DNA from: Escherichia phage ph0011
DNA length: 64,000 bases
Sequence record: OP557969.1
Reading direction: 5' to 3' (one strand)
The translations under genes and the position numbers were made by a program. How positions within the stretch are numbered: the stretch's first letter is position 1; every line of letters begins with the position of its first letter. This document shows, piece by piece, positions 1 to 64,000 of the stretch. The notes beneath the pieces were generated by a model. It was not told where the DNA came from and made no database searches. It was given only the letters and a program-made list of their open reading frames with translations.

Positions 1-9506: not shown

Positions 9507-10193
9507 ATGGCTACAATGCTTGATCGATATGGCGTGCCGCTGGCGGGTGGTGGTCGTATCTCTATGAAACAACCGAAAGCAAAATATAAATTTCGTGTCA
9601 TTTTCTTTGGTTTCGGAACTAATGATGATGGTAATATGATTACACTAGACACTAATACAGTAGGGGCAGTATCTGTATCACATGAAAACGTTACTGTTCA
9701 TAGTTACAACAGTTCTGCACATTATAAAGGTAAGTACACATGGGATACCATTGAAATTGCTTTCCGTGATTCTGTTGGTAACGCATCAGCAAAAGCATTA
9801 TATAACCAAATGCGTAAAGAATTTAACTACTACAGCCAAGAATCCCGTATGACTGATTCACAATTTAAATTCGAAATGTGGATTCAGGAACTGGATGGTT
9901 CGAATAGTGAAAATACTTCTAACCTTTTTGAAGGTACGTTGAGTACTTGGGTATGCCAAGGTTGCTTTATTGAATCAAGCAACTTTGGTGATTGGGATTA
10001 TTCATCTAGTGATGCTCAAGTTATTTCAATGACAGTACAACCTGATGGCTGTGCTAAATTGGGTCCAAACGGTGAAGCATTTGGTGATGAAGTTAGTGGT
10101 TTCGGTAATCCTTCTACTGCTACATCTATTTCTGGTGCACAAACCAATATCAGTAGCACTACACTACCTGATAGTAATTTCTATGAAAAATAA
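9507..10193 (+). CDS. tail tube protein (gp19-like)
   Basis: 228 aa; AGGAGA RBS; N-terminal motif YGVPLAGG...QPKAKYKFRVI shared with the next gene; position after sheath. Confidence 0.65.
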   Translation: MATMLDRYGVPLAGGGRISMKQPKAKYKFRVIFFGFGTNDDGNMITLDTNTVGAVSVSHENVTVHSYNSSAHYKGKYTWDTIEIAFRDSVGNASAKALYNQMRKEFNYYSQESRMTDSQFKFEMWIQELDGSNSENTSNLFEGTLSTWVCQGCFIESSNFGDWDYSSSDAQVISMTVQPDGCAKLGPNGEAFGDEVSGFGNPSTATSISGAQTNISSTTLPDSNFYEK

Positions 10194-10213
10194 TTTCATT
10201 TAAACTTAATATA

Positions 10214-10240
10214 GCCTCGAATCATTTCGGGGCTTTTTTT
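10214..10240 (+). terminator. terminator-like hairpin
   Basis: GCCTCGAA-TCAT-TTCGGGGC followed by T7. Confidence 0.45.
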
Positions 10241-10285
10241 ATGCTAAATAAAGTATAATACCTTAAAAAATATAAAGAGGTTGCT

Positions 10286-11062
10286 ATGGCAAATAACATG
10301 ATTAATAAATATGGGGTTCCTTTACCATCAGGGCGTAATAGATCTATGCTTCAACCAAAAGCAAAATACAAGTTTCGTGTTATTGTATATAATTTTGGAA
10401 CTGAAATAAATGAACGAGATCACATCGCACTAGATGTTGATAAAATTGACAGACCTACTGTTACATTTAGCACACATAAACTATATCAATTTACAACCAA
10501 TACATCATATATTGGAAGTCATGATTGGGAGCCAATTACTTTATCTATACGTGATTCTGTTGGTAACGCATCAGCAAAAGCATTATCAAGACAATTACAA
10601 AAACAACTAGACTTTCAACGAAGAATAACTCAAAGAAGGAATCATGACTATGGTTCATATAAATTCGGATTAGTTATACAAATGCTTAGTGGTCGCAATG
10701 CTGATGATACCTTGGATAATTTAGGAAGAGATACTTTAGTTGATGCATCTACCGCTGCAACAAATAATTCTGGTCTTGTCAATGCAGTTGACCAATTTAT
10801 TGGTGGTTCATCATATAATAGTGCAGGTGTAATGGAATACTTTGTTTTAACTGGATGTGTTATTCAAAACATATCATACGATTCTCTGGATTATAGTTCA
10901 AGTTCACCAGTTGAAATGGTTGTAACTATAAAACCAGATAATTGTATACAATTTGATAACATTGAAGAAATGTATAGTACCAGAATAAATTCACTTTTAC
11001 CTGAAAATGTCAATCAAGGGTTAGATATCATTGATCGTGTTTTTGGTAATGTTGGATTTTAA
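10286..11062 (+). CDS. tail tube paralog
   Basis: 258 aa; N-terminus YGVPLPSGRNRSMLQPKAKYKFRVI near-identical in pattern to the preceding tube protein; AAGAGG RBS. Confidence 0.6.
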   Translation: MANNMINKYGVPLPSGRNRSMLQPKAKYKFRVIVYNFGTEINERDHIALDVDKIDRPTVTFSTHKLYQFTTNTSYIGSHDWEPITLSIRDSVGNASAKALSRQLQKQLDFQRRITQRRNHDYGSYKFGLVIQMLSGRNADDTLDNLGRDTLVDASTAATNNSGLVNAVDQFIGGSSYNSAGVMEYFVLTGCVIQNISYDSLDYSSSSPVEMVVTIKPDNCIQFDNIEEMYSTRINSLLPENVNQGLDIIDRVFGNVGF

Positions 11063-11073
11063 GGAGGTGATGG

Positions 11074-12168
11074 ATGAGTGATTTTTTTGATTCATTTGTT
11101 AGTACTGGAACTGGTATAGTAGATGGAGTTATTGATAATATAAACATAGTAAATGATCCAGCATTCAAGAACTATAATGCGGCCCAGCGTGTTTTTGGAA
11201 CAGCAGGTGAAATGGGGTTCTCATTTTATAACTTACCAAAATTTAAAAATAGTTTTATAATAGAATTTGTATTAACTCCTTTCGCAAAGAACTTTATTAA
11301 AACACAATTACCAGATACACATACTGGCTTTGATGTTAATAATGTATCGTGTTTTGTGAAAGATGTGACGTTACCAAGCTTTTCATTCAATATTGAAACA
11401 GTAAATCAATATAACAAAAAGCGATTAGTTACTGGGGATATAGTTTATAAACCAAGTACTGTGGTTTTTTATGATACTGTAGATGGGGCTGGATACTTAC
11501 TACTGGATGCATATAGAAAGTTTTATTATGGGGATTTTTTTGATAAAAATCCACAATCATACAGAAATGATGTATTAAGTACACCTGACAACTTTAATGG
11601 ACTAGGTGGTAACTGGGGTCGTTCTGTTATGAATAATGGTAATTATGATAATCAGTACTTTTTCAAATCCATTAATATATATGAGATTGATAATGAGACA
11701 TATACTGTACATAATATGATAAATGTATTCATTGAAGATGTACAATTGGAAACAAAATCCATGGAAAGTGAAGCAGAACCTTCTATGATTACATTAACCA
11801 TGAGATATGAAGCATGTAACAACTTTGGTCCTGATGGGTATTTGAGCATTAGTGTTCCGTCGATGGAGATTGCTCATTTGATTACGAACACAGAAGGACT
11901 TGGTGTTAGTGGGTTTTTTAAATTTTTTGGTGAGTTAGATGATAAAACTGCCGGAATCACAACTGTTGGTAAAATTATCCGAGCAGGTACGGCAACTAGT
12001 GATATAATAAGCAGTGTTGATGATATATTGCGTGGGGATACTACACCTGATACAATTCGAAACATAGGTGCTGCTGTAACTAGGGGTTCTGATGCGATTG
12101 GATTTGGTAGTGTTGTGTCGGATGCAAGTTCTAAATTTGGACTTGGTAATATACTAGGAGATTTCTAA
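11074..12168 (+). CDS. tube-fold protein (tube initiator or baseplate-tube junction candidate)
   Basis: 364 aa; AAGGAGG RBS; C-terminal motif EPSMITLTMRYEACNNF parallels the C-termini of both tube paralogs. Confidence 0.45.
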   Translation: MSDFFDSFVSTGTGIVDGVIDNINIVNDPAFKNYNAAQRVFGTAGEMGFSFYNLPKFKNSFIIEFVLTPFAKNFIKTQLPDTHTGFDVNNVSCFVKDVTLPSFSFNIETVNQYNKKRLVTGDIVYKPSTVVFYDTVDGAGYLLLDAYRKFYYGDFFDKNPQSYRNDVLSTPDNFNGLGGNWGRSVMNNGNYDNQYFFKSINIYEIDNETYTVHNMINVFIEDVQLETKSMESEAEPSMITLTMRYEACNNFGPDGYLSISVPSMEIAHLITNTEGLGVSGFFKFFGELDDKTAGITTVGKIIRAGTATSDIISSVDDILRGDTTPDTIRNIGAAVTRGSDAIGFGSVVSDASSKFGLGNILGDF

Positions 12169-12210
12169 TAGCAGGATACTGTAATGTTTAGAATTAAATA
12201 TTGTTAAATG

Positions 12211-12218
12211 TATAAATT
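12211..12218 (+). promoter_or_regulatory. T4 late-promoter-like box (TATAAATT)
   Basis: TATAAATT 15 nt upstream of ATG 12233. Confidence 0.25.
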
Positions 12219-12229
12219 AAAAGGCATAA

Positions 12230-13240
<1,011 letters not shown>

Positions 13241-13268
13241 CTAAAACGTCTATTAATGGAGTTATTAA

Positions 13269-13805
13269 ATGAACAAGCTACAAAAAATTCTAACAGAAAA
13301 TAAACCTGTGTATGAATATCGTGTCAAATTTGCATTTGAGCCGAGTGCTGAACAATTGAGTAAAGTTACACAACGACTAGTAGATCGATATGATGCATTT
13401 GAAGTAGGTGCGTTGAAGAAAACAATTTTTATGGAAAAACCACTAGATTTTTACGAACTCGATTGTGGTGAAATCTGGATGTTTGATTTTAAATGCAATC
13501 GTGGTGTTCAGTCTAATGTACTGATGTATGAAATTGGAAACCTTCTGTCTGTTACTGAAGCACTTATTCGTGTTCGTAATAAAGATGAGCCTCGTCAAAT
13601 CGAAATGACAGATTTGGAAGATGATATTGATTTTGATGTTATTGATGAACCTATTATCGGTGTTGATTTTGGTAAACCTGAAGATAGTACTGATTTGGCT
13701 GGACAACAACGTGCTGATACAGCAGTTTCTGATGCCATTAAAGCTGTTAAAAAAGAAAATAAATACTCTCAATATATGAGTGCTGGTTTTAGTAAAAAGG
13801 ATTAA
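13269..13805 (+). CDS. hypothetical protein
   Basis: 178 aa; ATG 28 nt after previous stop. Confidence 0.55.
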   Translation: MNKLQKILTENKPVYEYRVKFAFEPSAEQLSKVTQRLVDRYDAFEVGALKKTIFMEKPLDFYELDCGEIWMFDFKCNRGVQSNVLMYEIGNLLSVTEALIRVRNKDEPRQIEMTDLEDDIDFDVIDEPIIGVDFGKPEDSTDLAGQQRADTAVSDAIKAVKKENKYSQYMSAGFSKKD

Positions 13806-13808
13806 GAC

Positions 13809-14351
13809 ATGAGTATACTTAATGAAATGTTGGACTATGAAGATAATGAGTTAAATGAAGCTCGACCATATAGTCGTTCACAGAGTGCTATTGATAGTGC
13901 AAAAGGTAAAGTAAAAGGTTTTTTTGGTAGTGGGCAGATTGAACAAGGTGCACAAGAGGTTGGTGCTGAAGCGAACCGTTTGTGGGCAGAGTTTAAACGT
14001 TATGTTGGTCGAAAATATGGCAAAGCACAACCATCTGTTCCTTACGCTGATGTTGCACAGTTTTTTAAAGGGAACAATCTTGATATTAAATACTTGGGTA
14101 ATAATCCACGTCGTTCTTTTACACCAAAAGATGTAGGTACTGCTTTATTAAACGCTGCTCGTGATCTAATGAATGACTATCGTGACCAACAAGGCGAGGA
14201 AGAACGTTCTGAACCACAACAGTCACAGCGTACTGCACCTGAGCAACCAGCACAACAAGAACAACCAAAAGCACAAGGTTCCAGTATCCCTGATGCTCTA
14301 CAAAAATTAAGTCCAGAGCAACGCGACCAACTGTTACGTATGCTTTCTTAA
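13809..14351 (+). CDS. hypothetical protein (Q/E-rich C-terminus)
   Basis: 180 aa; ATG 3 nt after previous stop. Confidence 0.55.
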   Translation: MSILNEMLDYEDNELNEARPYSRSQSAIDSAKGKVKGFFGSGQIEQGAQEVGAEANRLWAEFKRYVGRKYGKAQPSVPYADVAQFFKGNNLDIKYLGNNPRRSFTPKDVGTALLNAARDLMNDYRDQQGEEERSEPQQSQRTAPEQPAQQEQPKAQGSSIPDALQKLSPEQRDQLLRMLS

Positions 14352-14364
14352 GGAGAACCATCAC

Positions 14365-15864
14365 ATGGATAATTTTTTCAGTACTGAAACTACCACCGTT
14401 CCTAATGGATATGTATATACGTCCCATACTGGTGCAAAATATGTATTTCTAGAAGGATTTTGGTTCAATGATAGTAATATGTTAATGGTAGACCCTAGAA
14501 AATACCCATCCATGTACGCAAGTGCTTGTCAGCAAATTGTCGAGCATAATCTGGCTTCAAATGAATATAAGATTGGTAAAAAATATATTATTGAAGGCAA
14601 AGAGTGTACATTTATTGGAGAAAACCGATTTGAATCAAAAGATGGTATTCTACTAACTGAAAGTGAAATCATCACTGAGTTAATGGCAGACGACCATCGC
14701 GTATATAATGTGTCTAAAGAAACACTCCAAAAAGAATGGAATGACTTAAAATTCTATATTCTTCCCCCATATGCTGATGATATTTCTATTCCAGCAGGTA
14801 TGGAAGTTGGTGGATTTAAATATGTTCCTAAAAAACATCGTTTTGTTGATATTAAATCGGGTCATCCGGTTGATCCAGTAATGACCCGTAAACTGTCAGA
14901 TGAAGGTATGCGTATTGCCCGTCAGTTAGCATCAAAAAATAAACTAATTCCAATCAAATCTACATTAGTTCAAGGTAATTCTCGATGTGAATGGAATGGT
15001 AAAGATTTTTGTGACAACGATGGTAATGTGGTAATCCCAGAGCAAAATGCACATACAATCATTAATGCGTATCAGAAATTTGTTAAAAACCACCCTGAAG
15101 ACTTCCCAACTCTAACTGGGGAACACGAACATAGTGAACAACGATTCGGTTCAGGTGAAAAACCAGAACAACGAGGTAAACCGACAGCTTTTGCAACAAA
15201 AGAATCAATCAATGAAGCTGATGAAGAAATTGAAGATTTTGAAAGCATTACGGTCCCTGATGGTTATCGAATGACTTCTTCTAAAGGAAAAACCTATACG
15301 AAGAAGAACAACATGTGGTATGATATTGAAACGAAAAAACGACTCAATACTAGTGCATCTAAAAGTGTTGAACTAGCAGCCCAGCGTGACATTTTCCGTC
15401 ATAACAATTCAGGGGCAATGAAAATCGGCACAAAAGTTAAATCCAAACAAGGAAAAGAATATTCTTATGTTGGTGGTGATAGATTTATTAGTGCCGATGG
15501 GAAGTTTATTCCAAAAGCAACCGCAGAGAAATTACTGGCTAAGTATGATGAAGAGAAAGCAGTTCAAGATGATGTGAAACCGGAAGATTCTAGTACTGAA
15601 CAACTTCATCAAAAAGAAGAACCAAAAACCAAACCAGAAAACATTTCTGAACCTGAGCCAGAAAAGGAATCTGAAACTGATAACATTGCTGGTGATGATG
15701 TACAATCATTGGCTTCTAAAATCAAAGAGTCTCCTTATGCTAAAAAAATCACAGTACTGTTAACTCGTGGTGATGAGGTTTCTCTACTTGCTGCTGACAT
15801 TTTACTTTCAGGTAAAAAGGATGAAACAGTGCAAATTTTAAAATCATTAAATAATAATGATTGA
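14365..15864 (+). CDS. hypothetical protein with internal duplicated motifs
   Basis: 499 aa; AGGAGAA RBS; duplicated segments (GKKYIIEGKECTFIGENRFESKDG / GKEYSYVGGDRFISADGKF); acidic C-terminal region. Confidence 0.6.
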   Translation: MDNFFSTETTTVPNGYVYTSHTGAKYVFLEGFWFNDSNMLMVDPRKYPSMYASACQQIVEHNLASNEYKIGKKYIIEGKECTFIGENRFESKDGILLTESEIITELMADDHRVYNVSKETLQKEWNDLKFYILPPYADDISIPAGMEVGGFKYVPKKHRFVDIKSGHPVDPVMTRKLSDEGMRIARQLASKNKLIPIKSTLVQGNSRCEWNGKDFCDNDGNVVIPEQNAHTIINAYQKFVKNHPEDFPTLTGEHEHSEQRFGSGEKPEQRGKPTAFATKESINEADEEIEDFESITVPDGYRMTSSKGKTYTKKNNMWYDIETKKRLNTSASKSVELAAQRDIFRHNNSGAMKIGTKVKSKQGKEYSYVGGDRFISADGKFIPKATAEKLLAKYDEEKAVQDDVKPEDSSTEQLHQKEEPKTKPENISEPEPEKESETDNIAGDDVQSLASKIKESPYAKKITVLLTRGDEVSLLAADILLSGKKDETVQILKSLNNND

Positions 15865-15886
15865 TAACTAAAAGGATTTATTTAAA

Positions 15887-16840
15887 ATGACAAAAAAAAT
15901 TAATGAAGCACAAGTTAAAATCGATATCGCAGGTTTAGAATCTGATGATTTGGAAACACTATCACGTATGCTGGCTCTTGCTGGGCAAGCAGAACACAAA
16001 GACCCAGTTGTTGCTCAAGTTCCTTCGATGGGGGCAATTTCACCATCAATTCCACCTATTGCACCACTAGACATTGATTCAATTGGAGCGGATGAAGAAA
16101 TCAGTGATATGGAAACTTCAATTGAAGATCCACTAGCATCGGCAGTTGATGAACTTTCCTCAGATGTTGCTGATTTTGGTGCTGAAGGTGATGAAGTTAG
16201 TATGGATGCTGAATTTTCAGAACCAGATGCTGAAGAAGATTTATCACTAGACTTGAGTGGTCAACCACAACTTGAATCCGTTGAAGATGACGATGAGGAA
16301 GAAGAAATTATTGAAGAAGAATTTGATTTTAGTCGTATGCTATCACTTGCTGGTATCAACGAAGAAGATGAGGATTTTTCAGTAGAGGACGAACCTTCTG
16401 ATAATAAAGAACAATTTCTTCCAGACCTAAGCATCGTTGAAGATGAGGAACCATCAAACAATACTGATTATGGTCCATATAGCTCAGAAGCTGATGCGGT
16501 ACGTGACGGCGAACTAAAAACTAATGGTGTTGAAGGTGATAATTTTGTTGTAATTGTGAAAGGAAACCAATTTTATTGGAGACGTGTTGTAGATGAAGAC
16601 ATTGACAATCGTCCAGAACCTGAGTATTATGACAATGAAGGAAATGAACATCGTGTTCACAAATTTGAACCAAAAGCACCAGGTACTGCACTAGGTGATA
16701 ACCCACTAAATGTTAATGAAAGTGAAGATGATGATTCACCAGAAGGTAACATTGATCTTGAAGATGATTCTGATGAAAAAGTAGAAGATATTTTTGAAAG
16801 TCTCCAAGAAAAATATAAGAAATTTTTAGGAGATATTTAA
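15887..16840 (+). CDS. highly acidic protein (scaffold, internal or DNA-mimic candidate)
   Basis: 317 aa; long D/E runs such as VEDDDEEEEIIEEEFDF. Confidence 0.6.
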   Translation: MTKKINEAQVKIDIAGLESDDLETLSRMLALAGQAEHKDPVVAQVPSMGAISPSIPPIAPLDIDSIGADEEISDMETSIEDPLASAVDELSSDVADFGAEGDEVSMDAEFSEPDAEEDLSLDLSGQPQLESVEDDDEEEEIIEEEFDFSRMLSLAGINEEDEDFSVEDEPSDNKEQFLPDLSIVEDEEPSNNTDYGPYSSEADAVRDGELKTNGVEGDNFVVIVKGNQFYWRRVVDEDIDNRPEPEYYDNEGNEHRVHKFEPKAPGTALGDNPLNVNESEDDDSPEGNIDLEDDSDEKVEDIFESLQEKYKKFLGDI

Positions 16841-16841
16841 T

Positions 16842-17237
16842 ATGACATACAATTATCGTGAACTTGTTGAAGCATTGGATGAAATTACAGGTCGAGATGA
16901 AGATGAAAGTTTTTCAGTTCAAGTCGAATCTGATGTAGTAGCAGTTGATATTCTTAAGGATATCACTAAATGCCTCATTGACGTTGTTGATAATATTAAA
17001 TCTGGTGAAGATCAAAAAGAAATTGTCGAAAAACTACAAAAAGCACGTGACATTTTGTCTGACATGAGATATGATGATGAAAGTACTGAAGTTGCTGATG
17101 AAGAAGTTCTGGAAGCAATTGCTGGTTGTTTTGGAACCGAAGGTATGGGTCCAACAATTGACCAAGATGGAGTCCAGCACTATAACGAACCAGGTGCACC
17201 AACATATGCAGCACGTCAAGGTTATGTTGGAGACTGA
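16842..17237 (+). CDS. acidic hypothetical protein
   Basis: 131 aa; ATG 1 nt after previous stop. Confidence 0.55.
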   Translation: MTYNYRELVEALDEITGRDEDESFSVQVESDVVAVDILKDITKCLIDVVDNIKSGEDQKEIVEKLQKARDILSDMRYDDESTEVADEEVLEAIAGCFGTEGMGPTIDQDGVQHYNEPGAPTYAARQGYVGD

Positions 17238-17240
17238 TAT

Positions 17241-17621
17241 ATGTTTCCTGAACCATCACATAACAGTACTGAATATCAAAATAGTGTACTTTCCAAAGTT
17301 AGGGAAGTACATGAATCTGATTCAGAAATAACCGACCGTATGCTTCTGATGTCAATTTTTGAAAATTTCAGAACTGGCGGTGGTTTGCGTCTTAGCAAGT
17401 TTGGGTATGGAATTTGTAAAGAAAATAATCTATACGAATTTACAAAAATCCCCTTGAAAAGAGAATTTAAAAGTTCTATAATGTTTACATCACTTGATAG
17501 AATATGTACTTCACCTTACTATGTAGAAGGGCCGTATATATATCTTTCTGATGCAATGATAATAGCTGAATTAACATTGTGTTGTGATGATTTTAAGCAA
17601 TTGTTTTCTATACATATGTAA
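17241..17621 (+). CDS. hypothetical protein
   Basis: 126 aa; ATG 3 nt after previous stop; last gene before the promoter-rich intergenic region. Confidence 0.5.
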   Translation: MFPEPSHNSTEYQNSVLSKVREVHESDSEITDRMLLMSIFENFRTGGGLRLSKFGYGICKENNLYEFTKIPLKREFKSSIMFTSLDRICTSPYYVEGPYIYLSDAMIIAELTLCCDDFKQLFSIHM

Positions 17622-17634
17622 TAAAAAATAATTG

Positions 17635-17663
17635 TTGACAAGTTGAAAATGATGTGATATAAT
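17635..17663 (+). promoter_or_regulatory. sigma70-type promoter P1 (TTGACA, 17-nt spacer, extended -10 TGaTATAAT)
   Basis: Consensus -35 TTGACA 17635-17640 and TATAAT 17658-17663 with TG at -15/-14; -10 lies inside inverted repeat TGTGAT...ATCACA. Confidence 0.6.
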
Positions 17664-17690
17664 AAACATCACAATGAAAGTTTTCAAGTT

Positions 17691-17703
17691 TCACATGATG
17701 TGA
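17691..17703. promoter_or_regulatory. palindrome TCACAT-G-ATGTGA (operator-like)
   Basis: Perfect 6-bp half-sites between P1 and P2; same half-site flanks both -10 elements. Confidence 0.35.
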
Positions 17704-17725
17704 GATTGAAAAAAAGAAAAAATAG

Positions 17726-17753
17726 TTGACGAGTTGAAATGATGTGATATAAT
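17726..17753 (+). promoter_or_regulatory. sigma70-type promoter P2 (TTGACG, 16-nt spacer, extended -10)
   Basis: Near-duplicate of P1 about 90 nt downstream (AGTTGAAATGATGTGATATAAT); -10 inside inverted repeat GATGTGA...TCACATC. Confidence 0.55.
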
Positions 17754-17818
17754 GTTCACATCAAGACAACAAAGAGATTTACCTTTTAAACACACGGATG
17801 ATTCATGAAGTAACAAAG

Positions 17819-17861
17819 GAACTGATAAGTTAAAATATTTTAACACAGTTCCTTTACTTTT
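17819..17861 (+). terminator. hairpin with palindromic loop and T-run (terminator or attenuator candidate)
   Basis: Stem GGAACTG/CAGTTCC around a loop holding the 16-nt perfect palindrome GTTAAAATATTTTAAC, followed by TTTACTTTT. Confidence 0.4.
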
Positions 17862-17922
17862 GCACACGGATTGGCTATAATAGAAACCTAAACGATTTTA
17901 TCCAACAAAAGGAAATATATAC

Positions 17923-19248
17923 ATGACTACTCAAAACGATATCCTGAACGTTAAACTGACTCCAAAGAAAGCTAAAGAAGCAATGGCACTAGCTGACATG
18001 ATTCAAGATAGCCTGATGATTTGGGGTAGCCCAGGTATCGGTAAGTCTGCAATCGCTCGTCAATATGCTGATGAAAATTATCCACTGCGTAAAGACAACG
18101 AAGCCAAAATTGAGTTAATGAAACAACAAATTGAAGCTGACCCAGAGAATGCTGAACAGCTACGTCGTGAACTAGCTGCATTTGAAGCAAAACTGATCGA
18201 CCAAGATACAAACTTTATCGATTTCCGTTTGTCTCAGATTGAACCAAGTGACCTTCGTGGTATTCCAGTTCCAGAGAAACTTTTCCGTAAAACTGATGGT
18301 TCTCTCCTAAAAGAATCTGAGCTTGCTGAAGCAAAAGATTATGTAGCTGAAACAGCAGTAGTATGGGCAGCACCTAAAGTACTGAAATTACCAGATGATT
18401 GGAAAGGTGTTATTCTGTTTGACGAAATTAACTCTGCAATGCCAATTGTTCAGGCAGCGTCTTATCAGCTAATTCTCGACCGTTGTGTTGGTGAGATGAA
18501 GCTACCGAAAACTGCCCTGATTCTTGCAGCAGGTAACCGTGAAACTGATGGCGGTGTGACGTTCTCACTGGCTACACCACTACGTGACCGTATGACACAC
18601 ATTGAGATGATTCCTTATCATCAAGATTGGATCAACGATTATGCAATTGGTAAACGTTTGAACCCAGCAACTGTTGCGTTCATCAACAACACAGGTTCTA
18701 AGTACTTTAACACTCTTAGCCCACAAGATCCTTCTCACAGCGGTGGTACATCTCCGCGTTCATGGGAAGCAGTAGCACGCTACGAAGATCTGAAGAAAAC
18801 TAAGACGATTGATAAAGAAGTATTCCGTGCAATGATTGCGGGTCGTGTAGGTGAAGGTGTTGCAACTGAATACATTGAGTACGTTGATAACGTTGCAAAA
18901 CTCCCAGATACCATGTCTATTCTGTCTGGTGAAATCAAAGATATCGATGCGTCTCTTGATATTTCTGCTAACTACTTTATCACACTGAACTTGGTTTATA
19001 AAATTATTGACCTGTACAATGAGAAGCAAGAACAACGTCTACCAGTGGAAGAATGGGGTAAATTGTGCAACAACTTCATCACCTTCCTAGACCATAACTT
19101 CTCTGCAACTCAAGCAGAATTGGCAGTGCTGGCAATCCGTACCATTACACTACATAAGGTTTTGATTTCCATTAAAGATGTACCAGCGTTTAAAGATTTT
19201 ATCGCTAAGTACTCTGAACTAGTTCGTAAAGCACGCTCTCTTGGGTAA
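17923..19248 (+). CDS. MoxR/CobS-like AAA+ ATPase
   Basis: 441 aa; Walker A GSPGIGKS, Walker B ILFDEIN, sensor/Arg motifs AAGNRE and RDR; about 110-aa insertion between Walker A and B. Confidence 0.8.
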   Translation: MTTQNDILNVKLTPKKAKEAMALADMIQDSLMIWGSPGIGKSAIARQYADENYPLRKDNEAKIELMKQQIEADPENAEQLRRELAAFEAKLIDQDTNFIDFRLSQIEPSDLRGIPVPEKLFRKTDGSLLKESELAEAKDYVAETAVVWAAPKVLKLPDDWKGVILFDEINSAMPIVQAASYQLILDRCVGEMKLPKTALILAAGNRETDGGVTFSLATPLRDRMTHIEMIPYHQDWINDYAIGKRLNPATVAFINNTGSKYFNTLSPQDPSHSGGTSPRSWEAVARYEDLKKTKTIDKEVFRAMIAGRVGEGVATEYIEYVDNVAKLPDTMSILSGEIKDIDASLDISANYFITLNLVYKIIDLYNEKQEQRLPVEEWGKLCNNFITFLDHNFSATQAELAVLAIRTITLHKVLISIKDVPAFKDFIAKYSELVRKARSLG

Positions 19249-19262
19249 TTAACAAAGAGTTG

Positions 19263-19298
19263 TTGACAAGAAGGATACCTAATGGTATCCTTCTTTTA
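19263..19298 (+). terminator. hairpin terminator overlapped by a TTGACA box
   Basis: TTGACA then GAAGGATACC-TAAT-GGTATCCTTC followed by TTTTAT; between ATPase stop and VWA start. Confidence 0.45.
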
Positions 19299-19322
19299 TC
19301 TTAACTAAACGAGGAAATATAC

Positions 19323-20747
19323 ATGTCCGATAACAAAACTACATCTGTGTTCAATGAAGTATCCCCAGAACTTCAGAAAGAATGTCAAGACCGTCTAGTT
19401 CTGGCTCGTACATCTTTGATGTTGACTGCACCATTCTTCGGTGTATTGGCTTCGCGTTTGCGTCCAGTTCCAAATAACACATGGTGTCGTACTTTGGCAG
19501 TTGATGGTAAACATTTATTTTACAATGTAGAATTTGTAATGGGTGTTCAAGATCCAGCAAAAAAGAAAGCATATGAAGAGGCTATTCGCGAAAAGCACCC
19601 AGAAGTTACTGAAGAACAATTAAAAGAAATGACTGAAGGTCTGACAGATGAAAACATTATTGCAGTAATTTGTCATGAAATCTTGCACTGTGCATACGAT
19701 CACTTCCTTCGTCGTGGTATGCGTGATCCACAGCGTTATAACCGTGCAGCAGATTATGCGATTAACCAAATCATCGTTCGTGAGAAAATTGGTAAAATCC
19801 AAAGCTCATGGTTGTATGATAAAAAATATGAAGGAATGACTGCTGAAGAGATTTATAATCTTCTTGAAGAAGAAGAGCAACAGCAAGATGGTGAAGGTGA
19901 AGGTACACCACAAAGTGGCAGCGGTGAAGGTGAAGGCAAAGATCGCGGGACATTTGGTGATATCAAGGATGGTAAGGGTAAACCAAAAGGTACTACAATT
20001 GACCAACATGACGTTCCACAAGAAGGTCAAGAAGGTGGTTCTAGTGAACAACAAAAACGTGATTATATGGATGATTTTAAAACAGCAATGATGAATGCTG
20101 CTCGTGCTGGTGGTACACCAGCAGAAATCGCTCGTATGATTAATAACTTCAAAGAACCAAAGATTGATTGGCGTTCTAAGCTTCAACGCACTCTTCGTAG
20201 TTGGTTGAAGTCTGATGCAACTTATCAAAATCCAGCACGTCGTTCATGGGGTGCAGGTTTTGGTTCTAATGGTTCATTTTATGGTAATCCAATTTATCCA
20301 GGGATGAAACCAGATGATGATATTGATATTGCGATTGCTCTGGATGCTTCTGGATCTATTTCCGAAGACATGCTTCGTGATTTCATTAGTGAAGTTCTTG
20401 GTATCACTAAACAATTTAAACAGTTTAAGATTCGTATCATGACATTTGATACTGAAGTTTATACTGTCAAGGATTACAAAACTGGTGAAGAACGTAAGAT
20501 TCTGGAATATCCAGTAAAAGGTGGTGGCGGTACTGATTTTGAAGCAGTGTGGGTTCACATGAAGAATGACAATTATAAGCCTAAACAGCTTGTCATGTTT
20601 ACTGATGGTGAGCCATGGCAGTCATGGGGTGATCCAAACTATTGCAAAACATTGTTTGTGATTCACAGTAATCCAAATAAAGTTGCACCATTTGGTGAAA
20701 CAGTACACTACGAGTATGAAGCAGACAAAAAACGTCAACGTAGTTAA
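19323..20747 (+). CDS. VWA-domain protein with N-terminal HExxH metallopeptidase-like domain (CobT/DUF2201-like partner of MoxR ATPases)
   Basis: 474 aa; HEILH zinc-binding-type motif; low-complexity linker (GEGEG); MIDAS motif DASGS and GGGGTDFE in C-terminal VWA-like domain. Confidence 0.8.
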   Translation: MSDNKTTSVFNEVSPELQKECQDRLVLARTSLMLTAPFFGVLASRLRPVPNNTWCRTLAVDGKHLFYNVEFVMGVQDPAKKKAYEEAIREKHPEVTEEQLKEMTEGLTDENIIAVICHEILHCAYDHFLRRGMRDPQRYNRAADYAINQIIVREKIGKIQSSWLYDKKYEGMTAEEIYNLLEEEEQQQDGEGEGTPQSGSGEGEGKDRGTFGDIKDGKGKPKGTTIDQHDVPQEGQEGGSSEQQKRDYMDDFKTAMMNAARAGGTPAEIARMINNFKEPKIDWRSKLQRTLRSWLKSDATYQNPARRSWGAGFGSNGSFYGNPIYPGMKPDDDIDIAIALDASGSISEDMLRDFISEVLGITKQFKQFKIRIMTFDTEVYTVKDYKTGEERKILEYPVKGGGGTDFEAVWVHMKNDNYKPKQLVMFTDGEPWQSWGDPNYCKTLFVIHSNPNKVAPFGETVHYEYEADKKRQRS

Positions 20748-20760
20748 GTACTAAATAATG

Positions 20761-20789
20761 AGAACGGAATTTTCCGTTCTCTTCTTTTT
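20761..20789 (+). terminator. intrinsic terminator
   Basis: AGAACGG-AATTTT-CCGTTCT followed by CTTCTTTTT, 14 nt after stop. Confidence 0.55.
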
Positions 20790-20814
20790 ATAAGTGGGAT
20801 GACTTATAAAAATA

Positions 20815-20823
20815 TGATATAAT
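20815..20823 (+). promoter_or_regulatory. extended -10 promoter element (TGaTATAAT)
   Basis: ATGATATAAT about 20 nt upstream of ATG 20843. Confidence 0.35.
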
Positions 20824-20842
20824 AGTTAATGTACAAATATAC

Positions 20843-21091
20843 ATGGAGAGTAATAAAATGGAACAAGAAAACAATCAAATTCAACTAACCCTTCTGGACC
20901 TAATTAACGCTGCAAAAATCATGGAAGCTGCTGTTGCACGAAACACGTTTAAAGTAGAAGAGCTAGTTGATGTATCTCCAGTTGTCTCTAAGTTTGTTTC
21001 TTTTGCAAACGTAGCACTTGAAGATATCAAAGCACAAGAAGATGCAGCTAAAGCACAAGAAAGCGAAACTCAAGAAAATAAAGGAGAGTAA
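20843..21091 (+). CDS. hypothetical protein
   Basis: 82 aa; alternative start at ATG 20858 has better RBS spacing (GGAGAG). Confidence 0.5.
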   Translation: MESNKMEQENNQIQLTLLDLINAAKIMEAAVARNTFKVEELVDVSPVVSKFVSFANVALEDIKAQEDAAKAQESETQENKGE

Positions 21092-21093
21092 TT

Positions 21094-21750
21094 ATGGCAG
21101 CTATTCGTCATGTTGGTGTAATGCGTAATACAGGTTCTCGTGTTTTTGTTGTTTGGCGTTCACTACCAGATGATCCTGAACACTGCCTTATTGTTTATCG
21201 CGATTCACTTCCTGAAGCATATGTTCATGCAGTGACTGATATTGTGATGGGGCATGGTCAATCAAATATTGATTTATGGGAAGTGATGCATAAAATCGGT
21301 TATCTAGATGGTCGTAAAATGTTAGATGTTTTACATAACATGCAATATCTACGCCGTGTACGTACTTGTGATATCGATATGCACACTGGTGGTAATAATA
21401 AAATCTCACTTGATGTGCTTAATAAAGCATTGGATGAAAATCAAGCTAAAATTCAAGAAGATGGTAAAGTAAAAGACTTTAACCCATTTGACCCACAGGA
21501 AGCTGACACTAAAGTTGAAGAAGCTACTATTGTTGAAAAACTCATTTCTGATGCACAAAAATATGAAAAACTAGCTCAAGAATATTATGAGCGTGCATAC
21601 AATCTAGAGCCATCATTGCGTCCACAAGCACAAGTGGTTGAGCATAAAAAAGATAGCAAAACACTTTATCTGGAAATCCCAGAAGGTATTTCACAAACCA
21701 AGGCTATTGAGAAAGTAAAACAACTGTTTGCAGCACGAAAAGCAAAATAA
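21094..21750 (+). CDS. hypothetical protein
   Basis: 218 aa; AAGGAGAG RBS; no motif recognised. Confidence 0.6.
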   Translation: MAAIRHVGVMRNTGSRVFVVWRSLPDDPEHCLIVYRDSLPEAYVHAVTDIVMGHGQSNIDLWEVMHKIGYLDGRKMLDVLHNMQYLRRVRTCDIDMHTGGNNKISLDVLNKALDENQAKIQEDGKVKDFNPFDPQEADTKVEEATIVEKLISDAQKYEKLAQEYYERAYNLEPSLRPQAQVVEHKKDSKTLYLEIPEGISQTKAIEKVKQLFAARKAK

Positions 21751-21753
21751 ATT

Positions 21754-22347
21754 ATGACAAAGATTGAATTAGATGAAGCGATTAAAGGTTTATCTAATGT
21801 GTGTTTTAGTGGCGGGGCAGCAGGTGCTGACCGCCTTTTTTCTATCTATGCAAAAGATAATGGATTTGAAGTTGTTAATTTTTCATTTAAAGGTCATGAG
21901 CATAGTGTAGATGAAAATACTATATTAGAAATACCATCCAATATTCTATCTGATATTTCTATATTAAAGCAACTAAACATTGCATGTTACTCGTTGCAGA
22001 GAAAAGTACCAAAGCCTGGTTCTTATGTTTATAACTTACTTGCAAGGAATAGTTATCAAATACTTAATACAGAAAGAATATATTGTATTGCAAATATTAC
22101 ATCACCAACTAAGGTGAGTGGTGGTACTGCATGGGCAGTGCAGATGTACATGGATTCAGTTGAAAATCCTGAAATTTATTGTTATGATATGAATTCACGT
22201 TCTGTATTTTATTTTGACACAGTACTGAAAGAGTTTACTGAAACATTCTCAATACCAGAACCACACGGTAACTGGACTGGGATTGGTTCACGTAATGCTA
22301 CACAAAAACACATGGAACATTTTATTACATTTTTCAAGGAAGTATAA
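21754..22347 (+). CDS. SLOG/Rossmann-like protein (DprA/LOG-like glycine motif)
   Basis: 197 aa; FSGGAAGADR and later SGGTAWAV glycine-rich motifs; stop overlaps td start (TAATG). Confidence 0.4.
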   Translation: MTKIELDEAIKGLSNVCFSGGAAGADRLFSIYAKDNGFEVVNFSFKGHEHSVDENTILEIPSNILSDISILKQLNIACYSLQRKVPKPGSYVYNLLARNSYQILNTERIYCIANITSPTKVSGGTAWAVQMYMDSVENPEIYCYDMNSRSVFYFDTVLKEFTETFSIPEPHGNWTGIGSRNATQKHMEHFITFFKEV

Positions 22348-23987
22348 TGAAACAACTACAAGAACTATATCAAAAAATTCTAGATGAAGGCGTGGAAAGT
22401 GTTGACCGTACTGGTGTTGGTACAACCAAACTTATCGGTCAACAAATGCGTTTCGACCTTAACGATGGTTTTCCAGCAGTGACGACAAAACGTCTAGCAT
22501 GGAAAACAATGGTTGCTGAACTTTTATTTTTTATTAAAGGTATTCCAGACCGTCGAGTGATGCAGGAATTTTTACATGGTGAATTTAATGAAGATAAGAA
22601 CGATATTTGGAAAGGTAATTGTGTTGATATGAAAAATAAAAATCCATTAAAATTTAATGGATACAATTTAGGTAATATGTACCCAGTTTACTGGAGACGA
22701 ATGTATAAACCTGTTCCTAAAACAGTTAAAGTTAAACGTAAAAAAGACTTTGATTTTGAATATATTGAAAAATATAAATCATTTTATGATGATGTAGAAA
22801 TTGAAAAACATCATAAATCGGGTCAAACATTCATTGATATTAGGGGAGATGAGTTAGAATATCTTGGATTCAATGGACAGTATGAAAATAAACGACATTA
22901 TTTGAAATATAAGAACACGGGAACTATAATCAAACTCAATACATCTGAAATTGATATTAAACATAATAAACTTAATAGTGGTGAAGATTATTATAAAAAA
23001 AATTCAGTCGGTGGATATTTGGGTGCACCACGTGAAGTTCTTTCAAATGATCCATTGAACTCAAAAGTACAGAGCCTATGGTATAATATGCTTTCTCGTG
23101 TAAACACCTCTCCCAACTATAATAATATTAGTGTTAGCCCAAGGTGGTATAATTATTATAACTTCCTAACTGACATTCGTACTATACCACTGTTTTTTGA
23201 ATGGTTGGATGATCCAACATATTATGAATTAGATAAAGATTATTTTGGTTCATCTGTTTATTCAAGAAATACATGTACATTTTTACCCAAACATATCAAT
23301 CAAAAATTAATAAGAAAACGCAATGACTGTGCATTGGAAGTTGATGGAATACTTTATTATTCATTTACATGTTTTTATAAATCAATTTATGGTGGGAAAA
23401 CACAACCAAAAGATCCATTTACTTTTTTAGAAAATAACGGTCATACTTATATTATTCACGAAGAGACAGATGAATATGTATACCGTCCACAATTGTTTAT
23501 TGATCAATTAGAAACTGTTATTGAAAATATTAAACATGTCACCTTGAATGAAAATCATCCGGCTGGACGTAGATTGATTATGGATTCTTGGAATCCATCA
23601 TGGGAGGACGATTCAGTTCTGGGAATATGTCACCCATTTGTTCAATTCTTTGTAGTGAATGGAAAGCTGTCATGTGAGTTTTATATGCGTTCATCTGACA
23701 CATTTCTTGGATTACCACTGAATATATCATCATATGCATTATTGACGCACATGATTGCACAAATTACAGGTCTAGAAGTAGGAGAGCTAATTTACACTGC
23801 TGGTGATTGTCACATTTATAAAAATCACATTGAACAAGTAAAAGAACAACTACAACGAAAACCACGTGCATTACCTGAATTATGGATTGATCCTACTATT
23901 ACTGATATTGAAGATTTCACAATGGATTCTTTTAAATTGATTAATTACGATCCAATGCCAACAATTAAAGCACCGATGGCTGTATAA
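22347..23987 (+). CDS. td: thymidylate synthase (T4 Td-like) with about 260-aa in-frame insertion
   Basis: N-terminus DRTGVGT...GFPAVTTKRLAWK and C-terminus with catalytic Cys (ICHPFVQFF), DTFLGLPLNISSYALLTHM and PTIKAPMAV are ThyA-like; residues ~121-379 have no ThyA counterpart. Confidence 0.8.
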   Translation: MKQLQELYQKILDEGVESVDRTGVGTTKLIGQQMRFDLNDGFPAVTTKRLAWKTMVAELLFFIKGIPDRRVMQEFLHGEFNEDKNDIWKGNCVDMKNKNPLKFNGYNLGNMYPVYWRRMYKPVPKTVKVKRKKDFDFEYIEKYKSFYDDVEIEKHHKSGQTFIDIRGDELEYLGFNGQYENKRHYLKYKNTGTIIKLNTSEIDIKHNKLNSGEDYYKKNSVGGYLGAPREVLSNDPLNSKVQSLWYNMLSRVNTSPNYNNISVSPRWYNYYNFLTDIRTIPLFFEWLDDPTYYELDKDYFGSSVYSRNTCTFLPKHINQKLIRKRNDCALEVDGILYYSFTCFYKSIYGGKTQPKDPFTFLENNGHTYIIHEETDEYVYRPQLFIDQLETVIENIKHVTLNENHPAGRRLIMDSWNPSWEDDSVLGICHPFVQFFVVNGKLSCEFYMRSSDTFLGLPLNISSYALLTHMIAQITGLEVGELIYTAGDCHIYKNHIEQVKEQLQRKPRALPELWIDPTITDIEDFTMDSFKLINYDPMPTIKAPMAV

Positions 23988-23994
23988 ACGAAAA

Positions 23995-24020
23995 GGGAGA
24001 ACATATGTTCTCCCTTTTTT
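23995..24020. terminator. bidirectional terminator between convergent genes
   Basis: Perfect palindrome GGGAGAACA-TA-TGTTCTCCC flanked by A-run and T-run; td stops at 23987, minus-strand fibre gene stops at 24022. Confidence 0.6.
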
Positions 24021-24021
24021 A

Positions 24022-26313
24022 TTATCTAATTGTTACCAATGTTCTTCCGTCGAAACGTACATCAGGAGTTGAAGGTATACTAAACACCACGTTAGTGCCG
24101 TTAAACGTCACGCTATCGACCTCAACACGAGTATATACACCAGGGCTAATCTGTTCCTGTATCTCTGCTGTAACGATGTTTGAGGCTGTTACTGTAAGGG
24201 TGTATGAATCACCACTTAATACCCATGATGAAATAGTAAATGCGTCTGTCCTAACTGAACCTGAACCAATAGGAACCCATTGCCCTTTTACCTTTTGCAT
24301 AGAGGTTCGTTCGGATGTAGAGTATGCAATCATACCATCGACACCCACTGAGTTATCAATGCTTGCTAGTACTGGCAACTGAATACCATATCTATTAAAA
24401 CGTGTACGGATAGTTCCATTATCATAGATACTTACATCAGCATAATTACCCATAGAAAGTTTCAAATCCGCTCCATCCAATGTCATTGAACTTTGATTTG
24501 TATTACTTTCTAGTGTGAGTACACCGTTAGCTAATAAATTGATATTTTTAAATTTATTACTATTTCCTTTAAAAGTTGTATTAGCATTAAAAGTACTTGC
24601 ACCGTTAACTACAATAGTATTTTCTGCTGTGTCGCCTAATATGGTATTACCATTCAAAGTGGTTTCACCATCTACTACAATATTGGATTCGAAAGTACTA
24701 TTACCATTTACTACAAGATTGGATTTAAAAGTTCCATCACCATCTACGTCTACAGTAGAATGGAAAGTACTCTTACCATTAACCACAATAGTATTTTCTG
24801 CGGTATCACCCAATATGGTATTACTATGAACAGTCAAATTACCACTGGTGGTAACATTACTAGCTAGTGTATCACCATTCAATGTACTTGTTCCATCTAC
24901 TACAATATTGGATTTGAAAGTACTTTTACCATTAACCACAATAGTATTTTCTGGGGTTTCACCCAATGTTGTATTACCATGAACATTCAAATTACCACTA
25001 GCAGTAATATTACTAGCTAATGTATCACCAACCAATGTACTAGTACCATCTACTACAATATTACCATGAAAAGCACTTTCACCATTTTTGAATTCAACTT
25101 GTTCTTTATTCATTGAACTAAATGAAATGATATTACTACTTGCACTTATTCCAACATTAGTATTAGTTGGATTATCGAATCTCAGAACTGGCGTTGACGC
25201 AGGTGATGATGTTGATTGATATAATGTCAATGTCGAATTGGTAATTCTAATACGTTCAGTTCCAGAAGTACTGAATCCAATAGCATCATCAGCAGGATGA
25301 AAAATACCAGTATTCGTGTCTGACCATTTTTCAGGGTCATTACCTGGGTTGCTTACTGGGTCGTATGGGCTATTGTTAAATGCAATTGCTGGTGCGGTAG
25401 CACTACCATAGGTCACACCAAATCTACCACCTCCTACTGTACCATCGTCGTACATGGAATCACCAGTCCTACGTAAGCATTCAATTACAACGTTGTCGAT
25501 TGATGTTTGAACGGTTCCTGCATTCGTTCTAAATGGACGATTATTTGCAATCATGATAGTATTATCATATAATACTGAAGCTGCTGAAATACTAGTTCTT
25601 GATTGACGAAGGCGAATGTTTTTATCTTCAGTGATAATGATCCAATCACCATCTGATAGTGCTGTTTGGTTCATTGGTACACCGGATGCAAACGGTTTAG
25701 TTAAATCTTCATCAGTTGCTAAGTTTACTAGCCCACTATGACCAGTACTGGGAATGGCGGTAGATACAATTCTCGCAAAAGCATATGTTACGAGTTTAGC
25801 ACCAGAAATATTTGGATTAGAATCAACATAATATAAAATTTCTACCCAATCACCCTGACCAGTTGGGTTAGTTGGAGTGAATGTCACTGTACTTGTTGTT
25901 GGTTTATTAGCTTCAAAGTGTGCTTGTGCTGCATCTATAATACCACGTACAACATAATAATCACCACTAAGTGATGCTGTAGGTGCAGGTAGTGGACTTT
26001 GTGCCAAAGGTGGGTCTATATCATCAGGGATTGGATTATACGTACCAACAAATTGTAAACCACTAGTTACTGAATCTGGTAACTGTGATGTAAGAAGTTT
26101 GCCGTTAGCATCTAAGTTTGCAAAACGTCTATATGCCATCGAGCCATCTTCAAAATCCAGAACACCCTCGAATGATTTCCATTCTTTATTGTATCTAATC
26201 ATCCCTGATCTTATTACGTCAGCGGTTTCTTTTGATGGTGCTTTTGGTAACTCTAAAAAAGATTTACTATCAATAATTACACCACCATCACCTCTAATTC
26301 GATTTATACTCAT
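24022..26313 (-). CDS. tail fibre / receptor-binding protein with beta-helix-like repeats
   Basis: 763 aa; GAGG RBS; C-terminal ~40-aa repeats (ENTIVVNGKSTF three times); S/T/N/G-rich. Confidence 0.7.
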   Translation of the reverse strand: MSINRIRGDGGVIIDSKSFLELPKAPSKETADVIRSGMIRYNKEWKSFEGVLDFEDGSMAYRRFANLDANGKLLTSQLPDSVTSGLQFVGTYNPIPDDIDPPLAQSPLPAPTASLSGDYYVVRGIIDAAQAHFEANKPTTSTVTFTPTNPTGQGDWVEILYYVDSNPNISGAKLVTYAFARIVSTAIPSTGHSGLVNLATDEDLTKPFASGVPMNQTALSDGDWIIITEDKNIRLRQSRTSISAASVLYDNTIMIANNRPFRTNAGTVQTSIDNVVIECLRRTGDSMYDDGTVGGGRFGVTYGSATAPAIAFNNSPYDPVSNPGNDPEKWSDTNTGIFHPADDAIGFSTSGTERIRITNSTLTLYQSTSSPASTPVLRFDNPTNTNVGISASSNIISFSSMNKEQVEFKNGESAFHGNIVVDGTSTLVGDTLASNITASGNLNVHGNTTLGETPENTIVVNGKSTFKSNIVVDGTSTLNGDTLASNVTTSGNLTVHSNTILGDTAENTIVVNGKSTFHSTVDVDGDGTFKSNLVVNGNSTFESNIVVDGETTLNGNTILGDTAENTIVVNGASTFNANTTFKGNSNKFKNINLLANGVLTLESNTNQSSMTLDGADLKLSMGNYADVSIYDNGTIRTRFNRYGIQLPVLASIDNSVGVDGMIAYSTSERTSMQKVKGQWVPIGSGSVRTDAFTISSWVLSGDSYTLTVTASNIVTAEIQEQISPGVYTRVEVDSVTFNGTNVVFSIPSTPDVRFDGRTLVTIR

Positions 26314-26361
26314 TTAAATATTTCCTCAGAATAGATTATATATGATGTATTTATTTTAGAT

Positions 26362-26392
26362 AAAAGAAAAGGCCAAGTATAGACCTGGCCTT
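26362..26392 (-). terminator. terminator-like hairpin (minus strand)
   Basis: GGCCAAG...CCTGGCC hairpin with T-run on the minus strand, downstream of gene 26400..27179. Confidence 0.4.
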
Positions 26393-26399
26393 TAAAAAA

Positions 26400-27179
26400 T
26401 TATTTATTACGTTCAGGTATCTGAATACCTTCATATACCCATTTAGCAGCTTGTTGTGCTTTATAAATTGCATCTGGGTCAGAATCATCAACTGCATCAA
26501 TCGCTGCACATTGCTCTTCACATTCAGAAAATAGTTTTTCTACCATTGCGGATACTTCAGTATATAGTTGTGTCATTTCTTCTGAGGTAAGTTTTACAAT
26601 AGCATCATCCAGTATGATAGTGACATTTTCAGCACCCGACACTACTTGTGTATAATAATTAAGTAGCATTTGACGACCTGCAAGATCGGTATTGTAGCGA
26701 TGACCTTTGAATTCATAACCTGAATTAACACGAAATGCTCTCTCAGATAATGTTCTTTCTTTTAAATCTGTTTTTACATCAGCAATGGGTACATCAACAA
26801 AATTATAAGTTTTAAGTACTGTTAATGCTTTATATTCATCAGTTGCATCTTCCAAAAATTCCACCACTGGTTGCTTTTCATCTTTCAAACGAACATATTC
26901 CAATTGTTGGCCTTTTGAATTCACATTACCGACATTTTTATATTCTAACCACCAAAAACCTTCTTCTTTTCTCACTACATCATTCGGCTCTACTGGTGAA
27001 CCATCAACACTGGAAATTCCGTACAGAGTTCTAATATCACTATAAAGATAACGATAAGTCTGAGTATCATCGGGAGTTGCACCTGGACGTTCTTTAAGAC
27101 CTTTAACACCAATTGGATTAGTAATAATATTACCCAATTCATAATTTTCTTTTGAATCACCTTTCACATATGTGAACAT
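26400..27179 (-). CDS. hypothetical protein (fibre-associated by position)
   Basis: 259 aa; GAGG RBS; lies between two fibre genes. Confidence 0.6.
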   Translation of the reverse strand: MFTYVKGDSKENYELGNIITNPIGVKGLKERPGATPDDTQTYRYLYSDIRTLYGISSVDGSPVEPNDVVRKEEGFWWLEYKNVGNVNSKGQQLEYVRLKDEKQPVVEFLEDATDEYKALTVLKTYNFVDVPIADVKTDLKERTLSERAFRVNSGYEFKGHRYNTDLAGRQMLLNYYTQVVSGAENVTIILDDAIVKLTSEEMTQLYTEVSAMVEKLFSECEEQCAAIDAVDDSDPDAIYKAQQAAKWVYEGIQIPERNK

Positions 27180-27241
27180 ATAACTACCTCATTTGTTATG
27201 ATGGTGTCACCAAGTATAGGTGACACCTTTTATTATAATTA

Positions 27242-30200
27242 TTAAGCGGTACGTTGAGCAATAAACATATCTGCTACTGAACTTACACCATCGTAAATTA
27301 CCTGATAGATAGTTACAGAGTTTGCAGTTTTATTTAGAGTCCCATCAACAACAGCATATGTACCATCAGTAGTAAAGTTTCTATTACCAGTTGCATCTTG
27401 TTTAACATAAATGTATACTGATGATGCTTTTCCACCACCGATTAGACCAGTGATTGGTGCTAGAGTAGTATCTTGATCAAGAGTGATGAAGTATACGTTG
27501 CTAGTACCGTCAGGGGTCCAAGTACCATTCGGTGCAATAACAGAGGAAGTTACTTTACTTGGAATAACATCATACTTTTTGGTAGTTACGGTTGTAGTGG
27601 CGAGTTCTGCGTTGGTTGTAGTTAACTTACCAGTAACAGTTACTTCTTTATCAAACACCGCATTTTCTTTGAAAGTTGGTGTTGAATTAACAGTTAGTGT
27701 GTCAGTATTAGTATTACCTAAAACCACACTACCACTTGCTGTCATCAAACCAGAAACAGTTAGTGTACCACCAATAGTTGCATTACCAGTTACTGATGCA
27801 CTAGCAAGTGTAGCTGCACCAGATGTAGTTATTGTTGTAACAGATGCTGCCTCTAGTGTGGTTGCACCAGTTGCGGTAAGTTTACCATCAACTACTAGAT
27901 CACCAGTTACGGATGCACCACCGGACATTGTTACTGCCCCACCGAATGAACCAGTTGTAATTACTTCAAGTGTGTTACCTTTTAGTAATTCAGTTGCTGT
28001 GATACTTGTACCAGCGGTAATGCTTGTACCCGCAGAAACAGTATTAGTTGCAGTTAAGGACTTCACAGCTACATCAGAGTTAGCTTGGTTAAGTTTAGCA
28101 TTTAGAGTACCTGTTACTGTGAAGTCACCGTTGTTAACAACATTACCATTGATAGTTAGATTGTTATTTTGTGAACCGACATCACCAATTGTTGCTGATT
28201 TAGAAATTAACTCAGCACCAGCGGTAATGTTGCCAGCAGCACTGATATTGTTTGCTGCAACAACTGCATAAGGTTCAATTGTTTGACCACTAACATCAAT
28301 ATCTGCGTTAATACCACCATCAACACGCAAAGAACCAGCAATATATGTATTAGGGAAAATCTGAACAGTTTCAGTGTGTTCACCGACCTGTGTACCAACA
28401 ATAACATTAGATCCAGTTTTCACTGCACCAGAAGTTGTTAGAGAACCTACTGTTGCTTTGCCAGTAACACCTAGTGTACCGCCAACAGTTGCATTATTAG
28501 TTACTGCCAATGCTGTTCCTTCACCATTCAGTGTAATTGATGGAGCAGTTGCTTTACCAGTTACATCTAGTGTACCACCAACAGTTGCATTACCATCTGA
28601 ATGTATTGTTGTTGCAACAGAAAGACTGTTTGCAATTACATCCGCACCAGTCAAATCCAATGCACCTGGTGTTAATGTACCAGTAATGTTAACATTATTA
28701 CCAAAGGTTGCTGCACCAGTTACATCTAGTGTAGTGCTAAATGTACCAGAAGTTGCAGAGATTGCACCAGATTCAAGTGAACCAACAGTGGTTTTTCCAG
28801 TTACACCCAGTGTACCACCAACTGTTCCATTTGTTGTAACTTCTAGTGTTCCAGTACTTAGATCTTTTGCTGTCACTTTACCAGATGCGTTAACAGTTGT
28901 TGTTGTAACACCACCACTTAGGGTGCTTGTCCCAGTAACACTGAGTGTTTTTGCTGCACTAACGCTGTTTACAGTAAGATCAGCACCTGATAGGTCTAAA
29001 CCACCTTCAGGAATAAAATTACCCTTAACTGTTAGTTGTTGAACAGTACTGTCACCAGTTACATCTAGTGTAGAAGCAGTCAAACCACCATTCATACTTG
29101 CTGCACCAGTAACATCTAGTGTAGTTGTTACAGTTGCACTGTTTAGTGTGGAGCTACCGGAAATATTAGCACTAGGTGCAGTAATAGATCCTTTTACAAC
29201 TTGTACATCACCCGCAACAACATCAATACCACCAGCATTAACTGTTAGTTTTTCAGCAGTATTCAACGTACTTGAAATTGTTGTTGCACCAGTTAAGGTT
29301 GTAGTTCCAGCTACACTTATGTTTCCAGAGATAGATGGATTACCTGTAATGTCACCAGTAGTGAGAACCAATTCAGTACCTACAGTAGTAGAACCAGTAC
29401 TTTCTAGTGTTACACCAACGATGTTTGCAGAACTTAGGTTAATAGTACCATCAACAGTTAAGTTACCGTGAACGGTCGCATCACCAAGTGAATTTAATGT
29501 TTTCACTGAAACATCAGTTTTACTAAGGTCAATTACACCCGCAGTAAGTGTTCCAGATACTGCCAAATTACCAGTTATTGCTGTATTTTTAGTAATAGAT
29601 ACTGTTTCTGATGCTGACGTAATGGAGCCAGCAGTAAGTGCCCCACCAATGGTTGCATTGTTAGTTACGGTTAACGCTGTTTCTTCACCAGATAGTGTTA
29701 AAGAAATACCATTCATTTCACCAGTAATATTTGCCGATGCCGCAGAAATATCACCAGCAACTACCGCATTTGTTGCGTTTAGGGTTGTTGTGGTAATTTC
29801 AGTACTTTTCACTTTAGGTAGTGCGTTGATACCATCTTTACTATTAACTGTAATAATACCAGAACTTGTTAGAGATTTAACAGAAACATCTGCACCACTT
29901 AAGTTAACTGTACCAGAAACAACTAGATCGCCACCAATATTAGCTCCTTCTGTTGTAGTGATTGATTTTGCATTAACTTCAGTGTTACTCAAATCAATTG
30001 CACCAGGTGATACAGTTCCAGAAACTGTGAGATTACCAGTAACTGTAGTATCATTAGAAATAGATACGCCATCATCATTGCTAATTGTTGGGGTTTCAAT
30101 TGTAACAGCTTTAACTTTACCAGAAGAAGTCATGTCAGCAACAGTAGATGCACCAGTGACCTTTAGATTAGTAATATTTGCAGTAGTTGAGCCAAGTGTA

Positions 30201-32746
30201 GTAATCGTACCATCAGTACTTTCTAGTTTAGGAAGAACACTAGCAATAGAAGATTCGTTACTAACAATTGCACCAGTACTAGTTAAAGATTTGACAGTAA
30301 CATCAGCCGTAGTAAGATCTACTGTACCATTAACAGTTAGGTTACCACCAATAGTTGCACCAGCAGTAGTAGTAATGGATTTAGCATTAACATCAGTTGT
30401 TGCTAGATCGATAGAACCTGGAATAACTGCACCAGTAACGGTTAGGTCACCAGTTACATTTGTATTATTGGAAATAGTGACACCACTTGCATTTGAAATG
30501 GTTGGGGTAACCAACGATGCAGTTGTAGTTTCACCAGTTACAGTTAAAGTTGACCCAACTAGAACAGATGAGCTTGAGTAAATTGTACCCAAATTAGCAG
30601 ATCCGGTAACAGTTATATCATCAGCATTAACAGTAGTTGTCGTTATGGTAGTACTATTAAGTACTGGAAGTACGTTAGCATTAACAAGATCATTACTTTT
30701 AACAATACCAGAAGTAGTTAATGATTTAACATTAAGGTTGGCTGCTGATAAATCAAAAGAGCCTTGAACTACTAAATCACCACCAATAGTTGCACCAGCA
30801 GTAGTAGTGATTGATTTAGCATTAATATCGGTAGTGCTCAAGTCTAGAGAACCAACAGTTAAGCTACCAGTAATATCAACATTTTCGGTGAAGTTAGTAT
30901 CACCACTAATAGTTGGTGCAGTAAGATTTGTTGCACTAATATTAGTACCGTTAATTGTTTGCCCACTTACAGTTCCACTCGCAGTGATAGTAGGAGCCGT
31001 TACTTCAGTAGATGCACTAATTGTTGGTGCAGATACAGAAGTTGTACCAGTAATAGTACCAGAACTTACTGAACCAGCGGATAATGCACCAGAAAGAGTT
31101 GCAGTTGTACCAGCAATATCACCAGTAACAGTTAGTTTAGCACCCACGGTAGTGTTACCAGTACTTTCAAGTGTTGCACCTTTAATATTTGCTGCCGCGA
31201 CAACAGAATTAGGTGTTAGATCTTGACCACTAACATCAACAGTTAGTCCAGTTACTGTTCCAGTAAATTCAACATCATTAAGAATTGCCTTACCACCAAC
31301 TGTAAGGTATGGTGTACTTGGGTCTTGAGTATCGTTACCAGTGATAGTTAGATAATCTAGTTTGTTTAGGCCGTTACCAGTAATACCATAAGAAGATAGT
31401 GATGCATTACCAAAGGTAGCAGTTTTAAGTACTTTCAATGTTGCTGGGGAAACCAACTCAGATTGAACTTCATTAGGTAAAATAACGGTTGGACGTTTAT
31501 CTTGTGCGGTATACGCAAAACCTAGTTTCACAGCAGAATCTTGTGAATTTTGACCTAAACTAATAGCTTTAAAAGAAGCAGTACCGTTTAAACCAGTAAT
31601 ATTAGATCCTAGTGTAACACCACCAACTAAAGAAGACGCACCCTTTATATTTAAAGTGTTTGCATCAATATCATCAAGTTGGAAATCACCACCAAATGTA
31701 CCGGAAACATTAATATTATTAAAATTAGCAGTACCAGTACTTTCAATATCTGGAATGGTTGCTGTTCCAGTAACCTCAAAATCAGCAACTTTAGTTTTAC
31801 CTTTTGTCACTTCTAGAAGTGGGGTGTCAGGTGATTGTGTATCGTTACCAGAAACGGTTAGATAATCTAGTTTGTTTAGACCATTACCAGTAATACCATA
31901 AGAAGACAATGATGCATTACCAAAAGTAGCAGAAGTTAAAACTGTCAATTTAGCAGGTGACATTAATTCAGATTGAATTTCATTTTGTAGAATTACTGTT
32001 GGACGTTTATCAGGAGCACTGTAAGGGAAGCTCAATCTGGAGGTTTGTGATTCAGAGTCGGTTCCGATACGGATATCTTTAAATGTAGCAGTGCTATTAA
32101 TACCAGTTACGTTAGCACCAAAAGTTACCGCACCTTTTTGATTAGATGCACCAGTAACATTCAATGTTTCAGCGTTTAAATCAGAAAGATTAAACTCGCC
32201 ACCTAGTGTACCACTAATATTCACATCTTGAAACTCAGCAGTGCCAGTACTAGTAATGTCAGTTGCGGTAATAGTTGTAATTTCTGCGGAATTGGAAGTA
32301 ATTTTATCAAAAGCAGCGGTTGTACCAACCTCAGCAGATAAGTCCCCTTTAAGTGTTGTTTCTCCCACAACTTCTAAGCTTTTTACTTTAGTTGATTGTA
32401 GTGTGGTTGAACCAGCAGTTTGTGAAAAATCACTACCCACCGACACAGTACCGTTAAACGTAGCACTTGAATTGATTGTTACTGTATCAGAACCACCATC
32501 TGCACTGCCGATTGTGGTATTTCCAGTAATATCAAGGCCACCACTTAATGTTGCTTTACCACCAACATCTAAAGTAGAGTTGATGATAGCTGTTTCAGTT
32601 TCAATAGCAGTAAATGTTGCGTTTGCAAAAGAGATACTACCATCTACTCTTAGGTTATTCTTGATTACTGCATTACCTTTGACTAATAGATCCTTACCAA
32701 CTGTTCCAGCACCAGTAATATCTAAGTCAGTTTTTATTGAGTACAT
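27242..32746 (-). CDS. long tail fibre protein
   Basis: 1834 aa; GGAGGG RBS; extreme T/S/G/N/V composition typical of beta-structured fibres; large internal tandem duplications. Confidence 0.75.
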   Translation of the reverse strand: MYSIKTDLDITGAGTVGKDLLVKGNAVIKNNLRVDGSISFANATFTAIETETAIINSTLDVGGKATLSGGLDITGNTTIGSADGGSDTVTINSSATFNGTVSVGSDFSQTAGSTTLQSTKVKSLEVVGETTLKGDLSAEVGTTAAFDKITSNSAEITTITATDITSTGTAEFQDVNISGTLGGEFNLSDLNAETLNVTGASNQKGAVTFGANVTGINSTATFKDIRIGTDSESQTSRLSFPYSAPDKRPTVILQNEIQSELMSPAKLTVLTSATFGNASLSSYGITGNGLNKLDYLTVSGNDTQSPDTPLLEVTKGKTKVADFEVTGTATIPDIESTGTANFNNINVSGTFGGDFQLDDIDANTLNIKGASSLVGGVTLGSNITGLNGTASFKAISLGQNSQDSAVKLGFAYTAQDKRPTVILPNEVQSELVSPATLKVLKTATFGNASLSSYGITGNGLNKLDYLTITGNDTQDPSTPYLTVGGKAILNDVEFTGTVTGLTVDVSGQDLTPNSVVAAANIKGATLESTGNTTVGAKLTVTGDIAGTTATLSGALSAGSVSSGTITGTTSVSAPTISASTEVTAPTITASGTVSGQTINGTNISATNLTAPTISGDTNFTENVDITGSLTVGSLDLSTTDINAKSITTTAGATIGGDLVVQGSFDLSAANLNVKSLTTSGIVKSNDLVNANVLPVLNSTTITTTTVNADDITVTGSANLGTIYSSSSVLVGSTLTVTGETTTASLVTPTISNASGVTISNNTNVTGDLTVTGAVIPGSIDLATTDVNAKSITTTAGATIGGNLTVNGTVDLTTADVTVKSLTSTGAIVSNESSIASVLPKLESTDGTITTLGSTTANITNLKVTGASTVADMTSSGKVKAVTIETPTISNDDGVSISNDTTVTGNLTVSGTVSPGAIDLSNTEVNAKSITTTEGANIGGDLVVSGTVNLSGADVSVKSLTSSGIITVNSKDGINALPKVKSTEITTTTLNATNAVVAGDISAASANITGEMNGISLTLSGEETALTVTNNATIGGALTAGSITSASETVSITKNTAITGNLAVSGTLTAGVIDLSKTDVSVKTLNSLGDATVHGNLTVDGTINLSSANIVGVTLESTGSTTVGTELVLTTGDITGNPSISGNISVAGTTTLTGATTISSTLNTAEKLTVNAGGIDVVAGDVQVVKGSITAPSANISGSSTLNSATVTTTLDVTGAASMNGGLTASTLDVTGDSTVQQLTVKGNFIPEGGLDLSGADLTVNSVSAAKTLSVTGTSTLSGGVTTTTVNASGKVTAKDLSTGTLEVTTNGTVGGTLGVTGKTTVGSLESGAISATSGTFSTTLDVTGAATFGNNVNITGTLTPGALDLTGADVIANSLSVATTIHSDGNATVGGTLDVTGKATAPSITLNGEGTALAVTNNATVGGTLGVTGKATVGSLTTSGAVKTGSNVIVGTQVGEHTETVQIFPNTYIAGSLRVDGGINADIDVSGQTIEPYAVVAANNISAAGNITAGAELISKSATIGDVGSQNNNLTINGNVVNNGDFTVTGTLNAKLNQANSDVAVKSLTATNTVSAGTSITAGTSITATELLKGNTLEVITTGSFGGAVTMSGGASVTGDLVVDGKLTATGATTLEAASVTTITTSGAATLASASVTGNATIGGTLTVSGLMTASGSVVLGNTNTDTLTVNSTPTFKENAVFDKEVTVTGKLTTTNAELATTTVTTKKYDVIPSKVTSSVIAPNGTWTPDGTSNVYFITLDQDTTLAPITGLIGGGKASSVYIYVKQDATGNRNFTTDGTYAVVDGTLNKTANSVTIYQVIYDGVSSVADMFIAQRTA
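29400..30900 (-). repeat. intragenic tandem repeat array, about 4 units of ~435 bp
   Basis: Protein units of ~145 aa each containing D(I/V)NAKSITTT.GA.IGG..V...V.L..A.V.VKSLT; matching DNA near 29930, 30370 and 30800; boundaries approximate. Confidence 0.5.
31250..32260 (-). repeat. intragenic tandem duplication, two units of ~510 bp
   Basis: Protein segments ~aa 162-330 and 331-500 highly similar (KRPTVIL.NE.QSEL.SPA.L.VL..ATFGNASLSSYGITGNGLNKLDYLT); DNA copies recognisable by eye; boundaries approximate. Confidence 0.55.
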
Positions 32747-32821
32747 TTATACCCTCCGTTGGAGCCTTGTTAATATGTATATATTTAGTTTAATTTAACT
32801 GATATCCAATATTTTATAAAA

Positions 32822-32853
32822 TAAAAAACCAGACTTATTTGAATAAGCCCGGT
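32822..32853 (-). terminator. terminator-like hairpin (minus strand)
   Basis: Imperfect hairpin followed by T-run on the minus strand, just downstream of stop at 32863. Confidence 0.35.
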
Positions 32854-32862
32854 TTAATTTTA

Positions 32863-33759
32863 TTACTTACCAGAGATAACAATCTTCCCACTGAATGCAA
32901 CATCAGAAGTAAAGATCACGTCACCAGTATTGCTAATTTGTGTATCAGTTATTACCAATTCAAATGGTGAGGATGCAACACTACCAGGTGTTTTATTTGC
33001 ATAAATCGAAACATACAAATTGTCTGGTGATTGTTTGTGTTCAGATGCTGAAATCGTGATGATGAACACATCGTTATTAGAAATCCAATCTGCTTGGTTT
33101 ACTAATTTACTATAAGGTACTGTCATTGTTGTTGCTCCTATAATGTTTACTTTAACATTTGCATAATCTGTAATTTTACCAATTACATCTATTGTGATAT
33201 CACCAGTGCCGCTTACTACTACAGAGGTTTGAAATACGGAATCCAATGTTATACTACCATGAGGATCACCCTGTAGTTGTACCATGATATCAGGACCACG
33301 CCCATGTACAGATGCTGGAAGGGTGTATGTGTAATGGTCGGTAGTATCTGAAACTAATGTAAATGAAGATACTGGTATAGTTTCAGTTGTTACATATGGA
33401 CTATCAGTTTCATGTGAACTACCTTTGAATGATTTCCAAATACCAAGATCTTTAATATAAATTTGAAGAACATTAGTTTCATCAACTAAAAAATACAAAT
33501 CACCATCTAACCCAATAGTTTCATCCGGTGCACTGGTTCCACGCAAAATACCAGAACTCCCACCACTATGTGCGTTTAGATATCCTAACGTAACCAGGTG
33601 TGTGTCAGCGGTCGGTTCACCTGCTGAAATTGGAAGAAGTTTTGTTCCTGAGTAGTTTTGTATTTGCACAACACTACCATTTGTGGTAATCTGTGCACCA
33701 TTCTTCCCAAGAATGAAGGACTTCTTCATGGTTCCTTCTAAATTAGAAAAAACTGCCAT
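32863..33759 (-). CDS. short tailspike/fibre protein with shared N-terminal anchor domain
   Basis: 298 aa; N-terminus MAVFSNLEGTMKKSFILGKNGAQI nearly identical to that of the upstream 713-aa tailspike; GGAG RBS. Confidence 0.65.
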   Translation of the reverse strand: MAVFSNLEGTMKKSFILGKNGAQITTNGSVVQIQNYSGTKLLPISAGEPTADTHLVTLGYLNAHSGGSSGILRGTSAPDETIGLDGDLYFLVDETNVLQIYIKDLGIWKSFKGSSHETDSPYVTTETIPVSSFTLVSDTTDHYTYTLPASVHGRGPDIMVQLQGDPHGSITLDSVFQTSVVVSGTGDITIDVIGKITDYANVKVNIIGATTMTVPYSKLVNQADWISNNDVFIITISASEHKQSPDNLYVSIYANKTPGSVASSPFELVITDTQISNTGDVIFTSDVAFSGKIVISGK

Positions 33760-33775
33760 TTTAATTTAATCTCCT

Positions 33776-35917
33776 TTATGGTAGGGTTATGTACGTTACT
33801 GGTTGGGCGGCTTTTAATGATGCACCAGCGGCAGTTGCTGTTATGATGGGATCTGCAATATCAATTCTATATACGTTATTAACAACATATACTGCACGAG
33901 TTATATACGTTTTCAAATCATCACCATTTTCTCCAGCACCAGATATGATGATCTCAGTTCCCGCCGCTTTTGCATATTGGTTATCACCCCATGACACACC
34001 CAATGCTTCTATGTACGTTTGTCCTACTACCGTTTGTCTAATTGTGTCATATTTTCCAAAAAATGAACCACCCACTGTTACAATATATTTTCCACCTGAT
34101 TTTTTATGTATAATCGTTCCTTCTGGGAAGTATCTTCCACCAGGGAAAGTATCATATGGAATATAATATTGTTCAACTACAGGTATTAGAACTGGGCCAC
34201 GATGACCAGTACCGTCAATAGCAGTTGTTACTTTAAAATTATTAGATGATTGGTCGATTCTATCTACGTACATTTTAGAAAAACTATATTTTGAAACATT
34301 ACAATCATCTTGAACAACACAGTTAGTCCAATTAGTATAAGTATATTTAGAGCGAGTATACATTCCCCCACCCTCACCTTCAGTGGAAAGGTGTTGTCCT
34401 ATTACATCTAATTCTTTTGTTCTGATATCACTAAACTTAGATGAAGATGGTAGACCACGCCAAAGAATTTTAGAACAAGTGATATTACTTAATTCTGTAC
34501 TATTCAGCCAATTATCAGAACCAGAAGTATAAACGAATACGGAAGACTCTGGTATATAGAGATTGGAAATTTTAAAGTTTCTAGGTGGTCCAGCAAATCG
34601 ACCAGCAGTTACCCCCCAGTTAATAGATACCATACGGTTTGTGATTGTAGGATCATTAAGTAAATGTCCGGTTAAACCATCAATTACAAACTCTTTTGAG
34701 CCATAAGTTATCACACCAGCAGTTGTTAATCCAGTACCAACTGAAATTAGAGATGATGGATACACTTCGTTATCAAGTATTTTAAAGTCCATTCCCAATT
34801 CAACATGGATACATTGTCTAACATTATAAATTCTATTGTTCTTAATAACAAAGTTTCTAACGTATTGGGTATCAGGTGCATCCAGACCATAAGGACCAGA
34901 ACCCGCAACACCAATACCGATACCCCAGTTTGAAAGTGGGATTGGTGCATCTGAACCATCAACGTTTTCAATGATATTACCTTCGATTACAAAACCATCA
35001 GGATAATGTGAGTTAATAACGTTTAATTCTATTGCATCACCATATATATCATGAATATGGTTGTAAGAATAACGCCCCACTTTCATTTTCTCACCAGTTC
35101 CTTGCTGAAGAACGCCATATTTACATTTGGTCATTTCATTAAAGCAAAAATCTATTGTTCCTGGTTGGGTCATACCTTGCATCAAAAACGCGGCAGTACT
35201 GGTAATGTTTACAAATTTATTAAAATAAAATTTACCATCCCCACCAAAGAATTTCAAATAACATCCAGTAAGTGTGGTGAATTGAATTTGTGAATTAATA
35301 ACGGATATCATAGTACCACCATTACCAGTAATAGTGCCACCAAACCAAGTTACATCTTCCAAATATACTGCTTTTTTGATACGATAATTACCACCTGCTT
35401 GAATTTGTATTTTATTTTCTTTGGCATAAGTTGCACACAAATTTACAGCTTCAGTGTCATCGGTTTCCCCATCTCCTTTCGCACCAAATTCTTCTGGTGT
35501 TATATAGAACTGTGCTTGTTGAACTGTGCCACCAGTAATAAGGCCAATGAAATCACCACCATTTTTACTTGATAGTACTTTTTTATTAATGTATAGTGAT
35601 TTAATCCATGTGCCATTTGTTTTTACGAAAATATCAACAATACCATCTTCATCAATTTGAAAATAAGTGTTATTGTTTTTTCCAATATCACCAGACGGTG
35701 GTTGAACGCCAAATAAGGCATTTGGATTATCTTCAAGGTATCTAACATTAACTGCTGAATCTTGGTCTGATGGTGTTCCTATCTTTAGTGGTAGAAACTT
35801 TTCACCGAGATAATCTTTTATCGATACGGAATCATTGACGAAATTTATCGAAGCACCATTTTTACCCAATATCATTTTTGGTTTCATGGTTCCTTCAAAA
35901 TTAGAAAATACTGCCAT
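33776..35917 (-). CDS. tailspike protein (beta-helix, depolymerase candidate) with shared N-terminal anchor domain
   Basis: 713 aa; N-terminus MAVFSNFEGTMKPKMILGKNGASI; central region with motifs like NNRIYNVRQCIHVE and repetitive G/N-rich turns suggestive of a right-handed beta-helix; GGGGG RBS. Confidence 0.65.
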   Translation of the reverse strand: MAVFSNFEGTMKPKMILGKNGASINFVNDSVSIKDYLGEKFLPLKIGTPSDQDSAVNVRYLEDNPNALFGVQPPSGDIGKNNNTYFQIDEDGIVDIFVKTNGTWIKSLYINKKVLSSKNGGDFIGLITGGTVQQAQFYITPEEFGAKGDGETDDTEAVNLCATYAKENKIQIQAGGNYRIKKAVYLEDVTWFGGTITGNGGTMISVINSQIQFTTLTGCYLKFFGGDGKFYFNKFVNITSTAAFLMQGMTQPGTIDFCFNEMTKCKYGVLQQGTGEKMKVGRYSYNHIHDIYGDAIELNVINSHYPDGFVIEGNIIENVDGSDAPIPLSNWGIGIGVAGSGPYGLDAPDTQYVRNFVIKNNRIYNVRQCIHVELGMDFKILDNEVYPSSLISVGTGLTTAGVITYGSKEFVIDGLTGHLLNDPTITNRMVSINWGVTAGRFAGPPRNFKISNLYIPESSVFVYTSGSDNWLNSTELSNITCSKILWRGLPSSSKFSDIRTKELDVIGQHLSTEGEGGGMYTRSKYTYTNWTNCVVQDDCNVSKYSFSKMYVDRIDQSSNNFKVTTAIDGTGHRGPVLIPVVEQYYIPYDTFPGGRYFPEGTIIHKKSGGKYIVTVGGSFFGKYDTIRQTVVGQTYIEALGVSWGDNQYAKAAGTEIIISGAGENGDDLKTYITRAVYVVNNVYRIDIADPIITATAAGASLKAAQPVTYITLP

Positions 35918-35929
35918 TGTGACACCCCC

Positions 35930-37057
35930 TTAAATATTATCTTGAATAGGTTGGACCGGAGCTTGCCACGAAAGAGTACAAATAATTTCCATTTTACCAT
36001 AAGGACTGTTATTAACTGAATCATTGAATACACATGAAATAATTTCATCTACATCTGAAACTTCATGATTTGTTTCATTGACGATAAAACGCATCTGGTT
36101 ATTAATATCAAAGTAGGTTGTTGGTGCAATTACGGTTCCACCAATATTCTCGTTTGCTTCACCACCAAATCGAACAAACATATCAGTTACTGGTTGTGAA
36201 TAAGGTTGTAAAACATTTACATCTATATTAGAAACTACATATCCAGAAGGACAAGTCCCAATAACTAATAGAGCATTAGTCCATGATCTATCAATAACGT
36301 TTCTAATTGTTACAGTATCTTTGCCTGGTGCACCCGGTTCACCTTGCTTACCTTGAATACCTTGTGGACCTTCTTTACCACGGAATAAAATACCACTACT
36401 CCATTCTTTTGATGGTGGGGTGGTAGTTGTTACTTCATCCACATAATAAAGCTTACCATCAGTGTTGTTATAGAAACAATAATCAATTGGGAGGTTTTCA
36501 ATACTTGGAAATTGATCACCACTATCGTCAATATGAAAACGACCACGTGGACCTTGCTCACCACGGAAAGGAATACCATCACTCCATGTAGCTGTTACTT
36601 TTTGATAAAAATATAGTTTACCATCTTGTGTATTGTAAAATGTATAGTTATCAAAAAGACCAGAACTTGGAAAAGTAGTTCCTGCACTATCGATATGAAA
36701 AGGCTTACCAGCTTCACCAGTATCACCTTTACCAAATTCAACACTAGTCCAAGTACTGGTTTCTTCTTGTGCATCATTTGATTTAAAATACAGAGTACTT
36801 GTGTTATTTGCCAAACTAAGATAGCACCAGCCAAGCGGTTCACCAACTTTAAATTTATCAGATGGAACTTCAAAACCAATCTCATTAGGATAAAAGTTTT
36901 TACCGTTCTGACCATTTTGTCCCACAACAAGACCGAGATCTTGAATTGTATTATCTGTATATGTTACAATTAAATGACCAGCATTATTAATAACTAGACT
37001 TTTGATGCCTGAGTTATTACATGAACCACTGGACCCATTGTTAAATGTAATTGTCAT
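35930..37057 (-). CDS. collagen-like repeat tail fibre protein
   Basis: 375 aa; G-x-y triplets (GPQGIQGKQGEPGAPGKD; RGEQGPRGR); AGGGAA RBS; heads the fibre operon. Confidence 0.7.
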   Translation of the reverse strand: MTITFNNGSSGSCNNSGIKSLVINNAGHLIVTYTDNTIQDLGLVVGQNGQNGKNFYPNEIGFEVPSDKFKVGEPLGWCYLSLANNTSTLYFKSNDAQEETSTWTSVEFGKGDTGEAGKPFHIDSAGTTFPSSGLFDNYTFYNTQDGKLYFYQKVTATWSDGIPFRGEQGPRGRFHIDDSGDQFPSIENLPIDYCFYNNTDGKLYYVDEVTTTTPPSKEWSSGILFRGKEGPQGIQGKQGEPGAPGKDTVTIRNVIDRSWTNALLVIGTCPSGYVVSNIDVNVLQPYSQPVTDMFVRFGGEANENIGGTVIAPTTYFDINNQMRFIVNETNHEVSDVDEIISCVFNDSVNNSPYGKMEIICTLSWQAPVQPIQDNI

Positions 37058-37166
37058 AATATTTCCCTTTTATGAGTGAATGTCATATACCAATATTTAT
37101 CAGTACGAAATACATTTCGTCACCATTAATAAATAAATGAAAGTTCACTACTAAAAGGGCTTAACA

Positions 37167-37664
37167 ATGGCATTAAGATCAAAAAACTTTCTTTTTAAAA
37201 GAAAAACAAAAGATGGTTCATGGCAAGATTTTCCTGAATCTGACAGTTGGTATCCAGCCCAATTGGATTATCAATGGAATGAACAAACATTACCACTACC
37301 AAGCGGTGGATATTATGGCAGCACTACAGGTTTGCATACCATTTCATTTACACTACGTAATTTCATTGGAAGAATTTATGTATTAGCAACATTAGCCAGC
37401 AATCCAACAGATGATGATTGGTTCCCAATTAAATTCACTGAAAGTTGTAAATATTATCTAGAATTTACGGATATGGTTATTTTAAATCCAAACGGTGGTG
37501 ATTTGATTAGACAACAAGGAACTACCGGAACATTTGCAGAAACATTAACAGGTAACTTTACATATCTTAAAGTTGGTATTGACCGAGATTATATCAGTAA
37601 GTACCCGTCTGATGTACAAAAAAGTTTAGCAGGTAAACTAGAACAAATTTTAATTAACTACTAA
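37167..37664 (+). CDS. hypothetical protein
   Basis: 165 aa; divergent from the fibre operon; no motif recognised. Confidence 0.55.
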   Translation: MALRSKNFLFKRKTKDGSWQDFPESDSWYPAQLDYQWNEQTLPLPSGGYYGSTTGLHTISFTLRNFIGRIYVLATLASNPTDDDWFPIKFTESCKYYLEFTDMVILNPNGGDLIRQQGTTGTFAETLTGNFTYLKVGIDRDYISKYPSDVQKSLAGKLEQILINY

Positions 37665-37673
37665 GGATTAGAA

Positions 37674-38282
37674 ATGAAATTAGAAGCAGAACAACCAAAA
37701 CTATTTGTTAAAGGTCATGTCCTAATTACTGACGTTACTGATCCATCAAATCAAAAAATCGTTTTAGATAAATCTAACGCTATTCACCCAGAAAATATGA
37801 GTACTGCAATTGCTAATGCGTTAGCATACAATCAAGATAGTACCAGTATTCCTATTGGTTCAATTAGCGAAATGCGTTTTGGTAATGGTGGTACTGTAGT
37901 GTTAAGTACTGGGCGAGTCACGTACAAAAAACCACGCGTGACTTCCTTTGGTGGATTGTATTCACAAACATATTTAAAAAAAATCAACCCAAGAATTTCT
38001 GCTGGTATTGATTCACAGTATAATAACATCACAACAGTTCATATCCCAGGACAATCATATACTGATATTGTATGTATTTGTACACTTGGTTTAGGTGAAC
38101 CATCAGACCAAGGTGTAAGTTCAGGTACAAGTATGGATGGTACATATGTATTTGATGAATTGGGGTTATATACTGATGGTGATAGTGGTATTCCATTGAC
38201 ACATATCATTTTTCACCCAGTTGAGAAAAGTGCTAACCGTGTGTTACAAATTAAATACACAGTTCGTGTACAACTACAATAA
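37674..38282 (+). CDS. hypothetical protein
   Basis: 202 aa; AAGGAT RBS; no motif recognised. Confidence 0.55.
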   Translation: MKLEAEQPKLFVKGHVLITDVTDPSNQKIVLDKSNAIHPENMSTAIANALAYNQDSTSIPIGSISEMRFGNGGTVVLSTGRVTYKKPRVTSFGGLYSQTYLKKINPRISAGIDSQYNNITTVHIPGQSYTDIVCICTLGLGEPSDQGVSSGTSMDGTYVFDELGLYTDGDSGIPLTHIIFHPVEKSANRVLQIKYTVRVQLQ

Positions 38283-38294
38283 TGGGGTCAAATT

Positions 38295-39395
38295 ATGAGT
38301 GTAAGTTATACAATTTATAGAAGCAATGGTAGTGTTTATGCTACCATTCCAAATAATGTCATATTGGGGCCAAACCAACCAGGAAGTAACCCAGTTCCGT
38401 TGAATTTCGTCGGAAGAAATAAAGTAAGTTATGGACAAGCATGGAATGAAAACTTTTTACATTTAGTTGAGAATTTTAGTTCGGCTTCAGCACCACGCGG
38501 TAATGTGAACGGTCAACTATGGTACAGAAATGCTGGCAGTACTGGTGAATTATTGATATCATTGGTTGACAATGCTAGACAACCATCAGATGTTGTGAGT
38601 GAAGCTGAGTGGGCGTCTATTCCAATGATTTCTGTGTTTAATACCGTACCAGATGGTGAAAATAGTGTTATGGGTCGTATGGTATTAACCAGTAATGGTG
38701 ACTCACTTCGTGTATTAATGAAAAATAAAGAATGGCGTGAAATTCAAACATCACGCCCTGAGAATAAAGAATATACATCATTATTGGATATTAACTATGA
38801 TAATGGTAAAAAATATATTGAGTTTACACAAAATAATAGTACCAAGCCACTAGCATATTTTAACTTAGGAGGAACGTCACAAGTCGATACTAACAACTGG
38901 ACAACAGTAACTAACGGAACTGGTGTTTTTGAATTTGGTAGTAACTATTTCTATGAATTAAAAATTATGATTAGAGAGGTAAGCGATTCAACAGGTGAAA
39001 TTGTATCAGTTCCACATAATTCAAAAACATTTTTAATCAAAGGTCAATTTTATGTAGATAACCAAGGTACGTTTGTCCCTGGTTCTGTGGGTGCAAGTCA
39101 AATGCCAGACCCCCGCAGGATTACACATCTAGAAACCATTAAAGATGTCATTACCAGTAGTCGCCCGAACTGGGATGTGAACATGGTTATCAATGATGTA
39201 GATCCATCACTACCTAATCCAAACGGCACATCTAAAGCAGATTATGAAAACTGGGTTATTAACTCATTGAACTCTAATAAAAACTTGGGATTTAGAGTTG
39301 ATGGTAGTATTAGCAATCTTGCACCAGGTGAATCTGTGAAATTACAAGCATCAGTGTTGTTAAACATTACAGGTATTCCAATTATTGGTGTATAA
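38295..39395 (+). CDS. hypothetical protein (structural candidate)
   Basis: 366 aa; N/S/T-rich; no motif recognised. Confidence 0.55.
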   Translation: MSVSYTIYRSNGSVYATIPNNVILGPNQPGSNPVPLNFVGRNKVSYGQAWNENFLHLVENFSSASAPRGNVNGQLWYRNAGSTGELLISLVDNARQPSDVVSEAEWASIPMISVFNTVPDGENSVMGRMVLTSNGDSLRVLMKNKEWREIQTSRPENKEYTSLLDINYDNGKKYIEFTQNNSTKPLAYFNLGGTSQVDTNNWTTVTNGTGVFEFGSNYFYELKIMIREVSDSTGEIVSVPHNSKTFLIKGQFYVDNQGTFVPGSVGASQMPDPRRITHLETIKDVITSSRPNWDVNMVINDVDPSLPNPNGTSKADYENWVINSLNSNKNLGFRVDGSISNLAPGESVKLQASVLLNITGIPIIGV

Positions 39396-39400
39396 AAAAA

Positions 39401-39422
39401 GGAGCCACATGGCTCCTTTTTT
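39401..39422. terminator. bidirectional terminator between convergent genes
   Basis: GGAGCC-ACAT-GGCTCC flanked by A7 and T6; plus gene stops at 39395, minus gene stops at 39421. Confidence 0.6.
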
Positions 39423-39885
39423 AATATCTATATGGTAAACTATTGACAAACTGTGTACCTTCACGTATACTTTCCCATAATGAGTAAAAATCTTTCATCA
39501 AGTTTGTGTTAAGCAATGTGTTTTTTGCACCAGGGTGTAATGGTTTAGGCCACGAGCCGATTTTAACCCATGCATATCCAGAGCTTTCATGATTTAATGT
39601 TGGTATAAACTCATTCTCAACTACGATAACAAATGAATAATATTTAAATTTACCATTTTTTGTACAAAATACATCAAATGGTATAATATCAATAATATTT
39701 GGTATTGAGTCACCTAACTCTTCTTTAATTTCTCTCATAAGACCTTGTATTGGTGTTTCGTCGCGTTCAAGCTTTCCACCAACAAATGCCCAATTGTTCG
39801 AATAGGTACTTCTTTCAGAACGTAAATTTAACATCATATGTCCGGTACTTTTTGATAAAAATATAGCACCAACAGCTTCATTCAT
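39421..39885 (-). CDS. Nudix hydrolase
   Basis: 154 aa; Nudix box GGKLERDETPIQGLMREIKEELG (G-x5-E-x7-REUxEExGU pattern); AGGAGG RBS. Confidence 0.75.
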   Translation of the reverse strand: MNEAVGAIFLSKSTGHMMLNLRSERSTYSNNWAFVGGKLERDETPIQGLMREIKEELGDSIPNIIDIIPFDVFCTKNGKFKYYSFVIVVENEFIPTLNHESSGYAWVKIGSWPKPLHPGAKNTLLNTNLMKDFYSLWESIREGTQFVNSLPYRY

Positions 39886-39897
39886 AACAACACCTCC

Positions 39898-41241
39898 TTA
39901 TTTGTCAGTGAAAGTTATTTTCCAATATCCTTGACGATAAACTGGCATAATACTTTTATGCCATTTAAATTTACCATTGTATCTATAATAACCATTATCT
40001 TCGTTGTTATAAATGTAATTACGCACAGTTGATGGGTCAATTAATTCAGCACCGTCGTTGGTAATTTTAAACAAATAATTCGAAGGAATTTCAGTTTCTT
40101 TGTAAATGATGTTATGCATACTGTTATTTACGTAATATTGTTCAGGTATTGCATCAAAAAGAACTGAGCTTTTTTGGACAAATCCATGAATAGTATAATC
40201 AACTGTATAGTTGCTACTATCAAGCTGAACGATAATTTTATTTGCATCTTCATCTTCACCATATGAAGAAATATAGCCTTTGAGTGGATTATCTTCTTCG
40301 ATTGATTGTTGAAATTTAATACCGACTTTTTTATCATCAAAATTGGGTTCCAAATATTTAAGATATTTTTCCCATGAGTATATACCACCATTAGGGGAAA
40401 CATCGGACAATGACTGACTAACTAAAGTTAGTTGATATGTATCTGGTAAATTATATAAAGAATTAGTTATCTCTTCAACTTTAATACATAAGTTTTTTGG
40501 TGTAAAGACATCAGTGATAATATCCGAATAGTCAGACATTTCAATGTCAAATTCATCACGAGCACCTTTTATATTAGTAGTGATCTGTTGAATCAATTTT
40601 GGTTTTTCAACAATAGCTGGTAAAGAAAACCATATTGTTGTTTCAAATGTCAATACCATAATGTCTAAATCTTGGTCAGTTCCTTGTGGAAATCCACGTG
40701 TAGAGAACTGACAATCAATCAACTCTACATCACTTAGTGATGTCCAATCCAACGGGTTTTCAGATAACTGAAGTTGAATACTCGGTGAAAATAAAGTTGA
40801 AATTTGCTCAAATAATTCCATCTTTGTTTGTATTTGAGTTACCCAGATATTCAAATCAAATGTAAATGTCCAAGGAACTGGGTTATGTCTTACGATTTTA
40901 TATTGTGAATCGAGTTCTTTTTTGTATTCATTAATGGCAGGTGATGTGTTTGTTCCCATAACTAATGTTTCATTCGCATTAGAACGTATACTTTTACGAT
41001 CCAGCTTTAGTTGATTAACACTGATTGTCATAATTGGTGCAGATGGAAGAACATTTTCACTATTACCATTGATAATTGCAGCAGCCATTCTTGATATATC
41101 CGCATAACGACATGGAACCTTTTTATATTTTGGGTTCCCATCAGCATCAACACCATTTTGTACTTGAAATTCACCAAAAACTCTGATAAGATGTTTCAGT
41201 ACTCTGCGAAATTGGCCGTCATAATAATAATCTATTTTCAT
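39898..41241 (-). CDS. tail completion / sheath stabiliser, T4 gp15-like (tentative)
   Basis: 447 aa; N-terminus YYYDGQFRRVLKHLIRVFGEFQV...VPCRYA resembles T4 gp15 N-terminus recalled from memory; start overlaps upstream stop (ATGA). Confidence 0.45.
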   Translation of the reverse strand: MKIDYYYDGQFRRVLKHLIRVFGEFQVQNGVDADGNPKYKKVPCRYADISRMAAAIINGNSENVLPSAPIMTISVNQLKLDRKSIRSNANETLVMGTNTSPAINEYKKELDSQYKIVRHNPVPWTFTFDLNIWVTQIQTKMELFEQISTLFSPSIQLQLSENPLDWTSLSDVELIDCQFSTRGFPQGTDQDLDIMVLTFETTIWFSLPAIVEKPKLIQQITTNIKGARDEFDIEMSDYSDIITDVFTPKNLCIKVEEITNSLYNLPDTYQLTLVSQSLSDVSPNGGIYSWEKYLKYLEPNFDDKKVGIKFQQSIEEDNPLKGYISSYGEDEDANKIIVQLDSSNYTVDYTIHGFVQKSSVLFDAIPEQYYVNNSMHNIIYKETEIPSNYLFKITNDGAELIDPSTVRNYIYNNEDNGYYRYNGKFKWHKSIMPVYRQGYWKITFTDK

Positions 41242-42731
41242 TCTGTGTCCTTATGTATACGATAAGCTGTATTTGGTTTAACTGCGTCATGTAATGGAAC
41301 TTTATTATCACTATTTACGAACTTAGTAAGTGCTAAATCTGCACCTTCCCACGGTTTTCTACCACCGTAATCAAAAATAACCCATGAATTCTTAGTTGCA
41401 TTGAATTCCCACAGTGTAACTGGTGTATAATCAGTACGGTAAAAGTAATCACCATCAACTGCATCAGTAGGGAACATGTTTCCTTCTGGAACTGTACCTC
41501 TTGCTGGTGGGATTTTAGGGCGATAATCCTGTTGTGCATCAATATTTCCATATACACAACTTGATGTGAATGGGTCATTGACGTAAGTTACTTTTGGTTC
41601 GCCCCATTTACCATCATTGTACTGAAAAATGTGTGGTTCTTTATAAAAAATACAAAAATCTTCAATATCTTTTGGTGGATTTTCACTGGTCGTGTATTCA
41701 ACATCACAATTTAACCATTTTTTAACACTTTTATCGTACTGGTATAGTGTATACCCAGTTACATCTACATCATTCTCTTTAAAGAAGAAATCACCATCCA
41801 TAGGTTTCTTAGGAAAAACGGTTCCACGCTTGACTTCCAGTGAAATCCATGTATCATTATCGTATTCTTTAAGTATTGGGTATGTTTTTTTCAAAAAATA
41901 CATACCACTTGCAGGTTCTTCGGGGAAATCATATCCATTAAGCATATACTTTGACAAATCAACAGTATCACGACGGTCATCATACAAATGCTCGTTGGTA
42001 TAATGAATATAAGGCACTTCATCATCAGCTTGCATAATGATACGATTCATAATATCCATTTCATTACTATAGTTACTGTTATCAGATGTACCATCATCAG
42101 TGTTACCATTACCATTATTTGGATCATTTGGGTTATCAGGGTAATTGTTGTTTCCTAGTAAGTCGGAGTACTCAGGAGAGTCAGTCAATGGCTTTACTCG
42201 AAGTTTATAAATGTGATGTTGCCAAGTAACAGAGTAACCTTCTGCTGTACGAAACGCATCTTGGACCACATAGAAGCGATTCAGACCAGAATCTTTACCA
42301 AGAACATCATAATCACGTAAATTTGGTAGTTCAATTACATCACCAGGCATGATTTTTCTACCCAATCGTTGCATCATGGTATTGTAGTGGATTGTAATGT
42401 CCATCGTGTTGAAATTAAAGAACAAACCTGGAATTTTCAAGTCAGGTGTTGCTTCTTGAACTTGATAGACACAACTTAGTGTGATTGCTTCAAGATTATA
42501 GTTTCTATTTGGGGTGTCTCCAAAAATTAAATCACCAATACTTGACACAACCGATCCAGAAGATGTATAATCACCGCCATATGATAAGTCTTTGTTATCT
42601 GCAACTTGTTTTGGGCCGACATAAGCGTAAAGCCACATGTCAACACCACCAATGTTGTATTGTTCAGCAATGGCAGAGTCAATGAACTTGTAATCATTGG
42701 TTCTACCTTTTTTCCACATTCTATATGTCAT
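41238..42731 (-). CDS. neck protein, T4 gp14-like (tentative)
   Basis: ATG at 42731 preceded by GGAGA (track ORF starts at TTG 42743); weak resemblance to gp14 in the region MPGDVIELPNL...YKLRVKP. Confidence 0.4.
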   Translation of the reverse strand: MTYRMWKKGRTNDYKFIDSAIAEQYNIGGVDMWLYAYVGPKQVADNKDLSYGGDYTSSGSVVSSIGDLIFGDTPNRNYNLEAITLSCVYQVQEATPDLKIPGLFFNFNTMDITIHYNTMMQRLGRKIMPGDVIELPNLRDYDVLGKDSGLNRFYVVQDAFRTAEGYSVTWQHHIYKLRVKPLTDSPEYSDLLGNNNYPDNPNDPNNGNGNTDDGTSDNSNYSNEMDIMNRIIMQADDEVPYIHYTNEHLYDDRRDTVDLSKYMLNGYDFPEEPASGMYFLKKTYPILKEYDNDTWISLEVKRGTVFPKKPMDGDFFFKENDVDVTGYTLYQYDKSVKKWLNCDVEYTTSENPPKDIEDFCIFYKEPHIFQYNDGKWGEPKVTYVNDPFTSSCVYGNIDAQQDYRPKIPPARGTVPEGNMFPTDAVDGDYFYRTDYTPVTLWEFNATKNSWVIFDYGGRKPWEGADLALTKFVNSDNKVPLHDAVKPNTAYRIHKDTE

Positions 42732-42773
42732 ATTTGTCTCCAAAATAATTCGGGTATATCTTTATTTACCATG

Positions 42774-42801
42774 TAGACAAACCATAAGAATGTGATATAA
42801 T
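42774..42801 (+). promoter_or_regulatory. sigma70-type promoter with extended -10 upstream of ClpA-like gene
   Basis: TAGACA, 16-nt spacer, TGTGATATAAT; lies in the divergent intergenic region. Confidence 0.45.
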
Positions 42802-42839
42802 GTTTGTTAATTAGAGTGACGTGAATCACAGGAGAATAC

Positions 42840-45128
42840 ATGAATCTTACTCAATTGTTCAAAAAAAGCGACGAACTAGCAACATCCCTAGGTCATACTT
42901 TCTTGACTATTGACCATGTGAGTGCTACAGTACTGACTATTGATAGTATCAAGGGCGTGTTCGAAGAAATGAACATCGATGCTGACAAATTGCATAGTCG
43001 ACTGATGAACTATCTTAAAAATACAACGGTTCCAAGTGCACCAAAAAGTACACTCGATGAAGATGCTAATCGCACTTCACTTCTGGTGAACCGTGTTGTA
43101 CATGAGCTTTCGAAAAAATCAGTCATTGAACAACTAAAAAGTGATGATTTTTCGATTGATGCATATTTTGTTCTATTTGAATGTTTATCATTCCCAAACA
43201 CTGCACTTGAAGCTGCTTTGAAAGAAGAAGGCGTTAGCTGTACCGAAGCTGCTCGTGCACTACAGAAACACGTTGAGGCACTGGAAAAGGGTATCAACCT
43301 TCAAAGTATCAATGACGAACCTACTGGAGATAAAAAAGTGGCTCAACCACAGCAATCATCTAAACAAAAAGGTTTAGCAGACTATACAACAAACCTAACG
43401 GCACTTGCAAAAGAAGGCAAACTAGACCCAATGATTGGTCGCCAAAAAGAGCTATCTGCATTGATTGAGACTCTTGCTCGCAAAACCAAAAAGAATGCCA
43501 TCCTGACTGGTGAAGCTGGTGTTGGTAAAACACAAATCATCGACGGTCTTGCACAAGCAATTGCTGATGGTAATGTACCAGAGCACTTAAAAGATGTTGA
43601 AATTCTTTCCCTAAATGTTGGTGCGTTGACTGCTGGGACTAAGTATCGTGGTGAATTTGAGGAACGTATCGATAATTTACTAAAAGAACTAAAGAAACGT
43701 GAAAACACAATTGTTTTCATTGATGAAATCCATATTATGGTCGGAGCAGGTTCTGCAAGCAACGGTTCAATGGACATGAGCAATATGCTTAAACCAGCAC
43801 TATCACGTGGTGAGATTCGTGTAATTGGTGCAACAACATACGAAGAATATCGTAAAAACATCGAGAAAGATAGTGCATTGACTCGTCGTTTTATGAAAAT
43901 TGATGTTGTTGAACCGTCAATCGATGAAACTCGTGAAATTGTGAACGGTCTTAAATCAACTTATGAAAAATTCCATAACGTTGAGTTTACAAAAGATGCA
44001 ATGGATGCAGTAATTTCTCTCAGTGAGAAGTTCTTGAAAAATAAACACTTCCCAGATAAAGCAATTGACCTAATGGATGCTGCTGCTGCGAAAGTGCGTT
44101 CACGTGATAATAATAGTAAACTAATTACAGAGAATTTGATTCAAGAAGTTGTTGCTGGTATTGCTAACTTGGATATCAACGTGGTTGCATGTACAGAAAG
44201 TGAACGTATGCGTAATCTACCAGATGCACTACGTTCACGTGTTTACGGACAAGAAGAAGCGATTCAAAAATTGGTTGATAATGTAATGGTTGCTCGTGCT
44301 GGTCTACGTGATAAGTCGAGTGTTCAGGGTGCTTTTATGTTTGTTGGTCCGTCAGGTACTGGTAAAACAGAAATTACAAAAGCATTAGCTGAAGCAACGG
44401 GTTCAGAGCTTGTTCGTTTTGATATGTCTGAGTTTTCTCAAGAACATACTGTTTCAAAACTAATTGGTTCCCCTCCAGGTTATGTTGGTCACGATTCTGG
44501 TAATGGTTTGCTATTGGATAAGATTGAGCAGTTTCCTAATGCCATTCTACTACTCGATGAAATCGAGAAAGCAGATCGTAAAGTACTACTAACCTTCCTA
44601 CAGGTTCTGGACGAAGGACGTTTGACTGGCTCACAAGGTAAAACTGTTTACTTCAATAACGTAACTGTTATTATGACAACCAACCTTGGTGCGGCTGATT
44701 CAACAAAGCGTAGTATTGGGATGAGTGGTAGTGAAAGTGCACAAGACAAGGCAATTAAAGCATTCTTACCACCAGAATTCATTAACCGTATTGACAGTAT
44801 TGTTACGTTTAATGAACTAAGTAGTGAAGCAATTGACAGTATCATTGATAAATTCATGGGAAGTTTGAATGAACAAGTTAAACATCGCAACGTAAAAGTT
44901 TCACTAACGAAAGCTGCACGTGGATGGCTTGCAAAAAATGGTGTTCAGGTAGGTATGGGTGCACGACCAATGAAACGTACAATTGAACAAAACATTCGCG
45001 TACCACTAGCGAAGGAAATGTTGTGTGGTTCACTGGTAAATGGTGGTAACATTACATTTGATGTTATCAATGACAAACTTGGTATTAAACCAAAACGTAC
45101 TAAAGCAGTTGAAAAAACACTAGCTTAA
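42840..45128 (+). CDS. clpA: ClpA-like AAA+ unfoldase (Clp_N domain, D1 and D2 ATPase modules)
   Basis: 762 aa; GGAGAA RBS; D1 Walker A GEAGVGKT and Walker B FIDEIH; D2 Walker A GPSGTGKTE and Walker B LLLDEIEKA; ClpP-docking-type loop SIGM; collinear with E. coli ClpA. Confidence 0.85.
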   Translation: MNLTQLFKKSDELATSLGHTFLTIDHVSATVLTIDSIKGVFEEMNIDADKLHSRLMNYLKNTTVPSAPKSTLDEDANRTSLLVNRVVHELSKKSVIEQLKSDDFSIDAYFVLFECLSFPNTALEAALKEEGVSCTEAARALQKHVEALEKGINLQSINDEPTGDKKVAQPQQSSKQKGLADYTTNLTALAKEGKLDPMIGRQKELSALIETLARKTKKNAILTGEAGVGKTQIIDGLAQAIADGNVPEHLKDVEILSLNVGALTAGTKYRGEFEERIDNLLKELKKRENTIVFIDEIHIMVGAGSASNGSMDMSNMLKPALSRGEIRVIGATTYEEYRKNIEKDSALTRRFMKIDVVEPSIDETREIVNGLKSTYEKFHNVEFTKDAMDAVISLSEKFLKNKHFPDKAIDLMDAAAAKVRSRDNNSKLITENLIQEVVAGIANLDINVVACTESERMRNLPDALRSRVYGQEEAIQKLVDNVMVARAGLRDKSSVQGAFMFVGPSGTGKTEITKALAEATGSELVRFDMSEFSQEHTVSKLIGSPPGYVGHDSGNGLLLDKIEQFPNAILLLDEIEKADRKVLLTFLQVLDEGRLTGSQGKTVYFNNVTVIMTTNLGAADSTKRSIGMSGSESAQDKAIKAFLPPEFINRIDSIVTFNELSSEAIDSIIDKFMGSLNEQVKHRNVKVSLTKAARGWLAKNGVQVGMGARPMKRTIEQNIRVPLAKEMLCGSLVNGGNITFDVINDKLGIKPKRTKAVEKTLA

Positions 45129-45137
45129 AAAACAAAA

Positions 45138-45162
45138 GGAGAGCATTTTGCTCTCCTTTTTT
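45138..45162. terminator. bidirectional terminator between convergent genes
   Basis: GGAGAGC-ATTTT-GCTCTCC flanked by A-run and T6; ClpA-like stop 45128, giant gene stop 45164. Confidence 0.6.
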
Positions 45163-45163
45163 A

Positions 45164-48100
45164 TTACTTAACTATTAATATTTTTTGAATATCATTACCA
45201 CGAACTCGTAGACTGTTAGTATACACAGAAAGGTCTATTGTATAACTATTTTGAGTATAACGTTTAAACTTATCATAACCGCCCAAATTAATTCCGTTGA
45301 AAGAATATGTAGTATCATGTTTGAAATCGTGTTCTGCACTGTACATTACTCCACGGAGTAAGTTGTTTGTATTTCTAACTTCAACTTTTTCATATCCAAT
45401 CGATATAATGTCACTCTTGTTAGCAGCGGAGCCTGATAACACATTATTTCTAACATTATAATGGCTTACGGAAAGAGGTTGTGCTACATAAGTTGTGTTT
45501 TCTTCACTAATGGTTGTTATGTTAGTGATGGTAGCGTCAGCCACATCAATATACATACTATCAACCATTGGATATTCATACACCCACACACCTTCATTAT
45601 TTTTTGTCGGTTTGATATCTTTCGCATCATATTCAATCACGTTAATTTCTAAACAATCCGGCATTTTAGTTCTTACTAATTCACTAAGAACACCTTCCCC
45701 TGTAATTGGTAGATTATAACCGTTGTCTATAGTAATACCATCATCATTAAATATTTCATTTGATACAACCCAAACATCAACATCATCAGGTGTTACTCCG
45801 TCATTATACTTACCACCATTTAAAGTAGTATCATAAAAAACGTCATAATTAATCACATCAATGGTGTAATTTCTGTTTTGCTCATATAATTTAATATCAC
45901 CCTTGGTAAATTCTGGGTCAGCAAATGTTCTAACACGAACAATGTTCAATGCAAGATGTTGTACTGGCTGATTCAGTTGTCCAAGTGTGATGTTATCATA
46001 TCGAAGAACATTACCAGAACTATCAACCAACTCAATCGTTTCTTTTCCTGTAGTTCTTACAGTGAATAGAATAGGAGTTGTATTATGTTTGATATTAGAC
46101 ACACGTAATATGGTTTCCCATGTACGATTTTGATATCGAATAAAATCTTCACCATCCGGTGTGAAAATCATCACCTTATCACCATCAGATAAGTCACTGT
46201 CAACGATTTCAGCCTCAGTTAAGCTATTAATAGAACGTACACGATAGAAATATTTTTCTTCAAACGGTGATGCCGTTTTATTAATATCATGTTCAATCTT
46301 AGCATATGAAGGAATACTAACAATTGCTTCTGTATGTTTATATGGGTTGATAATTGCCATACCCTCGGTTTTATATCTGCTATTATTACGCAATTGCACT
46401 AGTGATTCAGTATCAAATCCATAACCATCAACAGTGAATCTAATATGCCCAACTGCACGACTAGCTGGATTTATTTCAGATATATCGATAATATAAGGAT
46501 CAACTTCATCATCTTTAACTTCCCATTTGATAGCTGAAGTTTGTGATTCTAATGCAAGGTTGTCAAATGCATTCATATCATTGAAGAACTTAGCTTCAGC
46601 AATACTATCAATTATATATTGATAATCCGAATACATAGGGTTATTTTGATCTTGTGGTAAATCATCTAGATTTATTTCAGCAAGTTTAATCATTTCACCA
46701 TTAGTAATGAAATAATCTTCCATGAAATCATCAATACTTTTATCATCTGGTATACTTTGGTATTCACCATTGATATTTAAGTAGACATGTTTTCTTGGCA
46801 TCATAGTAATAGCATAGATATCAATAGGTGTTTTTGAAAGAATTTCTTCTGCTTTTTCATACATATCAGCAGAGTCTTTATCAAACAACCCTCTCATGGC
46901 TGCCAGTACATGGACCGCATCGGAATAGAAACGTGTATCACCACCAATTTCATCATAACGATAAACATATACACCGTATTCAACTTCAAGTTTCACTTTA
47001 ATATCATGTTCAGATGCATCTGGATATTTTTCTGTAATAAAAGAAATATATTTTTCATATAATTCTTTACTTATTTCAAAATATCCATAGTTATAATCAT
47101 TACTTGAAGAAAAACCTAATGGTAGTCTAGTACTTGGGTTATCATTATAAACCAAACCACTAAATCCACAGCCAACCTCATCATGAATCTTATCATCACT
47201 GATATCTTTATAAAGTTTCAAACGGTTTGCTAATGTATTGTACTGAACATAGTGTCGAAGGTCAGTAAACATTTCATTATGCGTTGATTCGTTATAAATG
47301 CGTTCAAGTGTAGCAGTAAATTCATCAGTTGCTTCTAAATCATCAGCATGTTCTTTATACCACTGGTTTACACCATTTGCAGTTCCTAGTGTTACATCTA
47401 ATTCTGGATAGTACGTTTGTAATAGATACGCATTAACCAAGTCAAATGATTGTTCATTATACACAGGGTAAGAATATATATAACGTTGTAATTCATAGGT
47501 ATTAACAGAATCTTTTTCATTTGATTGATACTTATTATTAACACTAATCAACTCATTAATGTTTGCCAAATCTTTATTCGGTTTACATTGAATATTATCA
47601 TAATGCATAATAATATCAATTTCTTGAAATCTTCTATTTGGTGCAATAAAATCACTAGGCAGAGAACCTACTTTCTCCCATTTTTTAGTGGTTTCATTAT
47701 ATTGAGCGTACTCATAATCCCAAATATCCTTTTCAGTTTTAACCCACGAACCATCAACAAAAATATACCCATTAGGATCTAAATCATTACAAAGACCTTT
47801 GATTAAGTCATCATCAGACGTTTTTTGTTCTATCTGTGAACGGATTTTTGTACGATATGGTTTCACCTCTTCAAAGTACTCAACAATTTGGTTAATCAAA
47901 TTATCATTTGAATAGTTTTGTACCAAAGATTGTTCCAAACCAACAATATAGATATAGGATGTTTTAAATACCCAATCAACAACACCCTGTTCTACGTGTA
48001 CATATTTGACCATATCAAAAACAATTTCACTTTGGTGTAAATCGAAAGAATTTTTTAGCAAAGCAAGTGCTTTTCTAATATTAATTTCACGATTACTAAG

Positions 48101-51100
48101 TGAACCGTCCTCATTATGAACATTATAATCTACATAAAACAAATCGTTAAGCTCAATAGTACTACGTTGTCGCCCAATAGCTTTCCAATAAATTGAATCA
48201 CGTGATTGAGATTTGATATATAAAGTCCAAATGTTTTCACTATCTGTGACTCTAATTATATCACCAACTTGATAGTTTTTAGCATTTGCTTCTTCTAAAC
48301 TTATCTCTTGGATGTAAGCAGTTTTGCTATCATACCCAACATCATACCAATCTGCATAAGACCAGTATTGAGTCATATCTAATGATGTTCCGAGTGATTC
48401 AACATAATCCGATTGCTTAATCATTTTATGTTGTCCTTCACCTTTATTTTCTAAAGTTATAGTAACAACACTACCTGCATTAGCTGGACTATTCATTAAC
48501 TGAATATATCCGTTTTCATCGAAGTGAATAAAATAAACAGCACTAGTTGATAATGGAGTCGGTAGATAACCGCTAGAACTTAAAATAACAGCGTCATTTT
48601 CTTTAAATTTATCCTTTTCAACTGCAATTACAAGTTCATTATTATAAGTTAATACACGGAACGAAACCTCATTAGGGTTAACTTCTGTAGTTTTAACATT
48701 AAACACATCTTCCATAACAACACTATTAGTAGTTATGTTTTGTGATCTATAATAATTATTTGCACTTTCTACAAAGTTTCTACGTGCCTCTATTATATTC
48801 TGGAACCAAGTTTTATTAGAGCCTAAACCAGTGTCAACTTCTGGATATAATAAATCTACAACCTTACCTGACTTCGTAGTTTCTTGACCAATTAGAGAGT
48901 TCCACATAGAGTCCCAAATTAGTGGGTTAAAGTTGTAACTTTCACCCTCTTTGCAAAGTTGATATTGGTCATGTTTAACAACTTCTGTATTGTCCATATA
49001 GTAAGAAATAGTCAAAACACTAGTATCATCATTAACTTCAAACTGCATATTACTAAGAATAAAAGAGTTTTCATTAATTGGTGCGAACCAAGGAATGTTC
49101 AACTGTGATGGATCTTTAATAATACGTGCAATGTCAGTACATGATTTTGTTCTGGTATGAATAGGTGGTACATAAATTGTATCACGTACCCAGAAATAGT
49201 ATTTTGTTACATAACTGTCAGTGGAGCTATCATATTCCAAAAATGTACTATAATTATCTTCAAGTGCTGTTCCACTTGGAAGATACATATTATTATTTTT
49301 GTTTTTCTTAGCAACATCTTTACAGTACTTATCCCAGTTATATGGTTCTACTGGTGAACAAACCCATTCCAACACATCAATAGTACTATGTGGCAACAAA
49401 CGACCCCAGTTGTAACGTTTATATTCATTGGTTGCGTCAATATCAACATTTCCATCTGCATCATAAATGGCACGAGTATAATCCAAATAAAAAGCGGTGC
49501 TAGTGTTCCACCATACTTGACCAACTTTTTCAGCACCCCACGCCTGAACCAATTCGCCATTGCTATTATATTGAGCAGGGTCGATTGGTGAAGTATATGT
49601 TACGTTTTGCATTGCTGCACCAGGAATAACACCATTAATTGGGTCATAAACATTTAGATATAATGCAGTAATGTTTGTACGTTCATCATATGTAGTTGGA
49701 CGTTCAAACAAAGTACTTTGTGGTGCTTTAAAACTATATTTTTTATCAATATATGCTTGACGCTCTTCAGTACTCACAAAACGCGAAACATAACGATACA
49801 AACGAGGGCGTGTATCTGGGTCAGTAAATTCGATATTAATTGAAGTATCAAATGGAACCACCATAACTTTGGAATCATCCCCAGCAGTATAATATTGACT
49901 TTCTACTGTTAAAGTATCTGGCATAAAGTTAGTTTCGTCCACAAAATAATAGTAATCACCATCTTCAAGAGGGATATCATCAGATAGAGTTACTTTACAG
50001 AATTTCTCAGCGTAAACATCTGTGGTTTCGATTGGTGTAATAGAAACCATTTTAACATTAGTGTCAATTAATTCAAAAATGTTCCATAACCCATTTCCAT
50101 CTTTGAACATCCATACTGATTCAGGATTTTCACCTTTACCATTGATATACAACATACGGTCATTGAATGCAGTACTGAAATCTTTCGTAGTATAAGATAC
50201 TTCATCTAATGTAACTGGACCAATATCAGGCAGTTGGATGTGTTCACTTCTACCACTACGCATTGGGAAAGAGAATTTACCATTTGGACGAGTAATCCAT
50301 TGTGGGTCTTTTCCTTGTTCACCAAAGAATACAATATTGTTTCCATTACCATTTGATGTTGCATTTTCATCAAAAGACATCATTTGTGGCTGCTGCTTAA
50401 ATTGGTCATTAATCAATTTAAATTGAAGGTTTTTCTTTCCATCGATGTTACCATATGTACCAACTTTAAACGCCCATTCTTGTAATGCTTTATATTCATC
50501 AGTATCATAGGATTTAGAAACACGAAGAACACGTTCTAAAACTTGGTTTGTACCTTTGTCATGAATAAATCCTTTATAGAAATCAACACGACTTACATCA
50601 CTACTAATCATACGTTGTAGATAATCACGAGATTGATAACCAATCAAATGGCTAGACAATTCTTGTAATTGTACATCGCTAACGGGATGTTCATTGTCAT
50701 AGTAATGTTGAAAATCTGTTACTAGAGTTTCAAATGATGGTATTGTACCAGATTCCAAAATAATAAAACCAGGTGCTTGTAATCTACCAGTCCATGAACC
50801 AGTAATGTACCCATACATTTTAATTAGTTCCTGGATAGAACCATAAGTTGGTTGATAGATATAATCACCAAAAATAGTCTTATCATCAAATATAACAGCA
50901 TGTTCATATGAACACAAACTTAAGCGGATTAATGCAATACGCTTATTAGAATCGGTTGTTCTAACAGTGAATATATTACCAATACGTGAAGTTTCGATTT
51001 CATATTGACGAATACCTTGGTTATTATCATCAAGCAATGACCACACACCACCATTATTTTGTGTAATAGACTGTACTGAACCAAAATCCGAACCAAACTT

Positions 51101-54100
51101 AGCATTTGCAGCACTTGGTGTACAAGAGATAAATTCGCCAGTTACCAGAGGACTCTGACTCCATATCACAAAATCTTTAGCAATAGTGTGCCAATCTTGC
51201 TGAATACCATCTTGATTAACATCTTCGAAAATCCAGCCATGTTCTTTAAGATACTCACCATATCCACAAATAAAAGTGTATACTTCTTGATAACTATTGA
51301 AAATAGTCCCATATTCAATAGAAGCCTCAGACTTCCATTCATTATAATGAACAATATTACGGTTTTCCAATTTAAGAGTTACTTTTCTTCCATTTTTTAC
51401 TGGAAGTTTATATTTAAATTTCGCACCAACCAAATCATATCCATCAATTTGATATGCACTACCATTCCATGTAATTTTGATGGCACTCATCTGTTCATCG
51501 CGAATGTTATTCGAACGCACCAGACCAATCGTTTGGTTTTCTTGTGAAATAAGACCAAATGATTTAGCGTTGAATGTTAATTGATCTGCTTTAGTAAAGC
51601 CACCAATTTTATGTCCCACATTTACGTAAGACGAACGTACAACATCTCCATATTTTGTAGTAATATTTTTATTTTGATACATCAAATAATCACTAACAAA
51701 CATTTGATATCCAATTGTTCTTGTGTTATCTTCACCATGAACAGTTGTGTTTTTATCAAAATTCACACGATTGCGGGTATCCCCGTACAGAAATTGTTCA
51801 CCAGTGGTGATAATTTCTTTCAAATTGTCATTACGGGTATCCCAATAATAGTTGGCAAATTGTGCAGGTTTAGCTTTATACAAAAGTAACATTTGGTCAT
51901 ATGCAAACAATGTGGTGTTCATATACGTAAATTCCATATCACCCATGTCGCCATACGCCCAAGGTTCTGCTCGGTGAACTAAAGATCCAGACACTAATCC
52001 TAAAACTTCAGGAGCAATATACTCAACCACACAAATATCTACACCGGATGATGTTTTATTTCCAGTTTTAGTAATTTTAAATGGTTGTACACCAAATCTT
52101 TTATATTTGTCATACTGACCACGGCGGTCGCCATATAAAATTGTCCCAGTACTACTATCGCCGATTGTATCATTTACATCCCAAAGTCCACTAGGAACCA
52201 AATCACCTTGTTCATCAGTTACAAGTGCCTCATATACATAAACTACATCACCATCACGTTCACCAACTTGGACAGCGGTTGGTTCATACTCTTGGTTCCA
52301 CCAAGTAGGACGTTGTGTAAACCCAAACATTTCCCATGGATGTGTAGCAGGGCGATATGTACCATATTGATCAGTATAGATTGCACGCCATGAACCACGA
52401 GCAGGAATTTCAGTACTTTTACCATCAACAACATAATAGGTTCCAGTATAGTTCCATGTTCTCCAGTTATTAGGATCATAATCATGTGTACTATTACTAA
52501 TACCATTAGATGCAGTGAAGTTAATATAACCACGTAATAGAAGTGTTTGTTTTTCTTCTGCACTATATTCAGTTTTTGTAAAATATGGTGTAGGGAAAAG
52601 ATCATCACTATTCAATACAGGGACATAATCAACATCTTTGAATTTATTGTCAATACTATTGAAAATTCTATTTTCAAGTTCATATACAACATCATCCATT
52701 TTATCAACACCATTGATAACACGGTATGCTTTAGAAATAATACCAGTATGGCTGATATTATAATAGCTAGGTTTACTACCAGCAGTTAGGAATGTTGCTT
52801 TCTCAGGAACGTATGCTTGTAGAATACCTAAAAACTGTGGAGTTGGTGGTATAAATGCACGAATAAGACCAGATGTACTACCCACATTGTCATAATAGAA
52901 TGGGAATGAACTATCACGACCCATATTAATAGTTGCCAAAATAGAATCAACGATGTTAGCTGCACTATTTTGTAAAAAGTTAGTTGGGTTTTCATTGTAC
53001 ATTCTAAGCATTTGTGTATTAAATTTATTAATGAATCTGAAATATTCAGATTGCATAAACATAGTTGCTTCAAATAAATCAATATCTTCATTTGCAGTAT
53101 GAGCCATCAATGGGAGCATAGAAGCTTCATTTTGAATAATTTTAGTTCCTACTCCATTATTCACTAATCCCTTAGCTAAACGTTCTTCATAATCGTTGAA
53201 GTCATCAGCATAACCACTAGTGATATTCTGTTGAATAATATCCTGAAAATGAAGAGTATAGTCTCCTTGATTAATATATATAATATTGGAGTTATATGGG
53301 TTATTTTGTAAGTTAATTGGAACTTCATATGCACCTAATTCTTTATCAGGTGTTACAGTACTGCTATAAGTTCTAATTTGAATAACAGAATCATCATCCA
53401 ATTCAACACTGTTATCGATTGTGATACTTTGCACTTGACCTTTTAATACATTCTTGGTATATTTGGAGATATTAACACCATCAACAACAACTTCAATAAT
53501 ATCAGAGTCATTGTCTAAAACTTTTTGTGCCAATTCAAAAGTATGGTCATATTTTAAAACCTGAATACCATCACCACTAATTTGATGCCAGTCCAAATAT
53601 GTTTCACGTTCAGCTTTATAGTACTGATATGTTTTATCAACTTCGATGACATATGCATACATACCCTCGACTGGTTCTTTAAACAGTTCCATATCATAAA
53701 CAGAACTAAAGACTCGATACATATCAGTACGTTTGACTTGAGGTGTCTGTTTTACAAATTGTTTAGAGAATTCTTTTGAACGCACCCAATCAGTTTGAAG
53801 ATTCATTTTATTATTTTCATCAATGATGTTATAATAATACAAACCACCGATTTCAACTTCAACACCAAGATGGTCATATGTATAACGTTGTGATTGTAAA
53901 AAGTTTTCATAAGTGTAATAGTTATAATCACCAAGTTCAATGTTATACCCATATACACTATCAGCCGCGTAGTTATAGTTGATTTTAAATCCAAATAATG
54001 GTGAACCTTTAAATGTACTGGATGGGTACGTGGTGCTGTTATCTAGTTTGATTCCATTACGATCATAAAGTTGGAATTGAGGAAAGACGTTAACACTTGG

Positions 54101-55165
54101 CTTCGCCTGTGCACGAACCCATAATGTTCCATTCCAATACATAGAATTATTGCCGTACTCATTTCCTTTTGTGACCAAAACTACGTCACCATTTTGTGGT
54201 TCACCACTTGGACGGGACTCAGTTTCTTCATTTGGATCTAGTGCTAAGCCATAAACGCGTGTACCATCTTGCATTTTTTTAACATACACTTTATAAATTC
54301 TATTGTTTTCACCATCATTACCAATACTGGTGAATAGAATACGCATACCATCTTGTGGAATAATACCATCAATGCGAATACCGCTATTGACATCTTTTTG
54401 AATAATATCTTCAGGTTTGATACTATCAGAAAAAAGTTCAACTGTTCCACGGAATTTTGTACCGTAGTTAATTAGCTCGATATTTTTATTATATTCGATA
54501 ATTGGTGCACGAGCACGAATAAAACGAGAATCTTGCATTAGCTCTTCAGTCAAGATAGAACCGTCTTCTAGTGTTTCACCTAAAGTATACCAAAAGTTTT
54601 GCAAAGACCATGTATTACCATTAAGTGCTCCACGTTCCATTACAATGTAATCAGGTGTAATGATATTATAAGAGTTTTTGGTATCCCAAAGATACGAACT
54701 AAAATTGTTCATTTTATTTGGGTTAATTGCAGGAGTCCATGCATAAAACTTACCGTTAAATAAACGACTTTCATTATCGGTTAGTGCTCCGTAATGACTC
54801 ATGTATCCAACAAGATCATCATAAAATTGAATTGAACGAATTGTTGAATCATCATTTTTAGAGACATAAGCAGTGGACAACTGATATAGTTGACGTGCAA
54901 CAGAACTTTCATGCAAGAAGATATTACCAGCGGCAGCCGGAGAACCCATGTCACCAATATAACCGTCAACCAATTCGTTTTCAGCCGGATTAAACCATTG
55001 TTGAATAACATCATCACTGACTTTTTGAATATCTTCTAAGCCTTGCATCCACTCAGGCAATCTTTTGATAAAAAGCTTTTTCTGTACTGCTTCAGCCATC
55101 TGTGTAGGTTGAAACTTAAAATTATTAGTCATTTTTTCTGGACTCCATATAATTCGTTCATTCAT
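45164..55165 (-). CDS. giant virion protein, 3333 aa (baseplate-associated by synteny; function unknown)
   Basis: Uninterrupted 10-kb frame in an AT-rich genome; ATG 55165; directly downstream of gp6-like gene in the baseplate operon; no motif recognised by eye. Confidence 0.8.
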   Translation of the reverse strand: MNERIIWSPEKMTNNFKFQPTQMAEAVQKKLFIKRLPEWMQGLEDIQKVSDDVIQQWFNPAENELVDGYIGDMGSPAAAGNIFLHESSVARQLYQLSTAYVSKNDDSTIRSIQFYDDLVGYMSHYGALTDNESRLFNGKFYAWTPAINPNKMNNFSSYLWDTKNSYNIITPDYIVMERGALNGNTWSLQNFWYTLGETLEDGSILTEELMQDSRFIRARAPIIEYNKNIELINYGTKFRGTVELFSDSIKPEDIIQKDVNSGIRIDGIIPQDGMRILFTSIGNDGENNRIYKVYVKKMQDGTRVYGLALDPNEETESRPSGEPQNGDVVLVTKGNEYGNNSMYWNGTLWVRAQAKPSVNVFPQFQLYDRNGIKLDNSTTYPSSTFKGSPLFGFKINYNYAADSVYGYNIELGDYNYYTYENFLQSQRYTYDHLGVEVEIGGLYYYNIIDENNKMNLQTDWVRSKEFSKQFVKQTPQVKRTDMYRVFSSVYDMELFKEPVEGMYAYVIEVDKTYQYYKAERETYLDWHQISGDGIQVLKYDHTFELAQKVLDNDSDIIEVVVDGVNISKYTKNVLKGQVQSITIDNSVELDDDSVIQIRTYSSTVTPDKELGAYEVPINLQNNPYNSNIIYINQGDYTLHFQDIIQQNITSGYADDFNDYEERLAKGLVNNGVGTKIIQNEASMLPLMAHTANEDIDLFEATMFMQSEYFRFINKFNTQMLRMYNENPTNFLQNSAANIVDSILATINMGRDSSFPFYYDNVGSTSGLIRAFIPPTPQFLGILQAYVPEKATFLTAGSKPSYYNISHTGIISKAYRVINGVDKMDDVVYELENRIFNSIDNKFKDVDYVPVLNSDDLFPTPYFTKTEYSAEEKQTLLLRGYINFTASNGISNSTHDYDPNNWRTWNYTGTYYVVDGKSTEIPARGSWRAIYTDQYGTYRPATHPWEMFGFTQRPTWWNQEYEPTAVQVGERDGDVVYVYEALVTDEQGDLVPSGLWDVNDTIGDSSTGTILYGDRRGQYDKYKRFGVQPFKITKTGNKTSSGVDICVVEYIAPEVLGLVSGSLVHRAEPWAYGDMGDMEFTYMNTTLFAYDQMLLLYKAKPAQFANYYWDTRNDNLKEIITTGEQFLYGDTRNRVNFDKNTTVHGEDNTRTIGYQMFVSDYLMYQNKNITTKYGDVVRSSYVNVGHKIGGFTKADQLTFNAKSFGLISQENQTIGLVRSNNIRDEQMSAIKITWNGSAYQIDGYDLVGAKFKYKLPVKNGRKVTLKLENRNIVHYNEWKSEASIEYGTIFNSYQEVYTFICGYGEYLKEHGWIFEDVNQDGIQQDWHTIAKDFVIWSQSPLVTGEFISCTPSAANAKFGSDFGSVQSITQNNGGVWSLLDDNNQGIRQYEIETSRIGNIFTVRTTDSNKRIALIRLSLCSYEHAVIFDDKTIFGDYIYQPTYGSIQELIKMYGYITGSWTGRLQAPGFIILESGTIPSFETLVTDFQHYYDNEHPVSDVQLQELSSHLIGYQSRDYLQRMISSDVSRVDFYKGFIHDKGTNQVLERVLRVSKSYDTDEYKALQEWAFKVGTYGNIDGKKNLQFKLINDQFKQQPQMMSFDENATSNGNGNNIVFFGEQGKDPQWITRPNGKFSFPMRSGRSEHIQLPDIGPVTLDEVSYTTKDFSTAFNDRMLYINGKGENPESVWMFKDGNGLWNIFELIDTNVKMVSITPIETTDVYAEKFCKVTLSDDIPLEDGDYYYFVDETNFMPDTLTVESQYYTAGDDSKVMVVPFDTSINIEFTDPDTRPRLYRYVSRFVSTEERQAYIDKKYSFKAPQSTLFERPTTYDERTNITALYLNVYDPINGVIPGAAMQNVTYTSPIDPAQYNSNGELVQAWGAEKVGQVWWNTSTAFYLDYTRAIYDADGNVDIDATNEYKRYNWGRLLPHSTIDVLEWVCSPVEPYNWDKYCKDVAKKNKNNNMYLPSGTALEDNYSTFLEYDSSTDSYVTKYYFWVRDTIYVPPIHTRTKSCTDIARIIKDPSQLNIPWFAPINENSFILSNMQFEVNDDTSVLTISYYMDNTEVVKHDQYQLCKEGESYNFNPLIWDSMWNSLIGQETTKSGKVVDLLYPEVDTGLGSNKTWFQNIIEARRNFVESANNYYRSQNITTNSVVMEDVFNVKTTEVNPNEVSFRVLTYNNELVIAVEKDKFKENDAVILSSSGYLPTPLSTSAVYFIHFDENGYIQLMNSPANAGSVVTITLENKGEGQHKMIKQSDYVESLGTSLDMTQYWSYADWYDVGYDSKTAYIQEISLEEANAKNYQVGDIIRVTDSENIWTLYIKSQSRDSIYWKAIGRQRSTIELNDLFYVDYNVHNEDGSLSNREINIRKALALLKNSFDLHQSEIVFDMVKYVHVEQGVVDWVFKTSYIYIVGLEQSLVQNYSNDNLINQIVEYFEEVKPYRTKIRSQIEQKTSDDDLIKGLCNDLDPNGYIFVDGSWVKTEKDIWDYEYAQYNETTKKWEKVGSLPSDFIAPNRRFQEIDIIMHYDNIQCKPNKDLANINELISVNNKYQSNEKDSVNTYELQRYIYSYPVYNEQSFDLVNAYLLQTYYPELDVTLGTANGVNQWYKEHADDLEATDEFTATLERIYNESTHNEMFTDLRHYVQYNTLANRLKLYKDISDDKIHDEVGCGFSGLVYNDNPSTRLPLGFSSSNDYNYGYFEISKELYEKYISFITEKYPDASEHDIKVKLEVEYGVYVYRYDEIGGDTRFYSDAVHVLAAMRGLFDKDSADMYEKAEEILSKTPIDIYAITMMPRKHVYLNINGEYQSIPDDKSIDDFMEDYFITNGEMIKLAEINLDDLPQDQNNPMYSDYQYIIDSIAEAKFFNDMNAFDNLALESQTSAIKWEVKDDEVDPYIIDISEINPASRAVGHIRFTVDGYGFDTESLVQLRNNSRYKTEGMAIINPYKHTEAIVSIPSYAKIEHDINKTASPFEEKYFYRVRSINSLTEAEIVDSDLSDGDKVMIFTPDGEDFIRYQNRTWETILRVSNIKHNTTPILFTVRTTGKETIELVDSSGNVLRYDNITLGQLNQPVQHLALNIVRVRTFADPEFTKGDIKLYEQNRNYTIDVINYDVFYDTTLNGGKYNDGVTPDDVDVWVVSNEIFNDDGITIDNGYNLPITGEGVLSELVRTKMPDCLEINVIEYDAKDIKPTKNNEGVWVYEYPMVDSMYIDVADATITNITTISEENTTYVAQPLSVSHYNVRNNVLSGSAANKSDIISIGYEKVEVRNTNNLLRGVMYSAEHDFKHDTTYSFNGINLGGYDKFKRYTQNSYTIDLSVYTNSLRVRGNDIQKILIVK

Positions 55166-55183
55166 TTGATTTATTTATTAGAT

Positions 55184-55207
55184 AAAAAAGGCGTTCCGAA
55201 GAACGCC
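55184..55207 (-). terminator. hairpin (minus-strand terminator or attenuator candidate)
   Basis: GGCGTTC-CGAA-GAACGCC with T6 on the minus strand, between gp6-like stop and giant gene start. Confidence 0.4.
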
Positions 55208-55214
55208 GATATTA

Positions 55215-58200
55215 TTAAGAACCGATATTAATATTACTTTTAGCTAATGAGTTAACTATTTGAACATTTTCAACCGATGCAGTACTCAAGAATATTTGGT
55301 CCGAGCGTGAAGGTATTTCAAACAAAGAACCAAATTTGGAATTCGGATTTTGTGCAACTATAACAATTGTACTAATATGTCTTCCTAGTTGGGAATGTAT
55401 ATAAGTACATAAATCGGTATAATAGAAACTTTCACCAAAATCCCAGTTATCAACATTAAAATATTCATTCGTTAATGCTATCACATTTTGACGAATTTCA
55501 TCATCACTCATCGTGCTATTTGGTAGCTTAACAACTTTAAAATCAGCTTTATAATCTTCCGCAGCACTGTTCCCAAATAATGGTAGATACTCTGCACTAT
55601 GCCAGATAATACTATCACTGATGACTATTTTTTGTTCGACATCTTTGAACATATTTTTCAATTCAACTGATGTTGGAGGCTTCGGCATACTTCCAACTGC
55701 ATTATTTTTTAACCACACATCAACTTCAGTTTTGTATGAGTTTGTTAGTACATACATATCAATTAGGTTTGTTCTACTAGGATCAATACGGTTATCATCA
55801 GGTGCATAATGTTTCCAATGGAAATCTATACTGGTACGAGCATTCGTCTTAACCGTATATTGCGATGTAACATCTTTATAACCATAATAATCCAACTTCT
55901 GATTCTCATCAGCATTAGTACCCATGTTATTAATTGAACGATAAAACGCAAGTTCAGGACTAATAGTTCCGGTATCATCGGAATATGTCAAATTACTGAT
56001 TAATTGCCCCAAACGATCATTGTTATTACCAACAGTTTGTTCAATAAAATAATATTTACCATCATATTTAAAACACACTAAGAATCCAGAGCCTTTACTA
56101 TACAATCCACTCAATGTGTTAGAACGAATTGCATTATTTCGTACAAATTCGGTTCTTTTATATGTATTAGGTTCAGCTAATGCTTGTTCCATCGTATAAG
56201 ACCATGACGTATCCAGTAGTGAGAATGTATCATTTGGTAATGACAGTACTGAAATTGTAAAATCATTATTTTCCTTGAATATCAATATACCACCGTATTT
56301 TAATGCATCAGAACCTGACCATTCTGGAACAATATCTTTAAATTGATTCGGTTCCAATGGTATACCATTACTATCTACTTTTCTAGAGGTGACAATAATA
56401 CGAGAACCATCCAGATATCCATTTTCTTGCTGTATTGTGTCATAAATTTGAAAATCTATATTACTTGTTAGACCTGAGTTACTTGTGCTTGTTGTGTTGG
56501 ATGATAAAATTTCAATTTTATCACTTTGAACTGTACCAGAACTAATATCAGTTATTTTTTTGGATGAAACGAAATAGAATTTGACTTTATTACCACCAAC
56601 AAATATATATTCAATACCATTTGCATCAAATTCCCAGGTTTCTGCTGTATATTTAACGTTTATTACAACTAAAACTTCGTGACCATTGTAAACAATAGTA
56701 TCATCATTTGTACTAATTTCTACTGGAACCCATGAAGTTGTTTCTTTATCATGAACAATAACAAAATCAGTTTTTTTATCAAGCATTGCAGAAATAGACT
56801 GAACCTCAACCGAATCAAATCTTGTTCTATATGGTAATATATAATCAATTGCTTGCATTTTACTAGAAACTGGCGTACTTAATACATAAAACCCATTATC
56901 TAAAACACTAATAACACTTGCCCATATAGTTGTTGTAGAGTTGGAGAACTTAATTAAAGTGCCAACCTGATACGAATTATATACTGTCCCAGATGATCCC
57001 ATGATTCTTCCATATGTATTGGTAGTATAATTCGAATTATAAACAGGTGTCCATGATTGTTGAAGTTCAATTCCAATAGTATTTGGTGGATATGCTTGAT
57101 AACGTTGTATCACAGCATTTTCACCAATTAGTGGTTGAATATTGTCAATTACGATACTGGCATTTGTTTTTGTAGTTGGTAGTAATAAAGATTTATTAAA
57201 TTTAGTATTTTCTTTATATAATGCACCATCATCACTAAAAACATCAGTATTTTGATATTTTCCAGTAGGGTCATTAATATCAATGAATCGAGACTGTCCA
57301 CTATAAATTCTATTAATAGCTTTTGACTTAAGTACAGTGTTACCTAAACTGAGTGGAGCAATATTATAATCTTCACCATTAACAAAACGGTTTTGTGTGT
57401 AATACATTTGTGGTGCTCGTGCTTTAATTTGCTCAATAGTCTCAGCACTTTGTGCACGATCTGATTCGTATTGTAATGAAAAGCGTACATCTAGTGTGCT
57501 TGATTCATAACTGGATTGTGTTTTAGTACGATACGTATATTTTACACTTTTATTTTGAATTTCTGACGTTTTGATGTTATATGTTTTACCATTACTAACA
57601 CGATACCACACACGGAATGTACCACGCGGAACAACACCACTTCTGGAATCTGGATATTTAATTGTTATTTGATCTTTATCACGAGTTGTAACTGCAAAAA
57701 TTGTTTTAAGCTGGCGATTGACCGTGTTGTATGCAATACTTTCCATGGATGGAACTTTTGTCCATTTGGTACGAACAATACCATCTTCATTGATTTCTTG
57801 TACCCAAACATCAGTTTCATTTATGTTATCAACGTTTACCTCTTGTATTCTATTTTCTTCACGAATATTATATTGGTAATCTTGATATGTCAATGTTCCT
57901 TGGATAAAATACACAAAAAAACCAGTATTTGGTGAACTGAATCCATTACCATCATTTTGGTACACAATATATTTTTGCTCTTGTGGTTCTGGATGTCTCT
58001 CTTCAACACCAACAGATGTAATGTCAGGGTTAACCACTTCAAATGTCATTGATTCACCATTAACAGTTGCAACAAATGGTATACTTGGAGCACTCATAGG
58101 AATAGTATTCATTCGATAAAGCTGACGTGACACCCCATTGACATCAATACGTTTAACTGGATTACCGAACTGATTAGTACTAACAAATGAACTATTCATA

Positions 58201-58676
58201 ACAAGAATAAAGTTTTCATACCAATTCGCATCCATTGGGTCGTTCCAACGAATAATTTTATCTTTTAATGATTCATTAAAACTATTACGAACATCTTGGT
58301 TTGTTTTAATTTCTGTTAATTTTGCTACTGCACGACCTGGATATGAGCGACGTGGTGTATACGAAATCATTTTGGCTAATTTTAGAACCGATGCACGGCG
58401 TGTAGCAGTATCTAAGAAGTTTTCACGCGTGTTCAAATCCATACGAAATGCCAAGTTCTGACCCAGCATTGAAATGGTATCAAGAATAAAAATAAACTGA
58501 TCGTTTTCAATCCAGTCATTAAATGAATCAGGATACGTTTGACGCAAATAATCAATCATACTCTGGCGAATAGTATCAAAGTCAAATGCCGTGAGATTGA
58601 TTTTATAAAAACTTTCATATACTTGTGTCCAATCTTCACCACTATATAAATTTGATTGCCTTTTTTGTTGTGACAT
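55215..58676 (-). CDS. baseplate wedge protein, gp6 / Baseplate-J-like (enlarged)
   Basis: 1153 aa; N-terminal region (FDFDTIRQSMIDYL...ILDTISMLGQNLAF) resembles the gp6/gpJ N-terminus; follows gp25-like gene as in P2/T4 wedge modules. Confidence 0.6.
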   Translation of the reverse strand: MSQQKRQSNLYSGEDWTQVYESFYKINLTAFDFDTIRQSMIDYLRQTYPDSFNDWIENDQFIFILDTISMLGQNLAFRMDLNTRENFLDTATRRASVLKLAKMISYTPRRSYPGRAVAKLTEIKTNQDVRNSFNESLKDKIIRWNDPMDANWYENFILVMNSSFVSTNQFGNPVKRIDVNGVSRQLYRMNTIPMSAPSIPFVATVNGESMTFEVVNPDITSVGVEERHPEPQEQKYIVYQNDGNGFSSPNTGFFVYFIQGTLTYQDYQYNIREENRIQEVNVDNINETDVWVQEINEDGIVRTKWTKVPSMESIAYNTVNRQLKTIFAVTTRDKDQITIKYPDSRSGVVPRGTFRVWYRVSNGKTYNIKTSEIQNKSVKYTYRTKTQSSYESSTLDVRFSLQYESDRAQSAETIEQIKARAPQMYYTQNRFVNGEDYNIAPLSLGNTVLKSKAINRIYSGQSRFIDINDPTGKYQNTDVFSDDGALYKENTKFNKSLLLPTTKTNASIVIDNIQPLIGENAVIQRYQAYPPNTIGIELQQSWTPVYNSNYTTNTYGRIMGSSGTVYNSYQVGTLIKFSNSTTTIWASVISVLDNGFYVLSTPVSSKMQAIDYILPYRTRFDSVEVQSISAMLDKKTDFVIVHDKETTSWVPVEISTNDDTIVYNGHEVLVVINVKYTAETWEFDANGIEYIFVGGNKVKFYFVSSKKITDISSGTVQSDKIEILSSNTTSTSNSGLTSNIDFQIYDTIQQENGYLDGSRIIVTSRKVDSNGIPLEPNQFKDIVPEWSGSDALKYGGILIFKENNDFTISVLSLPNDTFSLLDTSWSYTMEQALAEPNTYKRTEFVRNNAIRSNTLSGLYSKGSGFLVCFKYDGKYYFIEQTVGNNNDRLGQLISNLTYSDDTGTISPELAFYRSINNMGTNADENQKLDYYGYKDVTSQYTVKTNARTSIDFHWKHYAPDDNRIDPSRTNLIDMYVLTNSYKTEVDVWLKNNAVGSMPKPPTSVELKNMFKDVEQKIVISDSIIWHSAEYLPLFGNSAAEDYKADFKVVKLPNSTMSDDEIRQNVIALTNEYFNVDNWDFGESFYYTDLCTYIHSQLGRHISTIVIVAQNPNSKFGSLFEIPSRSDQIFLSTASVENVQIVNSLAKSNINIGS

Positions 58677-58744
58677 AATTTATTCCTTTAAATCAGTAAA
58701 GTACTAGTTCAGTACTGGGAATTATATAGAAATATTTATTCAAA

Positions 58745-58773
58745 AAGAAAAGCACCCCGAAGAGTGCTTTTTT
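58745..58773 (-). terminator. terminator-like hairpin after gp25-like gene
   Basis: AAGCAC...GTGCTT hairpin with flanking A/T runs, downstream of stop at 58779. Confidence 0.35.
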
Positions 58774-58778
58774 AATAT

Positions 58779-64000: not shown

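Follow-up and report, generated by a model that had tools for sequence, protein, structure and literature searches.

[quoted passage not shown] The original prediction on the DNA described here had taken the T4 tube-fold set to be a tube, a tube initiator and a baseplate-tube junction protein encoded by dispersed genes; the shared fold holds, but the set has four members rather than three, since the tube protein gp19 has a further paralog in the tube terminator gp3 (PMC12929629), and the genes are only partly dispersed, 48 and 54 being adjacent and 19 following 18. Closer to the present phage, the tube was missed in the first genome papers of the clade (RaK2, 121Q, GAP32, CBB, PA5oct and many uncultured relatives), and the original RaK2 paper did not identify it. 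Public resources have since filled this gap in part, with PHROGs, the 121Q RefSeq record and several GenBank records naming all three proteins considered below "tail tube protein"; our literature search found no published work that gives the three separate roles.

The stretch of DNA that was analyzed (the window; 64,000 nucleotides of Escherichia phage ph0011, OP557969.1) derives from an Asteriusvirus-type jumbo myophage of the RaK2/121Q-like group, with DNA identities of 89.5% to UE-S1 and 87% to 121Q. As predicted, the interval that follows the tail sheath gene (9507-12168) contains exactly three open reading frames, all on the plus strand (ORF1, ORF2, and ORF3; Table 1). They lie between the sheath gene and a gene for a T4 gp4-like head completion protein, in a sheath-tube module that is also flanked by a dNMP kinase gene; the baseplate cluster is located approximately 30 kb away on the opposite strand. 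The gp4-like gene is directly downstream of the ORF3-type gene in every relative examined (121Q, RaK2, CBB, Salicola phage SCTP-2, and the metagenomic contig L012).

Table 1 Features of the sheath-tube module, with window coordinates and the matches that identify them.
Feature	Position	Strand	Evidence
Tail sheath gene, 887 aa	6454..9117	+	Pfam Phage_sheath_1C 1.6e-14; phrog_10581 "tail sheath" E=0; annotated tail sheath in 121Q and RaK2
Terminator-like hairpin and T-run, just past the sheath stop codon	9124..9145	+	Same position in RaK2 and CBB; stems differ
ORF1, 228 aa, 25.1 kDa, T4-type tube-fold protein	9507..10193	+	phrog_4542 "tail tube protein" 1.4e-85
Terminator-like hairpin and T-run between ORF1 and ORF2/ORF3	10213..10234	+	Same position after the ORF1-type gene in RaK2, CBB and PA5oct; stems differ
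ORF2, 258 aa, 29.0 kDa, ORF1 paralog with insertion of ~35 aa	10286..11062	+	phrog_4542 7e-78
ORF3, 364 aa, 40.2 kDa, remote tube-fold paralog	11074..12168	+	phrog_13438 1.6e-219; phrog_4542 1.2e-6; phrog_45 6e-4
T4 gp4-like head completion gene	12233..12652	+	Pfam Tn7_TnsA-like_N 3.4e-17; phrog_218 "head closure" 5.8e-40

ORF1 and ORF2 share 31% identity in an end-to-end alignment (E=4e-33), and the N-terminal motif reported at the outset for two of the proteins is indeed near-identical between them (RYGVPLAGGGRISMKQPKAKYKFRVI in ORF1, KYGVPLPSGRNRSMLQPKAKYKFRVI in ORF2). A C-terminal motif had been proposed for all three: the corresponding stretches, AQVISMTVQPDGC in ORF1, PVEMVVTIKPDNC in ORF2, and PSMITLTMRYEAC in ORF3, do occupy the same profile-profile columns, but the first proline of the motif is absent in ORF1. 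The C-terminal stretches of ORF1 and ORF3 are also paired by BLASTP (E=0.005). When the two family alignments were compared by hhalign, the ORF3 family matched the tube family over 165 columns with a probability of 97.7% and an E-value of 1.7e-12. HMM searches run in both directions against the 207 ORFs of the window singled out only ORF1, ORF2, and ORF3 (8.8e-8, 2.6e-5, and 6.8e-5, with the next best at about 0.1). We regard the tube-fold paralogy of the three proteins as nearly certain.

By sequence profile, ORF1 and ORF2 are assigned to the tube family through phrog_4542 and ORF3 through phrog_13438, and the T4 gp19 sequence itself matches phrog_4542 at 5e-10; phrog_45, which holds T4 gp19, gp54, and gp3, was matched weakly by ORF1 and ORF3. 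A Pfam scan of ORF1-3 returned no family at E<=1, the T4 gp19 tube family included. Solved structures searched by sequence, with single sequences and both family profiles, gave chance matches only, and hhalign of both family alignments against the single T4 sequences of gp3, gp19, gp48, gp54, gp15, gp2, and gp27 found nothing. Structure prediction covered ORF3 and ORF1, and ORF1 has the T4-type tube fold. In the AF2 model of ORF3, a core spanning residues 56-272 (pLDDT 70-90) forms a β-sandwich flanked by a helix and can be superposed on solved tube proteins, matching Hcp (9.3), gp54 (9.2), gp19 (8.8), and gp3 (8.8), so that gp3 is as good a structural match as gp19. Foldseek searches against viral models listed tube, "baseplate tail tube", and gp3 proteins together and favored no role; the matches of ORF3 include the NCTC12673 "Gp19 tail tube protein II". 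An unrelated fold of the third protein had been named as the finding that would overturn the original prediction. The ORF3 core, however, matches tube proteins and ORF2 is a paralog of ORF1; the predicted common fold therefore withstands this test. A one-to-one mapping of the three proteins onto gp19, gp54, and gp48 is borne out by neither sequence nor fold.

The number of tube genes varies among relatives, with one in PA5oct, RsoM2USA, and a distant metagenomic relative, and three in SCTP-2. In the tree, the duplication that separates ORF1 from ORF2 falls inside the branch formed by RaK2-like phages and a Vibrio phage. Judged from these sequences, ORF2 is a lineage-specific duplicate of the tube gene in the RaK2-like branch, possibly common to a Vibrio phage. 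The proposal that the tandem array reflects ancestral duplication thus applies to the separation of the tube type from the ORF3 type, which is old, but not to that of ORF1 from ORF2, which the single-copy relatives and the tree show not to be ancestral. The ORF3 family was found wherever the module was found, single-tube-gene relatives included, and comprises 1951 representative clusters with members of 209 to 1310 aa, a long one of which carries adhesion-type C-terminal domains; the family is old and near-universal in this jumbo-phage clade. The gene that follows the tube gene in RsoM2USA (gene 355) was considered as an ORF3 counterpart and rejected, as it is not ORF3-like by profile.

The major tail tube subunit is very probably ORF1. 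Its gene comes next after that of the sheath, its sequence is better conserved than those of ORF2 and ORF3 (98% identity to 121Q and 80% to RaK2) and closer than either to the tube gene of relatives that carry a single one, PA5oct included, and its orthologs are present in all three published virion proteomes obtained by mass spectrometry (CBB, GAP32, and RaK2). The terminator-like hairpins provide the remaining reason for this assignment. The position of the hairpin after the ORF1-type gene is kept in four lineages, and two terminators are annotated in this part of the UE-S1 and G17 records. ORF1 would be expressed from a unit of its own with terminators at both bounds, and its product would polymerize within the sheath as a stack of hexameric rings. 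ORF2 and ORF3, which lie beyond the ORF1 terminator, may be co-transcribed; they are separated by 11 nt, and ORF3 has a strong ribosome-binding site (AGGAGG, 6 nt before the ATG). The T4 late promoter TATAAATA is not used at the ORF1-3 locus.

ORF2 differs from ORF1 on one surface in particular. Its insertion of ~35 aa sits in the loop equivalent to ORF1 residues 130-143, and its C-terminal tail is distinct. With the polarity of structural elements taken from T4 gp3 contacts (PMC12929629) and mapped via gp19 through low-identity alignments, identity between the ORF1 and ORF2 clades was 0.45 in head-side elements, 0.15 in baseplate-side elements, and 0.39 elsewhere, and the baseplate-side elements were conserved within each clade (0.85 and 0.70). 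The asymmetry between the two sides was significant by permutation (p<5e-5), and 5 of 185 circular shifts reached the observed difference; a T4 control for this test, based on pairwise gp19/gp3/gp54 alignments, was too noisy for use. The N-loop is 52% identical between ORF1 and ORF2, and the RDSVGNASAKAL segment of ORF1 is also kept in ORF2. According to a review (PMC8718954), the N-loop touches the β2-β3 loop of the next ring, which agrees with the polarity used here. ORF2 would thus have kept the head-side surface of ORF1, consisting of the N-terminal loop, the 130-143 loop apart from the insertion, and the DYSSS loop, and would have had its baseplate-side loops replaced after the duplication, so that its most likely position is directly under the first ORF1 ring. 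There it could present a tube-like surface on which that ring lands, as gp54 does in T4. On this analysis we lean slightly towards placing ORF2 on the baseplate side of the tube; the insertion, which falls in a head-side loop under the same polarity, counts against this placement. Virion mass spectrometry found orthologs of ORF2 in GAP32 and RaK2 but not in CBB; with two proteomes containing it, ORF2 need not be rare.

The tube-fold core of ORF3 is flanked by an N-terminal extension of 55 aa and a C-terminal extension of 90 aa, both modeled with low confidence. A tube-fold core with additional segments is what a tube initiator would be expected to have, and both proteins downstream of ORF1 show it, ORF3 in its extensions and ORF2 in its insertion and distinct C-terminal tail. 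The size and disordered extensions of ORF3 resemble those of T4 gp48 and gp54. When the ORF3 profile was widened to 150 diverse representatives, T4 gp54 was the best match, marginal at E=0.034 among ~37 sequences (hhalign E=0.023), as compared with E=1.7-2.3 for gp48, gp3, and gp19. None of the three proteins matched phrog_230, the gp48 family. A 98-kb part of 121Q covering the neck, tail, and baseplate modules yielded no further tube-like gene, and a PHROG scan of ten other structural genes of unknown role near the 121Q baseplate identified no tube family. ORF3 has no surface asymmetry of the kind seen in ORF2, with no region more tube-like than the rest. Its CBB ortholog was identified by virion mass spectrometry with 9 peptides. 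The placement of ORF1-3 in the sheath-tube module, whereas T4 genes 48 and 54 lie beside the hub, counts against initiator roles. On balance, we put the chance that ORF3 is the tube initiator at about even; its role would be that of the initiator or of gp48/gp54, in a ring that joins the hub to ORF2 or, in relatives that have no ORF2, directly to the tube. The arrangement as a whole, which has an ORF1 tube continued at one end by low-copy rings of ORF2 and ORF3 and a presumed stacking order of hub, ORF3, ORF2, and ORF1, is in our estimate no less and no more likely to be right than wrong; its hexameric rings and copy numbers, like the polarity borrowed from gp3 contacts, are deduced.

Other assignments of ORF3 and ORF2 were weighed against this arrangement. 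ORF3 could instead be a tube terminator, the counterpart of T4 gp3, closing off the last ORF1 ring and in contact with the enlarged gp15-like protein, gp579 in 121Q, leaving ORF2 alone on the initiator side and the hub-proximal junction protein encoded elsewhere and unrecognized. The constant position of ORF3-type genes just upstream of the gp4-like gene speaks for this reading, as does T4, where gene 3 is close to gene 4 and to the dNMP kinase gene 1, whose equivalent flanks the module in the window; in Campylobacter phage CP220, too, a gp19-like gene directly precedes gp4. The T4 transcription order (4, 2, 3, 1), however, is the reverse of the order in the window, so that what is shared between ORF3 and the gp4-like gene is adjacency and not colinearity. 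ORF3, at 364 aa, is also twice the size of gp3 (176 aa), with extensions that vary in length, and its resemblance to the tube is no greater in the baseplate-side loops than in the remainder. A terminator role would moreover require an undetected initiator in PA5oct-like phages, and a dedicated tube terminator has been described as special to T4 (PMC12929629). We consider this reading unlikely. The exchange of the two roles, with ORF2 as terminator and ORF3 as initiator, appears still less probable: the tube protein has its closest paralog in ORF2, as gp19 has in gp3, the absence of ORF2 from some relatives would suit an optional terminator, and its 35-aa insertion, placed on the head side by the gp3-based polarity, could block further stacking, but a terminator would be expected to keep the baseplate side and change the head side, the opposite of the identities found (0.15 versus 0.45).

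Two further possibilities concern the composition of the tube itself. ORF1 and ORF2 might co-polymerize along the tail of RaK2-like phages, as mixed hexamers, mixed rings or a defined run of ORF2 rings, given that ORF2 orthologs are found in GAP32 and RaK2 virions, that ORF2 keeps the N-loop and RDSVGNASAKAL segment of ORF1, that CP220 virions hold two gp19 types, and that a T6SS Hcp2-Hcp3 heterohexamer (9vnd) is among the structural matches. Such a two-protein tube is very doubtful in view of the conserved position of the terminator between ORF1 and ORF2, the diverged inter-ring hairpin of ORF2, the single-copy relatives that make tails without ORF2, and the CBB virion in which ORF2 was not detected. 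Were it correct, the ORF2 insertion would alter the outer surface of part of the tube, for example to anchor the tail "hairs" that have been described in CBB and related phages. Alternatively, all three proteins might be adaptor rings and the tube be formed by RaK2 gp106 and gp107 (121Q gp617 and gp618), as the RaK2 authors proposed from size, abundance, and β-strand propensity; the CBB orthologs were found with 91% and 56% peptide coverage. But gp617 and gp618 belong to phrog_9326 and bear no relation to the tube profiles, and their genes are near capsid genes, whereas ORF1 combines the T4-type tube fold with a position after the sheath gene and belongs to the family that gp19 matches. We therefore rejected these candidates and hold a tube of this kind to be extremely improbable. 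The CBB "major tail protein", CBB_112, was likewise rejected as the tube; its only match is to the Ig domain of lambda gpV.

An ORF1 tube with ORF2 and ORF3 as low-copy rings would have its practical value in better annotation, as the three genes now share one label. Separating the major tube protein from six-copy adaptor rings would aid the building of cryo-EM models and the engineering of phages that are candidates for therapy. The pair of ORF1 and ORF2 would also offer a clean natural case of subfunctionalization, in which one stacking surface was kept and the other replaced after duplication. The current understanding of contractile tails is unchanged.

Among related systems, T4 resembles this arrangement in its division between an abundant tube protein and rings at the ends; it distributes four tube-fold proteins over three genomic places, whereas the window encodes three in one tandem array, and ORF2 is a recent duplicate without a T4 counterpart. 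In phiKZ, which belongs to a different phage lineage, the tube (gp30), tube initiator (gp88), and spacer (gp182) are encoded by scattered genes. The extracellular contractile injection systems (PVC, with Pvc1, Pvc5, and Pvc7; Afp1, Afp5, and Afp7) are bacterial particles and not phages, and their initiator carries a LysM domain; the Pfam scan identified none in ORF1-3. The T4-related Campylobacter phages CP220 and CPt10 have several gp19 homologs; unlike the tandem array of the window, their tube paralogs are dispersed and the sheath gene is also multiplied. The nearest described loci match closely. In 121Q, gp552, gp553, and gp554 are the same three genes in the same order and in the same placement between the sheath and gp4-like genes, with identities of 98%, 96%, and 91%, and the same array is present in PBECO4, RaK2 (ORF042-044), GAP32 (199-201), and CBB (205-207), with nothing essential that differs. 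Three tube-fold genes at this position are an ordinary feature of such phages, already labeled in public databases.

The three consecutive genes that follow the tail sheath gene, here ORF1, ORF2, and ORF3, encode three tube-fold paralogs, as the original prediction had proposed from shared terminal motifs. Over their full lengths, ORF1 and ORF2 are 31% identical (E=4e-33), and both contain the N-terminal motif said to be common to them. By BLASTP, ORF3 gave no significant match to ORF2 and a single 24-residue match to ORF1 (E=0.005), located exactly at the C-terminal motif that had been assigned to all three. When an alignment of the ORF3 family (A1; 45 sequences) was compared with one of the tube family (A2; 25 sequences, including paralogs from six phages), the two profiles matched with a probability of 97.7% and an E of 1.7e-12 over 165 columns (ORF1 17-189, ORF3 49-255), and HMMs of both families, run against all 207 window ORFs, matched ORF1, ORF2, and ORF3 only. 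The third protein does not have an unrelated fold, the outcome that had been named as speaking against the reading. The ORF1 model (pLDDT 72) matched T4 gp3 (14.3), gp54 (13.7), and gp19 (12.9) best, with injection-system and phage tubes next. The list of three tube-fold proteins in T4 was incomplete: gp3, the tube terminator, is a gp19 paralog (PMC12929629), and T4 therefore has four.

Short glycine-rich hydrophobic tails end ORF2 (...DRVFGNVGF; window 11003-11059) and ORF3 (...KFGLGNILGDF; 12136-12165). A similar tail, as judged by eye, ends ORF2-type and ORF3-type proteins and might serve both as a docking peptide. Across the ORF3 family, G362 is invariant and G358 almost so. ORF1-type proteins end in DSNFY.

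Features of the sheath and tube region (window coordinates)
Feature	Position	Strand
Tail sheath gene, 887 aa	6454-9117	
Terminator-like hairpin, 3' of sheath gene	9124-9145	
ORF1, 228 aa	9507-10193	+
Terminator-like hairpin, 3' of ORF1	10213-10234	
ORF2, 258 aa	10286-11062	+
ORF3, 364 aa	11074-12168	+
T4 gp4-like head completion gene, 3' of ORF3	12233-12652	

Window 6400-12700 matches Escherichia phage UE-S1 over its full length at 89.5% identity, 121Q, PBECO4, and ~30 other Asteriusvirus-type jumbo myophages at ~87%, and phages of Klebsiella, Salmonella, Erwinia, Yersinia, Cronobacter, and Xanthomonas more weakly; these nucleotide matches place the window in a RaK2/121Q-like jumbo phage genome of ~350 kb. 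Within this known group the three-gene array is an ordinary, already annotated feature: 121Q gp552, gp553, and gp554 are each named 'tail tube protein' in RefSeq, as are their counterparts in several recent GenBank records, and PHROGs gives the same name to phrog_4542, which holds ORF1 and ORF2, and to phrog_13438, which holds ORF3. The first RaK2 paper did not find the tube and guessed gp106/gp107; these proteins (121Q gp617/gp618, phrog_9326) are unrelated to tube profiles, and we rejected them. In 121Q, gp617 and gp618 (24.3 and 20.9 kDa; 22063-23366 of the 121Q frame L010, outside the window) are adjacent paralogous virion proteins whose orthologs are very abundant in published proteomes, with coverage of 91% and 56% in CBB.

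Elsewhere in the window, a 664-aa ORF (3369-5363, +) with repeated '..ERYG..' units matches Pfam DUF7487 (2.7e-39) and has as its RaK2 counterpart ORF039, a 'possible homing endonuclease'; 121Q lacks it at the equivalent site, where a short gene lies between the gp13-like neck gene and dNMP kinase, and in PA5oct a 'Hef-like homing endonuclease' separates the sheath gene from the tube gene. The 664-aa ORF looks like a mobile endonuclease gene, present or absent in the module. A single ORF of ~3,330 aa (45167-55174, -), between a gp6-like baseplate wedge gene and a ClpA-like gene, corresponds to 121Q gp582, annotated 'virion structural protein'.

Four lines of evidence agree that ORF1 is most likely the major tube subunit. 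It is the most conserved of the three (98% identical to its 121Q ortholog and 80% to that of RaK2, compared with 96% and 72% for ORF2 and 91% and 76% for ORF3) and the closest to single-copy tube genes; its orthologs were detected by virion mass spectrometry in CBB, GAP32, and RaK2 (ORF2 orthologs in GAP32 and RaK2 but not CBB, ORF3 orthologs in CBB but not GAP32 or RaK2); and terminator-like hairpins bracket it. RaK2 and CBB have hairpins at both equivalent sites and PA5oct has one after its single tube gene, in each case with different stem sequences. ORF2 and ORF3 are separated by 11 nt with no hairpin between, and ORF3 has a strong ribosome-binding site of its own, an arrangement that fits lower-copy products.

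An unusually long spacer of 389 nt (9118-9506) separates ORF1 from the sheath gene; its length is 395 nt in 121Q, compared with 121 nt in RaK2 and 106 in CBB. It contains a 48-codon ORF (9202-9348) with no match in Pfam. No Rfam family was matched anywhere in the 64-kb window. Only two exact copies of the 10-mer AATATAAAGA are present in the 64 kb (9471-9480 and 10269-10278, +), one upstream of ORF1 and the other upstream of ORF2, and their distances from the ATG differ. Matches to the T4 late-promoter motif TATAAATA are far fewer than expected (1 vs 10.5, sd 3.2), despite a gp55-like late sigma factor in the 121Q annotation.

The two stacking faces of the tube ring appear to have diverged unequally between ORF1 and ORF2. 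T4 gp3 makes head-side contacts through its N-terminal segment and loops 117-121 and 145-150, and baseplate-side contacts through a long loop (45-65) and loop 97-105 (PMC12929629); the N-loop of one ring mainly touches the beta2-beta3 loop of the next (PMC8718954). Transferred through gp19, by weak alignments, these contacts would correspond in ORF1 to residues 1-22, 130-143, and 160-171 (head-side) and 56-80 and 107-121 (baseplate-side). Identity between the ORF1 and ORF2 clades was 0.45 in the head-side elements, 0.15 in the baseplate-side elements, and 0.39 elsewhere, with the baseplate-side elements well conserved within each clade (0.85 and 0.70); random permutation gave p<5e-5 for the difference between faces, and 5 of 185 circular shifts reached the observed value. 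ORF2 thus seems to retain the surface on which an ORF1 ring would land and to have altered the one facing the baseplate, the pattern expected of an initiator-side ring; a terminator should show the reverse. Against this reading, the insertion in ORF2 sits in one of the loops counted as head-side.

Fold searches with ORF3 did not separate initiator, terminator, and tube, and no surface asymmetry was seen between ORF3 and ORF1. We put the chance that ORF3 is an initiator or junction protein at about even. In favour of this role, its family was present wherever the module was found, even in phages with only one tube gene; it is similar to gp48 and gp54 in size and in having floppy extensions; with a widened profile, gp54 is marginally preferred (E=0.034 vs 1.7-2.3 for the other T4 paralogs); one long relative carries C-terminal discoidin and N4-type sheath domains; 98 kb of 121Q spanning the neck, tail, and baseplate modules yielded no further tube-like gene; and a separate tube terminator is described as peculiar to T4 (PMC12929629). 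That ORF3 is itself the terminator seems less likely. In favour of that role, it invariably adjoins the gp4-like gene; in T4, genes 3 and 4 are close together, and in CP220 a gp19-like gene lies upstream of gp4. T4, however, transcribes its genes in the opposite order.

P0156, a 1310-aa ORF3-family protein (7139-11071 of metagenomic contig L011), has an N-terminal tube-fold domain; its C-terminal part holds two F5/8 type C (discoidin) stretches as well as a 'non-contractile tail sheath N-terminal' domain. A contractile sheath gene lies 1.4 kb upstream of the P0156 gene, with no ordinary tube gene intervening.

A block of gp13-like, dNMP kinase, sheath, tube, ORF3-type, and gp4-like genes is conserved far beyond RaK2-like phages, and the tube copy number varies within it: one in PA5oct (gp197, followed by ORF3-like gp198), RsoM2USA, and a distant metagenomic contig, two in RaK2-like phages and Vibrio phage 2.275.O, and three in Salicola phage SCTP-2. 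In a neighbour-joining tree the ORF1 and ORF2 clades (100% bootstrap each) group with the Vibrio copies, and single-copy tube genes fall outside (70% support). By this topology, with the copy numbers, the ORF1/ORF2 duplication is lineage-specific and recent, not the ancestral one that the tandem array had been suggested possibly to reflect; because the duplication is recent, the layout does not show what the ancestral state of T4-like phages was. The larger SCTP-2 array (genes 447-450, 7004-10528 of frame L005) comprises tandem tube paralogs of 215, 260, and 259 aa and an ORF3-like gene (408 aa), with the gp4-like gene one gene beyond; judging from the tree, this array probably expanded independently. 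The ORF3 type is old and common: in a set of 1.84 billion proteins its profile matches 1951 representative clusters (E<=0.001), with a conserved core and highly variable C-terminal extensions.

The tandem tube layout is typical of this clade. T4 gp19 matches the ORF1/ORF2 family at 5e-10; gp19, gp54, and gp3 all belong to phrog_45, and gp48 to phrog_230. Tubes capped or started by tube-like paralogs are established in T4 and phiKZ, and likewise in PVC/Afp particles.

Follow-up and report, generated by a model that had tools for sequence, protein, structure and literature searches.

What does a phage do with a MoxR-class AAA+ ATPase that is encoded beside a predicted zinc peptidase fused to a VWA domain? 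Such a gene pair lies in the 64,000-nucleotide stretch of Escherichia phage ph0011 (OP557969.1) analysed here (hereafter, the window), and an earlier note, drawn from the sequence alone, had put it forward as the best candidate for an undescribed host-takeover or counter-defence module of a T4-like phage. Two of these epithets have to be withdrawn. First, the nucleotide identity of 92.5% to 121Q, PBECO4 and phAPEC6 marks the phage as an Asteriusvirus-type jumbo phage, to which T4 is only distantly related. Second, the pair is already catalogued and well conserved: it is the jumbo-phage version of the gp24/gp25 pair of phage N4, is annotated as ‘MoxR ATPase / N4 gp25-like’ in the phAPEC6 record, and has been described in jumbo phages as a MoxR and peptidase-vWA pair with a proposed role in virion assembly (Iyer et al., 2021; Viruses 13:63).

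The functional core of the earlier suggestion fares better. We assign a probability of about 0.5 to the reading that the pair forms an early-expressed, MIDAS-guided and ATP-driven machine that remodels and cleaves proteins for host takeover or counter-defence. Few phage gene pairs that lack an assigned function are conserved as widely as this one, and its substrate and mechanism, once known, would make clear a core function of several major groups of phages with therapeutic use. Beyond supplying one more ortholog, this locus contributes little except a view of the regulatory signals that surround the pair and two ATPase insertions peculiar to its lineage.

Domains and catalytic motifs of the two proteins

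Judged by their profile matches, both open reading frames (Table 1) are real rather than products of chance, because the ATPase falls in phrog_1297 (1e-106) and its partner in phrog_1314 (8e-128), the latter also matching the Pfam families DUF2201_N (2.6e-35; 122.8 bits against a cut-off of 23.2) and DUF2201 (7e-21; 75.1 bits against a cut-off of 26.4). In the ATPase, the Walker A (GSPGIGKS; aa 35-42, 18025-18048) and Walker B (ILFDEIN; aa 164-170, 18412-18432) motifs recognized earlier are both present, and G35, G38, K41, S42, E168, N205, R223 and R279 do not vary among 61 relatives and seven phage lineages. From their alignment positions, the invariant N205 (AAGN), R223 (PLxDR) and R279 (SPRSW) would be sensor 1, the arginine finger and sensor 2, respectively. 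The alignment places the gp24-like protein among the MoxR-clade AAA+ ATPases, and its catalytic set is complete. The AF2 model (pLDDT 87.6) is in keeping with this: its predicted fold is nearest to those of midasin, CbbQ and NorQ and includes the helix-2 insert and the pre-sensor-1 hairpin of the MoxR clade, and the family profile picks up midasin (3e-14). The pairing expected of that clade is also present, the VWA gene beginning 75 nt downstream of the ATPase gene and the association being kept across lineages.

Against Pfam, the ATPase remains below the gathering score of AAA_3 and AAA_5, with only sub-threshold matches to AAA, TniB and Mg_chelatase; shorter relatives in the same alignment match AAA_3 (8 of 18), AAA_5 (7 of 18) and bpMoxR (4 of 18). 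These matches are probably broken by two insertions that are missing in the N4-type proteins of ~350 aa, namely a helical hairpin (aa 53-95) and an extended beta-hairpin (aa 120-147). Of the Pfam families anticipated earlier, DUF2201_N was found in the partner and AAA_5 fell short in the ATPase; similarly, the description ‘MoxR/CobS-like’ holds for the MoxR/AAA_5 (midasin/CbbQ/NorQ) type, with nothing specifically CobS-like found. Neither protein had a match in PADLOC or NCBIfam, and single-sequence searches of the PDB with both returned noise only.

The partner carries DUF2201_N followed by DUF2201 in N-to-C order, both of which are matched by all 19 members from seven lineages. Its N-terminal HEILH motif (aa 118-122, 19674-19688) and C-terminal MIDAS motif DASGS (aa 341-345, 20343-20357), both seen earlier, could be located exactly, the MIDAS site being completed by GGGGT (T404; 20520-20534) and FTDG (D428; 20598-20609). 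Neither site is lost in homologs: H118, E119, H122, H127, N140, D144, D341, S343, S345, T404 and D428 are invariant across 62 close relatives and seven phage lineages, as are A142 and N148 near the zincin motif. That motif reads HExxHxxxxH (H118, E119, H122, H127), a further metal ligand being predicted among the invariant residues, while the MIDAS is complete within its VWA fold (DxSxS ... T ... D; DxSGS/T/D across lineages). The DUF2201_N domain has weak M48-like similarity, and the family profile found no relative by sequence among solved structures. In the AF2 model (pLDDT 78.9; disordered linkers at aa 195-218 and 297-329), the C-terminal region is predicted to adopt a VWA/NorD fold. By these motifs and models, the gp25-like protein joins a predicted peptidase of the zincin type to a VWA domain in which the MIDAS is perfect; the earlier reading of a MoxR-type AAA+ ATPase with a zinc-peptidase-VWA partner was, by families, folds and motifs, correct. 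Long relatives of 733 and 794 aa, considered as possible Rosetta-stone fusions with the ATPase, contain inteins instead.

Relatives in phages and in cellular machines

The two genes co-occur in many unrelated phage lineages. They are adjacent or a few kb apart in Asteriusvirus, Alcyoneusvirus, Munch, N4, LUZ7, phiTE, Ettore, phiFa and one metagenomic phage, and in each genus the two proteins have almost the same number of records. Phage genome records matching the ATPase and the peptidase-VWA protein number 587 and 807, respectively, and the peptidase-VWA family has ~11,500 clusters (50% identity) with strong matches. In N4-like phages, gp24 and gp25 are two of the 14 core genes. The N4 proteins are homologous to those of the window over their full length (identity about 26-27%), with the same domain order and catalytic motifs (HELWH...H and DTSGS in gp25; Walker A/B, AGN and the arginines in gp24), and their genes are likewise adjacent on one strand. 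Differences lie in the ATPase insertions, in an additional segment of ~35 aa ahead of HExxH in the window peptidase domain, and in transcription, the N4 pair being served by the N4 middle RNA polymerase whereas the promoters of the window pair are sigma-70-like.

Homologs are also found in Vequintavirus Bas54 as bas54_0063 (MoxR ATPase) and bas54_0055 (putative metallopeptidase), though there the genes lie 3.7 kb apart on opposite strands, and the VWA domain has STWGT and LTDL in place of GGGGT and FTDG. Sequence comparison bears out a true homology of the Bas53 orthologs to the window ATPase (E = 3e-32, 25% identity) and peptidase-VWA protein (E = 4e-52, 28% identity). The pair that Iyer et al., 2021 (Viruses 13:63) described is this one, found in the jumbo-phage group to which the window belongs (their group 2.2); other phage Tn-seq preprints, the CRISPRi-ART paper and the CBB jumbo-phage paper do not mention the family.

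Among cellular systems, CbbQ-CbbO (Rubisco activase), NorQ-NorD, RavA-ViaA and midasin/Rea1 employ a VWA adaptor without a fused peptidase, and such MoxR-VWA machines remodel or mature their client without cutting it. We infer that the tethered peptidase distinguishes the gp24/gp25-type family from these other pairs. FtsH offers a different parallel, in that an AAA+ motor is again joined to a zinc peptidase of the HExxH kind (M41). However, FtsH belongs to the classical AAA clade, has aromatic pore loops and consists of one polypeptide anchored in the membrane, whereas the window encodes two soluble proteins, the motor belonging to the MoxR clade with no obvious aromatic pore loop in the alignment and the peptidase to the distinct DUF2201_N family.

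Transcription signals and flanking genes

Table 1. Coordinates of the gene pair and of the regulatory elements around it (positions are those of the window).
Feature	Position	Strand	Details
Promoter P1, TTGACA-17-TATAAT, extended -10 TG (TGTGATATAAT)	17635..17663	+	12/12 consensus
Promoter P2, TTGACG-16-TATAAT, extended -10, near-duplicate of P1	17726..17753	+	11/12 consensus
Leader hairpin AAAGGAACTG...CAGTTCCTTT, then ACTTTTGC	17815..17863	+	Conserved; U-tract
Third, weaker promoter-like site, TTTACT-17-TATAAT	17853..17881	+	10/12; overlaps the U-tract of the leader hairpin
MoxR-class AAA+ ATPase, N4 gp24 homolog	17923..19248	+	441 aa, 49.5 kDa; phrog_1297
Intergenic terminator-like hairpin	19268..19295	+	Terminator scan; 12-bp stem + TTTT
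Zincin-like metallopeptidase (DUF2201_N) + MIDAS-bearing VWA (DUF2201), N4 gp25 homolog	19323..20747	+	474 aa, 54 kDa; phrog_1314
Intrinsic terminator closing the pair	20760..20790 (20760-20781 in the scan)	+	Terminator scan; 9-bp GC-rich stem + T-run

The two near-consensus promoters in front of the pair and the terminator behind it, all proposed earlier, proved real. P1 is conserved in phAPEC6, Turkey3 and Muenster, and the 28-nt motif of P2 is unique within the window and kept in relatives; sites scoring at least 11/12 to the sigma-70 consensus occur only nine times in all 64 kb. The Muenster and Munch records carry terminator annotations at the equivalent place after the pair. A scan for late promoters found the T4 TATAAATA nearly absent from the window, and a candidate AATAAATA-N-TATAAT was matched only twice.

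Three further elements were absent from the earlier note: the leader hairpin with its U-tract, the third promoter-like site, whose -10 is kept in Escherichia relatives, and the intergenic hairpin. The 165-nt 5' leader is ~98% identical to that of phAPEC6, as against 92.5% for the whole locus, and its fold has a z of -2.66. The pairing of the leader stem survives two-sided changes (GGACTG/CAGTCC in Muenster, GGCACTG/CAGTGCC in Munch), which were read by eye from the alignment. The hairpin looks like a terminator or attenuator in its sequence; a search of Rfam with the leader and the whole window matched no family. The position of the intergenic hairpin is kept in four relatives, its stem is changed on both sides in Munch, and the Muenster and Munch records annotate it as a terminator.

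On the upstream side, the pair is flanked by genes of PHROG ‘virion structural protein’ families and, on the downstream side, by a SLOG/YpsA-like gene and thymidylate synthase, in agreement with the earlier placement between a virion block and nucleotide metabolism genes.

Candidate roles of the pair

On the reading that we favour, host RNA polymerase would transcribe the pair from its own tandem sigma-70 promoters, apart from the neighbouring virion genes, and the intergenic hairpin may reduce the amount of the VWA-peptidase relative to the ATPase. By analogy with CbbQ-CbbO, NorQ-NorD and midasin, a hexamer of the ATPase would dock the VWA protein; by analogy with MoxR-VWA machines, the MIDAS metal would grip a particular target protein by one of its acidic residues, and the target would be remodelled through ATP hydrolysis and then cut by the tethered predicted peptidase. 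The role would most likely be an accessory one, exerted on host proteins, immune ones included, early in infection, rather than an essential step in virion construction. The consensus sigma-70 promoters upstream of the pair support the early timing.

The one family member with a phenotype, first reported in 2025, is that of Bas54. In the HIDEN-SEQ preprint (10.1101/2025.11.20.689424), both genes are non-essential on K-12, insertions having hit 60 of 64 TA sites in the MoxR gene and 81 of 86 in the metallopeptidase gene. In isolate CFE311, which carries DS-28, a system of a hypothetical protein and a HEPN-family nuclease, log2FC was -7.23 for MoxR (q about 0) and, with peptidase insertions depleted, -2.20 for the metallopeptidase (q = 0.009), and a clean MoxR deletion conferred specific sensitivity to DS-28 (10.1101/2025.11.20.689424). 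The counter-defence idea of the earlier note is thus supported by experiment in a distant ortholog. The anti-DS-28 phenotype also needs a second gene, bas54_0140, which has no homolog outside Vequintavirus: with its Bas53 ortholog as the query, tblastn returned only 118 Vequintavirus-type records, all of at least 80% identity, the phage of the window being represented by its 64 kb. With this gene so restricted, a partner peculiar to the lineage may be required for the DS-28 phenotype. Moreover, for a counter-defence gene it would be unusual to belong to the core of all N4-like phages and to occur in hundreds of phages, as this pair does, and a more general function is suggested. Also to be counted against the favoured role are the low identity of the Bas54 orthologs to the window proteins (25-28%), the adjacency of the pair to virion genes in jumbo phages and the virion proteomics considered below.

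A bolder form of the favoured reading, which we advance tentatively and regard as possible but not likely, is that gp24/gp25-type pairs constitute a widespread targeted protease acting in trans, in which the MIDAS would select a host protein, the MoxR ring remodel it and the zincin cut it. Candidate targets would include sensors or effectors of immunity, the DS-28 HEPN system being one example, and conserved host factors under the surveillance of such systems. If true, Schitoviridae, Vequintavirinae and Rak2-like jumbo phages would share, as a core pair, an ATP-dependent enzyme of general use in counter-defence or host takeover and of a mechanistically new kind, and an ATP-driven, MIDAS-guided protease could represent a new counter-defence principle.

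The main rival holds that the pair is a chaperone and co-chaperone of virion assembly that also trims structural proteins at maturation, as Iyer et al., 2021 (Viruses 13:63) explicitly proposed for the jumbo-phage group. The pair does lie directly downstream of the virion structural families, and mass spectrometry of purified phAPEC6 virions detected the ATPase, gp265c (six peptides, 19% coverage). The same virions yielded thymidylate synthase but no VWA-peptidase, which suggests carry-over of abundant soluble proteins. Further, Bas54 can do without either homolog on K-12; in N4, gp24/25 are transcribed in the middle phase and do not appear among the listed virion proteins; the neighbours in N4, LUZ7, phiFa and one metagenomic phage are replication genes; and in the window the sigma-70 promoters and terminator of the pair separate it from the structural block. 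The present evidence leans to an accessory early function, and we consider the assembly role unlikely.

Rather improbable, in our view, is a helper in replication or nucleotide metabolism, which would act either in cofactor maturation or metal insertion, like NorQD, CoxDE and chelatases, or in stripping and cleaving DNA-bound proteins, like Wss1/SprT-type zincins with an AAA+ partner. Such a role would suit the neighbourhoods of the pair, which include dCTP deaminase, helicase and DNA polymerase in N4 and LUZ7, RNase H in phiFa, RNA ligase and a 5'-3' exonuclease in the metagenomic phage and thymidylate synthase in the window; the core status in N4-like phages fits housekeeping, and 4 of 19 relatives match VWA_CoxE. 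Yet the window proteins match no chelatase or cofactor-insertion family in Pfam or NCBIfam, a strictly conserved peptidase site is unexpected in a cofactor insertase, SprT-like similarity is negligible (one of 19 members, E = 0.14), and the dispensability in Bas54 again speaks against it.

A CobS/CobT-like cobaltochelatase would be favoured by the kinship of CobS, an AAA+ protein, with MoxR, by its pairing with a VWA protein (CobT) and by the presence of cobS in cyanophages. We hold this to be very improbable: no CobS, CobT, CbbQ_C or chelatase family reached threshold in Pfam or NCBIfam, Mg_chelatase was matched only at E = 0.0075 and through the P-loop alone, and the partner bears a peptidase domain instead of the CobT architecture. 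Finally, the identification of the second protein as an HNH or homing endonuclease, which stems from the PHROG label of phrog_1314 as copied into many phage records, can be set aside with near certainty, for none of the 19 members matches an HNH family in Pfam at E <= 1, all 19 have DUF2201_N and DUF2201, the predicted C-terminal fold is VWA and the conserved HExxHxxxxH is typical of zincins, so that the label appears to be a propagated annotation error.

Identity of the ATPase and its peptidase-VWA partner

An earlier note, made from the sequence alone, had proposed that a MoxR/CobS-like AAA+ ATPase and an adjacent metallopeptidase-VWA protein form an undescribed host-takeover or counter-defence module in a T4-like phage. 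The reading frames and quoted motifs behind this proposal were recovered, as were the two near-consensus promoters and the pair's own terminator (see table). The upstream gene encodes an AAA+ protein of the MoxR clade whose catalytic set is complete; relatives show no variation in the Walker A residues or in E168, N205, R223 and R279. It matches phrog_1297 (1e-106) and itself falls under the Pfam thresholds; shorter family relatives match AAA_3, AAA_5 and bpMoxR, and the family profile finds midasin at 3e-14. The jumbo-phage versions carry two insertions, a helical hairpin (aa 53-95) and an extended beta-hairpin (aa 120-147), which are lacking in relatives of ~360 aa. Neither protein has a match in PADLOC or NCBIfam, and searches of Pfam and NCBIfam for CobS/CobT-specific similarity found none, so that a CobS/CobT identity was rejected.

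The partner protein combines Pfam DUF2201_N ('putative metallopeptidase', 2.6e-35) with DUF2201 ('VWA-like', 7e-21), and matches phrog_1314 (8e-128). The PHROG label of the latter, 'HNH endonuclease', has propagated into many GenBank records; this identity was discarded, as HNH models match 0/19 family members with the cut-off relaxed to E <= 1. The zincin site is intact and the MIDAS site perfect, with H118, E119, H122, D341, S343, G344, S345, T404 and D428 invariant both in 62 relatives and over seven aligned phage lineages (ph0011, Vequintavirus Bas53, Certrevirus phiTE, Pseudomonas jumbo phage Ettore, N4, LUZ7 and Thermus phage phiFa), the latter also sharing H127 and an N140-x-A-x-D144-x-x-I-N148 motif. 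Because these residues are invariant, the loss of HExxH/MIDAS conservation in homologs, which the earlier note regarded as grounds for giving up its claim, is not seen. Some metagenomic relatives, of 733-794 aa (P0295, P0292), owe their length to an intein inside DUF2201_N, near HExxH, with Hint and LAGLIDADG modules present in P0295. Inteins typically occupy conserved sites of important proteins.

Phylogenetic spread and prior description

Over a 3.4-kb region, ph0011 shares 92.5% identity with the Escherichia phages UE-S1, 121Q, phAPEC6 and PBECO4, which are Asteriusvirus jumbo phages of ~350 kb; hence, ph0011 is a Rak2/121Q-type jumbo myovirus, and its kinship with T4 is only distant. Database proteins come as close as 96% and 93% identity to the two pair proteins, and the UE-S1 ATPase is 98.6% identical to that of ph0011.

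By tblastn, 587 phage records carry the peptidase-VWA protein and 807 the ATPase, with near-equal counts per genus (Vibrio 94/92, Pectobacterium 26/26, Cronobacter 17/17, Achromobacter 17/17); of the 29,907 clusters (50% identity) that an exhaustive profile search returned at E <= 1e-3, 11,511 stay within E <= 1e-30. The two genes are genomically linked over phage lineages: N4 has them side by side (gp24, gp25), LUZ7 and phiTE have a single small ORF between them, Ettore and phiFa have a few genes there, and in Vequintavirus they lie on opposite strands at a distance of 3.7 kb. The DUF2201 gene of a metagenomic phage directly adjoins a 375-aa gene, the two being flanked by genes for RNA ligase and 5'-3' exonuclease. 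The pair is thus an ortholog of a catalogued, published one, and this locus adds no new kind of system. It cannot be termed undescribed, since N4 gp24 and gp25 ('vWFA domain') are among the 14 core genes of N4-like phages, expressed as middle transcripts (PMC4193335), the phAPEC6 copies are annotated 'MoxR ATPase' and 'N4 gp25-like protein', and Iyer et al. 2021, who described the pair in jumbo phages, proposed for it a role in virion assembly and structural-protein processing.

Organization of the locus

Features of the ATPase/peptidase-VWA locus (nucleotide positions refer to the window)
Feature	Position	Strand	Details
Shared extended -10 element	5500-5530, 17635, 17726, 20814-20822, 42774		
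Promoter P1	17635-17663		TTGACA-17-TATAAT with TG extension; 12/12, consensus scan
Promoter P2	17726-17753		TTGACG-16-TATAAT; 11/12, consensus scan
5' leader of ATPase gene	17754-17922		
Leader hairpin and U-tract	17815-17863		within leader
Third promoter-like site	17853-17881		overlaps leader hairpin and U-tract
ATPase ORF	17923-19248	+	441 aa
Walker A	ATPase aa 35-42		GSPGIGKS
Walker B	ATPase aa 164-170		ILFDEIN
Intergenic hairpin	19268-19295		12-bp, T-run; terminator scan
Peptidase-VWA ORF	19323-20747	+	474 aa, adjacent to ATPase ORF
HEILH	peptidase-VWA aa 118-122		
DASGS	peptidase-VWA aa 341-345		MIDAS completed by GGGGT (T404), FTDG (D428)
Terminator	20760-20781		3' of peptidase-VWA gene; consensus scan
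Two ORFs of unknown function	20843-21750		82 aa, phrog_13789; 218 aa, phrog_15894
SLOG/YpsA-like ORF	21754-22347		197 aa; phrog_768 'DprA-like', weak Pfam YAcAr match
Thymidylate synthase ORF	22347-23987		546 aa

The Escherichia, Klebsiella and Salmonella relatives share this gene order, in which virion-protein genes and a long intergenic region precede the ATPase, hairpin, peptidase-VWA gene and terminator; two small conserved ORFs come next, and a variable stretch separates them from thymidylate synthase. Promoter sites of at least 11/12 are scarce, with 9 in the entire 64 kb. The leader (165 nt) is ~98% identical to that of phAPEC6, against 92.5% for coding DNA. Its hairpin, lying between the tandem promoters and the third promoter-like site, retains a paired stem in Klebsiella phage Muenster and Salmonella phage Munch, where both stem strands differ in sequence; no Rfam family matches the leader. 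P1 and P2 may yield a short leader RNA, or the ATPase gene may be under attenuation control. The intergenic hairpin, which overlaps a TTGACA hexamer, is kept in position in 4 relatives, with both stem sides changed in Munch; the Muenster and Munch annotations list it as a terminator. It could govern the ratio between ATPase and peptidase-VWA protein.

Several genes are preceded by a shared extended -10 element, (A)TGTGATATAATG or TGATATAAT, in some cases accompanied by a -35 hexamer; such sites may belong to a single temporal class of ph0011 promoters. The window contains far fewer copies of the T4 late-promoter motif TATAAATA than expected (1 against ~8 per strand).

Possible roles of the pair

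A homolog of the pair has a phenotype in Vequintavirus Bas54, whose gene essentiality was mapped in the HIDEN-SEQ preprint (10.1101/2025.11.20.689424). There, the MoxR ATPase bas54_0063 (60/64 TA sites hit), the putative metallopeptidase bas54_0055 (81/86) and bas54_0140, of unknown function (24/24), are non-essential in K-12, and all are depleted in the clinical isolate CFE311 (log2FC -7.23, q about 0; -2.20, p = 0.0009, q = 0.009; and -5.48, respectively). Clean deletion of bas54_0063 or bas54_0140 gave specific sensitivity to DS-28 (10.1101/2025.11.20.689424), a two-gene defence system of a hypothetical protein and a HEPN-family nuclease from the DefensePredictor study (PMC13092281 supplement); for bas54_0055 the evidence is the CFE311 fold change. 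The orthologs in the sister phage Bas53 are true homologs of the ph0011 proteins, with which they share 25% identity (ATPase, E = 3e-32) and 28% over the full length (peptidase-VWA, E = 4e-52). This low identity and the restriction of bas54_0140 to Vequintavirus (118 records, all >= 80% identity) limit how far the result carries over.

From the promoters, the N4 timing and the dispensability in Bas54, we give about an even chance (roughly 0.5) to an early action of the pair on host proteins, as an accessory device for host takeover or counter-defence. The earlier proposal is partly supported: its functional part gains from the anti-DS-28 phenotype of a homolog, and its domains and motifs stand, while 'undescribed' and 'CobS-like' fall away. 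By analogy with CbbQ-CbbO, NorQ-NorD and midasin-Rsa4/Ytm1, an ATPase hexamer would dock the VWA protein, the MIDAS metal would bind an acidic residue of a client, and ATP hydrolysis would remodel that client; the fused, strictly conserved peptidase suggests that it would then be cut. Local remodelling fits better than FtsH-like threading, because the ATPase, in our reading of the alignment, has no obvious aromatic pore loop.

That the pair is instead a virion-assembly chaperone with a processing protease appears unlikely: it adjoins virion genes, and the phAPEC6 ATPase was detected in virions (6 peptides), but thymidylate synthase was co-detected in the same preparation, the promoters are separate, the N4 virion protein list lacks gp24/gp25, and the Bas54 homologs are non-essential. 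A replication- or cofactor-linked helper, to which core-gene status and replication or nucleotide-metabolism neighbours in several lineages would be congenial, is less probable still, having nothing in direct support and a conserved peptidase site that speaks against a pure insertase. A first anti-defence phenotype for the gp24/gp25-type family has only just been reported, and the mechanism of such pairs is a real, testable question.

Downstream of the pair, the 82-aa and 218-aa ORFs are preceded by their own -10-like TGATATAAT and are syntenic in every Rak2-like relative examined; gp262c, the phAPEC6 ortholog of the latter, was detected once by virion mass spectrometry. The SLOG/YpsA-like gene, found in phage Turkey3 (annotated ypsA) and absent from phAPEC6, is a variable and possibly nucleotide-sensing occupant of the slot before thyA. 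Thymidylate synthase, ~309 aa in phAPEC6, Muenster and Munch, is lengthened here by an in-frame insertion of ~255 aa that follows a conserved 'YPVYWRR' segment; the insertion has no obvious intein ends, Pfam match or Rfam group I intron. The Pfam ThyA match is divided in two, and residues ~178-340 resemble 'HNH endonuclease' PHROGs.

Follow-up and report, generated by a model that had tools for sequence, protein, structure and literature searches.

We analysed a 64,000-nucleotide stretch of DNA from Escherichia phage ph0011 (record OP557969.1; hereafter the window); its DNA shares about 90% identity with that of jumbo phages of the Rak2/121Q/PBECO4 type. The gene studied here, coding for a small protein of the SLOG superfamily (the SLOG gene), lies in a four-gene unit bracketed by two hairpins, in the order orf82, orf218, SLOG gene and td, the thymidylate synthase gene. 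The features of the unit were as follows:

20760-20781, no strand assigned: bidirectional terminator-like hairpin, upstream boundary of the four-gene unit
20843-21091, + strand: orf82 (PHROG 13789), first gene of the unit
21094-21750, + strand: orf218 (PHROG 15894), directly 5' of the SLOG gene
21754-22347, + strand: predicted SLOG-fold ORF (PHROG 768 family), 197 aa, single domain, circularly permuted; ATG start, TAA stop at 22345-22347
22336-22342, + strand: Shine-Dalgarno-like AAGGAAG for td, within the 3' end of the SLOG ORF, read from the sequence
22347-23987, + strand: td, thymidylate synthase (ThyA), 546 aa; start codon overlapping the SLOG stop by one base
23990-24019, no strand assigned: bidirectional terminator-like hairpin with a 13-bp stem, after td, downstream boundary of the unit

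The junctions inside the unit consisted of a 2-nt gap (orf82/orf218), a 3-nt gap (orf218/SLOG) and a 1-nt overlap (SLOG/td). As the initial annotation had reported, the SLOG stop codon overlaps the td start: the td ATG is at 22347-22349 and one base is common to both (TAATG). Translational coupling to td was proposed along with it, but the overlap is no special signal, all the junctions of the unit being equally tight. Tight gene spacing is the norm within the window, and because comparable spacing is so common there the SLOG/td overlap says little by itself; it reflects general operon compactness. In the Rak2-like clade the order SLOG-td was kept and the tight junction was not conserved: 121Q has the 1-nt overlap, RaK2 a 2-nt gap, and the two genes are separated by one ORF in GAP32 and by two in XaC1. 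The position of orf218 upstream of the SLOG gene was kept in 11 of 11 Rak2-like loci. The possibility that orf218 is a diverged kinase was ruled out, as its sequence has no P-loop and matched no kinase profile.

The td product was identified as ThyA by Pfam PF00303 (E 1.8e-78) and by the NCBIfam equivalog TIGR03284 (275 bits against a cutoff of 108). Its reading frame carries an in-frame insert of about 260 aa (about nt 22698-23501) uninterrupted by stop codons; its similarity is to HNH homing endonucleases, outside their catalytic part (PHROGs 2081, 953 and 374). A group I intron in td was ruled out, there being no Rfam match, and a search of the insert for an intein gave no Hint or other Pfam match. 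Comparable td inserts, about 29% identical, occur in the Klebsiella phages KP13-7 and phiKp_21, E. coli phage UE-S1 and Bacillus phage 015DV002. The exon-like flanks of td were 57-70% identical to the td of 121Q, and the adjoining SLOG gene was 94% identical to its closest phage homologues; the divergence of the flanks, together with the similar inserts, fits repeated invasion or co-conversion at the td site. Weak Rfam hits to sraA and MicX at 23931-24062 were discarded as chance matches, being far below the gathering cutoffs and located on the terminator hairpin after td.

Outside the unit, two products resemble gp24 and gp25 of phage N4: a MoxR-type AAA ATPase (17923-19248) and a DUF2201/VWA metallopeptidase-like protein (19323-20747). 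This pair was found upstream of the SLOG gene in 11 of 11 Rak2-like loci. In the window each of the two genes has a hairpin terminator after it, and the pair is preceded by two sigma-70 consensus promoters, one perfect (17635-17663, 12/12 with the TG) and one near-perfect (17726-17753). On the other side, a tail-fibre-like ORF on the minus strand (24022-26313) converges on td; within it a unit of about 45 aa recurs several times, with the motif 'NIVVDGTSTL.GDTLASN.T.SGNL.VH.NT.LG'.

Relatives of the SLOG ORF were detected by tblastn in 85 phage records, at 29-94% identity, and a profile search with the family matched at least 524 protein clusters, many of them from contigs of 400-580 kb. Among 64 diverse sequences of the family 14 columns were invariant, and 14 columns were also invariant in a wider set (n = 29) that includes copies embedded in giant proteins. 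On account of these relatives, the size of the profile family and the invariant columns, the SLOG ORF is a real conserved jumbo-phage gene and not a chance reading frame. Its product matched PHROG 768 ('DprA-like') with an E value of 4.7e-27; the counterpart in 121Q is gp567, which RefSeq labels 'DprA-like DNA recombination-mediator protein', and a close homologue is labelled as a DUF2493 protein in one GenBank record. Precomputed Pfam domains were present in none of the 524 family clusters. PHROG 768 is a distinct phage-specific family that Pfam does not model; within the SLOG superfamily it lies towards DprA and YpsA. Some members are longer, about 304 aa (Phosso, L002 4983-5897, and P0085, P0087, P0093 and P0099), owing to a conserved C-terminal extension of about 115 aa which gave no Pfam or PHROG match.

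The glycine-rich motifs FSGGAAGADR and SGGTAWAV, on which the initial annotation had based its assignment, are both present as quoted, at aa 18-27 and 122-129 of the protein. The conserved motifs of the family map to the window as follows:

21808-21831, + strand: SGGAAGAD, aa 19-26, loop after the first strand; S19, G20, A22, G24 and D26 invariant
22036-22059, + strand: LLARNSYQ, aa 95-102, R98 invariant; equivalent to DprA 'FLARNR'
22120-22155, + strand: GGTAWAVQMYMD, aa 123-134, loop and helix after the strand-4 equivalent
22279-22293, + strand: GIGSR, aa 176-180, last strand (E174-178), then the C-terminal helix

The first of these is the canonical SLOG strand-2 loop ('SGGALGVD' in DprA, 'GGAxGAD' in YAcAr), and positions 31-60 of the YAcAr model align there. 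Its invariant G24-x-D26 corresponds to the GxD signature of the YpsA clade, in which GxD/E after strand 2 is the substrate-binding signature (PMC6459960). In the third motif G123, T125, A128 and Q130 were invariant among the 64 sequences, and G124, M131 and D134 were present in at least 90% of them. GIGSR represents the SLOG strand-1 'G-S/T-R' loop, moved to the C-terminus. GIGSR, SGGAxGAD and GGT were invariant or nearly so in both the 64 and the 29 sequences, in permuted order. When the embedded copies were included (n = 29), the invariant residues were S19, G20, G21, A22, G24, D26, R83, R98, G123, G124, T125, G176, G178 and R180.

The AlphaFold2 model built on the family alignment was of very high confidence (pLDDT 97.4, pTM 0.92). 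The predicted fold is a three-layer alpha/beta Rossmannoid that matches solved SLOG structures, and a Foldseek search with the model gave 3imk as the sole confident match. The elements are ordered as follows: strand 16-19, the SGGAxGAD loop, a helix, strand 39-44 and a helical insert that ends in LLxRNxxQ (helix 91-102); strand 108-112, the GGT loop, helix 125-135, strand 141-145 and a beta-hairpin; and finally strand 174-178 (WTGIG), the S-R pair and the C-terminal helix. The unit that opens canonical SLOG domains (strand 1 and helix 1 with the 'G-S-R' loop) thus closes the domain in this family, and the domain is most probably circularly permuted. The opening unit was located at the C-terminus by mapping the motifs to DprA. 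In Helicobacter pylori DprA the residues R52, R143 and R170 contact ssDNA and correspond to R139, R234 and R261 of ShosA (PMC12961424). Alignment to PDB DprA sequences placed R52 ('IIGTR', strand 1) at R180 in GIGSR, R143 ('FLARNR') at R98 in LLARN, and R170 ('SSAR') at V129, which is variable. R180 and R98 are thereby invariant equivalents of DprA contact arginines, of a kind that binds phosphate in other SLOG families too.

The permutation was also examined by shifting the last 32-40 residues or so of ten members to the N-terminus and scoring them against Pfam DprA. Five of the ten then aligned from the GSR position over model positions 108-167, with E values down to 1.9e-5; the best score was 24.4 bits against a cutoff of 29.6, and all were below the cutoff. 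Unpermuted, 6 of the 64 members matched Pfam DprA weakly (best E 0.0063). The motif order is permuted in the sequences themselves, and the strand order of the central sheet is presumably permuted with it. The protein is almost certainly a compact single-domain SLOG Rossmannoid, of a phage-specific family on the DprA/YpsA side, with its strand-1/helix-1 unit permuted to the C-terminus. The SLOG/DprA-like Rossmann assignment of the initial annotation was thus borne out by the PHROG 768 match, the confident model, the Foldseek match to 3imk and the glycine-rich loops.

The genes that accompany this family in other phages differ from those in the window. In most other phages with the family the SLOG gene directly follows a dNMP kinase gene of the gp1 type. 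The window contains the same kinase, followed after 96 nt by the tail sheath gene:

5731-6357, + strand: gp1-type dNMP kinase (HMM E 3.3e-78; Pfam DNMK 48.3 bits against a cutoff of 27.1)
6454-9117, + strand: tail sheath gene, 96 nt after the kinase (HMM E 1.9e-219)

At this site the window has no SLOG gene. The Rak2-like lineage has kept the kinase followed by the sheath, and its SLOG copy is 15 kb away, abutting td. The gap between kinase and sheath therefore corresponds to an 'empty' kinase-[SLOG]-sheath site, and either arrangement could be ancestral. In Atu_ph07 and Phosso the SLOG gene overlaps the 3' end of the kinase gene (PHROG 139, E ~1e-46), by 4 nt and 22 nt, respectively, and in both it precedes the tail sheath gene. 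The order kinase-SLOG(-sheath) was also found in the metagenomic contigs L014, L020 and L021.

An IMG/VR scan, annotated with seed-derived HMMs, gave 79 loci from the best 80 of 181 matches, a sample biased towards relatives of the query. A dNMP kinase gene was directly upstream on the same strand in 46 of the 79 loci and elsewhere within 5 kb in 7; 11 were Rak2-like with ThyA downstream, 2 had the SLOG domain inside a giant ORF and 13 showed other contexts. Eighteen of the 46 kinase-adjacent loci presented overlaps of 4 or 1 nt, and with other choices of start codon the number of overlapping pairs rises to as many as 35. After clustering, 21 of 43 clusters were kinase-adjacent at 70% identity and 6 of 16 at 50%. 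The kinase-SLOG pair was kept both with the sheath gene downstream on the same strand (22 loci) and with the sheath gene upstream on the opposite strand (22 loci); around the pair gp13 was found in 38 loci and the sheath in 52, as a conserved block of structural genes. The dominant genomic partner of the family is the dNMP kinase, and td is the partner in the Rak2-like lineage.

The remaining contexts were diverse. In Cr30 (L001 4998-6055) the SLOG gene comes directly after gp47/gp46 and is followed 2 nt downstream by a peptide deformylase gene; gp46/47 are also near the SLOG gene in L041, where a peptide deformylase gene is about 1 kb upstream. In E. coli K-12 (L013) dprA/smf adjoins def, a likeness to Cr30 and L041 that may be a coincidence or a trace of common ancestry. 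Pfam searches of the neighbours showed an overlapping uvsY, the SLOG gene and then uvsW in L081 (4528-7281), ThyX 1.5 kb downstream of the SLOG gene in L079 (843-3614), and a family-B DNA polymerase (PolB) downstream in L078 (4998-8813). A dCMP deaminase gene is upstream of the SLOG gene in L015 and L016, and NMNAT-Nudix and NAMPT genes are downstream. NAD-related neighbours were sporadic, in one or two loci each: these NMNAT-Nudix and NAMPT genes of L015/L016, an NAD synthetase gene in Atu_ph07 and KptA in L021.

The domain was also found inside very large proteins. In the N4-like phage Pylas (L012 440-11899) it is inserted in the virion RNA polymerase (3,819 aa), where it occupies aa 984-1112. 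In the crAss-like phages it lies near the C-terminus (aa 4068-4226) of a 4,328-aa protein of cr113 and within a 5,801-aa protein of cr130. The cr113_1 gene (gp38, L011 4392-17378, minus strand) has TAG in frame 73 times and is otherwise free of internal stops, from which we conclude that this phage reads TAG as sense (taken as Gln); RefSeq calls the whole 4,328-aa cr113_1 protein 'DprA-like' on account of the 160-aa domain. In L090 (2727-10507) a giant ORF of at least 2,593 aa carries the SLOG domain and, 400 residues downstream, an AlkB-like 2OG-Fe(II) oxygenase domain (aa 1300-1432), and in L098 (3756-10564) the domain is in an ORF of at least 2,269 aa. A viral structure library contained it in further giant proteins, one fragment of which is labelled as a DNA helicase.

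As to function, the three glycine-rich loops (GIGSR, SGGAxGAD and GGT) together with R83, R98, R180 and D26 would line a crevice where the strands have their C-terminal ends, the place at which SLOG proteins bind nucleotides through a phosphate group, and the conserved loops and arginines probably form a single site for a phosphate-bearing nucleotide. We propose that the crevice binds a 5'-phosphorylated deoxynucleotide, either a free dNMP or the nucleotides of ssDNA; since both place the same chemical group in the crevice, the two are not mutually exclusive chemically. The SLOG protein would be an accessory of the phage machinery of DNA precursors and DNA metabolism, co-expressed with dNMP-processing enzymes. 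In most phages its partner would be the gp1-type dNMP kinase, whose gene the SLOG gene overlaps; in the Rak2/121Q lineage the SLOG gene would have left the kinase site and now stands at the end of an operon, abutting the thymidylate synthase gene. The best support for a link to nucleotide metabolism is that the gene adjoins two different dNMP-handling enzymes in different lineages, and the non-homologous thymidylate synthase ThyX in a third. The earlier suggestion of a link to pyrimidine metabolism or DNA modification stands insofar as the enzymes that adjoin it (kinase, td and ThyX) act on dNMPs; they indicate a connection with dNMPs at large rather than with pyrimidines or base modification.

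On these grounds our tentative choice is that the SLOG protein binds dNMP-type ligands and serves the supply of dNTPs from dNMPs in the phage, a proposal put forward as a reasonable possibility short of a probable one. Several observations weigh against it. Modelling of a kinase-GS linker-SLOG chain with AlphaFold2 (paired alignment, 44 genomes) gave confident domains (pLDDT 90) and no confident complex (pTM 0.54), a linker-monomer model being a weak test. The kinase-SLOG pair lies within a conserved structural block, so that the association may partly be inherited synteny, and the kinase-adjacent clusters fall to 6 of 16 at 50% identity, as noted above. The tight coupling to td was not kept across Rak2-like phages. 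The conserved arginines are phosphate binders throughout the superfamily and do not discriminate between dNMP and ssDNA, and the charge and pI analysis of the protein was uninformative on mechanism. Finally, the contexts with gp46/47, uvsY/uvsW, PolB and giant virion proteins point to DNA transactions rather than precursor pools. The protein may accordingly be a minimal DprA-like ssDNA binder that holds nucleotides of ssDNA in its crevice, as DprA and ShosA do, and serves replication, repair or recombination, for instance by mediating or protecting ssDNA. This reading, which we consider possible but somewhat doubtful, draws on the motifs SGGAxGxD, [FL]LARN and G-[ST]-R, which are closest to those of DprA, and on the match to Pfam DprA after permutation. 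Two arginines that ShosA/DprA need to bind ssDNA and to function are invariant here (PMC12961424), and SLOG/DprA proteins of jumbo phages were suggested as possible extra ssDNA binders by Iyer et al. 2021 (PMC7824862). The contexts just mentioned belong to Cr30 and L041 (gp46/47), L081 (uvsY/uvsW) and L078 (PolB); the AlkB-like domain in the same L090 polypeptide and the fragment labelled as a DNA helicase are in line with them. The embedded copies, as parts of ejected virion proteins, would act on incoming or template DNA. N4-type virion RNA polymerases use single-stranded promoters, and the Pylas copy is inside such a polymerase.

The copies in giant virion or ejected proteins of crAss-like, N4-like and metagenomic phages also suggest delivery at the start of infection, as would suit a counter-defence module that binds or cleaves nucleotide immune signals or toxic metabolites (cyclic ADP-ribose isomers, ADPr derivatives or cyclic nucleotides). 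Such a role was predicted for viral YpsA-like SLOG proteins by Iyer, Burroughs, Anantharaman and Aravind (PMC9503650), and the YpsA-clade GxD signature is present here; NAD-related genes were near few loci (L015, L016, Atu_ph07 and L021), and for this family we regard the role as unlikely. A wider formulation combines dNMP binding or processing, as a component of phage supply together with the gp1-type kinase and ThyA/ThyX, with delivery of the pre-made domain by N4-like and crAss-like phages onto host nucleotide pools or immunity; we find this compound version rather improbable as a whole, though less so than counter-defence as such. The protein could in principle be an N-glycosidase or base-exchange enzyme on dNMPs or DNA, feeding a td-linked base modification in line with the DNA modification suggested in the initial annotation, since the SLOG/LOG and the related deoxyribosyltransferase folds include enzymes of N-glycosidic bonds and the SLOG gene abuts td. 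RaK2 has neither hydroxymethylase nor glucosyltransferase genes, and methylation is the sole modification reported for its DNA (PMC3622015). Nothing was found in support of DNA hypermodification, and we judge this activity very improbable. We give slightly less credence still to a mimic of ShosA-like SLOG antitoxins, which would replace the labile host antitoxin and neutralise the PRTase toxin of Shosta-type abortive-infection systems. Some other role makes up the remainder beside the dNMP, ssDNA, counter-defence, antitoxin and N-glycosidase explanations.

Part of this picture was already known: PHROG 768 is catalogued and automatically labelled 'DprA-like', and jumbo-phage SLOG proteins have been surveyed in silico (PMC7824862, PMC9503650). 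Three aspects appear new, namely the conserved kinase-SLOG gene pair, for which a literature search combining SLOG and dNMP kinase found no linking paper, the relocation of the SLOG gene beside td in Rak2-like phages, and the repeated occurrence of the family within giant, presumably ejected proteins of the N4-like and crAss-like phages. The label 'DprA-like recombination mediator' derives from the PHROG name; by Pfam score, motif order and domain composition the family falls outside DprA, and its main genomic partner is a dNMP kinase and not a recombination gene. If the protein acts on dNMPs, the dNTP-synthesis machinery of phages, under study since T4, would gain a component so far missing; should it bind ssDNA, it would be the smallest DprA-type module known, injected by phages with their DNA; and if it binds immune signals, it would be a new anti-defence domain. 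With 197 aa and a very confident predicted structure, it may be easy to handle.

Comparison with known SLOG proteins placed the family apart from each of them. The nearest structural neighbour of the model is 3imk, a 'putative molybdenum carrier protein' of Syntrophus aciditrophicus, which we take to be the structural representative of Pfam cpYpsA (PF12694), a circularly permuted YpsA SLOG family. 3imk is a bacterial and not a phage protein, and the likeness gives no mechanism; PDB profile searches with a limit of E<=10 did not return it, searches of PDB sequences with the protein and two family profiles gave nothing meaningful, and PF12694 matched neither the query (E<=1) nor the 64 members (E<=0.1). 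Likewise, there was no close structural match to the gcADPR-binding SLOG domain of the Thoeris ThsA type.

Among characterised SLOG proteins DprA shows the greatest likeness at the level of motifs (SGGAxGxD, [FL]LARN and G-[ST]-R). In contrast to DprA/Smf (PF02481) and ShosA, the phage family has a permuted motif order, scores below the cutoff even when re-permuted and is missing the third contact arginine; it is about half the size of DprA, without the SAM or winged-helix domains of most DprA proteins, and its genomic company, dNMP kinase or td, differs from that of DprA and ShosA. An hhalign comparison of the family profile with E. coli Smf (probability 0.1%) showed the correspondence of the RN motif only. 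YAcAr/DUF2493 (PF10686), a YpsA-related family of phages and mobile elements, was the sole Pfam model matching the query (E 7e-4, in the GGAxGAD region), with 19.8 bits against a cutoff of 28.2 and over model positions 31-60 of 66 only; 25 of the 64 members matched it weakly, and the N-terminal strand-1 portion of YAcAr has no counterpart at the N-terminus of the phage protein. None of the 64 members passed a Pfam gathering score.

The catalytic motif of the LOG family is PGGxGTxxE. The position of its catalytic Glu is occupied in the phage family by Ala128, invariant among the 64 sequences, and for this reason the protein is probably not a LOG-type phosphoribohydrolase. The family also differs from the LOG/PpnN-type phosphoribohydrolases (PF03641) in its permuted motif order and in having no Pfam match to them, in the query or the 64 members. 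For YpsA there was no Pfam match either, despite the GxD signature, and for nucleoside 2-deoxyribosyltransferase neither the fold nor a profile matched.

Viral SLOG domains occur in 31% of jumbo phages and 'remain experimentally uncharacterized' (PMC9503650). The viral YpsA-like SLOG proteins, predicted to sense or process NAD/ADPr derivatives (Iyer et al. 2021, 2022; PMC7824862, PMC9503650), are likewise enriched in jumbo phages and sometimes fused with kinase-fold and helicase domains. Their surveys stress Macro/NADAR fusions and NAD/ADPr, whereas the main partners of the phage family described here are the gp1-type dNMP kinase and thymidylate synthases. By Pfam the protein is no member of DprA, YAcAr, LOG, YpsA or, by sequence, cpYpsA; it would act like a SLOG nucleotide binder.

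What the first reader, a model, noticed from the sequence alone, without database searches (positions are those of the whole stretch)
22707..23483. About 260-aa in-frame insertion inside thymidylate synthase
The N-terminal ~120 aa and C-terminal ~167 aa are clearly ThyA/T4 Td-like, including the catalytic Cys. Between the equivalents of the GPIYGKQWR and DQI segments there is a ~260-aa stop-free insert with no ThyA counterpart. It lacks the Cys/Ser start and His-Asn end expected of an intein, and it is not at the T4 td group I intron site. The insert contains a W..M..R...Y-rich segment (SLWYNMLSRV...WYNYYNF) that reminds me of DNA-binding modules of free-standing phage homing endonucleases. 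This may be a domesticated mobile-element domain or a new regulatory domain.
Basis: partly seen in the sequence, partly recalled or inferred. Interest (0 to 1): 0.65.

Follow-up and report, generated by a model that had tools for sequence, protein, structure and literature searches.

The report
Unspliced homing-endonuclease module inside thymidylate synthase
A jumbo E. coli phage's thymidylate synthase gene carries a complete homing-endonuclease-like gene fused in frame into a surface loop, with no intron or intein to remove it, and sequence comparisons indicate that it spreads between phages as a selfish element while the enzyme stays intact.

Summary
Window 22347-23987 (+) is one 546-aa ThyA ORF with a stop-free insert of about 265 aa (aa 118-382) between the YxxWR and IDQ motifs (chance about 5e-11).

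The insert is not only a DNA-binding module. It is a whole member of a large family (about 1650 database hits) of 180-260-aa phage homing-endonuclease-like proteins. That family also occurs free-standing and next to group I introns.

No intron, intein or out-of-frame ORF was detected. AlphaFold (pLDDT 94, pTM 0.91) predicts an intact TS fold, with the module held out on a two-stranded beta stalk.

At least 46 other ThyA protein clusters carry homologous inserts at the same loop. They come from Rak2-like jumbo, T4-like, Bacillus and Vibrio phages. Long inserts keep an invariant D-K-D...N motif; short ones have lost it. All keep the TS catalytic residues and the reading frame.

Close relatives (PBECO4, 121Q) lack the insert. 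The window carries a foreign patch of about 1.3 kb, made of the insert plus thyA flanks, which looks like co-conversion.

Best reading: a splicing-free, in-frame homing element tolerated in a permissive TS loop. Nuclease activity is inferred, not shown. I found no description of it in the searchable literature; the nearest precedent is the ShiLan domain.

The parts
22347..23987 (+). thyA ORF, 546 aa plus stop; a single uninterrupted reading frame
   Evidence: PF00303 E 1.8e-78; TIGR03284 275 bits, above its cut-off
22347..22697 (+). ThyA N-terminal segment (aa 1-117), ending in LGNMYPVYWR
   Evidence: R21, E58, Y112, W116 and R117 conserved
22698..23492 (+). in-frame insert (aa 118-382): a complete homing-endonuclease-like module
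   Evidence: G+C 0.288 against 0.34 in the thyA flanks
22698..22826 (+). N-terminal stalk strand (aa 118-130) and linker (aa 131-160); conserved only among ThyA-embedded copies and absent from free-standing relatives
   Evidence: DSSP strand E118-130; alignments; dN/dS 0.2-0.4
22827..23030 (+). small beta-barrel module (aa 161-228), SH3/Tudor/PRC-barrel-like, ending in the GGYLG motif; presumed DNA-binding
23031..23321 (+). conserved core (aa 229-325): W245..M248..R251 helix, N272-F273, then a beta-beta-alpha unit (strands 293-296 and 311-314, helix 315-322); candidate nuclease domain
23232..23240 (+). D296-K297-D298 at the end of the first strand of the beta-beta-alpha unit; K297 is one of two invariant positions in 93 family members
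23298..23300 (+). N318 in the first turn of the helix of the beta-beta-alpha unit; conserved in intact copies and lost in decayed ones
23322..23474 (+). C-terminal HTH-like domain (aa 326-376), in the position where free-standing relatives carry AP2 or a NUMOD1-like HTH; the fastest-evolving part
   Evidence: weak hhalign match to the C-terminal HTH of I-HmuI (E 0.05); dN/dS 0.4-0.6
23475..23504 (+). C-terminal stalk strand (aa 377-386, YVYRPQLFID) leading back into the TS helix DQLETVI
   Evidence: DSSP strand E377-386; YRP(K/Q) conserved in embedded copies
23493..23984 (+). ThyA C-terminal segment (aa 383-546), including R408-R409, catalytic C428-H429, R448-S449-D451, N459, H489 and Y491
22497..23807 (+). 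foreign patch of about 1.3 kb (insert plus about 200 nt of left and about 310 nt of right thyA flank), 36-64% identical to PBECO4, whereas the gene ends are 89-100% identical
23990..24019 (.). 13-bp-stem hairpin between thyA and the convergent downstream gene; a likely bidirectional terminator that marks the end of the thyA transcript
   Evidence: annotated as a terminator in UE-S1

Best explanation
The insert is a homing-endonuclease-type selfish element that uses no splicing vehicle. A complete endonuclease-like gene sits in frame in a surface loop of thymidylate synthase and is translated as part of the enzyme. A two-stranded beta stalk holds the module away from the TS body, so TS stays functional and the element costs little. 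I infer that the embedded module recognises and cuts thyA alleles of co-infecting phages that lack the insert, and that repair from the insert-bearing allele then copies the insert plus adjacent thyA sequence into the recipient. I also infer that the altered flank (GNMYxxxWR in place of GP(V/I)YGKQWR) protects the carrier from its own nuclease. Once a copy stops spreading, its nuclease motif and outer domains decay, but only through in-frame changes, because thyA must still be read through. Shown here: the anatomy, the family membership of the insert, the absence of detectable splicing elements, the predicted preservation of the TS fold, purifying selection, recurrence at one site, mosaicism and the decay series. 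Inferred: that the core is a nuclease (a Lys variant of the beta-beta-alpha-metal site), that the fusion protein itself is the active form, and what the target site is.
For: (1) The insert matches PHROG 'HNH endonuclease' families (phrog_2081 E 2e-16) and aligns end to end with 178-253-aa free-standing phage proteins. A profile search finds 1650 relatives. Among the 120 listed, the only Pfam domains are AP2 and, in one, Tudor; none has another nuclease domain.
(2) Relatives sit in classic homing-endonuclease positions. They lie between the terL pieces in T7-like phages and between nrdB and a thioredoxin gene. In KIL1 one lies directly 3' of a group I intron core (94.7 and 68.9 bits), and fPS-9 gives a sub-threshold intron match (26.5 bits).
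(5) 46 of the 120 best ThyA clusters are 406-613 aa long, and the 45 I aligned all carry a homologous insert at the same loop. All aligned keep the TS catalytic residues. The 35 with inserts of at least 190 aa keep W-M-R...D-K-D...N, while the 11 with shorter inserts have degraded motifs.
(6) dN/dS is 0.07-0.22 in the core and beta module, similar to ThyA itself.
(7) Of 37 related phage records, only UE-S1 has a long insert, and it is a different variant, about 30% identical. The window is 91-100% identical to PBECO4 at codons 1-45 and 89-93% at codons 496-546, but 36-64% in between. UE-S1 and Klebsiella phage KP13-7 are 84-96% identical across insert and inner flanks, against 69-80% at the gene ends.
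(8) ThyA identity and insert identity are nearly uncoupled (Spearman 0.22 over 595 pairs).
(9) GP(V/I)YGKQWR occurs in 19 of 22 insert-less alleles and 0 of 46 insert-bearing alleles.
Confidence: 0.62

Rival explanations
1. Domesticated domain. The endonuclease-derived module has been kept for the phage's benefit, for example to tether TS to DNA or the replication/dNTP-synthesis machinery, to regulate thyA expression, or to cut the genomes of competing phages as a weapon rather than for its own spread.
For: Purifying selection on the module. A confidently predicted, fixed orientation relative to TS (pTM 0.91). A stalk and linker conserved specifically in embedded copies. An intron-encoded endonuclease is reported to help a phage compete with co-infecting phages (abstract of PMC11620839).
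Against: Only 1 of 37 related phage records plus the window carry an insert, and the two carry different variants. Patchy foreign flanks and decoupled phylogenies indicate repeated transfer rather than vertical retention. Many lineages let the module decay while keeping TS.
Confidence: 0.15
2. Passive passenger. The embedded module in this phage is no longer (or never was) an active nuclease. It is kept open only because thyA must be translated, and it moves by ordinary recombination or by a nuclease supplied in trans, as T4 mobE does for the defunct I-TevIII (PMC2790892).
For: No canonical nuclease motif is detectable. The decay series shows that the element does become inert in some lineages. 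Trans-homing has a precedent (PMC2790892, listed).
Against: The window copy keeps every family-invariant residue. dN/dS of 0.1-0.2 in the core is far below neutral. A relic kept only for frame would accumulate non-synonymous changes and in-frame deletions, as the 129-190-aa inserts have. No other member of the family is present in the 64-kb window to act in trans.
Confidence: 0.17
3. The insert is removed after all: by RNA splicing (an unrecognised intron), by protein splicing (an atypical intein), or by ribosomal bypassing. Mature ThyA would then lack it.
For: Relatives of the same endonuclease family are associated with group I introns in terL. thyA/td is a known intron host in T4 and Bacillus phage beta22 (and my own knowledge).
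Against: No intron match at E<=10. Only about 105 nt precede and about 20 nt follow the endonuclease-homologous region, which is too little for a ribozyme core. All of more than 45 divergent copies, including the decayed ones, stay stop-free and in frame, which splicing would not require. The stalk and linker are under protein-level constraint. There is no Hint fold, no terminal nucleophile and no HN/+1 residue.
Confidence: 0.04

Closest known systems
ShiLan domain of mycobacteriophage DNA methylases (Arsenault, Gosselin and Gogarten 2025, PMC11855218)
   Same: Both are insertions in a phage enzyme gene that are stop-free in the host frame. Neither has a detectable intron or intein, both show homing-like distribution, and both are predicted to fold away from the host protein.
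   Different: In ShiLan the HNH endonuclease is encoded in a different reading frame, and the in-frame product is a featureless hairpin. Here the endonuclease-like protein is the in-frame product itself, as a well-folded three-domain module, and the other frames are closed. The host gene, the phage groups and the endonuclease family also differ.
Inteins carrying a homing-endonuclease domain (LAGLIDADG or HNH)
   Same: Both are in-frame insertions at a conserved site of a nucleotide-metabolism enzyme, with an embedded endonuclease, sporadic distribution and a decay cycle.
   Different: There is no Hint splicing domain, no splice-junction residues and no predicted excision, so the module stays in the mature enzyme.
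Free-standing and intron-encoded phage homing endonucleases of the same protein family (e.g. Yersinia phage fPS-9 g047, Pseudomonas phage KIL1 gp152, Bacillus phage Mawwa gp195)
   Same: They are homologous over the whole module (25-33% identity; same beta module, W..M..R helix, LDKD...N unit and C-terminal DNA-binding domain).
   Different: Those are separate ORFs with their own start and stop, lying between genes or beside a group I intron core. The thyA copies have no start or stop of their own and have gained a stalk and linker.
HNH (His-Me finger) homing endonucleases such as I-HmuI; HNH_3-AP2 endonucleases
   Same: The overall layout is similar: an N-terminal beta DNA-binding part, a small beta-beta-alpha unit with Asp and Asn at the positions of the metal ligands, and a C-terminal HTH or AP2 domain. 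In free-standing relatives the motif sits immediately before AP2, as HNH_3 does.
T4 td group I intron with I-TevI; free-standing endonucleases that split genes (mobE and nrdA in Aeromonas phage Aeh1)
   Same: These are selfish endonuclease elements that invade thymidylate synthase or other dNTP-synthesis genes of phages. Copies of the present element occur in the td gene of T4-like phages, in the frd-td-nrdA context.
   Different: The insertion site differs (the loop after YGxQWR rather than after codon 183 of T4 td; my own knowledge). There is no ribozyme, and the host gene stays one ORF instead of being split.

Membership tests
Thymidylate synthase ThyA (PF00303 / TIGR03284) | Profile match above the curated cut-off over both halves | tested here: met
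   PF00303 263.8 bits (cut-off 24.3) in two stretches; TIGR03284 275 bits (cut-off 108)
Thymidylate synthase ThyA (PF00303 / TIGR03284) | Catalytic and substrate-binding residues (window numbering: R21, E58, Y112, R408-R409, C428-H429, R448-S449-D451, N459, H489, Y491) | tested here: met
   All present in the window and in every insert-bearing homologue aligned
Thymidylate synthase ThyA (PF00303 / TIGR03284) | TS fold | tested here: met
Thymidylate synthase ThyA (PF00303 / TIGR03284) | Enzymatic activity and dimer formation with the insert present | not testable with these tools
   Needs an enzyme assay or thyA complementation
Intein | Hint splicing domain (blocks A, B, F, G) | tested here: not met
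Intein | Junction residues: N-terminal Cys/Ser/Thr, C-terminal His-Asn, +1 Cys/Ser/Thr | tested here: not met
   The junctions read ...YWRR|MYKPV... and ...YRPQLF|IDQL...
Group I / group II intron | Ribozyme core detectable by covariance model | tested here: not met
   No intron family at E<=10 in 22000-24300 or at the gathering score anywhere in the window. The same search does find introns next to relatives in KIL1
Group I / group II intron | Removal from the mRNA | not testable with these tools
   Needs RT-PCR or RNA-seq. It is argued against by frame and stop-free conservation in more than 45 divergent copies
HNH / His-Me finger nuclease | Sequence or profile match to HNH families | tested here: not met
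   0 of 93 members hit any Pfam HNH family at E<=1; hhalign against I-HmuI and an HNH_3-AP2 protein finds no core alignment
HNH / His-Me finger nuclease | Catalytic His at the end of strand 1 of the beta-beta-alpha unit | tested here: not met
   That position holds an invariant Lys (K297) flanked by D296 and D298
HNH / His-Me finger nuclease | Beta-beta-alpha-metal fold with Asp/Asn metal ligands | tested here: inconclusive
Homing endonuclease element (functional class) | Sporadic presence or absence among close relatives at one conserved site of a conserved gene | tested here: met
Homing endonuclease element (functional class) | Co-conversion of flanking host sequence, and an element history decoupled from the host gene's | tested here: met
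Homing endonuclease element (functional class) | Site-specific cleavage of the empty allele and super-Mendelian inheritance | not testable with these tools
   Needs in vitro cleavage assays and phage crosses
ShiLan-type hidden-endonuclease insertion | Insertion stop-free in the host frame without a splicing element | tested here: met
ShiLan-type hidden-endonuclease insertion | Endonuclease encoded in an alternative reading frame of the insertion | tested here: not met
   The other five frames carry 11-46 stops, the longest alternative ORF listed there is 41 aa, and the homology lies in the host frame

The most novel reading that the evidence does not exclude
Homing endonucleases have a third way of living inside genes besides introns and inteins. 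The whole enzyme is permanently displayed, in frame and unspliced, on a stalk in a permissive loop of an essential host enzyme. It would use a previously unrecognised Lys-containing (D-K-D...N) variant of the beta-beta-alpha-metal active site. Because TS is an obligate dimer, two nuclease heads would be brought together on the target. The element has colonised thyA/td across at least four unrelated phage groups.
Probability: 0.4. Interest if true: 0.85.

Novelty: new variant of a known kind. Interest (0 to 1): 0.72.

Why it matters
Selfish endonuclease genes are thought to need a splicing vehicle (intron or intein) or an intergenic position to avoid killing their host gene. This case, with the roughly 45 other ThyA clusters I examined that carry homologous inserts, suggests a vehicle-free solution: insert as a folded domain into a tolerant surface loop.

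If that is right, it has several consequences:
- It widens the definition of mobile elements that annotation pipelines should look for. These genes are currently labelled simply 'thymidylate synthase', 'HNH endonuclease' or 'hypothetical protein'.
- It is a natural example of large-domain insertion into a well-studied enzyme and drug target.
- It points to an uncharacterised nuclease or DNA-binding fold family (about 1650 members) with an invariant D-K-D...N signature.
- It offers possible new sequence-specific DNA-targeting modules.
- It gives a directly testable system, using culturable E. coli jumbo phages with and without the insert, for studying homing and phage-phage competition.

Tried and rejected
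**Readings rejected**
- Group I/II intron: the Rfam E-value scan of 22000-24300 gave only chance sRNA and snoRNA matches plus terminator-driven hits at 23.9-24.06 kb. The gathering scan of the whole window found nothing.
- Intein: no Hint match and no junction residues.
- Hidden out-of-frame ORF, as in ShiLan: the other frames are closed.

**Searches that found nothing on the insert**
- Pfam and NCBIfam on the insert alone gave no hit.
- Profile searches of PDB sequences gave nothing for the core. Only the AP2 domain of free-standing relatives matched, weakly (WRI1).
- hhalign of the family against I-HmuI and against a canonical HNH_3-AP2 endonuclease aligned only the HTH or AP2 part, so HNH membership is not supported by sequence.

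**Other checks**
- Second copy in the window that could act in trans: none.
- Internal promoter or start: promoter-like sites are not above the shuffle expectation (17 against 14.1). M119 has a GGAG 4 nt upstream but is not conserved in the UE-S1-type inserts, so I did not pursue it.

- The first word-indexed search with the insert alone found only one close homologue. Searching with an alignment was needed.
- The exhaustive representative search was lost and then switched off, so I could not ask whether this module is embedded in frame in proteins other than ThyA.
- The afdb50 fold library was unavailable.
- Literature searches found no description of this ThyA insert. The thymidylate synthase inteins in actinophages are listed there under InterPro IPR003669, which to my knowledge is ThyX rather than ThyA.
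Full report
**Observation**

Window 22347-23987 (+) is a single 546-aa ORF. Pfam Thymidylat_synt matches it in two stretches (E 1.8e-78), and TIGR03284 scores above its cut-off. The window comes from an Asteriusvirus-like jumbo E. coli phage: flanking DNA is about 90% identical to PBECO4, 121Q and UE-S1.

In PBECO4 and 121Q, ThyA is 309 aa. Alignment with these and with E. coli ThyA puts about 265 extra residues (aa 118-382, nt 22698-23492) between the conserved Y..WR and IDQ motifs.

The insert is stop-free in a 28% G+C stretch. The expected probability is 4.8e-11, and 0 of 20,000 shuffles were stop-free. The other five frames carry 11-46 stops.

**What the insert is**

Pfam and NCBIfam see nothing in it. 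PHROGs places it in 'HNH endonuclease' families (phrog_2081 E 2e-16; phrog_953; phrog_374).

tblastn against phage genomes finds 132 records. Many hits are 178-253-aa free-standing ORFs, some annotated as HNH endonucleases, and the six I aligned match the insert from about aa 150 to its end. The shared architecture has four parts:
- a small beta module ending in G.GY.G;
- a helix carrying W..M..R;
- an N-F motif;
- an L-D-K-D...Y-S..(T)C.F....N unit, followed by a C-terminal AP2 or HTH-like domain.

A profile of ten such sequences retrieves 1650 proteins. The 120 best are mostly 230-260 aa, and the only Pfam domains among them are AP2 and, in one, Tudor. In a 93-sequence alignment the only invariant positions are W245 and K297 (ThyA numbering). 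D296, D298 and N318 are conserved in at least 90%.

Members occupy classic homing-endonuclease positions. They lie between the two pieces of terL in T7-like Yersinia and Salmonella phages, between nrdB and a thioredoxin gene in Bacillus phage Mawwa, and beside a DNA polymerase gene in an Acinetobacter phage. In Pseudomonas phage KIL1 one lies directly 3' of a group I intron core. A sub-threshold intron match sits at the same place in fPS-9.

The insert is thus a complete member of a homing-endonuclease-like family, not merely a DNA-binding module.

**Not spliced, as far as sequence can tell**
- No intron family reaches E<=10 in 22000-24300.
- Only about 105 nt precede and about 20 nt follow the endonuclease-homologous part, which leaves no room for a ribozyme core.
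- There is no Hint domain, no terminal nucleophile, no His-Asn and no +1 Cys/Ser/Thr.
- The strongest argument is comparative. Every one of more than 45 divergent insert-bearing ThyAs, including copies that have lost half of the insert, stays in frame and stop-free. RNA splicing would not demand this.

**Structure**

The insert starts and ends with long strands (118-130 and 377-386), which I read from the secondary-structure assignment as a two-stranded stalk. Between them lie three domains:
- a helical core ending in a strand-strand-helix unit (293-296, 311-314, 315-322);
- a small C-terminal alpha/beta domain (326-376).

D296-K297 lie at the end of strand 1 and N318 in the first turn of the helix. 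From my knowledge of Cas9, I-HmuI and T4 endonuclease VII, this is where His-Me nucleases place the metal-binding Asp, the general-base His and the metal-binding Asn. This suggests a Lys variant of that site.

That link is weakly supported. Pfam HNH models hit 0 of 93 members, and hhalign finds no HNH alignment. I therefore do not file the insert as an HNH nuclease.

**Recurrence and decay**

A search with the full protein lists 46 clusters of 406-613 aa among the 120 best ThyA hits. In the 45 that I aligned, the extra residues fall in the same loop (129-284 residues there, against 30-55 in insert-less ThyAs), and all retain the TS catalytic residues.

The 35 with inserts of at least 190 aa keep the W-M-R...D-K-D...N signature almost without exception. 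The 11 with shorter inserts show DCT, NCT, DSD, DAE, NKS and similar degraded motifs, and have lost the beta module and the C-terminal domain.

Hosts include:
- Rak2-like jumbo phages of E. coli and Klebsiella;
- a Bacillus Herelleviridae phage;
- Vibrio phages, where the gene is annotated 'HNH endonuclease';
- T4-like phages, in the frd-td-nrdA context.

**Mobility**

Of 37 related phage records, only UE-S1 has a long thyA, and its insert is only about 30% identical to the window's.

At the DNA level the window is 91-100% identical to PBECO4 over codons 1-45 and 89-93% over codons 496-546, but 36-64% in between. This makes a foreign patch of about 1.3 kb comprising the insert plus about 200 and 310 nt of thyA flank. 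In that patch the window is closer to two metagenomic jumbo-phage contigs.

UE-S1 has different breakpoints. Its patch is 84-96% identical to Klebsiella phage KP13-7, although the gene ends are only 69-80% identical, and dS is lower in the insert (0.54) than in ThyA (1.1-1.7).

Across 595 pairs, ThyA identity and insert identity correlate only weakly (Spearman 0.22). In some pairs the insert is better conserved than ThyA (62% against 50%); in others ThyA is 70-76% identical with inserts at 26-34%.

dN/dS in the beta module and core is 0.07-0.22, similar to ThyA. dS is saturated in most comparisons, so these values are rough.

The motif just upstream of the insertion point is GP(V/I)YGKQWR in 19 of 22 insert-less alleles and in none of 46 insert-bearing ones, which mostly read GNMYxxxWR. 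This fits a co-converted, cleavage-resistant flank. The sequences compared are not independent, however.

**Mechanism proposed**

I propose that the element is a vehicle-free homing element. It is translated as part of ThyA and held clear of the enzyme by the stalk, in a loop that I recall also carries a lineage-specific insert in eukaryotic TS. I infer that it cuts insert-less thyA alleles during co-infection, and that repair then copies the element and its adjacent flanks into the recipient. Copies that stop spreading decay in frame.

What is shown here: the anatomy, the family relationship, the absence of detectable splicing elements, the predicted preservation of TS, purifying selection, recurrence at one site, mosaicism and the decay series.

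What is inferred: nuclease activity, the Lys-based active site, the target site, and that the fusion protein rather than a sub-product is the active form.

**Rivals**
- A domesticated domain: disfavoured by sporadic distribution, transfer and decay.
- A passive passenger moved by recombination or by a nuclease acting in trans: disfavoured for this copy by intact motifs and low dN/dS, and no second family member lies in the window.
- Cryptic splicing: disfavoured by universal frame conservation.

**Comparison with known systems and novelty**

The nearest precedent is the ShiLan domain (PMC11855218). It is an unspliced, stop-free insertion in a mycobacteriophage methylase whose HNH endonuclease is hidden in another frame. 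Here the endonuclease-like protein is itself the in-frame product.

Inteins share the in-frame logic but have a splicing domain. Free-standing and intron-encoded relatives share the protein but not the embedding. The T4 td intron with I-TevI shares the host gene but not the site or the vehicle.

Literature searches found no description of this ThyA insert. I rate it a new variant of a known kind (a homing-endonuclease element), of fairly high interest. It is widespread, it is currently mis-annotated or simply unannotated, and it is directly testable in culturable E. coli phages.

Noticed in passing
L014 1201-1423 and 1450-1986; L008 1181-1414 and 1441-1977: Free-standing relatives of the insert in Pseudomonas phage KIL1 and Yersinia phage fPS-9 lie directly 3' of a group I intron core (68.9 bits in KIL1; 26.5 bits, sub-threshold, in fPS-9), between pieces of the terminase large-subunit gene. 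The fPS-9 and Vi06-type 'split terL' is therefore probably an unannotated intron. KIL1 has two more introns, in terL and in the portal gene.
   Followed up: partly
L002 2501-3430 (PBECO4 thyA) and other insert-less Rak2-like ThyAs; equivalent to the window loop at aa 117-383: Insert-less ThyAs of these jumbo phages still have 36-43 residues in this loop, against about 10 in E. coli. The segment ends in ..HGVVMKRTTDQ, which resembles the ..HVVRPKIYIDQ stalk of insert-bearing alleles. It may be the last remnant of an older decayed insert, or the native hairpin the element was grafted onto.
   Followed up: partly
window 22692-22703: The insert's first residue, M119, is preceded by GGAG 4 nt upstream (TGGAGAAGAATG). 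An internal start would yield insert plus the ThyA C-terminal half. The Met is conserved in the window subgroup (P0001, P0123, P0124) but not in UE-S1-type inserts.
   Followed up: partly
window 24022-26313 (-): The convergent downstream gene (763 aa) contains tandem internal repeats (…NTILGDTAENTIVVNGKSTF…VVDG.STL.GDTLASN…). Its length differs between relatives (654 aa in PBECO4 and 121Q, 756 aa in UE-S1), and BLAST gives staggered self-similar matches at 24561-25071. It is annotated 'structural protein' in 121Q, and CRJP21 lists a 'long tail fiber proximal subunit' among the features under the match.
   Followed up: no
window 23990-24019: A perfect 13-bp-stem hairpin lies between the convergent thyA and structural genes, with T-runs on both sides: a likely bidirectional terminator. 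It also drew spurious Rfam sRNA matches (sraA, MicX).
   Followed up: partly
window 21754-22347 (+): The upstream gene (197 aa, annotated DprA-like or DUF2493 in relatives) ends in an ATGA overlap with the thyA start, which suggests translational coupling.
   Followed up: no
L009 997-2430 (Vibrio phage D69); L007 2114-3667 (Klebsiella phage phiKp_21): Insert-bearing thyA genes are deposited as 'HNH endonuclease' (D69, D181, D148) or 'hypothetical protein' (phiKp_21). In D69 one of the paired dUMP-phosphate arginines is replaced (SRYMIV in place of (S/G)RR), so that copy may have reduced TS activity.
   Followed up: partly
L003 2501-3428 (Escherichia phage CMSTMSU): thyA is annotated as two overlapping CDSs (462 and 489 nt) in a record flagged UNVERIFIED_ORG. 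This is probably a frameshift or sequencing error rather than a split gene.
   Followed up: no
L017 1675-2238: The T4-like contig that carries a decayed thyA insert (P0170, 271 member sequences) also encodes a canonical free-standing HNH_3-AP2 endonuclease near rnh and gene 32. Its AP2 domain aligns with that of the insert's free-standing relatives (hhalign probability 92%), but its HNH_3 part does not align with their core.
   Followed up: yes

Follow-up and report, generated by a model that had tools for sequence, protein, structure and literature searches.

Symmetric hairpins at the three convergent gene junctions of a jumbo coliphage segment as probable bidirectional intrinsic terminators

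What brings transcription to an end where two oppositely oriented gene blocks of a phage genome run into each other with hardly any room between them? The question is raised three times by the window analysed here, a stretch of 64,000 nucleotides from Escherichia phage ph0011 (OP557969.1), a jumbo E. coli myophage of the genus Asteriusvirus (121Q/PBECO4 group) with a genomic G+C content of about 35%. The ORF map divides the window into strand blocks (Table 1) that converge at exactly three junctions, hereafter S1, S2 and S3, with gaps of 34, 25 and 35 nt, respectively; each gap is nearly filled by a hairpin that sits just past both stop codons of the convergent units. A preliminary description had placed GC-rich, perfectly palindromic hairpins flanked by an A-run and a T-run at 23995-24020, 39401-39422 and 45138-45162, and had read them as bidirectional terminators occupying every convergent junction. 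Location, flanking runs and occupancy (3/3) are borne out by the present analysis, those coordinates comprising the G+C core and the T-run, with the A-run just upstream.

Table 1. Coordinates of hairpins, flanking genes, strand blocks, promoter-like motifs and example one-way terminators in the window
Feature	Position	Strand	Details
S1 hairpin	23991-24020	both	A-run 23991-23994; stem GGGAGAAC 23995-24002; loop ATAT; stem GTTCTCCC 24007-24014; T-run 24015-24020
S1 flank	stop 23985-23987	+	thymidylate synthase ORF
S1 flank	stop 24022-24024	-	763-aa structural ORF
S2 hairpin	39394-39422	both	A-run 39394-39400; stem GGAGCC 39401-39406; loop ACAT; stem GGCTCC 39411-39416; T-run 39417-39422
S2 flank	stop 39393-39395	+	366-aa structural ORF
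S2 flank	stop 39421-39423	-	NUDIX ORF
S3 hairpin	45134-45162	both	A-run 45134-45137; stem GGAGAGCA 45138-45145; loop TTT; stem TGCTCTCC 45149-45156; T-run 45157-45162
S3 flank	stop 45126-45128	+	ClpA-like ATPase ORF
S3 flank	stop 45164-45166	-	3333-aa structural ORF
Strand block	1-23987	+	ORF map
Strand block	24022-37057	-	ORF map
Strand block	37167-39395	+	ORF map
Strand block	39421-42743	-	ORF map
Strand block	42840-45128	+	ORF map
Strand block	45164-63931	-	ORF map
Extended -10 element TGATATAAT	20815-20823	+	upstream of unit 20843-23987 running into S1; putative early/middle sigma-70-type promoter
T4-late-like ATAAATA	26348-26354	-	35 nt upstream of start of gene 26313-24022 running into S1; putative late promoter
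ATAAATA	37129-37135	+	32 nt upstream of unit 37167-39395 running into S2; putative late promoter
ATAAATA, mirror copy	37094-37100	-	would serve the divergent - unit
Sigma-70-like TAGACA-16-TATAAT, TG extension	42774-42801	+	upstream of ClpA-like unit 42840-45128 running into S3; putative promoter
ATAAATA	55172-55178	-	head of giant - gene running into S3; putative late promoter, preceded by one-way terminator 55190-55207
One-way terminator	9126-9143		between co-directional genes
One-way terminator	10214-10233		between co-directional genes
One-way terminator	32829-32852		between co-directional genes
One-way terminator	55190-55207		between co-directional genes

Two terms of that description have to be narrowed. 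A strict palindrome is found at S1 only (28 nt, 23991-24018, centred on CATATG), S2 and S3 being perfect stems with non-palindromic loops; likewise, with five G-C pairs in each core of 6-8 bp, the stems are G+C-rich relative to the rest of the genome and not beyond that. All three stems are perfect and reach 12 bp when A-U pairs are counted, and the loops measure 3-4 nt. At S2 both stop codons are overlapped by the flanking runs, the whole 25-nt spacer therefore being hairpin, and at S3 further A residues are present from 45127, ahead of the A-run. The core dG is the same on both strands (S1 -12.5, S2 -10.4, S3 -11.9), and RNA folding of the full hairpins gives -17 to -20 kcal/mol on either strand, with z-scores of -4.5 to -6.6. 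On both strands of all three sites a U-tract of 4-7 directly follows the stem on its 3' side, the T-scores (plus/minus strand) being 4.98/3.76 at S1, 4.56/4.95 at S2 and 4.92/4.76 at S3. The minus-strand U-tract is interrupted at S1 (UUUUCGUUU) and S3 (UUUUGUUUUUU), and termination at these two sites may therefore be weaker in the minus direction. The three stems differ from one another (GGGAGAAC, GGAGCC and GGAGAGCA), their common part being the A-run followed by GGAG.

The reading favoured here, to which a probability of about 0.9 is given, is that S1, S2 and S3 are canonical bidirectional Rho-independent (intrinsic) terminators of the host RNA polymerase, their activity and efficiency being predicted from sequence. 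Every feature by which such a terminator is recognised at the sequence level is present on both strands at each site, a hairpin followed by a U-tract being obtained from either strand because what is an A-run on one strand reads as a U-tract from the other. Whichever strand is transcribed, the same Watson-Crick hairpin and then the U-tract would be produced; the hairpin would fold inside the RNA exit channel of the E. coli host polymerase at the moment when the weak rU-dA hybrid occupies the active site, and the transcript would be released. In this phage group the host polymerase is redirected by the phages' own sigma factors; relatives encode sigma factors, one of them gp55-like, and no phage-encoded RNA polymerase has been reported for the group. 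Each converging unit would then end within a few bases of the stop codon of the opposite gene, antisense run-through into the adjoining block would be prevented, and the two mRNAs would share only the hairpin. After release, the A-run could pair with the remaining U residues to yield a 12-bp, nearly blunt 3' hairpin, which should shield the mRNA from 3' exonucleases. In the literature library searched, no transcriptomes or RNA 3' ends of Asteriusvirus or Rak2-like phages were found.

Chance can be ruled out as the source of these structures. Four perfect inverted repeats in the 64 kb combine a stem of 12 bp or longer with a loop no longer than 8 nt and 4 or more G-C pairs, three of them being S1, S2 and S3, against a mean of 0.025 expected from 40 dinucleotide shuffles; moreover, the segments at the junctions rank in the top ~1% of 50-nt folding energies in the window, as do the junctions of each relative in its own sequence. 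Rfam (gathering threshold) and tRNA scans of the whole window gave no match, hence no structured RNA gene that would account for the hairpins. An internal comparison concerns the 14 compact intergenic hairpins of the window, namely the three convergent ones and 11 lying between co-directional genes. Equal dG on the two strands, a stem free of G-U pairs and T-scores that reach 3.76 or more on each strand are combined in 3/3 convergent versus 0/11 co-directional hairpins (Fisher 1/364). The one-way terminators of the window resemble S1-S3 in size, energy and in the U-tract after the stem, yet they are asymmetric and built for the sense strand only: they carry G-U pairs that turn into C-A on the opposite strand, or the T-run is missing, and five of the 11 lose 3-8 kcal/mol on the opposite strand. 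It is strand-specific dG, G-U pairs and T-score that discriminate one-way from two-way hairpins, whereas the numbers of A and T within 8 nt to the left and right do not, several one-way terminators of this AT-rich genome being also A-rich on the left.

Terminator prediction, which had been proposed as a check, recovers the same hairpins. A T-run-anchored scan finds S1, S2 and S3, each on both strands, whereas a stem-extending scan reports S1 on a single strand, S3 on both, and S2 not at all; the two omissions, S2 and S1 on the minus strand, arise because the stem is run through the A/T runs and no T tail is then left. Homologous hairpins are, in addition, already marked as terminators in the GenBank records of phages G17 (vB_EcoM_G17, MK327931; ARNold) and UE-S1 (ON568341), at the same junctions and with identical stem cores at 3/3 sites. 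Differences are confined to loop bases and run lengths (the annotated S2 feature of G17 includes one additional flanking A-T pair), in genomes with at most ~89% identity to that of the window over 24 kb.

The phenomenon itself is already known and is textbook biology, as the preliminary description had held. Hairpins with an A-tail and a T-tail are the signature by which TransTermHP recognises bidirectional terminators in tail-to-tail regions (PMC1852404), and canonical bidirectional Rho-independent terminators consist, like S1-S3, of a perfect G+C-containing stem-loop with a 5' A-tract and a 3' T-tract, located between convergent genes and usable on both strands. Nothing essential sets the present sites apart, their local traits being the 25-35 nt spacers, the overlap with stop codons at S2 and the recurrent GGAG/CTCC stem base. 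The same anatomy is displayed by T50 of phage LUZ7, a terminator between a convergent pair for which more than 96% termination has been reported in both orientations, E. coli included (PMC10204088).

The hairpins are also retained among relatives. Nine of them were compared, from Asteriusvirus, Mimasvirus, Alcyoneusvirus and Eneladusvirus plus PHA46 (no genus), the BF17 locus stopping short of S1, and a hairpin is present at all 26 homologous junctions covered; in 24 of these it is a perfect-stem, A/T-flanked hairpin within the intergenic gap, while the S2 hairpin of GAP32 and that of CBB fall inside the coding end of the NUDIX gene. The stem sequences change: GGGAGAAC, GGGAGAC, GGAGCC and GGGAGC are found at S1, GGAGCC and GGTAGTC at S2, and GGAGAGCA, GGAGAGCC, GGGAGCC and GAGGGC at S3. 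Both stem arms differ between relatives and the loops vary freely, an observation that comes from per-sequence folds and the background percentile, in related genomes that are not independent samples. A MAFFT/RNAalifold alignment put the stems out of register, since the lengths of stem, loop and A/T-runs all vary, and its pair counts carry no meaning. The S1 loop is ATCA in UE-S1, 121Q and G17, as opposed to ATAT in the window, so that the strict S1 palindrome is peculiar to the latter genome. Two further convergent junctions of 121Q, outside the region equivalent to the window and within the 41% of that genome examined, have the same architecture. Sequence, symmetry, non-random occurrence, position and conservation are observed; termination, its efficiency and the promoter assignments are predictions.

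Promoter-like motifs head each of the converging units (Table 1), some of them of a T4-late-like type described for the relatives CBB and GAP32 (PMC5259590). At S1 and S3 a unit with a sigma-70-type (early or middle) motif would meet one with a late motif, and it is proposed that these sites also act as temporal insulators, keeping sigma-70-type units apart from late structural ones.

The convergent arrangement invites a different interpretation, in which S1-S3 serve mainly as pause or positioning elements where converging polymerases stall and collide head-on, trailing polymerases aiding release, rather than as autonomous terminators. Such a collision model, which needs an RNA stem-loop, has been proposed for convergent pairs of E. 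coli (10.1101/2022.10.23.513370) and raised for phage convergent pairs by the LUZ7 authors (PMC10204088); each of the three sites is indeed flanked by converging units, and the collision-dependent E. coli terminators (Ju et al. 2019; Wang et al. 2022/2023) share with them convergent pairs, a stem-loop and overlapping 3' ends. These E. coli sites are, however, described as lacking canonical intrinsic features and as terminating poorly in one-way transcription (10.1101/2022.10.23.513370), whereas S1-S3 bear the canonical signature on both strands and so fall outside a class defined by its absence. Furthermore, simultaneous head-on traffic may be limited at S1 and S3 by the apparently different promoter classes of the units that meet there. 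Collision as the main mechanism is, on these grounds, unlikely. As a separate remark, collision-driven and intrinsic mechanisms are not mutually exclusive.

Even less probable is that the hairpins are primarily mRNA 3'-end stability or processing elements, which block 3'-5' exonucleases at ends generated by processing of read-through RNA. The pairing of A-run and U-run does produce a 12-bp hairpin that leaves little 3' overhang, and terminators are known to stabilise the upstream mRNA (PMC10204088). A pure stabiliser, though, needs no U-tract, and strong U-tracts are found on both strands at 3/3 sites and in relatives; the sense-side T-run in 10 of the 11 co-directional hairpins is likewise a signature of termination, and stabilisation should come along with intrinsic termination, not in its place. 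That S1-S3 act as DNA-level palindromes (sites for dimeric proteins, hot spots of cruciform formation or recombination, or a mobile palindromic element), with transcription being irrelevant, is scarcely credible: the perfect 28-nt palindrome of S1 with its CATATG centre, the A-run + GGAG ... CTCC + T-run common to the three sites and a near-identical GGAGCC hairpin that some phages carry at S1 and others at S2 would suit it, but the palindromic centre of S1 is not shared by relatives, the loops of S2 and S3 are asymmetric, and stems that change among relatives while pairing is kept point to selection on RNA structure and not on a DNA recognition sequence. A mobile or repeated extragenic palindrome was considered and rejected, for the three stems differ and no repeated family exists among inverted repeats of at least 9 bp in the window.

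As bidirectional intrinsic terminators, S1-S3 would fix exactly where six transcription units end at the 3' side, in a jumbo-phage genome that is poorly annotated and has no known function for more than 80% of its genes; combined with the promoter-like motifs, they delimit the converging units, the use that the preliminary description had foreseen. Being natural, symmetric and only ~30 bp long, they are also candidate two-way terminators for synthetic biology in E. coli, parts of this kind being said to be scarce (PMC10204088). Their value is practical and small.

A last point concerns the base of the stem. The combination of A-run and GGAG with CUCC and U-run is found at 3/3 bidirectional sites versus 0/10 one-way terminators in the window, and most homologous junctions keep it across at least four named genera (Asteriusvirus, Mimasvirus, Alcyoneusvirus and Eneladusvirus), between which the top of the stem differs. 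Its 5' arm is Shine-Dalgarno-like and its 3' arm anti-Shine-Dalgarno-like. It is doubtful that this base carries a second function, rather than being merely inherited. Possible candidates for such a function are the masking of GGAG from a RegB-like, GGAG-specific phage endoribonuclease, an interaction with ribosomes at the 3' end, or a cassette swapped between junctions by gene conversion, the latter idea being suggested by a near-identical hairpin (A-run, GGAGCC, a 3-nt loop AAT or ATT, GGCTCC, T-run) that occupies S1 in GAP32 and fHe-Yen9-04 and S2 in BF17 and A4.

The 24-kb stretch around S1, S2 and S3, the candidate two-way terminator hairpins, matches Asteriusvirus jumbo E. coli myophages (121Q, PBECO4, G17, phAPEC6), UE-S1 being the best match (88.6% identity, 95% of the query). 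The window is ~35% G+C and 96% coding in my own gene model, and its six alternating strand blocks converge at three places only, leaving gaps of 34, 25 and 35 nt, and diverge at two. The preliminary description had placed a perfect palindrome flanked by an A-run and a T-run at each convergent junction (23995-24020, 39401-39422, 45138-45162). A sequence check confirms the three flanked hairpins at these positions, each with a perfect 12-bp stem, A-U pairs counted; strictly, only S1 is a DNA palindrome (28 nt), the loops of S2 and S3 being asymmetric. At S2 the A-run begins within the TAA of the plus-strand gene and the T-run ends within the TTA (minus-strand TAA) of the opposing gene; therefore, the entire 25-nt spacer would be terminator.

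Features of the window and of homologous loci
Feature	Coordinates	Strand	Detail
Strand block	1-23987	+	ORF map
Strand block	24022-37057	-	ORF map
Strand block	37167-39395	+	ORF map
Strand block	39421-42743	-	ORF map
Strand block	42840-45128	+	ORF map
Strand block	45164-63931	-	ORF map
S1	23991-24020		AAAA-GGGAGAAC-ATAT-GTTCTCCC-TTTTTT
S2	39394-39422		AAAAAAA-GGAGCC-ACAT-GGCTCC-TTTTTT
S3	45134-45162		AAAA-GGAGAGCA-TTT-TGCTCTCC-TTTTTT
Co-directional terminator	19268-19295		perfect inverted repeat
Hairpin between two structural genes	27203-27227		GGTGTCACC...GGTGACACC, -15 kcal/mol
Hairpin in DprA-like gene (21754-22347)	21811-21835	+	GGCGGGGCAGCAGGTGCTGACCGCC + TTTTTT, -14.8 kcal/mol
S2-equivalent hairpin, GAP32 (L006)	~21777-21804
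S2-equivalent hairpin, CBB (L007)	~21776-21803
ATAAATA heading gene into S1	26348-26354	-
ATAAATA heading unit into S2	37129-37135	+
ATAAATA heading giant gene into S3	55172-55178	-
ATAAATA, example sites	6395, 9465, 13233, 26348, 37094, 37129, 55172, 58733, 59693
Sigma-70-type, before unit into S1	20815-20823	+	extended -10 TGATATAAT
Sigma-70-type, before unit into S3	42774-42801	+	TAGACA-16-TGATATAAT, extended -10
Sigma-70 promoter	17635-17663		12/12 match + TG extension
Sigma-70 promoter	17726-17753		11/12 match
AT-rich 35-nt hairpin	17818-17852		in 17621-17923 gap
Thymidylate synthase ORF	22347-23987	+	546 aa
Structural gene beside S1	24022-26313	-	763 aa
ORF beside S3	45164-55165	-	3333 aa

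Chance is ruled out as the source of these hairpins: of perfect inverted repeats whose stem reaches 12 bp or more, with no more than 8 nt in the loop and four or more G-C pairs, the window holds four, where 40 dinucleotide shuffles averaged 0.025. S1-S3 account for three of them, and the other is a co-directional terminator. Folded as RNA, S1-S3 reach -16.8 to -20 kcal/mol on both strands, with z-scores of -4.5 to -6.6. The built-in terminator scan reported both strands of S3 but only the plus strand of S1, and missed S2 because the stem extended through the A/T runs leaves no T tail; a T-run-anchored scan recovered all three, each on both strands. The minus-strand U-tract is broken at S1 and S3, and termination there may thus be more efficient in one direction than in the other.

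Together with 11 hairpins between co-directional genes, S1-S3 make up the 14 compact intergenic hairpins of the window, and among these they alone have the same dG on both strands, pair without any G-U and score 3.76 or more for the T-tail both ways. The co-directional hairpins are lopsided: the sense strand is favoured in 10 of the 11, five have G-U pairs, which the opposite strand turns into C-A mismatches (3-8 kcal/mol lost), and most of the others are without an antisense-side T-run. Thresholds of -9 or lower for dG and 3.5 or higher for the T-score, applied to each strand, are passed by 3/3 convergent and 0/11 co-directional sites (Fisher 1/364, my own arithmetic). A/T counts beside the stem do not discriminate two-way from one-way hairpins in this AT-rich genome. 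Perfect Watson-Crick symmetry, picked out in the preliminary description, is thus the property that would enable two-way termination; it appears only where such termination would be needed.

Two further hairpins deserve mention. The strong one between two minus-strand structural genes has its T-run on the plus (antisense) strand only (T-score 4.07 vs 0.72), an arrangement kept in UE-S1, 121Q and BF17, A4 having a different hairpin instead; its role may be antisense-directed termination or, on the sense strand, stability or processing. The terminator-like one ~60 nt into the DprA-like gene is near-identical in sequence in 8/9 relatives (the BF17 locus stops short of the region); a glycine-rich protein motif probably accounts for this constancy, and a role as attenuator is possible.

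The syntenic 41 kb was compared from nine phages, namely the Asteriusvirus UE-S1, 121Q, BF17 and A4, the Mimasvirus GAP32 and CBB, the Alcyoneusvirus K64-1, the Eneladusvirus fHe-Yen9-04, and PHA46, which has no genus assignment. The phages keep the gene order and the three convergent junctions (the BF17 locus ends before S1), and every covered junction bears a perfect-stem hairpin with A-run and T-run, of -15 to -24 kcal/mol, in the top ~1% of 50-nt windows per locus (worst case, top 2.6%). Stems vary on both arms between phages: GGGAGAAC/GTTCTCCC, GGGAGAC/GTCTCCC, GGAGCC/GGCTCC and GGGAGC/GCTCCC at S1; GGAGCC/GGCTCC and GGTAGTC/GACTACC at S2; GGAGAGCA/TGCTCTCC, GGAGAGCC/GGCTCTCC, GGGAGCC/GGCTCCC and GAGGGC/GCCCTC at S3. 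Loops are freely variable, the palindromic ATAT of S1 being ATCA in UE-S1, 121Q and G17. As stems and loops vary while the hairpin stays, the conserved element is the RNA hairpin; a DNA recognition sequence is rejected on the same variation. MAFFT alignments placed the stems out of register, and a formal covariation count was unusable. In GAP32 and CBB the S2-equivalent gap is just 1-3 nt, and a different hairpin (TGGCAGAC...GTCTGCCA + T6) lies within the NUDIX gene, at the 3' end of its coding sequence; thus, the function appears kept and the site relocated into coding sequence. Beyond the window-equivalent region, two more convergent junctions in the first 100 kb of 121Q are built the same way (gp37/gp38 and gp154/gp155); at the third, gp16/gp17, where a short hypothetical gene gives an overlap of 14 nt, there is no hairpin.

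The counterparts of S1-S3 in related genomes are already annotated as terminators: in the GenBank record of G17, ARNold features coincide exactly with the hairpins at all three junctions, and the UE-S1 record likewise marks them. The claim that S1-S3 are bidirectional terminators between opposed units, of the canonical intrinsic kind, is supported by both-strand symmetry, conservation and the G17 features, from which I infer termination itself. For CBB, 74 Rho-independent terminators and phage sigma factors, one of them gp55-like, have been described (PMC5259590). A sigma factor is also encoded by phAPEC6 and 121Q, with no phage RNA polymerase reported; therefore, the host core polymerase is the expected enzyme. 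This polymerase recognises intrinsic terminators. The phage LUZ7 terminator T50, of the same anatomy as S1-S3, terminates in antisense orientation at 97-99%, E. coli included (PMC10204088). The polymerase-collision model (Ju, Wang and colleagues) concerns sites described as without canonical features; at S1-S3 collision may be an addition but is unneeded as explanation. A literature search found no transcriptome of any Asteriusvirus.

Only the stem base is mildly unexpected: A-run + GGAG (GGGAG) ... CTCC(C) + T-run is common to S1-S3 and most homologues, and in the window it is seen at 3/3 of the bidirectional sites but at 0/10 of the one-way terminators. This Shine-Dalgarno-like base recurs at homologous junctions in the relatives (L002-L010) and at gp37/gp38 of 121Q (28807-28845 of a further stretch, L011). 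A near-identical hairpin (A-run, GGAGCC, 3-nt loop AAT/ATT, GGCTCC, T-run) stands at S1 in GAP32 and fHe-Yen9-04 and at S2 in BF17 and A4. Common descent, along with the need for G-C pairs beside the U-tract, is the simplest explanation.

The T4-late-like motif ATAAATA, described in CBB and GAP32 (PMC5259590), is strongly depleted in the window (13 copies vs 38 expected), as is TATAAATA (1 vs 10.5). Every one of the 13 ATAAATA copies is in sense orientation to the local genes, and most stand 17-57 nt before a start codon; depletion and placement are consistent with a late promoter avoided elsewhere. As sigma-70-type and late motifs head facing units, S1 and S3 probably divide early or middle units from late ones, to judge by these motifs. 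A 300-nt non-coding gap (17621-17923) holds two near-consensus sigma-70 promoters, and TGNTATAAT is over-represented in the window as a whole (17 copies vs 8.1 expected).

As for neighbouring genes, the thymidylate synthase ORF, at 546 aa, is longer than its 309-aa counterparts in 121Q, G17 and A4. Its two ends (residues 1-120 and 386-546) align to 121Q ThyA; the ~260-aa in-frame insertion between them matched nothing in Pfam even at E<=1, and Rfam gave no group I intron. It could be a degenerate intein, a homing-endonuclease-derived insert or a novel domain; UE-S1 ThyA is also annotated long (517 aa). The structural gene beside S1 exceeds the 654 aa of 121Q and G17, and nucleotide similarity is lost over 22000-24965 in many relatives, which points to a variable region that possibly bears on host range. 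In the 3333-aa ORF beside S3, Pfam finds no domain at all. In 121Q, the HNH homing-endonuclease gene gp584 (L003 1793-2557) sits between the gp25-like and baseplate-wedge genes, where the window (58676-58779), UE-S1, BF17 and A4 have only a ~100-nt gap with a terminator (58748-58771).

Follow-up and report, generated by a model that had tools for sequence, protein, structure and literature searches.

A block of six genes on the minus strand, at positions 24022-37057 of the window (the whole stretch of 64,000 nucleotides of Escherichia phage ph0011, OP557969.1, that was analysed), is read here as a conserved module of tail-appendage genes from a jumbo coliphage of Asteriusvirus type, in the 121Q/PBECO4/phAPEC6 group; for this reading, taken together with the full account of the proteins given below, a probability of roughly 0.7 seems appropriate. 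Such a cluster is ordinary for the 121Q-like giant phages of E. coli. It comprises one putative depolymerase spike and two fibres, which are the candidates for host contact, one probable chaperone, and two conserved structural parts. Judged by their homologues, two or three of these proteins are likely receptor binders, not five, as the initial annotation had it.

ORF calling found six long ORFs, which together cover the block:

24022-26313, minus strand, ATG start: 763-aa ORF, short fibre, orthologue of 121Q gp569, CBB_224 and RaK2 ORF060w
26400-27179, minus strand, ATG start: 259-aa ORF, DUF4376 protein, probably a chaperone or cap for the 1834-aa fibre, orthologue of 121Q gp570 and CBB_225
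27242-32746, minus strand, ATG start: 1834-aa ORF, beta-helical repeat fibre, orthologue of 121Q gp571, phAPEC6 gp256 and CBB_226
32863-33759, minus strand, ATG start: 298-aa ORF, conserved virion protein, orthologue of 121Q gp572 and CBB_227
33776-35917, minus strand, ATG start: 713-aa ORF, putative colanic-acid-degrading (colanidase) tailspike, orthologue of 121Q gp573
35930-37057, minus strand, ATG start: 375-aa ORF, conserved 'tail protein', orthologue of 121Q gp574, phAPEC6 gp253, CBB_228 and RaK2 ORF062w

The span, the strand and the four protein lengths given in the initial annotation are exact, and its assignment of the block to tail appendages agrees with the location inside the tail and baseplate region. 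All six ORFs have strong PHROG or Pfam matches, and at least 14 published genomes of jumbo coliphages encode full-length orthologues of all six in an identical order; they are therefore real genes and not chance ORFs. Plus-strand ORFs of up to 319 aa within the 1834-aa gene were rejected as genes, being antisense read-through of the repeats. The six proteins correspond one to one to their orthologues gp574-gp569 of Escherichia phage 121Q, with gene order and orientation unchanged. All six share 78-98% amino-acid identity over their full length with those of published Asteriusvirus genomes (121Q, UE-S1), the only change in length relative to these two phages lying in the repeats of the 763-aa protein. 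At the DNA level, the block is 85-88% identical to UE-S1, 121Q, slurp01, SP27, and others over 97-99% of its length. On one side it is bordered by the thymidylate synthase gene and on the other by three structural genes on the plus strand, an order that relatives share.

Four hairpins lie in or at the edge of the block:

32826-32855, minus strand: terminator-like hairpin 3′ of the 298-aa gene, a 13-bp stem followed by a T-run, closing the 375-713-298 unit
27203-27227, no strand assigned: perfect 9-bp hairpin between the fibre and chaperone genes
26368-26393, minus strand: terminator-like hairpin 3′ of the 259-aa gene, from the hairpin search and the intergenic sequence
23990-24019, no strand assigned: bidirectional terminator hairpin common to the converging thymidylate synthase and 763-aa genes

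The UE-S1 annotation places terminators at the same positions as the first, third, and fourth of these. Hairpin terminators would thus divide the block into three units, encoding the 375-, 713-, and 298-aa proteins, the 1834- and 259-aa proteins, and the 763-aa protein. As the hairpin at 27203-27227 lacks a T-run on the minus strand, which is the coding strand here, transcription could plausibly continue into the 259-aa gene.

The structural nature of the proteins is documented in relatives. CBB_224-228 of phage CBB are orthologues of five of the six (the colanidase is lacking) at 27-56% identity, and all five have been detected by mass spectrometry in CBB virions; in phAPEC6 virions, gp253 and gp256 have been detected in the same way. 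Virion proteomics was the approach by which the initial annotation proposed to refute itself, should most of the proteins turn out to be non-structural; that refutation fails because all five conserved CBB orthologues are virion components. Electron microscopy of relatives has revealed six short baseplate fibres together with hair-like fibres on the sheath and capsid, without branches of the RaK2 type.

The largest protein, of 1834 aa, matches the tail fibre family phrog_4549 (E 9e-216) and is built of repeat units of about 170 aa (two copies), 145 aa (three to four copies), and 113 aa (two copies). Its windings also give a Pfam Bactofilin-type match of 37.6 bits; an identification as a bactofilin (PF04519) was rejected, since the protein is not the single cytoskeletal-polymer domain that defines one. 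Homologues occur in Rak2-like phages of Escherichia, Salmonella, Erwinia, Cronobacter, Pectobacterium, Yersinia, Serratia, and Xanthomonas, and none was found at the matching locus of RaK2, the statement being confined to that locus. Relative to CBB, the best-conserved part is the N-terminal 100 aa (55%). At the other end lies a candidate receptor-binding region:

27245-27619, minus strand: C-terminal tip of the 1834-aa fibre, approximately residues 1710-1834, defined by homology to phiTE

This tip has homologues in the C-terminal part of PDB 9CUY chain g, the 'putative tail fiber protein' of the phiTE baseplate, and in tail fibre proteins encoded by CR3, CR8, and POP17, phages with genomes of about 150 kb. 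The long fibre of phiTE has been described as a trimeric extended beta-helix, with a predicted total length of 512 Å, and the beta-helix-type sequence of 9CUY chain g suggests that this chain is that fibre. By analogy, the 1834-aa protein would be a trimeric beta-helical fibre. Scaling from the phiTE long fibre, which is crude and takes the 793-aa chain g to be that fibre, gives about 100 nm for CBB_226 and about 100-118 nm for the 1834-aa protein.

The 259-aa gene (start 27179) lies directly downstream of the 1834-aa gene (end 27242) on the same strand, a pairing that also exists in CBB. A C-terminal Pfam DUF4376 domain was detected at residues 135-237 (34.8 bits; cut-off 25). The protein diverges fast, in parallel with the fibre, retaining 58-87% identity among coliphages and 27% in other genera. 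Characterised DUF4376 chaperones, V22 gp27 and A5 gp9, have a role in fibre maturation, and a 'transient cap' function has been proposed for them. By analogy, the 259-aa protein probably serves the 1834-aa fibre as a chaperone or cap, most likely aiding the folding of the fibre tip and perhaps remaining on it afterwards. Since its orthologue CBB_225 is abundant in virions (68.5% coverage by mass spectrometry), it may be a stable component of the particle. The initial annotation had not counted this protein among the receptor binders.

In the 763-aa protein, a conserved domain at the N-terminus is followed by a beta-helical rod built from 51-aa repeats, and a beta-sandwich forms the C-terminus. 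Part of the rod is visible as a direct duplication:

24763-25062, minus strand: tandem 153-bp (51-aa) repeat in the 763-aa rod (TRF: 2.0 copies, 89% match)

The number of 51-aa repeats varies between phages, the protein having 654 aa in 121Q (gp569), 756 aa in UE-S1, and 763 aa here. The most divergent part is residues 400-600, and the last 100 aa are 95% identical to 121Q. Within the genus the C-terminal tips vary little, so that none of them is marked by hypervariability as the host-range determinant. The 763-aa protein would be the shorter of the two fibres, attached to the virion through its conserved N-terminal domain, with a rod whose length varies with the repeats and a beta-sandwich at the tip. 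The monomer AF2 models made in the analysis reach medium confidence (pTM 0.37-0.38), and a trimeric fibre modelled as a single chain may come out misfolded. Repeats are present in both this protein and the 1834-aa protein, and their earlier description as repeat fibres is supported.

A different placement of the two fibres is possible, though we consider it doubtful. The 1834-aa fibre with its DUF4376 partner might form the 'hairy' whiskers of about 120 nm on the tail sheath, and perhaps on the capsid, that would give loose, reversible attachment or entanglement, rather than a receptor-binding fibre of the baseplate; the six short baseplate fibres would then be the 763-aa protein. The proteins of the whiskers are explicitly left unidentified in the CBB and phAPEC6 papers; hairs or long fibres have been reported for CBB, phAPEC6, fEgEco12, and 121Q, all of which carry the giant fibre gene, and the matching RaK2 locus has a homologue of neither the giant fibre nor the DUF4376 protein. 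The dimensions also fit, as CBB hairs measure 119 nm against the scaled values of about 100 nm for CBB_226 and about 118 nm for the 1834-aa fibre, and the CBB baseplate fibres of 28.6 nm suit the rod of a protein of about 640 aa. However, the length scaling is crude and depends on chain g being the long fibre, no hairs have been reported for GAP32, which carries the giant fibre gene, and the homologous fibre solved in phiTE is attached to the baseplate.

Under the preferred reading of a conserved tail-appendage module, two of the remaining proteins are structural parts of fixed design. The 375-aa protein matches phrog_13565 (E 8e-217) and contains four collagen-like G-X-Y runs at residues 46-54, 111-119, 166-174, and 227-247 (3, 3, 3, and 7 triplets, seven being the longest), separated by modules of about 50 aa and followed by a 128-aa C-terminal domain. 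The glycines of these runs are invariant among 27 homologues; the Pfam Collagen match (PF01391), however, stays below the gathering threshold (17.2 bits against 27.2). The 'collagen-like fibre' of the initial annotation is thus justified as far as the segments go: the protein uses collagen-like segments without belonging to the collagen-repeat proteins. Its distant homologue P0387 has a genuine, long collagen region. Homologues from different host genera keep a length of 356-387 aa at 44-95% identity, with 68.5% to Klebsiella phage RaK2 and 56% to CBB; the fixed length and the identity to RaK2 fit a core structural part and not a host-range determinant. No relative was found in the PDB. The phAPEC6 orthologue gp253 (65.6% coverage) and CBB_228 (13 peptides) were detected in virions by mass spectrometry, and the RaK2 orthologue gp062 was not detected in RaK2 virions. 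The 375-aa protein would accordingly be a conserved structural part in which the short collagen-like runs serve trimerisation.

The 298-aa protein is composed of an N-terminal module and two small beta-sandwich domains. The module is paralogous to the N-terminus of the 713-aa spike (41% identity, E 5e-21), and for the spike the HMM of module A (residues 1-66) scores E 9e-34:

33436-33759, minus strand: putative docking module of the 298-aa protein, residues 1-108, paralogous to the 713-aa N-terminus
35594-35917, minus strand: putative module for docking the spike on the virion, residues 1-108, paralogue of the 298-aa N-terminus

In RaK2, the module is a stand-alone gene of 115 aa. In metagenomic phages, its first 60-85 residues or so head a second colanidase, a Beta_helix protein, a Peptidase_S74 fibre, and BNR/sialidase-like proteins of 1204-1366 aa. 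Being paralogous to the N-terminus of a virion protein family, residues 1-108 of the spike form a separate, probably particle-binding domain. The 298-aa protein, bearing the same module, would be the conserved default occupant. It was rejected as a classical tailspike, having no central parallel beta-helix body and a fixed length across genera; of the two tailspikes announced earlier, the 713-aa protein stands and the 298-aa protein does not. With the 375-aa protein fitting a core structural part and the 298-aa protein being no tailspike, the count of five receptor-binding proteins could not be upheld.

The 713-aa protein is the one member of the set predicted to be an enzyme. Residues 101-712 align with residues 16-623 of the crystallised chain (626 residues) of PDB 6E0V (Phi92 gp150) at E 4e-237:

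33782-35617, minus strand: predicted catalytic beta-helix body, residues 101-712, from the 6E0V alignment

Further, the protein matches phrog_6117 'colanic acid degradation' (E 4e-260), its residues 96-712 are 57% identical to 'colanidase tailspike' genes of the phi92 group, and it is about 31% identical to podophage colanidases. A weak Pfam pectate-lyase-like match covers residues 143-246, and a protein of equal length from a close relative is assigned to the Pfam WcaM family in precomputed data. The depolymerase suspected in the initial annotation is thereby borne out by homology, and identification as a beta-helix polysaccharide depolymerase, namely a colanidase tailspike, is supported. Phi92 gp150 is called a colanidase tailspike and has been assigned to the downward-facing spikes of the Phi92 virion, and a phage colanidase has been described that opens mucoid E. 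coli to infection (PMC4179555). By analogy, the spike would be docked on the virion by its N-terminal module of about 108 residues, and its beta-helix body would cut the colanic acid capsule, so that the particle reaches the outer membrane. No colanidase was found in CBB, nor in RaK2 at the matching locus.

The initial annotation took the multiplicity of these genes as a sign of a branched assembly; that five receptor-binding proteins form a branched multi-receptor complex like those of RaK2, phiK64-1, CBA120, and Phi92, conferring a broad host range, appears unlikely. In its favour, the docking module is common to two proteins and heads a variety of enzymatic bodies in other phages, an uncultured relative carries it on two proteins inside a tandem array of five large genes, the gene content of the locus varies (two giant fibres in fEgEco12, an extra 578-aa gene in ELP-22), and UE-S1 lysed 31% of tested strains. 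Against this, just one protein of the six has a depolymerase domain or an enzymatic beta-helix; the lengths of the 298-aa and 375-aa proteins stay fixed across host genera; and micrographs of phAPEC6, CBB, fEgEco12, and 121Q display short baseplate fibres and hair-like fibres without branched trees. In RaK2, the branched-fibre genes (gp526-534) form a separate cluster elsewhere in the genome, away from the structural module, and the syntenic locus consists of three small genes. A homologue of RaK2 gp098 is absent here: searches with the six protein sequences returned no match to gp098, nor to CBA120 tailspikes among solved structures.

It is least likely of all that the 713-aa protein acts as a soluble auxiliary colanidase freed at lysis and not as a virion-bound spike: its PHROG category is 'moron, auxiliary metabolic gene', the 121Q note for gp573 is functional and does not read 'structural protein', and the orthologue is missing from the virion proteome table of phAPEC6, but its N-terminal module is that of a virion protein family detected by mass spectrometry, its gene is closely packed in an operon, with gaps of 12 and 16 nt to the virion protein genes on either side, its nearest solved relative is a tailspike assigned to Phi92 virion density, and the absence from the phAPEC6 list may be a technical gap because the gene is unannotated in GenBank (gp254, 255, 257, and 258 are without CDS annotation in that record although their ORFs are intact) and so may never have been searchable.

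The conserved tail-appendage module has close equivalents in the genus Asteriusvirus, namely 121Q gp569-gp574, UE-S1 UES1_518-523, and phAPEC6 gp253-gp258, and also in PBECO4, slurp01, SP27, G17, and others. The DNA diverges by about 12-14% from every published genome, and the flanking regions diverge equally. Unlike 121Q gp569, the 763-aa fibre is lengthened by extra 51-aa repeats; neither the extra gene of ELP-22 nor a second giant fibre gene, as in fEgEco12, is present here.

Individual proteins have counterparts in less related phages. The 1834-aa protein resembles the phiTE (9CUY chain g), CR3, CR8, and POP17 fibres in its beta-helix-type repeats and homologous C-terminal tip of about 110-180 residues, but it exceeds the 793 aa of phiTE chain g, and the N-terminal attachment regions are unrelated. 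As with gp26/gp27 of Alteromonas phage V22 and gp8/gp9 of A5, a protein with C-terminal DUF4376 is encoded right after the fibre gene; the fibre here, in contrast, exceeds those of V22 and A5 fivefold in length and has no sequence relationship to them. The whole beta-helix body of the 713-aa protein is homologous to Phi92 gp150 and the Justusliebigvirus spikes, whereas its N-terminal 100 or so residues are unrelated to gp150 and represent the docking module of Rak2-like jumbo phages. The general principle of a conserved N-terminal module bearing interchangeable enzymatic bodies is shared with RaK2 gp526-534 and gp098, CBA120 TSP1-4, and phiKp24, but in contrast to those complexes there is a single enzymatic spike here, and relatives are unbranched in micrographs; a T4 gp10-like (XD) or TSP D1-like fold was not clearly seen in the six proteins. 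Finally, Pectobacterium phage CBB (Mimasvirus) has the same locus with five of the six orthologues, the colanidase missing, and Klebsiella phage RaK2 (Alcyoneusvirus) has at this locus only three small genes, encoding a shortened orthologue of the 763-aa protein, the 115-aa docking module, and the orthologue of the 375-aa protein, and lacks genes there for a colanidase, a giant fibre, and a DUF4376 protein. The Asteriusvirus block thus amounts to a conserved core in enlarged form.

The six minus-strand genes at positions 24022-37057 belong to a tail-appendage module, and their coordinates and product lengths in the initial annotation are exact. All six ORFs begin with ATG and have strong PHROG matches. 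They are listed below in transcription order, with amino acid identities to the orthologues of the Asteriusvirus relatives UE-S1 and 121Q, respectively.

35930-37057, minus strand: first gene, 375-aa protein with collagen-like runs (95% and 90%)
33776-35917, minus strand: second gene, 713-aa predicted depolymerase spike (98% and 94%)
32863-33759, minus strand: third gene, 298-aa conserved structural protein (89% and 85%)
27242-32746, minus strand: fourth gene, 1834-aa giant repeat fibre (88% and 87%)
26400-27179, minus strand: fifth gene, 259-aa DUF4376 protein (87% and 80%)
24022-26313, minus strand: sixth gene, 763-aa repeat fibre (85% in UE-S1; in 121Q, 87% for the N-terminal part or 78% for the C-terminal part)

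The 1834-aa gene also contains long ORFs on the plus strand; these arise by antisense reading of its repeats, which are rich in Thr, Gly, and Val, and are not genes.

Over 93-99% of its length, the 13-kb block aligns with DNA that is 85-88% identical in UE-S1, slurp01, SP27, 121Q, phAPEC6, G17, PBECO4, and others; the matching phages are “Rak2-like” jumbo myophages of the genus Asteriusvirus. The block is orthologous to gp574 to gp569 of 121Q, which are flanked by thymidylate synthase on one side and by three plus-strand structural genes on the other, followed by a NUDIX gene and then by a T4 gp15-like sheath completion gene. The window also encodes the tail sheath and tube, a virion protein of 3333 aa, and baseplate wedge proteins, and the initial interpretation is partly supported: the block is a tail-appendage module. 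The 3333-aa ORF (45164-55165, minus strand) adjoins the baseplate wedge gene and is an orthologue of the giant virion proteins phAPEC6 gp245 (382 kDa) and CBB_236 of the Pectobacterium phage CBB, both found by mass spectrometry. The block shows no hypervariability: its divergence from 121Q or UE-S1 is no greater than that of the flanks, and the C-terminal tips are conserved within the genus. The neighboring thymidylate synthase ORF (22347-23987, plus strand) encodes 546 aa as compared with 309 aa in 121Q, CBB, and the Klebsiella phage RaK2. An in-frame insert of ~265 aa (DNA ~22620-23637) with matches to HNH endonuclease PHROGs interrupts its synthase domain; an Rfam search gave no group I intron, intein junctions are not obvious, and UE-S1 has a different insert in the same gene (517 aa).

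Virion proteomics had been named as the test by which the structural nature of these proteins could be overturned, and the cluster survives it, since all five conserved orthologues have been found in CBB virions. Instead of the five receptor-binding proteins first proposed, the block would encode two or three that plausibly contact the host (713, 1834, and 763 aa), along with a probable chaperone and a pair of conserved structural proteins.

The 713-aa protein is a depolymerase spike, with an activity predicted from homology. Nearly the entire crystallized chain of Phi92 gp150 (PDB 6E0V), termed a colanidase tailspike in the literature, aligns with spike residues 101-712 (E 4e-237), which upholds the initial assignment. 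PHROG 6117, “colanic acid degradation”, matches the protein with E 4e-260, residues 96-712 are 57% identical to products of genes annotated as “colanidase tailspike” in the phi92 group, and identity to podophage colanidases is ~31%. The precomputed Pfam family WcaM is recorded on the protein of identical length from a close relative. In the Phi92 reconstruction, the downward-facing spikes have been assigned to gp150, and a phage colanidase has been described that strips the E. coli mucoid layer (PMC4179555). A colanidase orthologue is absent from the phAPEC6 virion proteome table; in the GenBank record of this phage, four relevant block genes lack annotation, and their ORFs are intact.

The N-terminal ~108 residues of the spike recur in the 298-aa protein (41% identity, E 5e-21), and the sole match of the spike in CBB is to the N-terminal part of CBB_227, which is orthologous to the 298-aa protein. 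RaK2 ORF061w is this docking module alone (a 115-aa gene, 60% identical), and an exhaustive profile search with it found 353 proteins. The first ~60-85 residues of the module also stand at the start of proteins whose bodies differ widely, among them a second colanidase of 723 aa, a Beta_helix protein of 705 aa, a 780-aa fibre that bears a Peptidase_S74 intramolecular chaperone, and BNR/sialidase-like proteins (1204-1366 aa). The region 1-10118 of an uncultured relative (Logan SRR18476386_53, 119,912 bp) bears five large plus-strand genes in tandem (780, 902, 199, 919, and 705 aa), two of which begin with the ~66-residue module followed by a Peptidase_S74 fibre or a Beta_helix body; Pfam Phage_tail_beta (PF27114) is recorded on both. 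In heading proteins that differ so much in their bodies, the module behaves like a movable adaptor for virion docking; as a cassette of ~66 residues, it might let Rak2-like jumbo phages swap depolymerase bodies at one site. It could serve as a handle for retargeting jumbo phages by means of new depolymerase bodies.

The second half of the module (profile positions ~66-110, alignment A3; window positions 33436-33561 and 35594-35719) is a ~45-residue unit present in 4-15 copies per protein in hundreds of large metagenomic proteins (500-4000 aa), a distribution suggestive of a widespread fibre repeat. A ~45-aa “G-x-DG-x-Y...W” motif that by eye seemed common to this unit, three repeats of the 375-aa protein, and the 763-aa tip was rejected; an HMM of the unit gave no significant match to the 375-aa and 763-aa proteins (E 0.1 and 0.44).

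The 298-aa protein had been taken for a second tailspike. Its AF2 model (monomer, medium confidence, pLDDT 77) has instead the docking module followed by two small beta-sandwiches. The family comprises 68 homologue clusters, 66 of which align over the full length (284-309 aa, 40-94% identity), and the full-length homologues come from phages of Escherichia, Salmonella, Cronobacter, Erwinia, and Yersinia. CBB_227 has been identified as a virion protein by mass spectrometry. Searches of the PDB with the single sequence and with the family profile returned nothing significant. The protein is a conserved structural protein and not a tailspike.

The 375-aa protein carries four G-X-Y runs of 3, 3, 3, and 7 triplets, whose glycines are invariant in 27 homologues, and one distant homologue has a long true collagen region in place of the protein middle; in the protein itself, Pfam Collagen scores below threshold. 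Single-sequence and family-profile searches revealed no PDB relatives. The family length is fixed (356-387 aa), with identities of 68.5% in RaK2 and 56% in CBB, a pattern more in keeping with a core part of the structure than with a protein that determines host range. Mass spectrometry has shown abundant orthologues in virions of phAPEC6 (gp253, 65.6% coverage) and CBB (CBB_228, 13 peptides); RaK2 gp062 was undetected in RaK2 virions.

Both proteins initially described as repeat fibres, of 1834 and 763 aa, do contain internal repeats. The rod of the 763-aa protein is built of 51-aa repeats, encoded by a 153-bp tandem repeat, and their number varies by phage, the protein measuring 654 aa in 121Q, 756 aa in UE-S1, and 763 aa here. 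RaK2 ORF060w (510 aa) keeps the N- and C-terminal parts and is missing the repeats. All 112 family members are found in Rak2-like jumbo phages or unnamed contigs, and for most of them the best alignment is limited to the N-terminal ~60% of the query. The AF2 model (monomer, medium confidence, pLDDT 75) comprises an N-domain, a beta-solenoid, and a C-terminal beta-sandwich, with values of 84-94 at the C-terminus. The orthologue CBB_224 has yielded 22 peptides in virion mass spectrometry. PDB searches by single sequence and by family profile gave nothing significant. The 763-aa fibre was also considered as a counterpart of RaK2 gp098, an experimentally supported secondary receptor binder, and this was rejected, the two having no homology and lying at different loci.

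The 1834-aa giant fibre matches a tail-fibre PHROG with E 9e-216 and shows bactofilin-type beta-helical windings, and a chunked search resolved its internal repeats into three families. Orthologues are present in phAPEC6 and CBB virions. Residues 1-100 are the part most conserved in comparison with CBB (55%), as would be expected for a virion-attachment end. At the opposite end, the final ~110-180 residues share homology with the C-terminal part of a phiTE baseplate fibre (chain g of PDB 9CUY) as well as with CR3, CR8, and POP17 fibre proteins. This tip domain (C-terminal ~110 aa, positions 27245-27580) is common to the ~150-kb phages phiTE, CR3, CR8, POP17, and Salmonella SSBI34. Both phiTE and CR3 are flagellotropic; from this kinship, the tip might bind a filamentous or surface structure in a first, loose capture step.

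Directly downstream of the fibre gene lies the gene for the 259-aa protein, in which DUF4376 scores above the Pfam cut-off. The DUF4376 proteins V22 gp27 and A5 gp9 are tail-fibre chaperones encoded after fibre genes and have been proposed to act as transient caps. The 259-aa family diverges fast (58-87% identity among coliphages, 27% in other genera), and the divergence of the giant fibre keeps step with it. With 68.5% coverage, its orthologue CBB_225 is abundant in virions, as would suit a cap that remains on the fibre. A single-sequence PDB search with the 259-aa protein gave nothing significant.

As for the place of these fibres on the virion, the branched assembly first proposed finds no counterpart in micrographs of relatives, which show six short baseplate fibres and hairs on the sheath and capsid, not branched trees. 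The suggested comparison with a branched-fibre jumbo phage also fails, as the branches of RaK2 come from a separate cluster (gp526-534) and gp098, and no gp098 homologue exists here. Another reading is that the giant fibre with its DUF4376 partner forms the ~120-nm sheath and capsid hairs (whiskers) of Asteriusvirus and Mimasvirus. The phages reported to bear hairs all carry the giant fibre-DUF4376 pair, and RaK2 has neither gene at this locus. The phiTE long fibre has been described as an extended, trimeric beta-helix, its total length being predicted at 512 Å, and scaling from it gives ~100-118 nm for the giant fibre; CBB hairs measure 119 nm, and CBB baseplate fibres 28.6 nm. Such an identity of the whiskers is suggestive only and, on balance, rather unlikely. 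The full reading, which joins whisker identity, the capture role of the tip, and the portable docking cassette, is given a probability of about 0.2.

The first three block genes are separated by gaps of 12 and 16 nt, and each has a ribosome-binding site. Terminator-like hairpins directly follow the 298-aa, 259-aa, and 763-aa genes, with terminators annotated at matching positions in UE-S1, and a hairpin without a T-run lies between the giant fibre and putative chaperone genes. Scans for late promoters, upstream motifs, and sigma-70-like sites identified no block promoters: the only occurrence of the T4-type late promoter TATAAATA in the window is not upstream of the block, a candidate common upstream motif lacked significance and was not repeated ahead of the fibre gene, and sigma-70-like sites were fewer than in shuffled sequence. 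The whole window strongly avoids TATAAATA, with 1 occurrence observed against 10.5 expected from shuffles, every one of which had at least 1, even though the relatives CBB and RaK2 each have a gene for a late sigma factor of the gp55 kind.

A 763-aa protein 100% identical to that of the window (WJW27_003730) is annotated as E. coli in assembly GCA_037431425.1, on the 70.5-kb contig ABQUSV010000025.1. This contig carries the same six-gene block with two genes of different length (300 and 1847 aa), so it represents a close relative and not the window sequence. Jumbo-phage contigs of this type are evidently present within E. coli genome assemblies.

The analysis yields, as its useful results, a revised annotation of each gene, the portable docking module, and the pairing of the fibre with DUF4376; the colanidase spike, the fibre-DUF4376 pair, and the shared N-terminal module are cheap bench targets. 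Sequenced and annotated versions of the block already exist for more than 30 jumbo coliphages, so the present one is a further member of a known gene cluster. Across the clade, the locus holds five of the six genes in CBB, where the colanidase is absent, and three small genes only in RaK2; in fEgEco12, there are two genes for giant fibres (1906 and 1644 aa), and in ELP-22, an additional gene of 578 aa, annotated “tail needle knob”, lies between the 654-aa and DUF4376 genes. The locus thus has a conserved core, around which genes for appendages come and go, and the colanidase is an Asteriusvirus addition, composed of a duplicated docking module and a body common to phi92-type phages.
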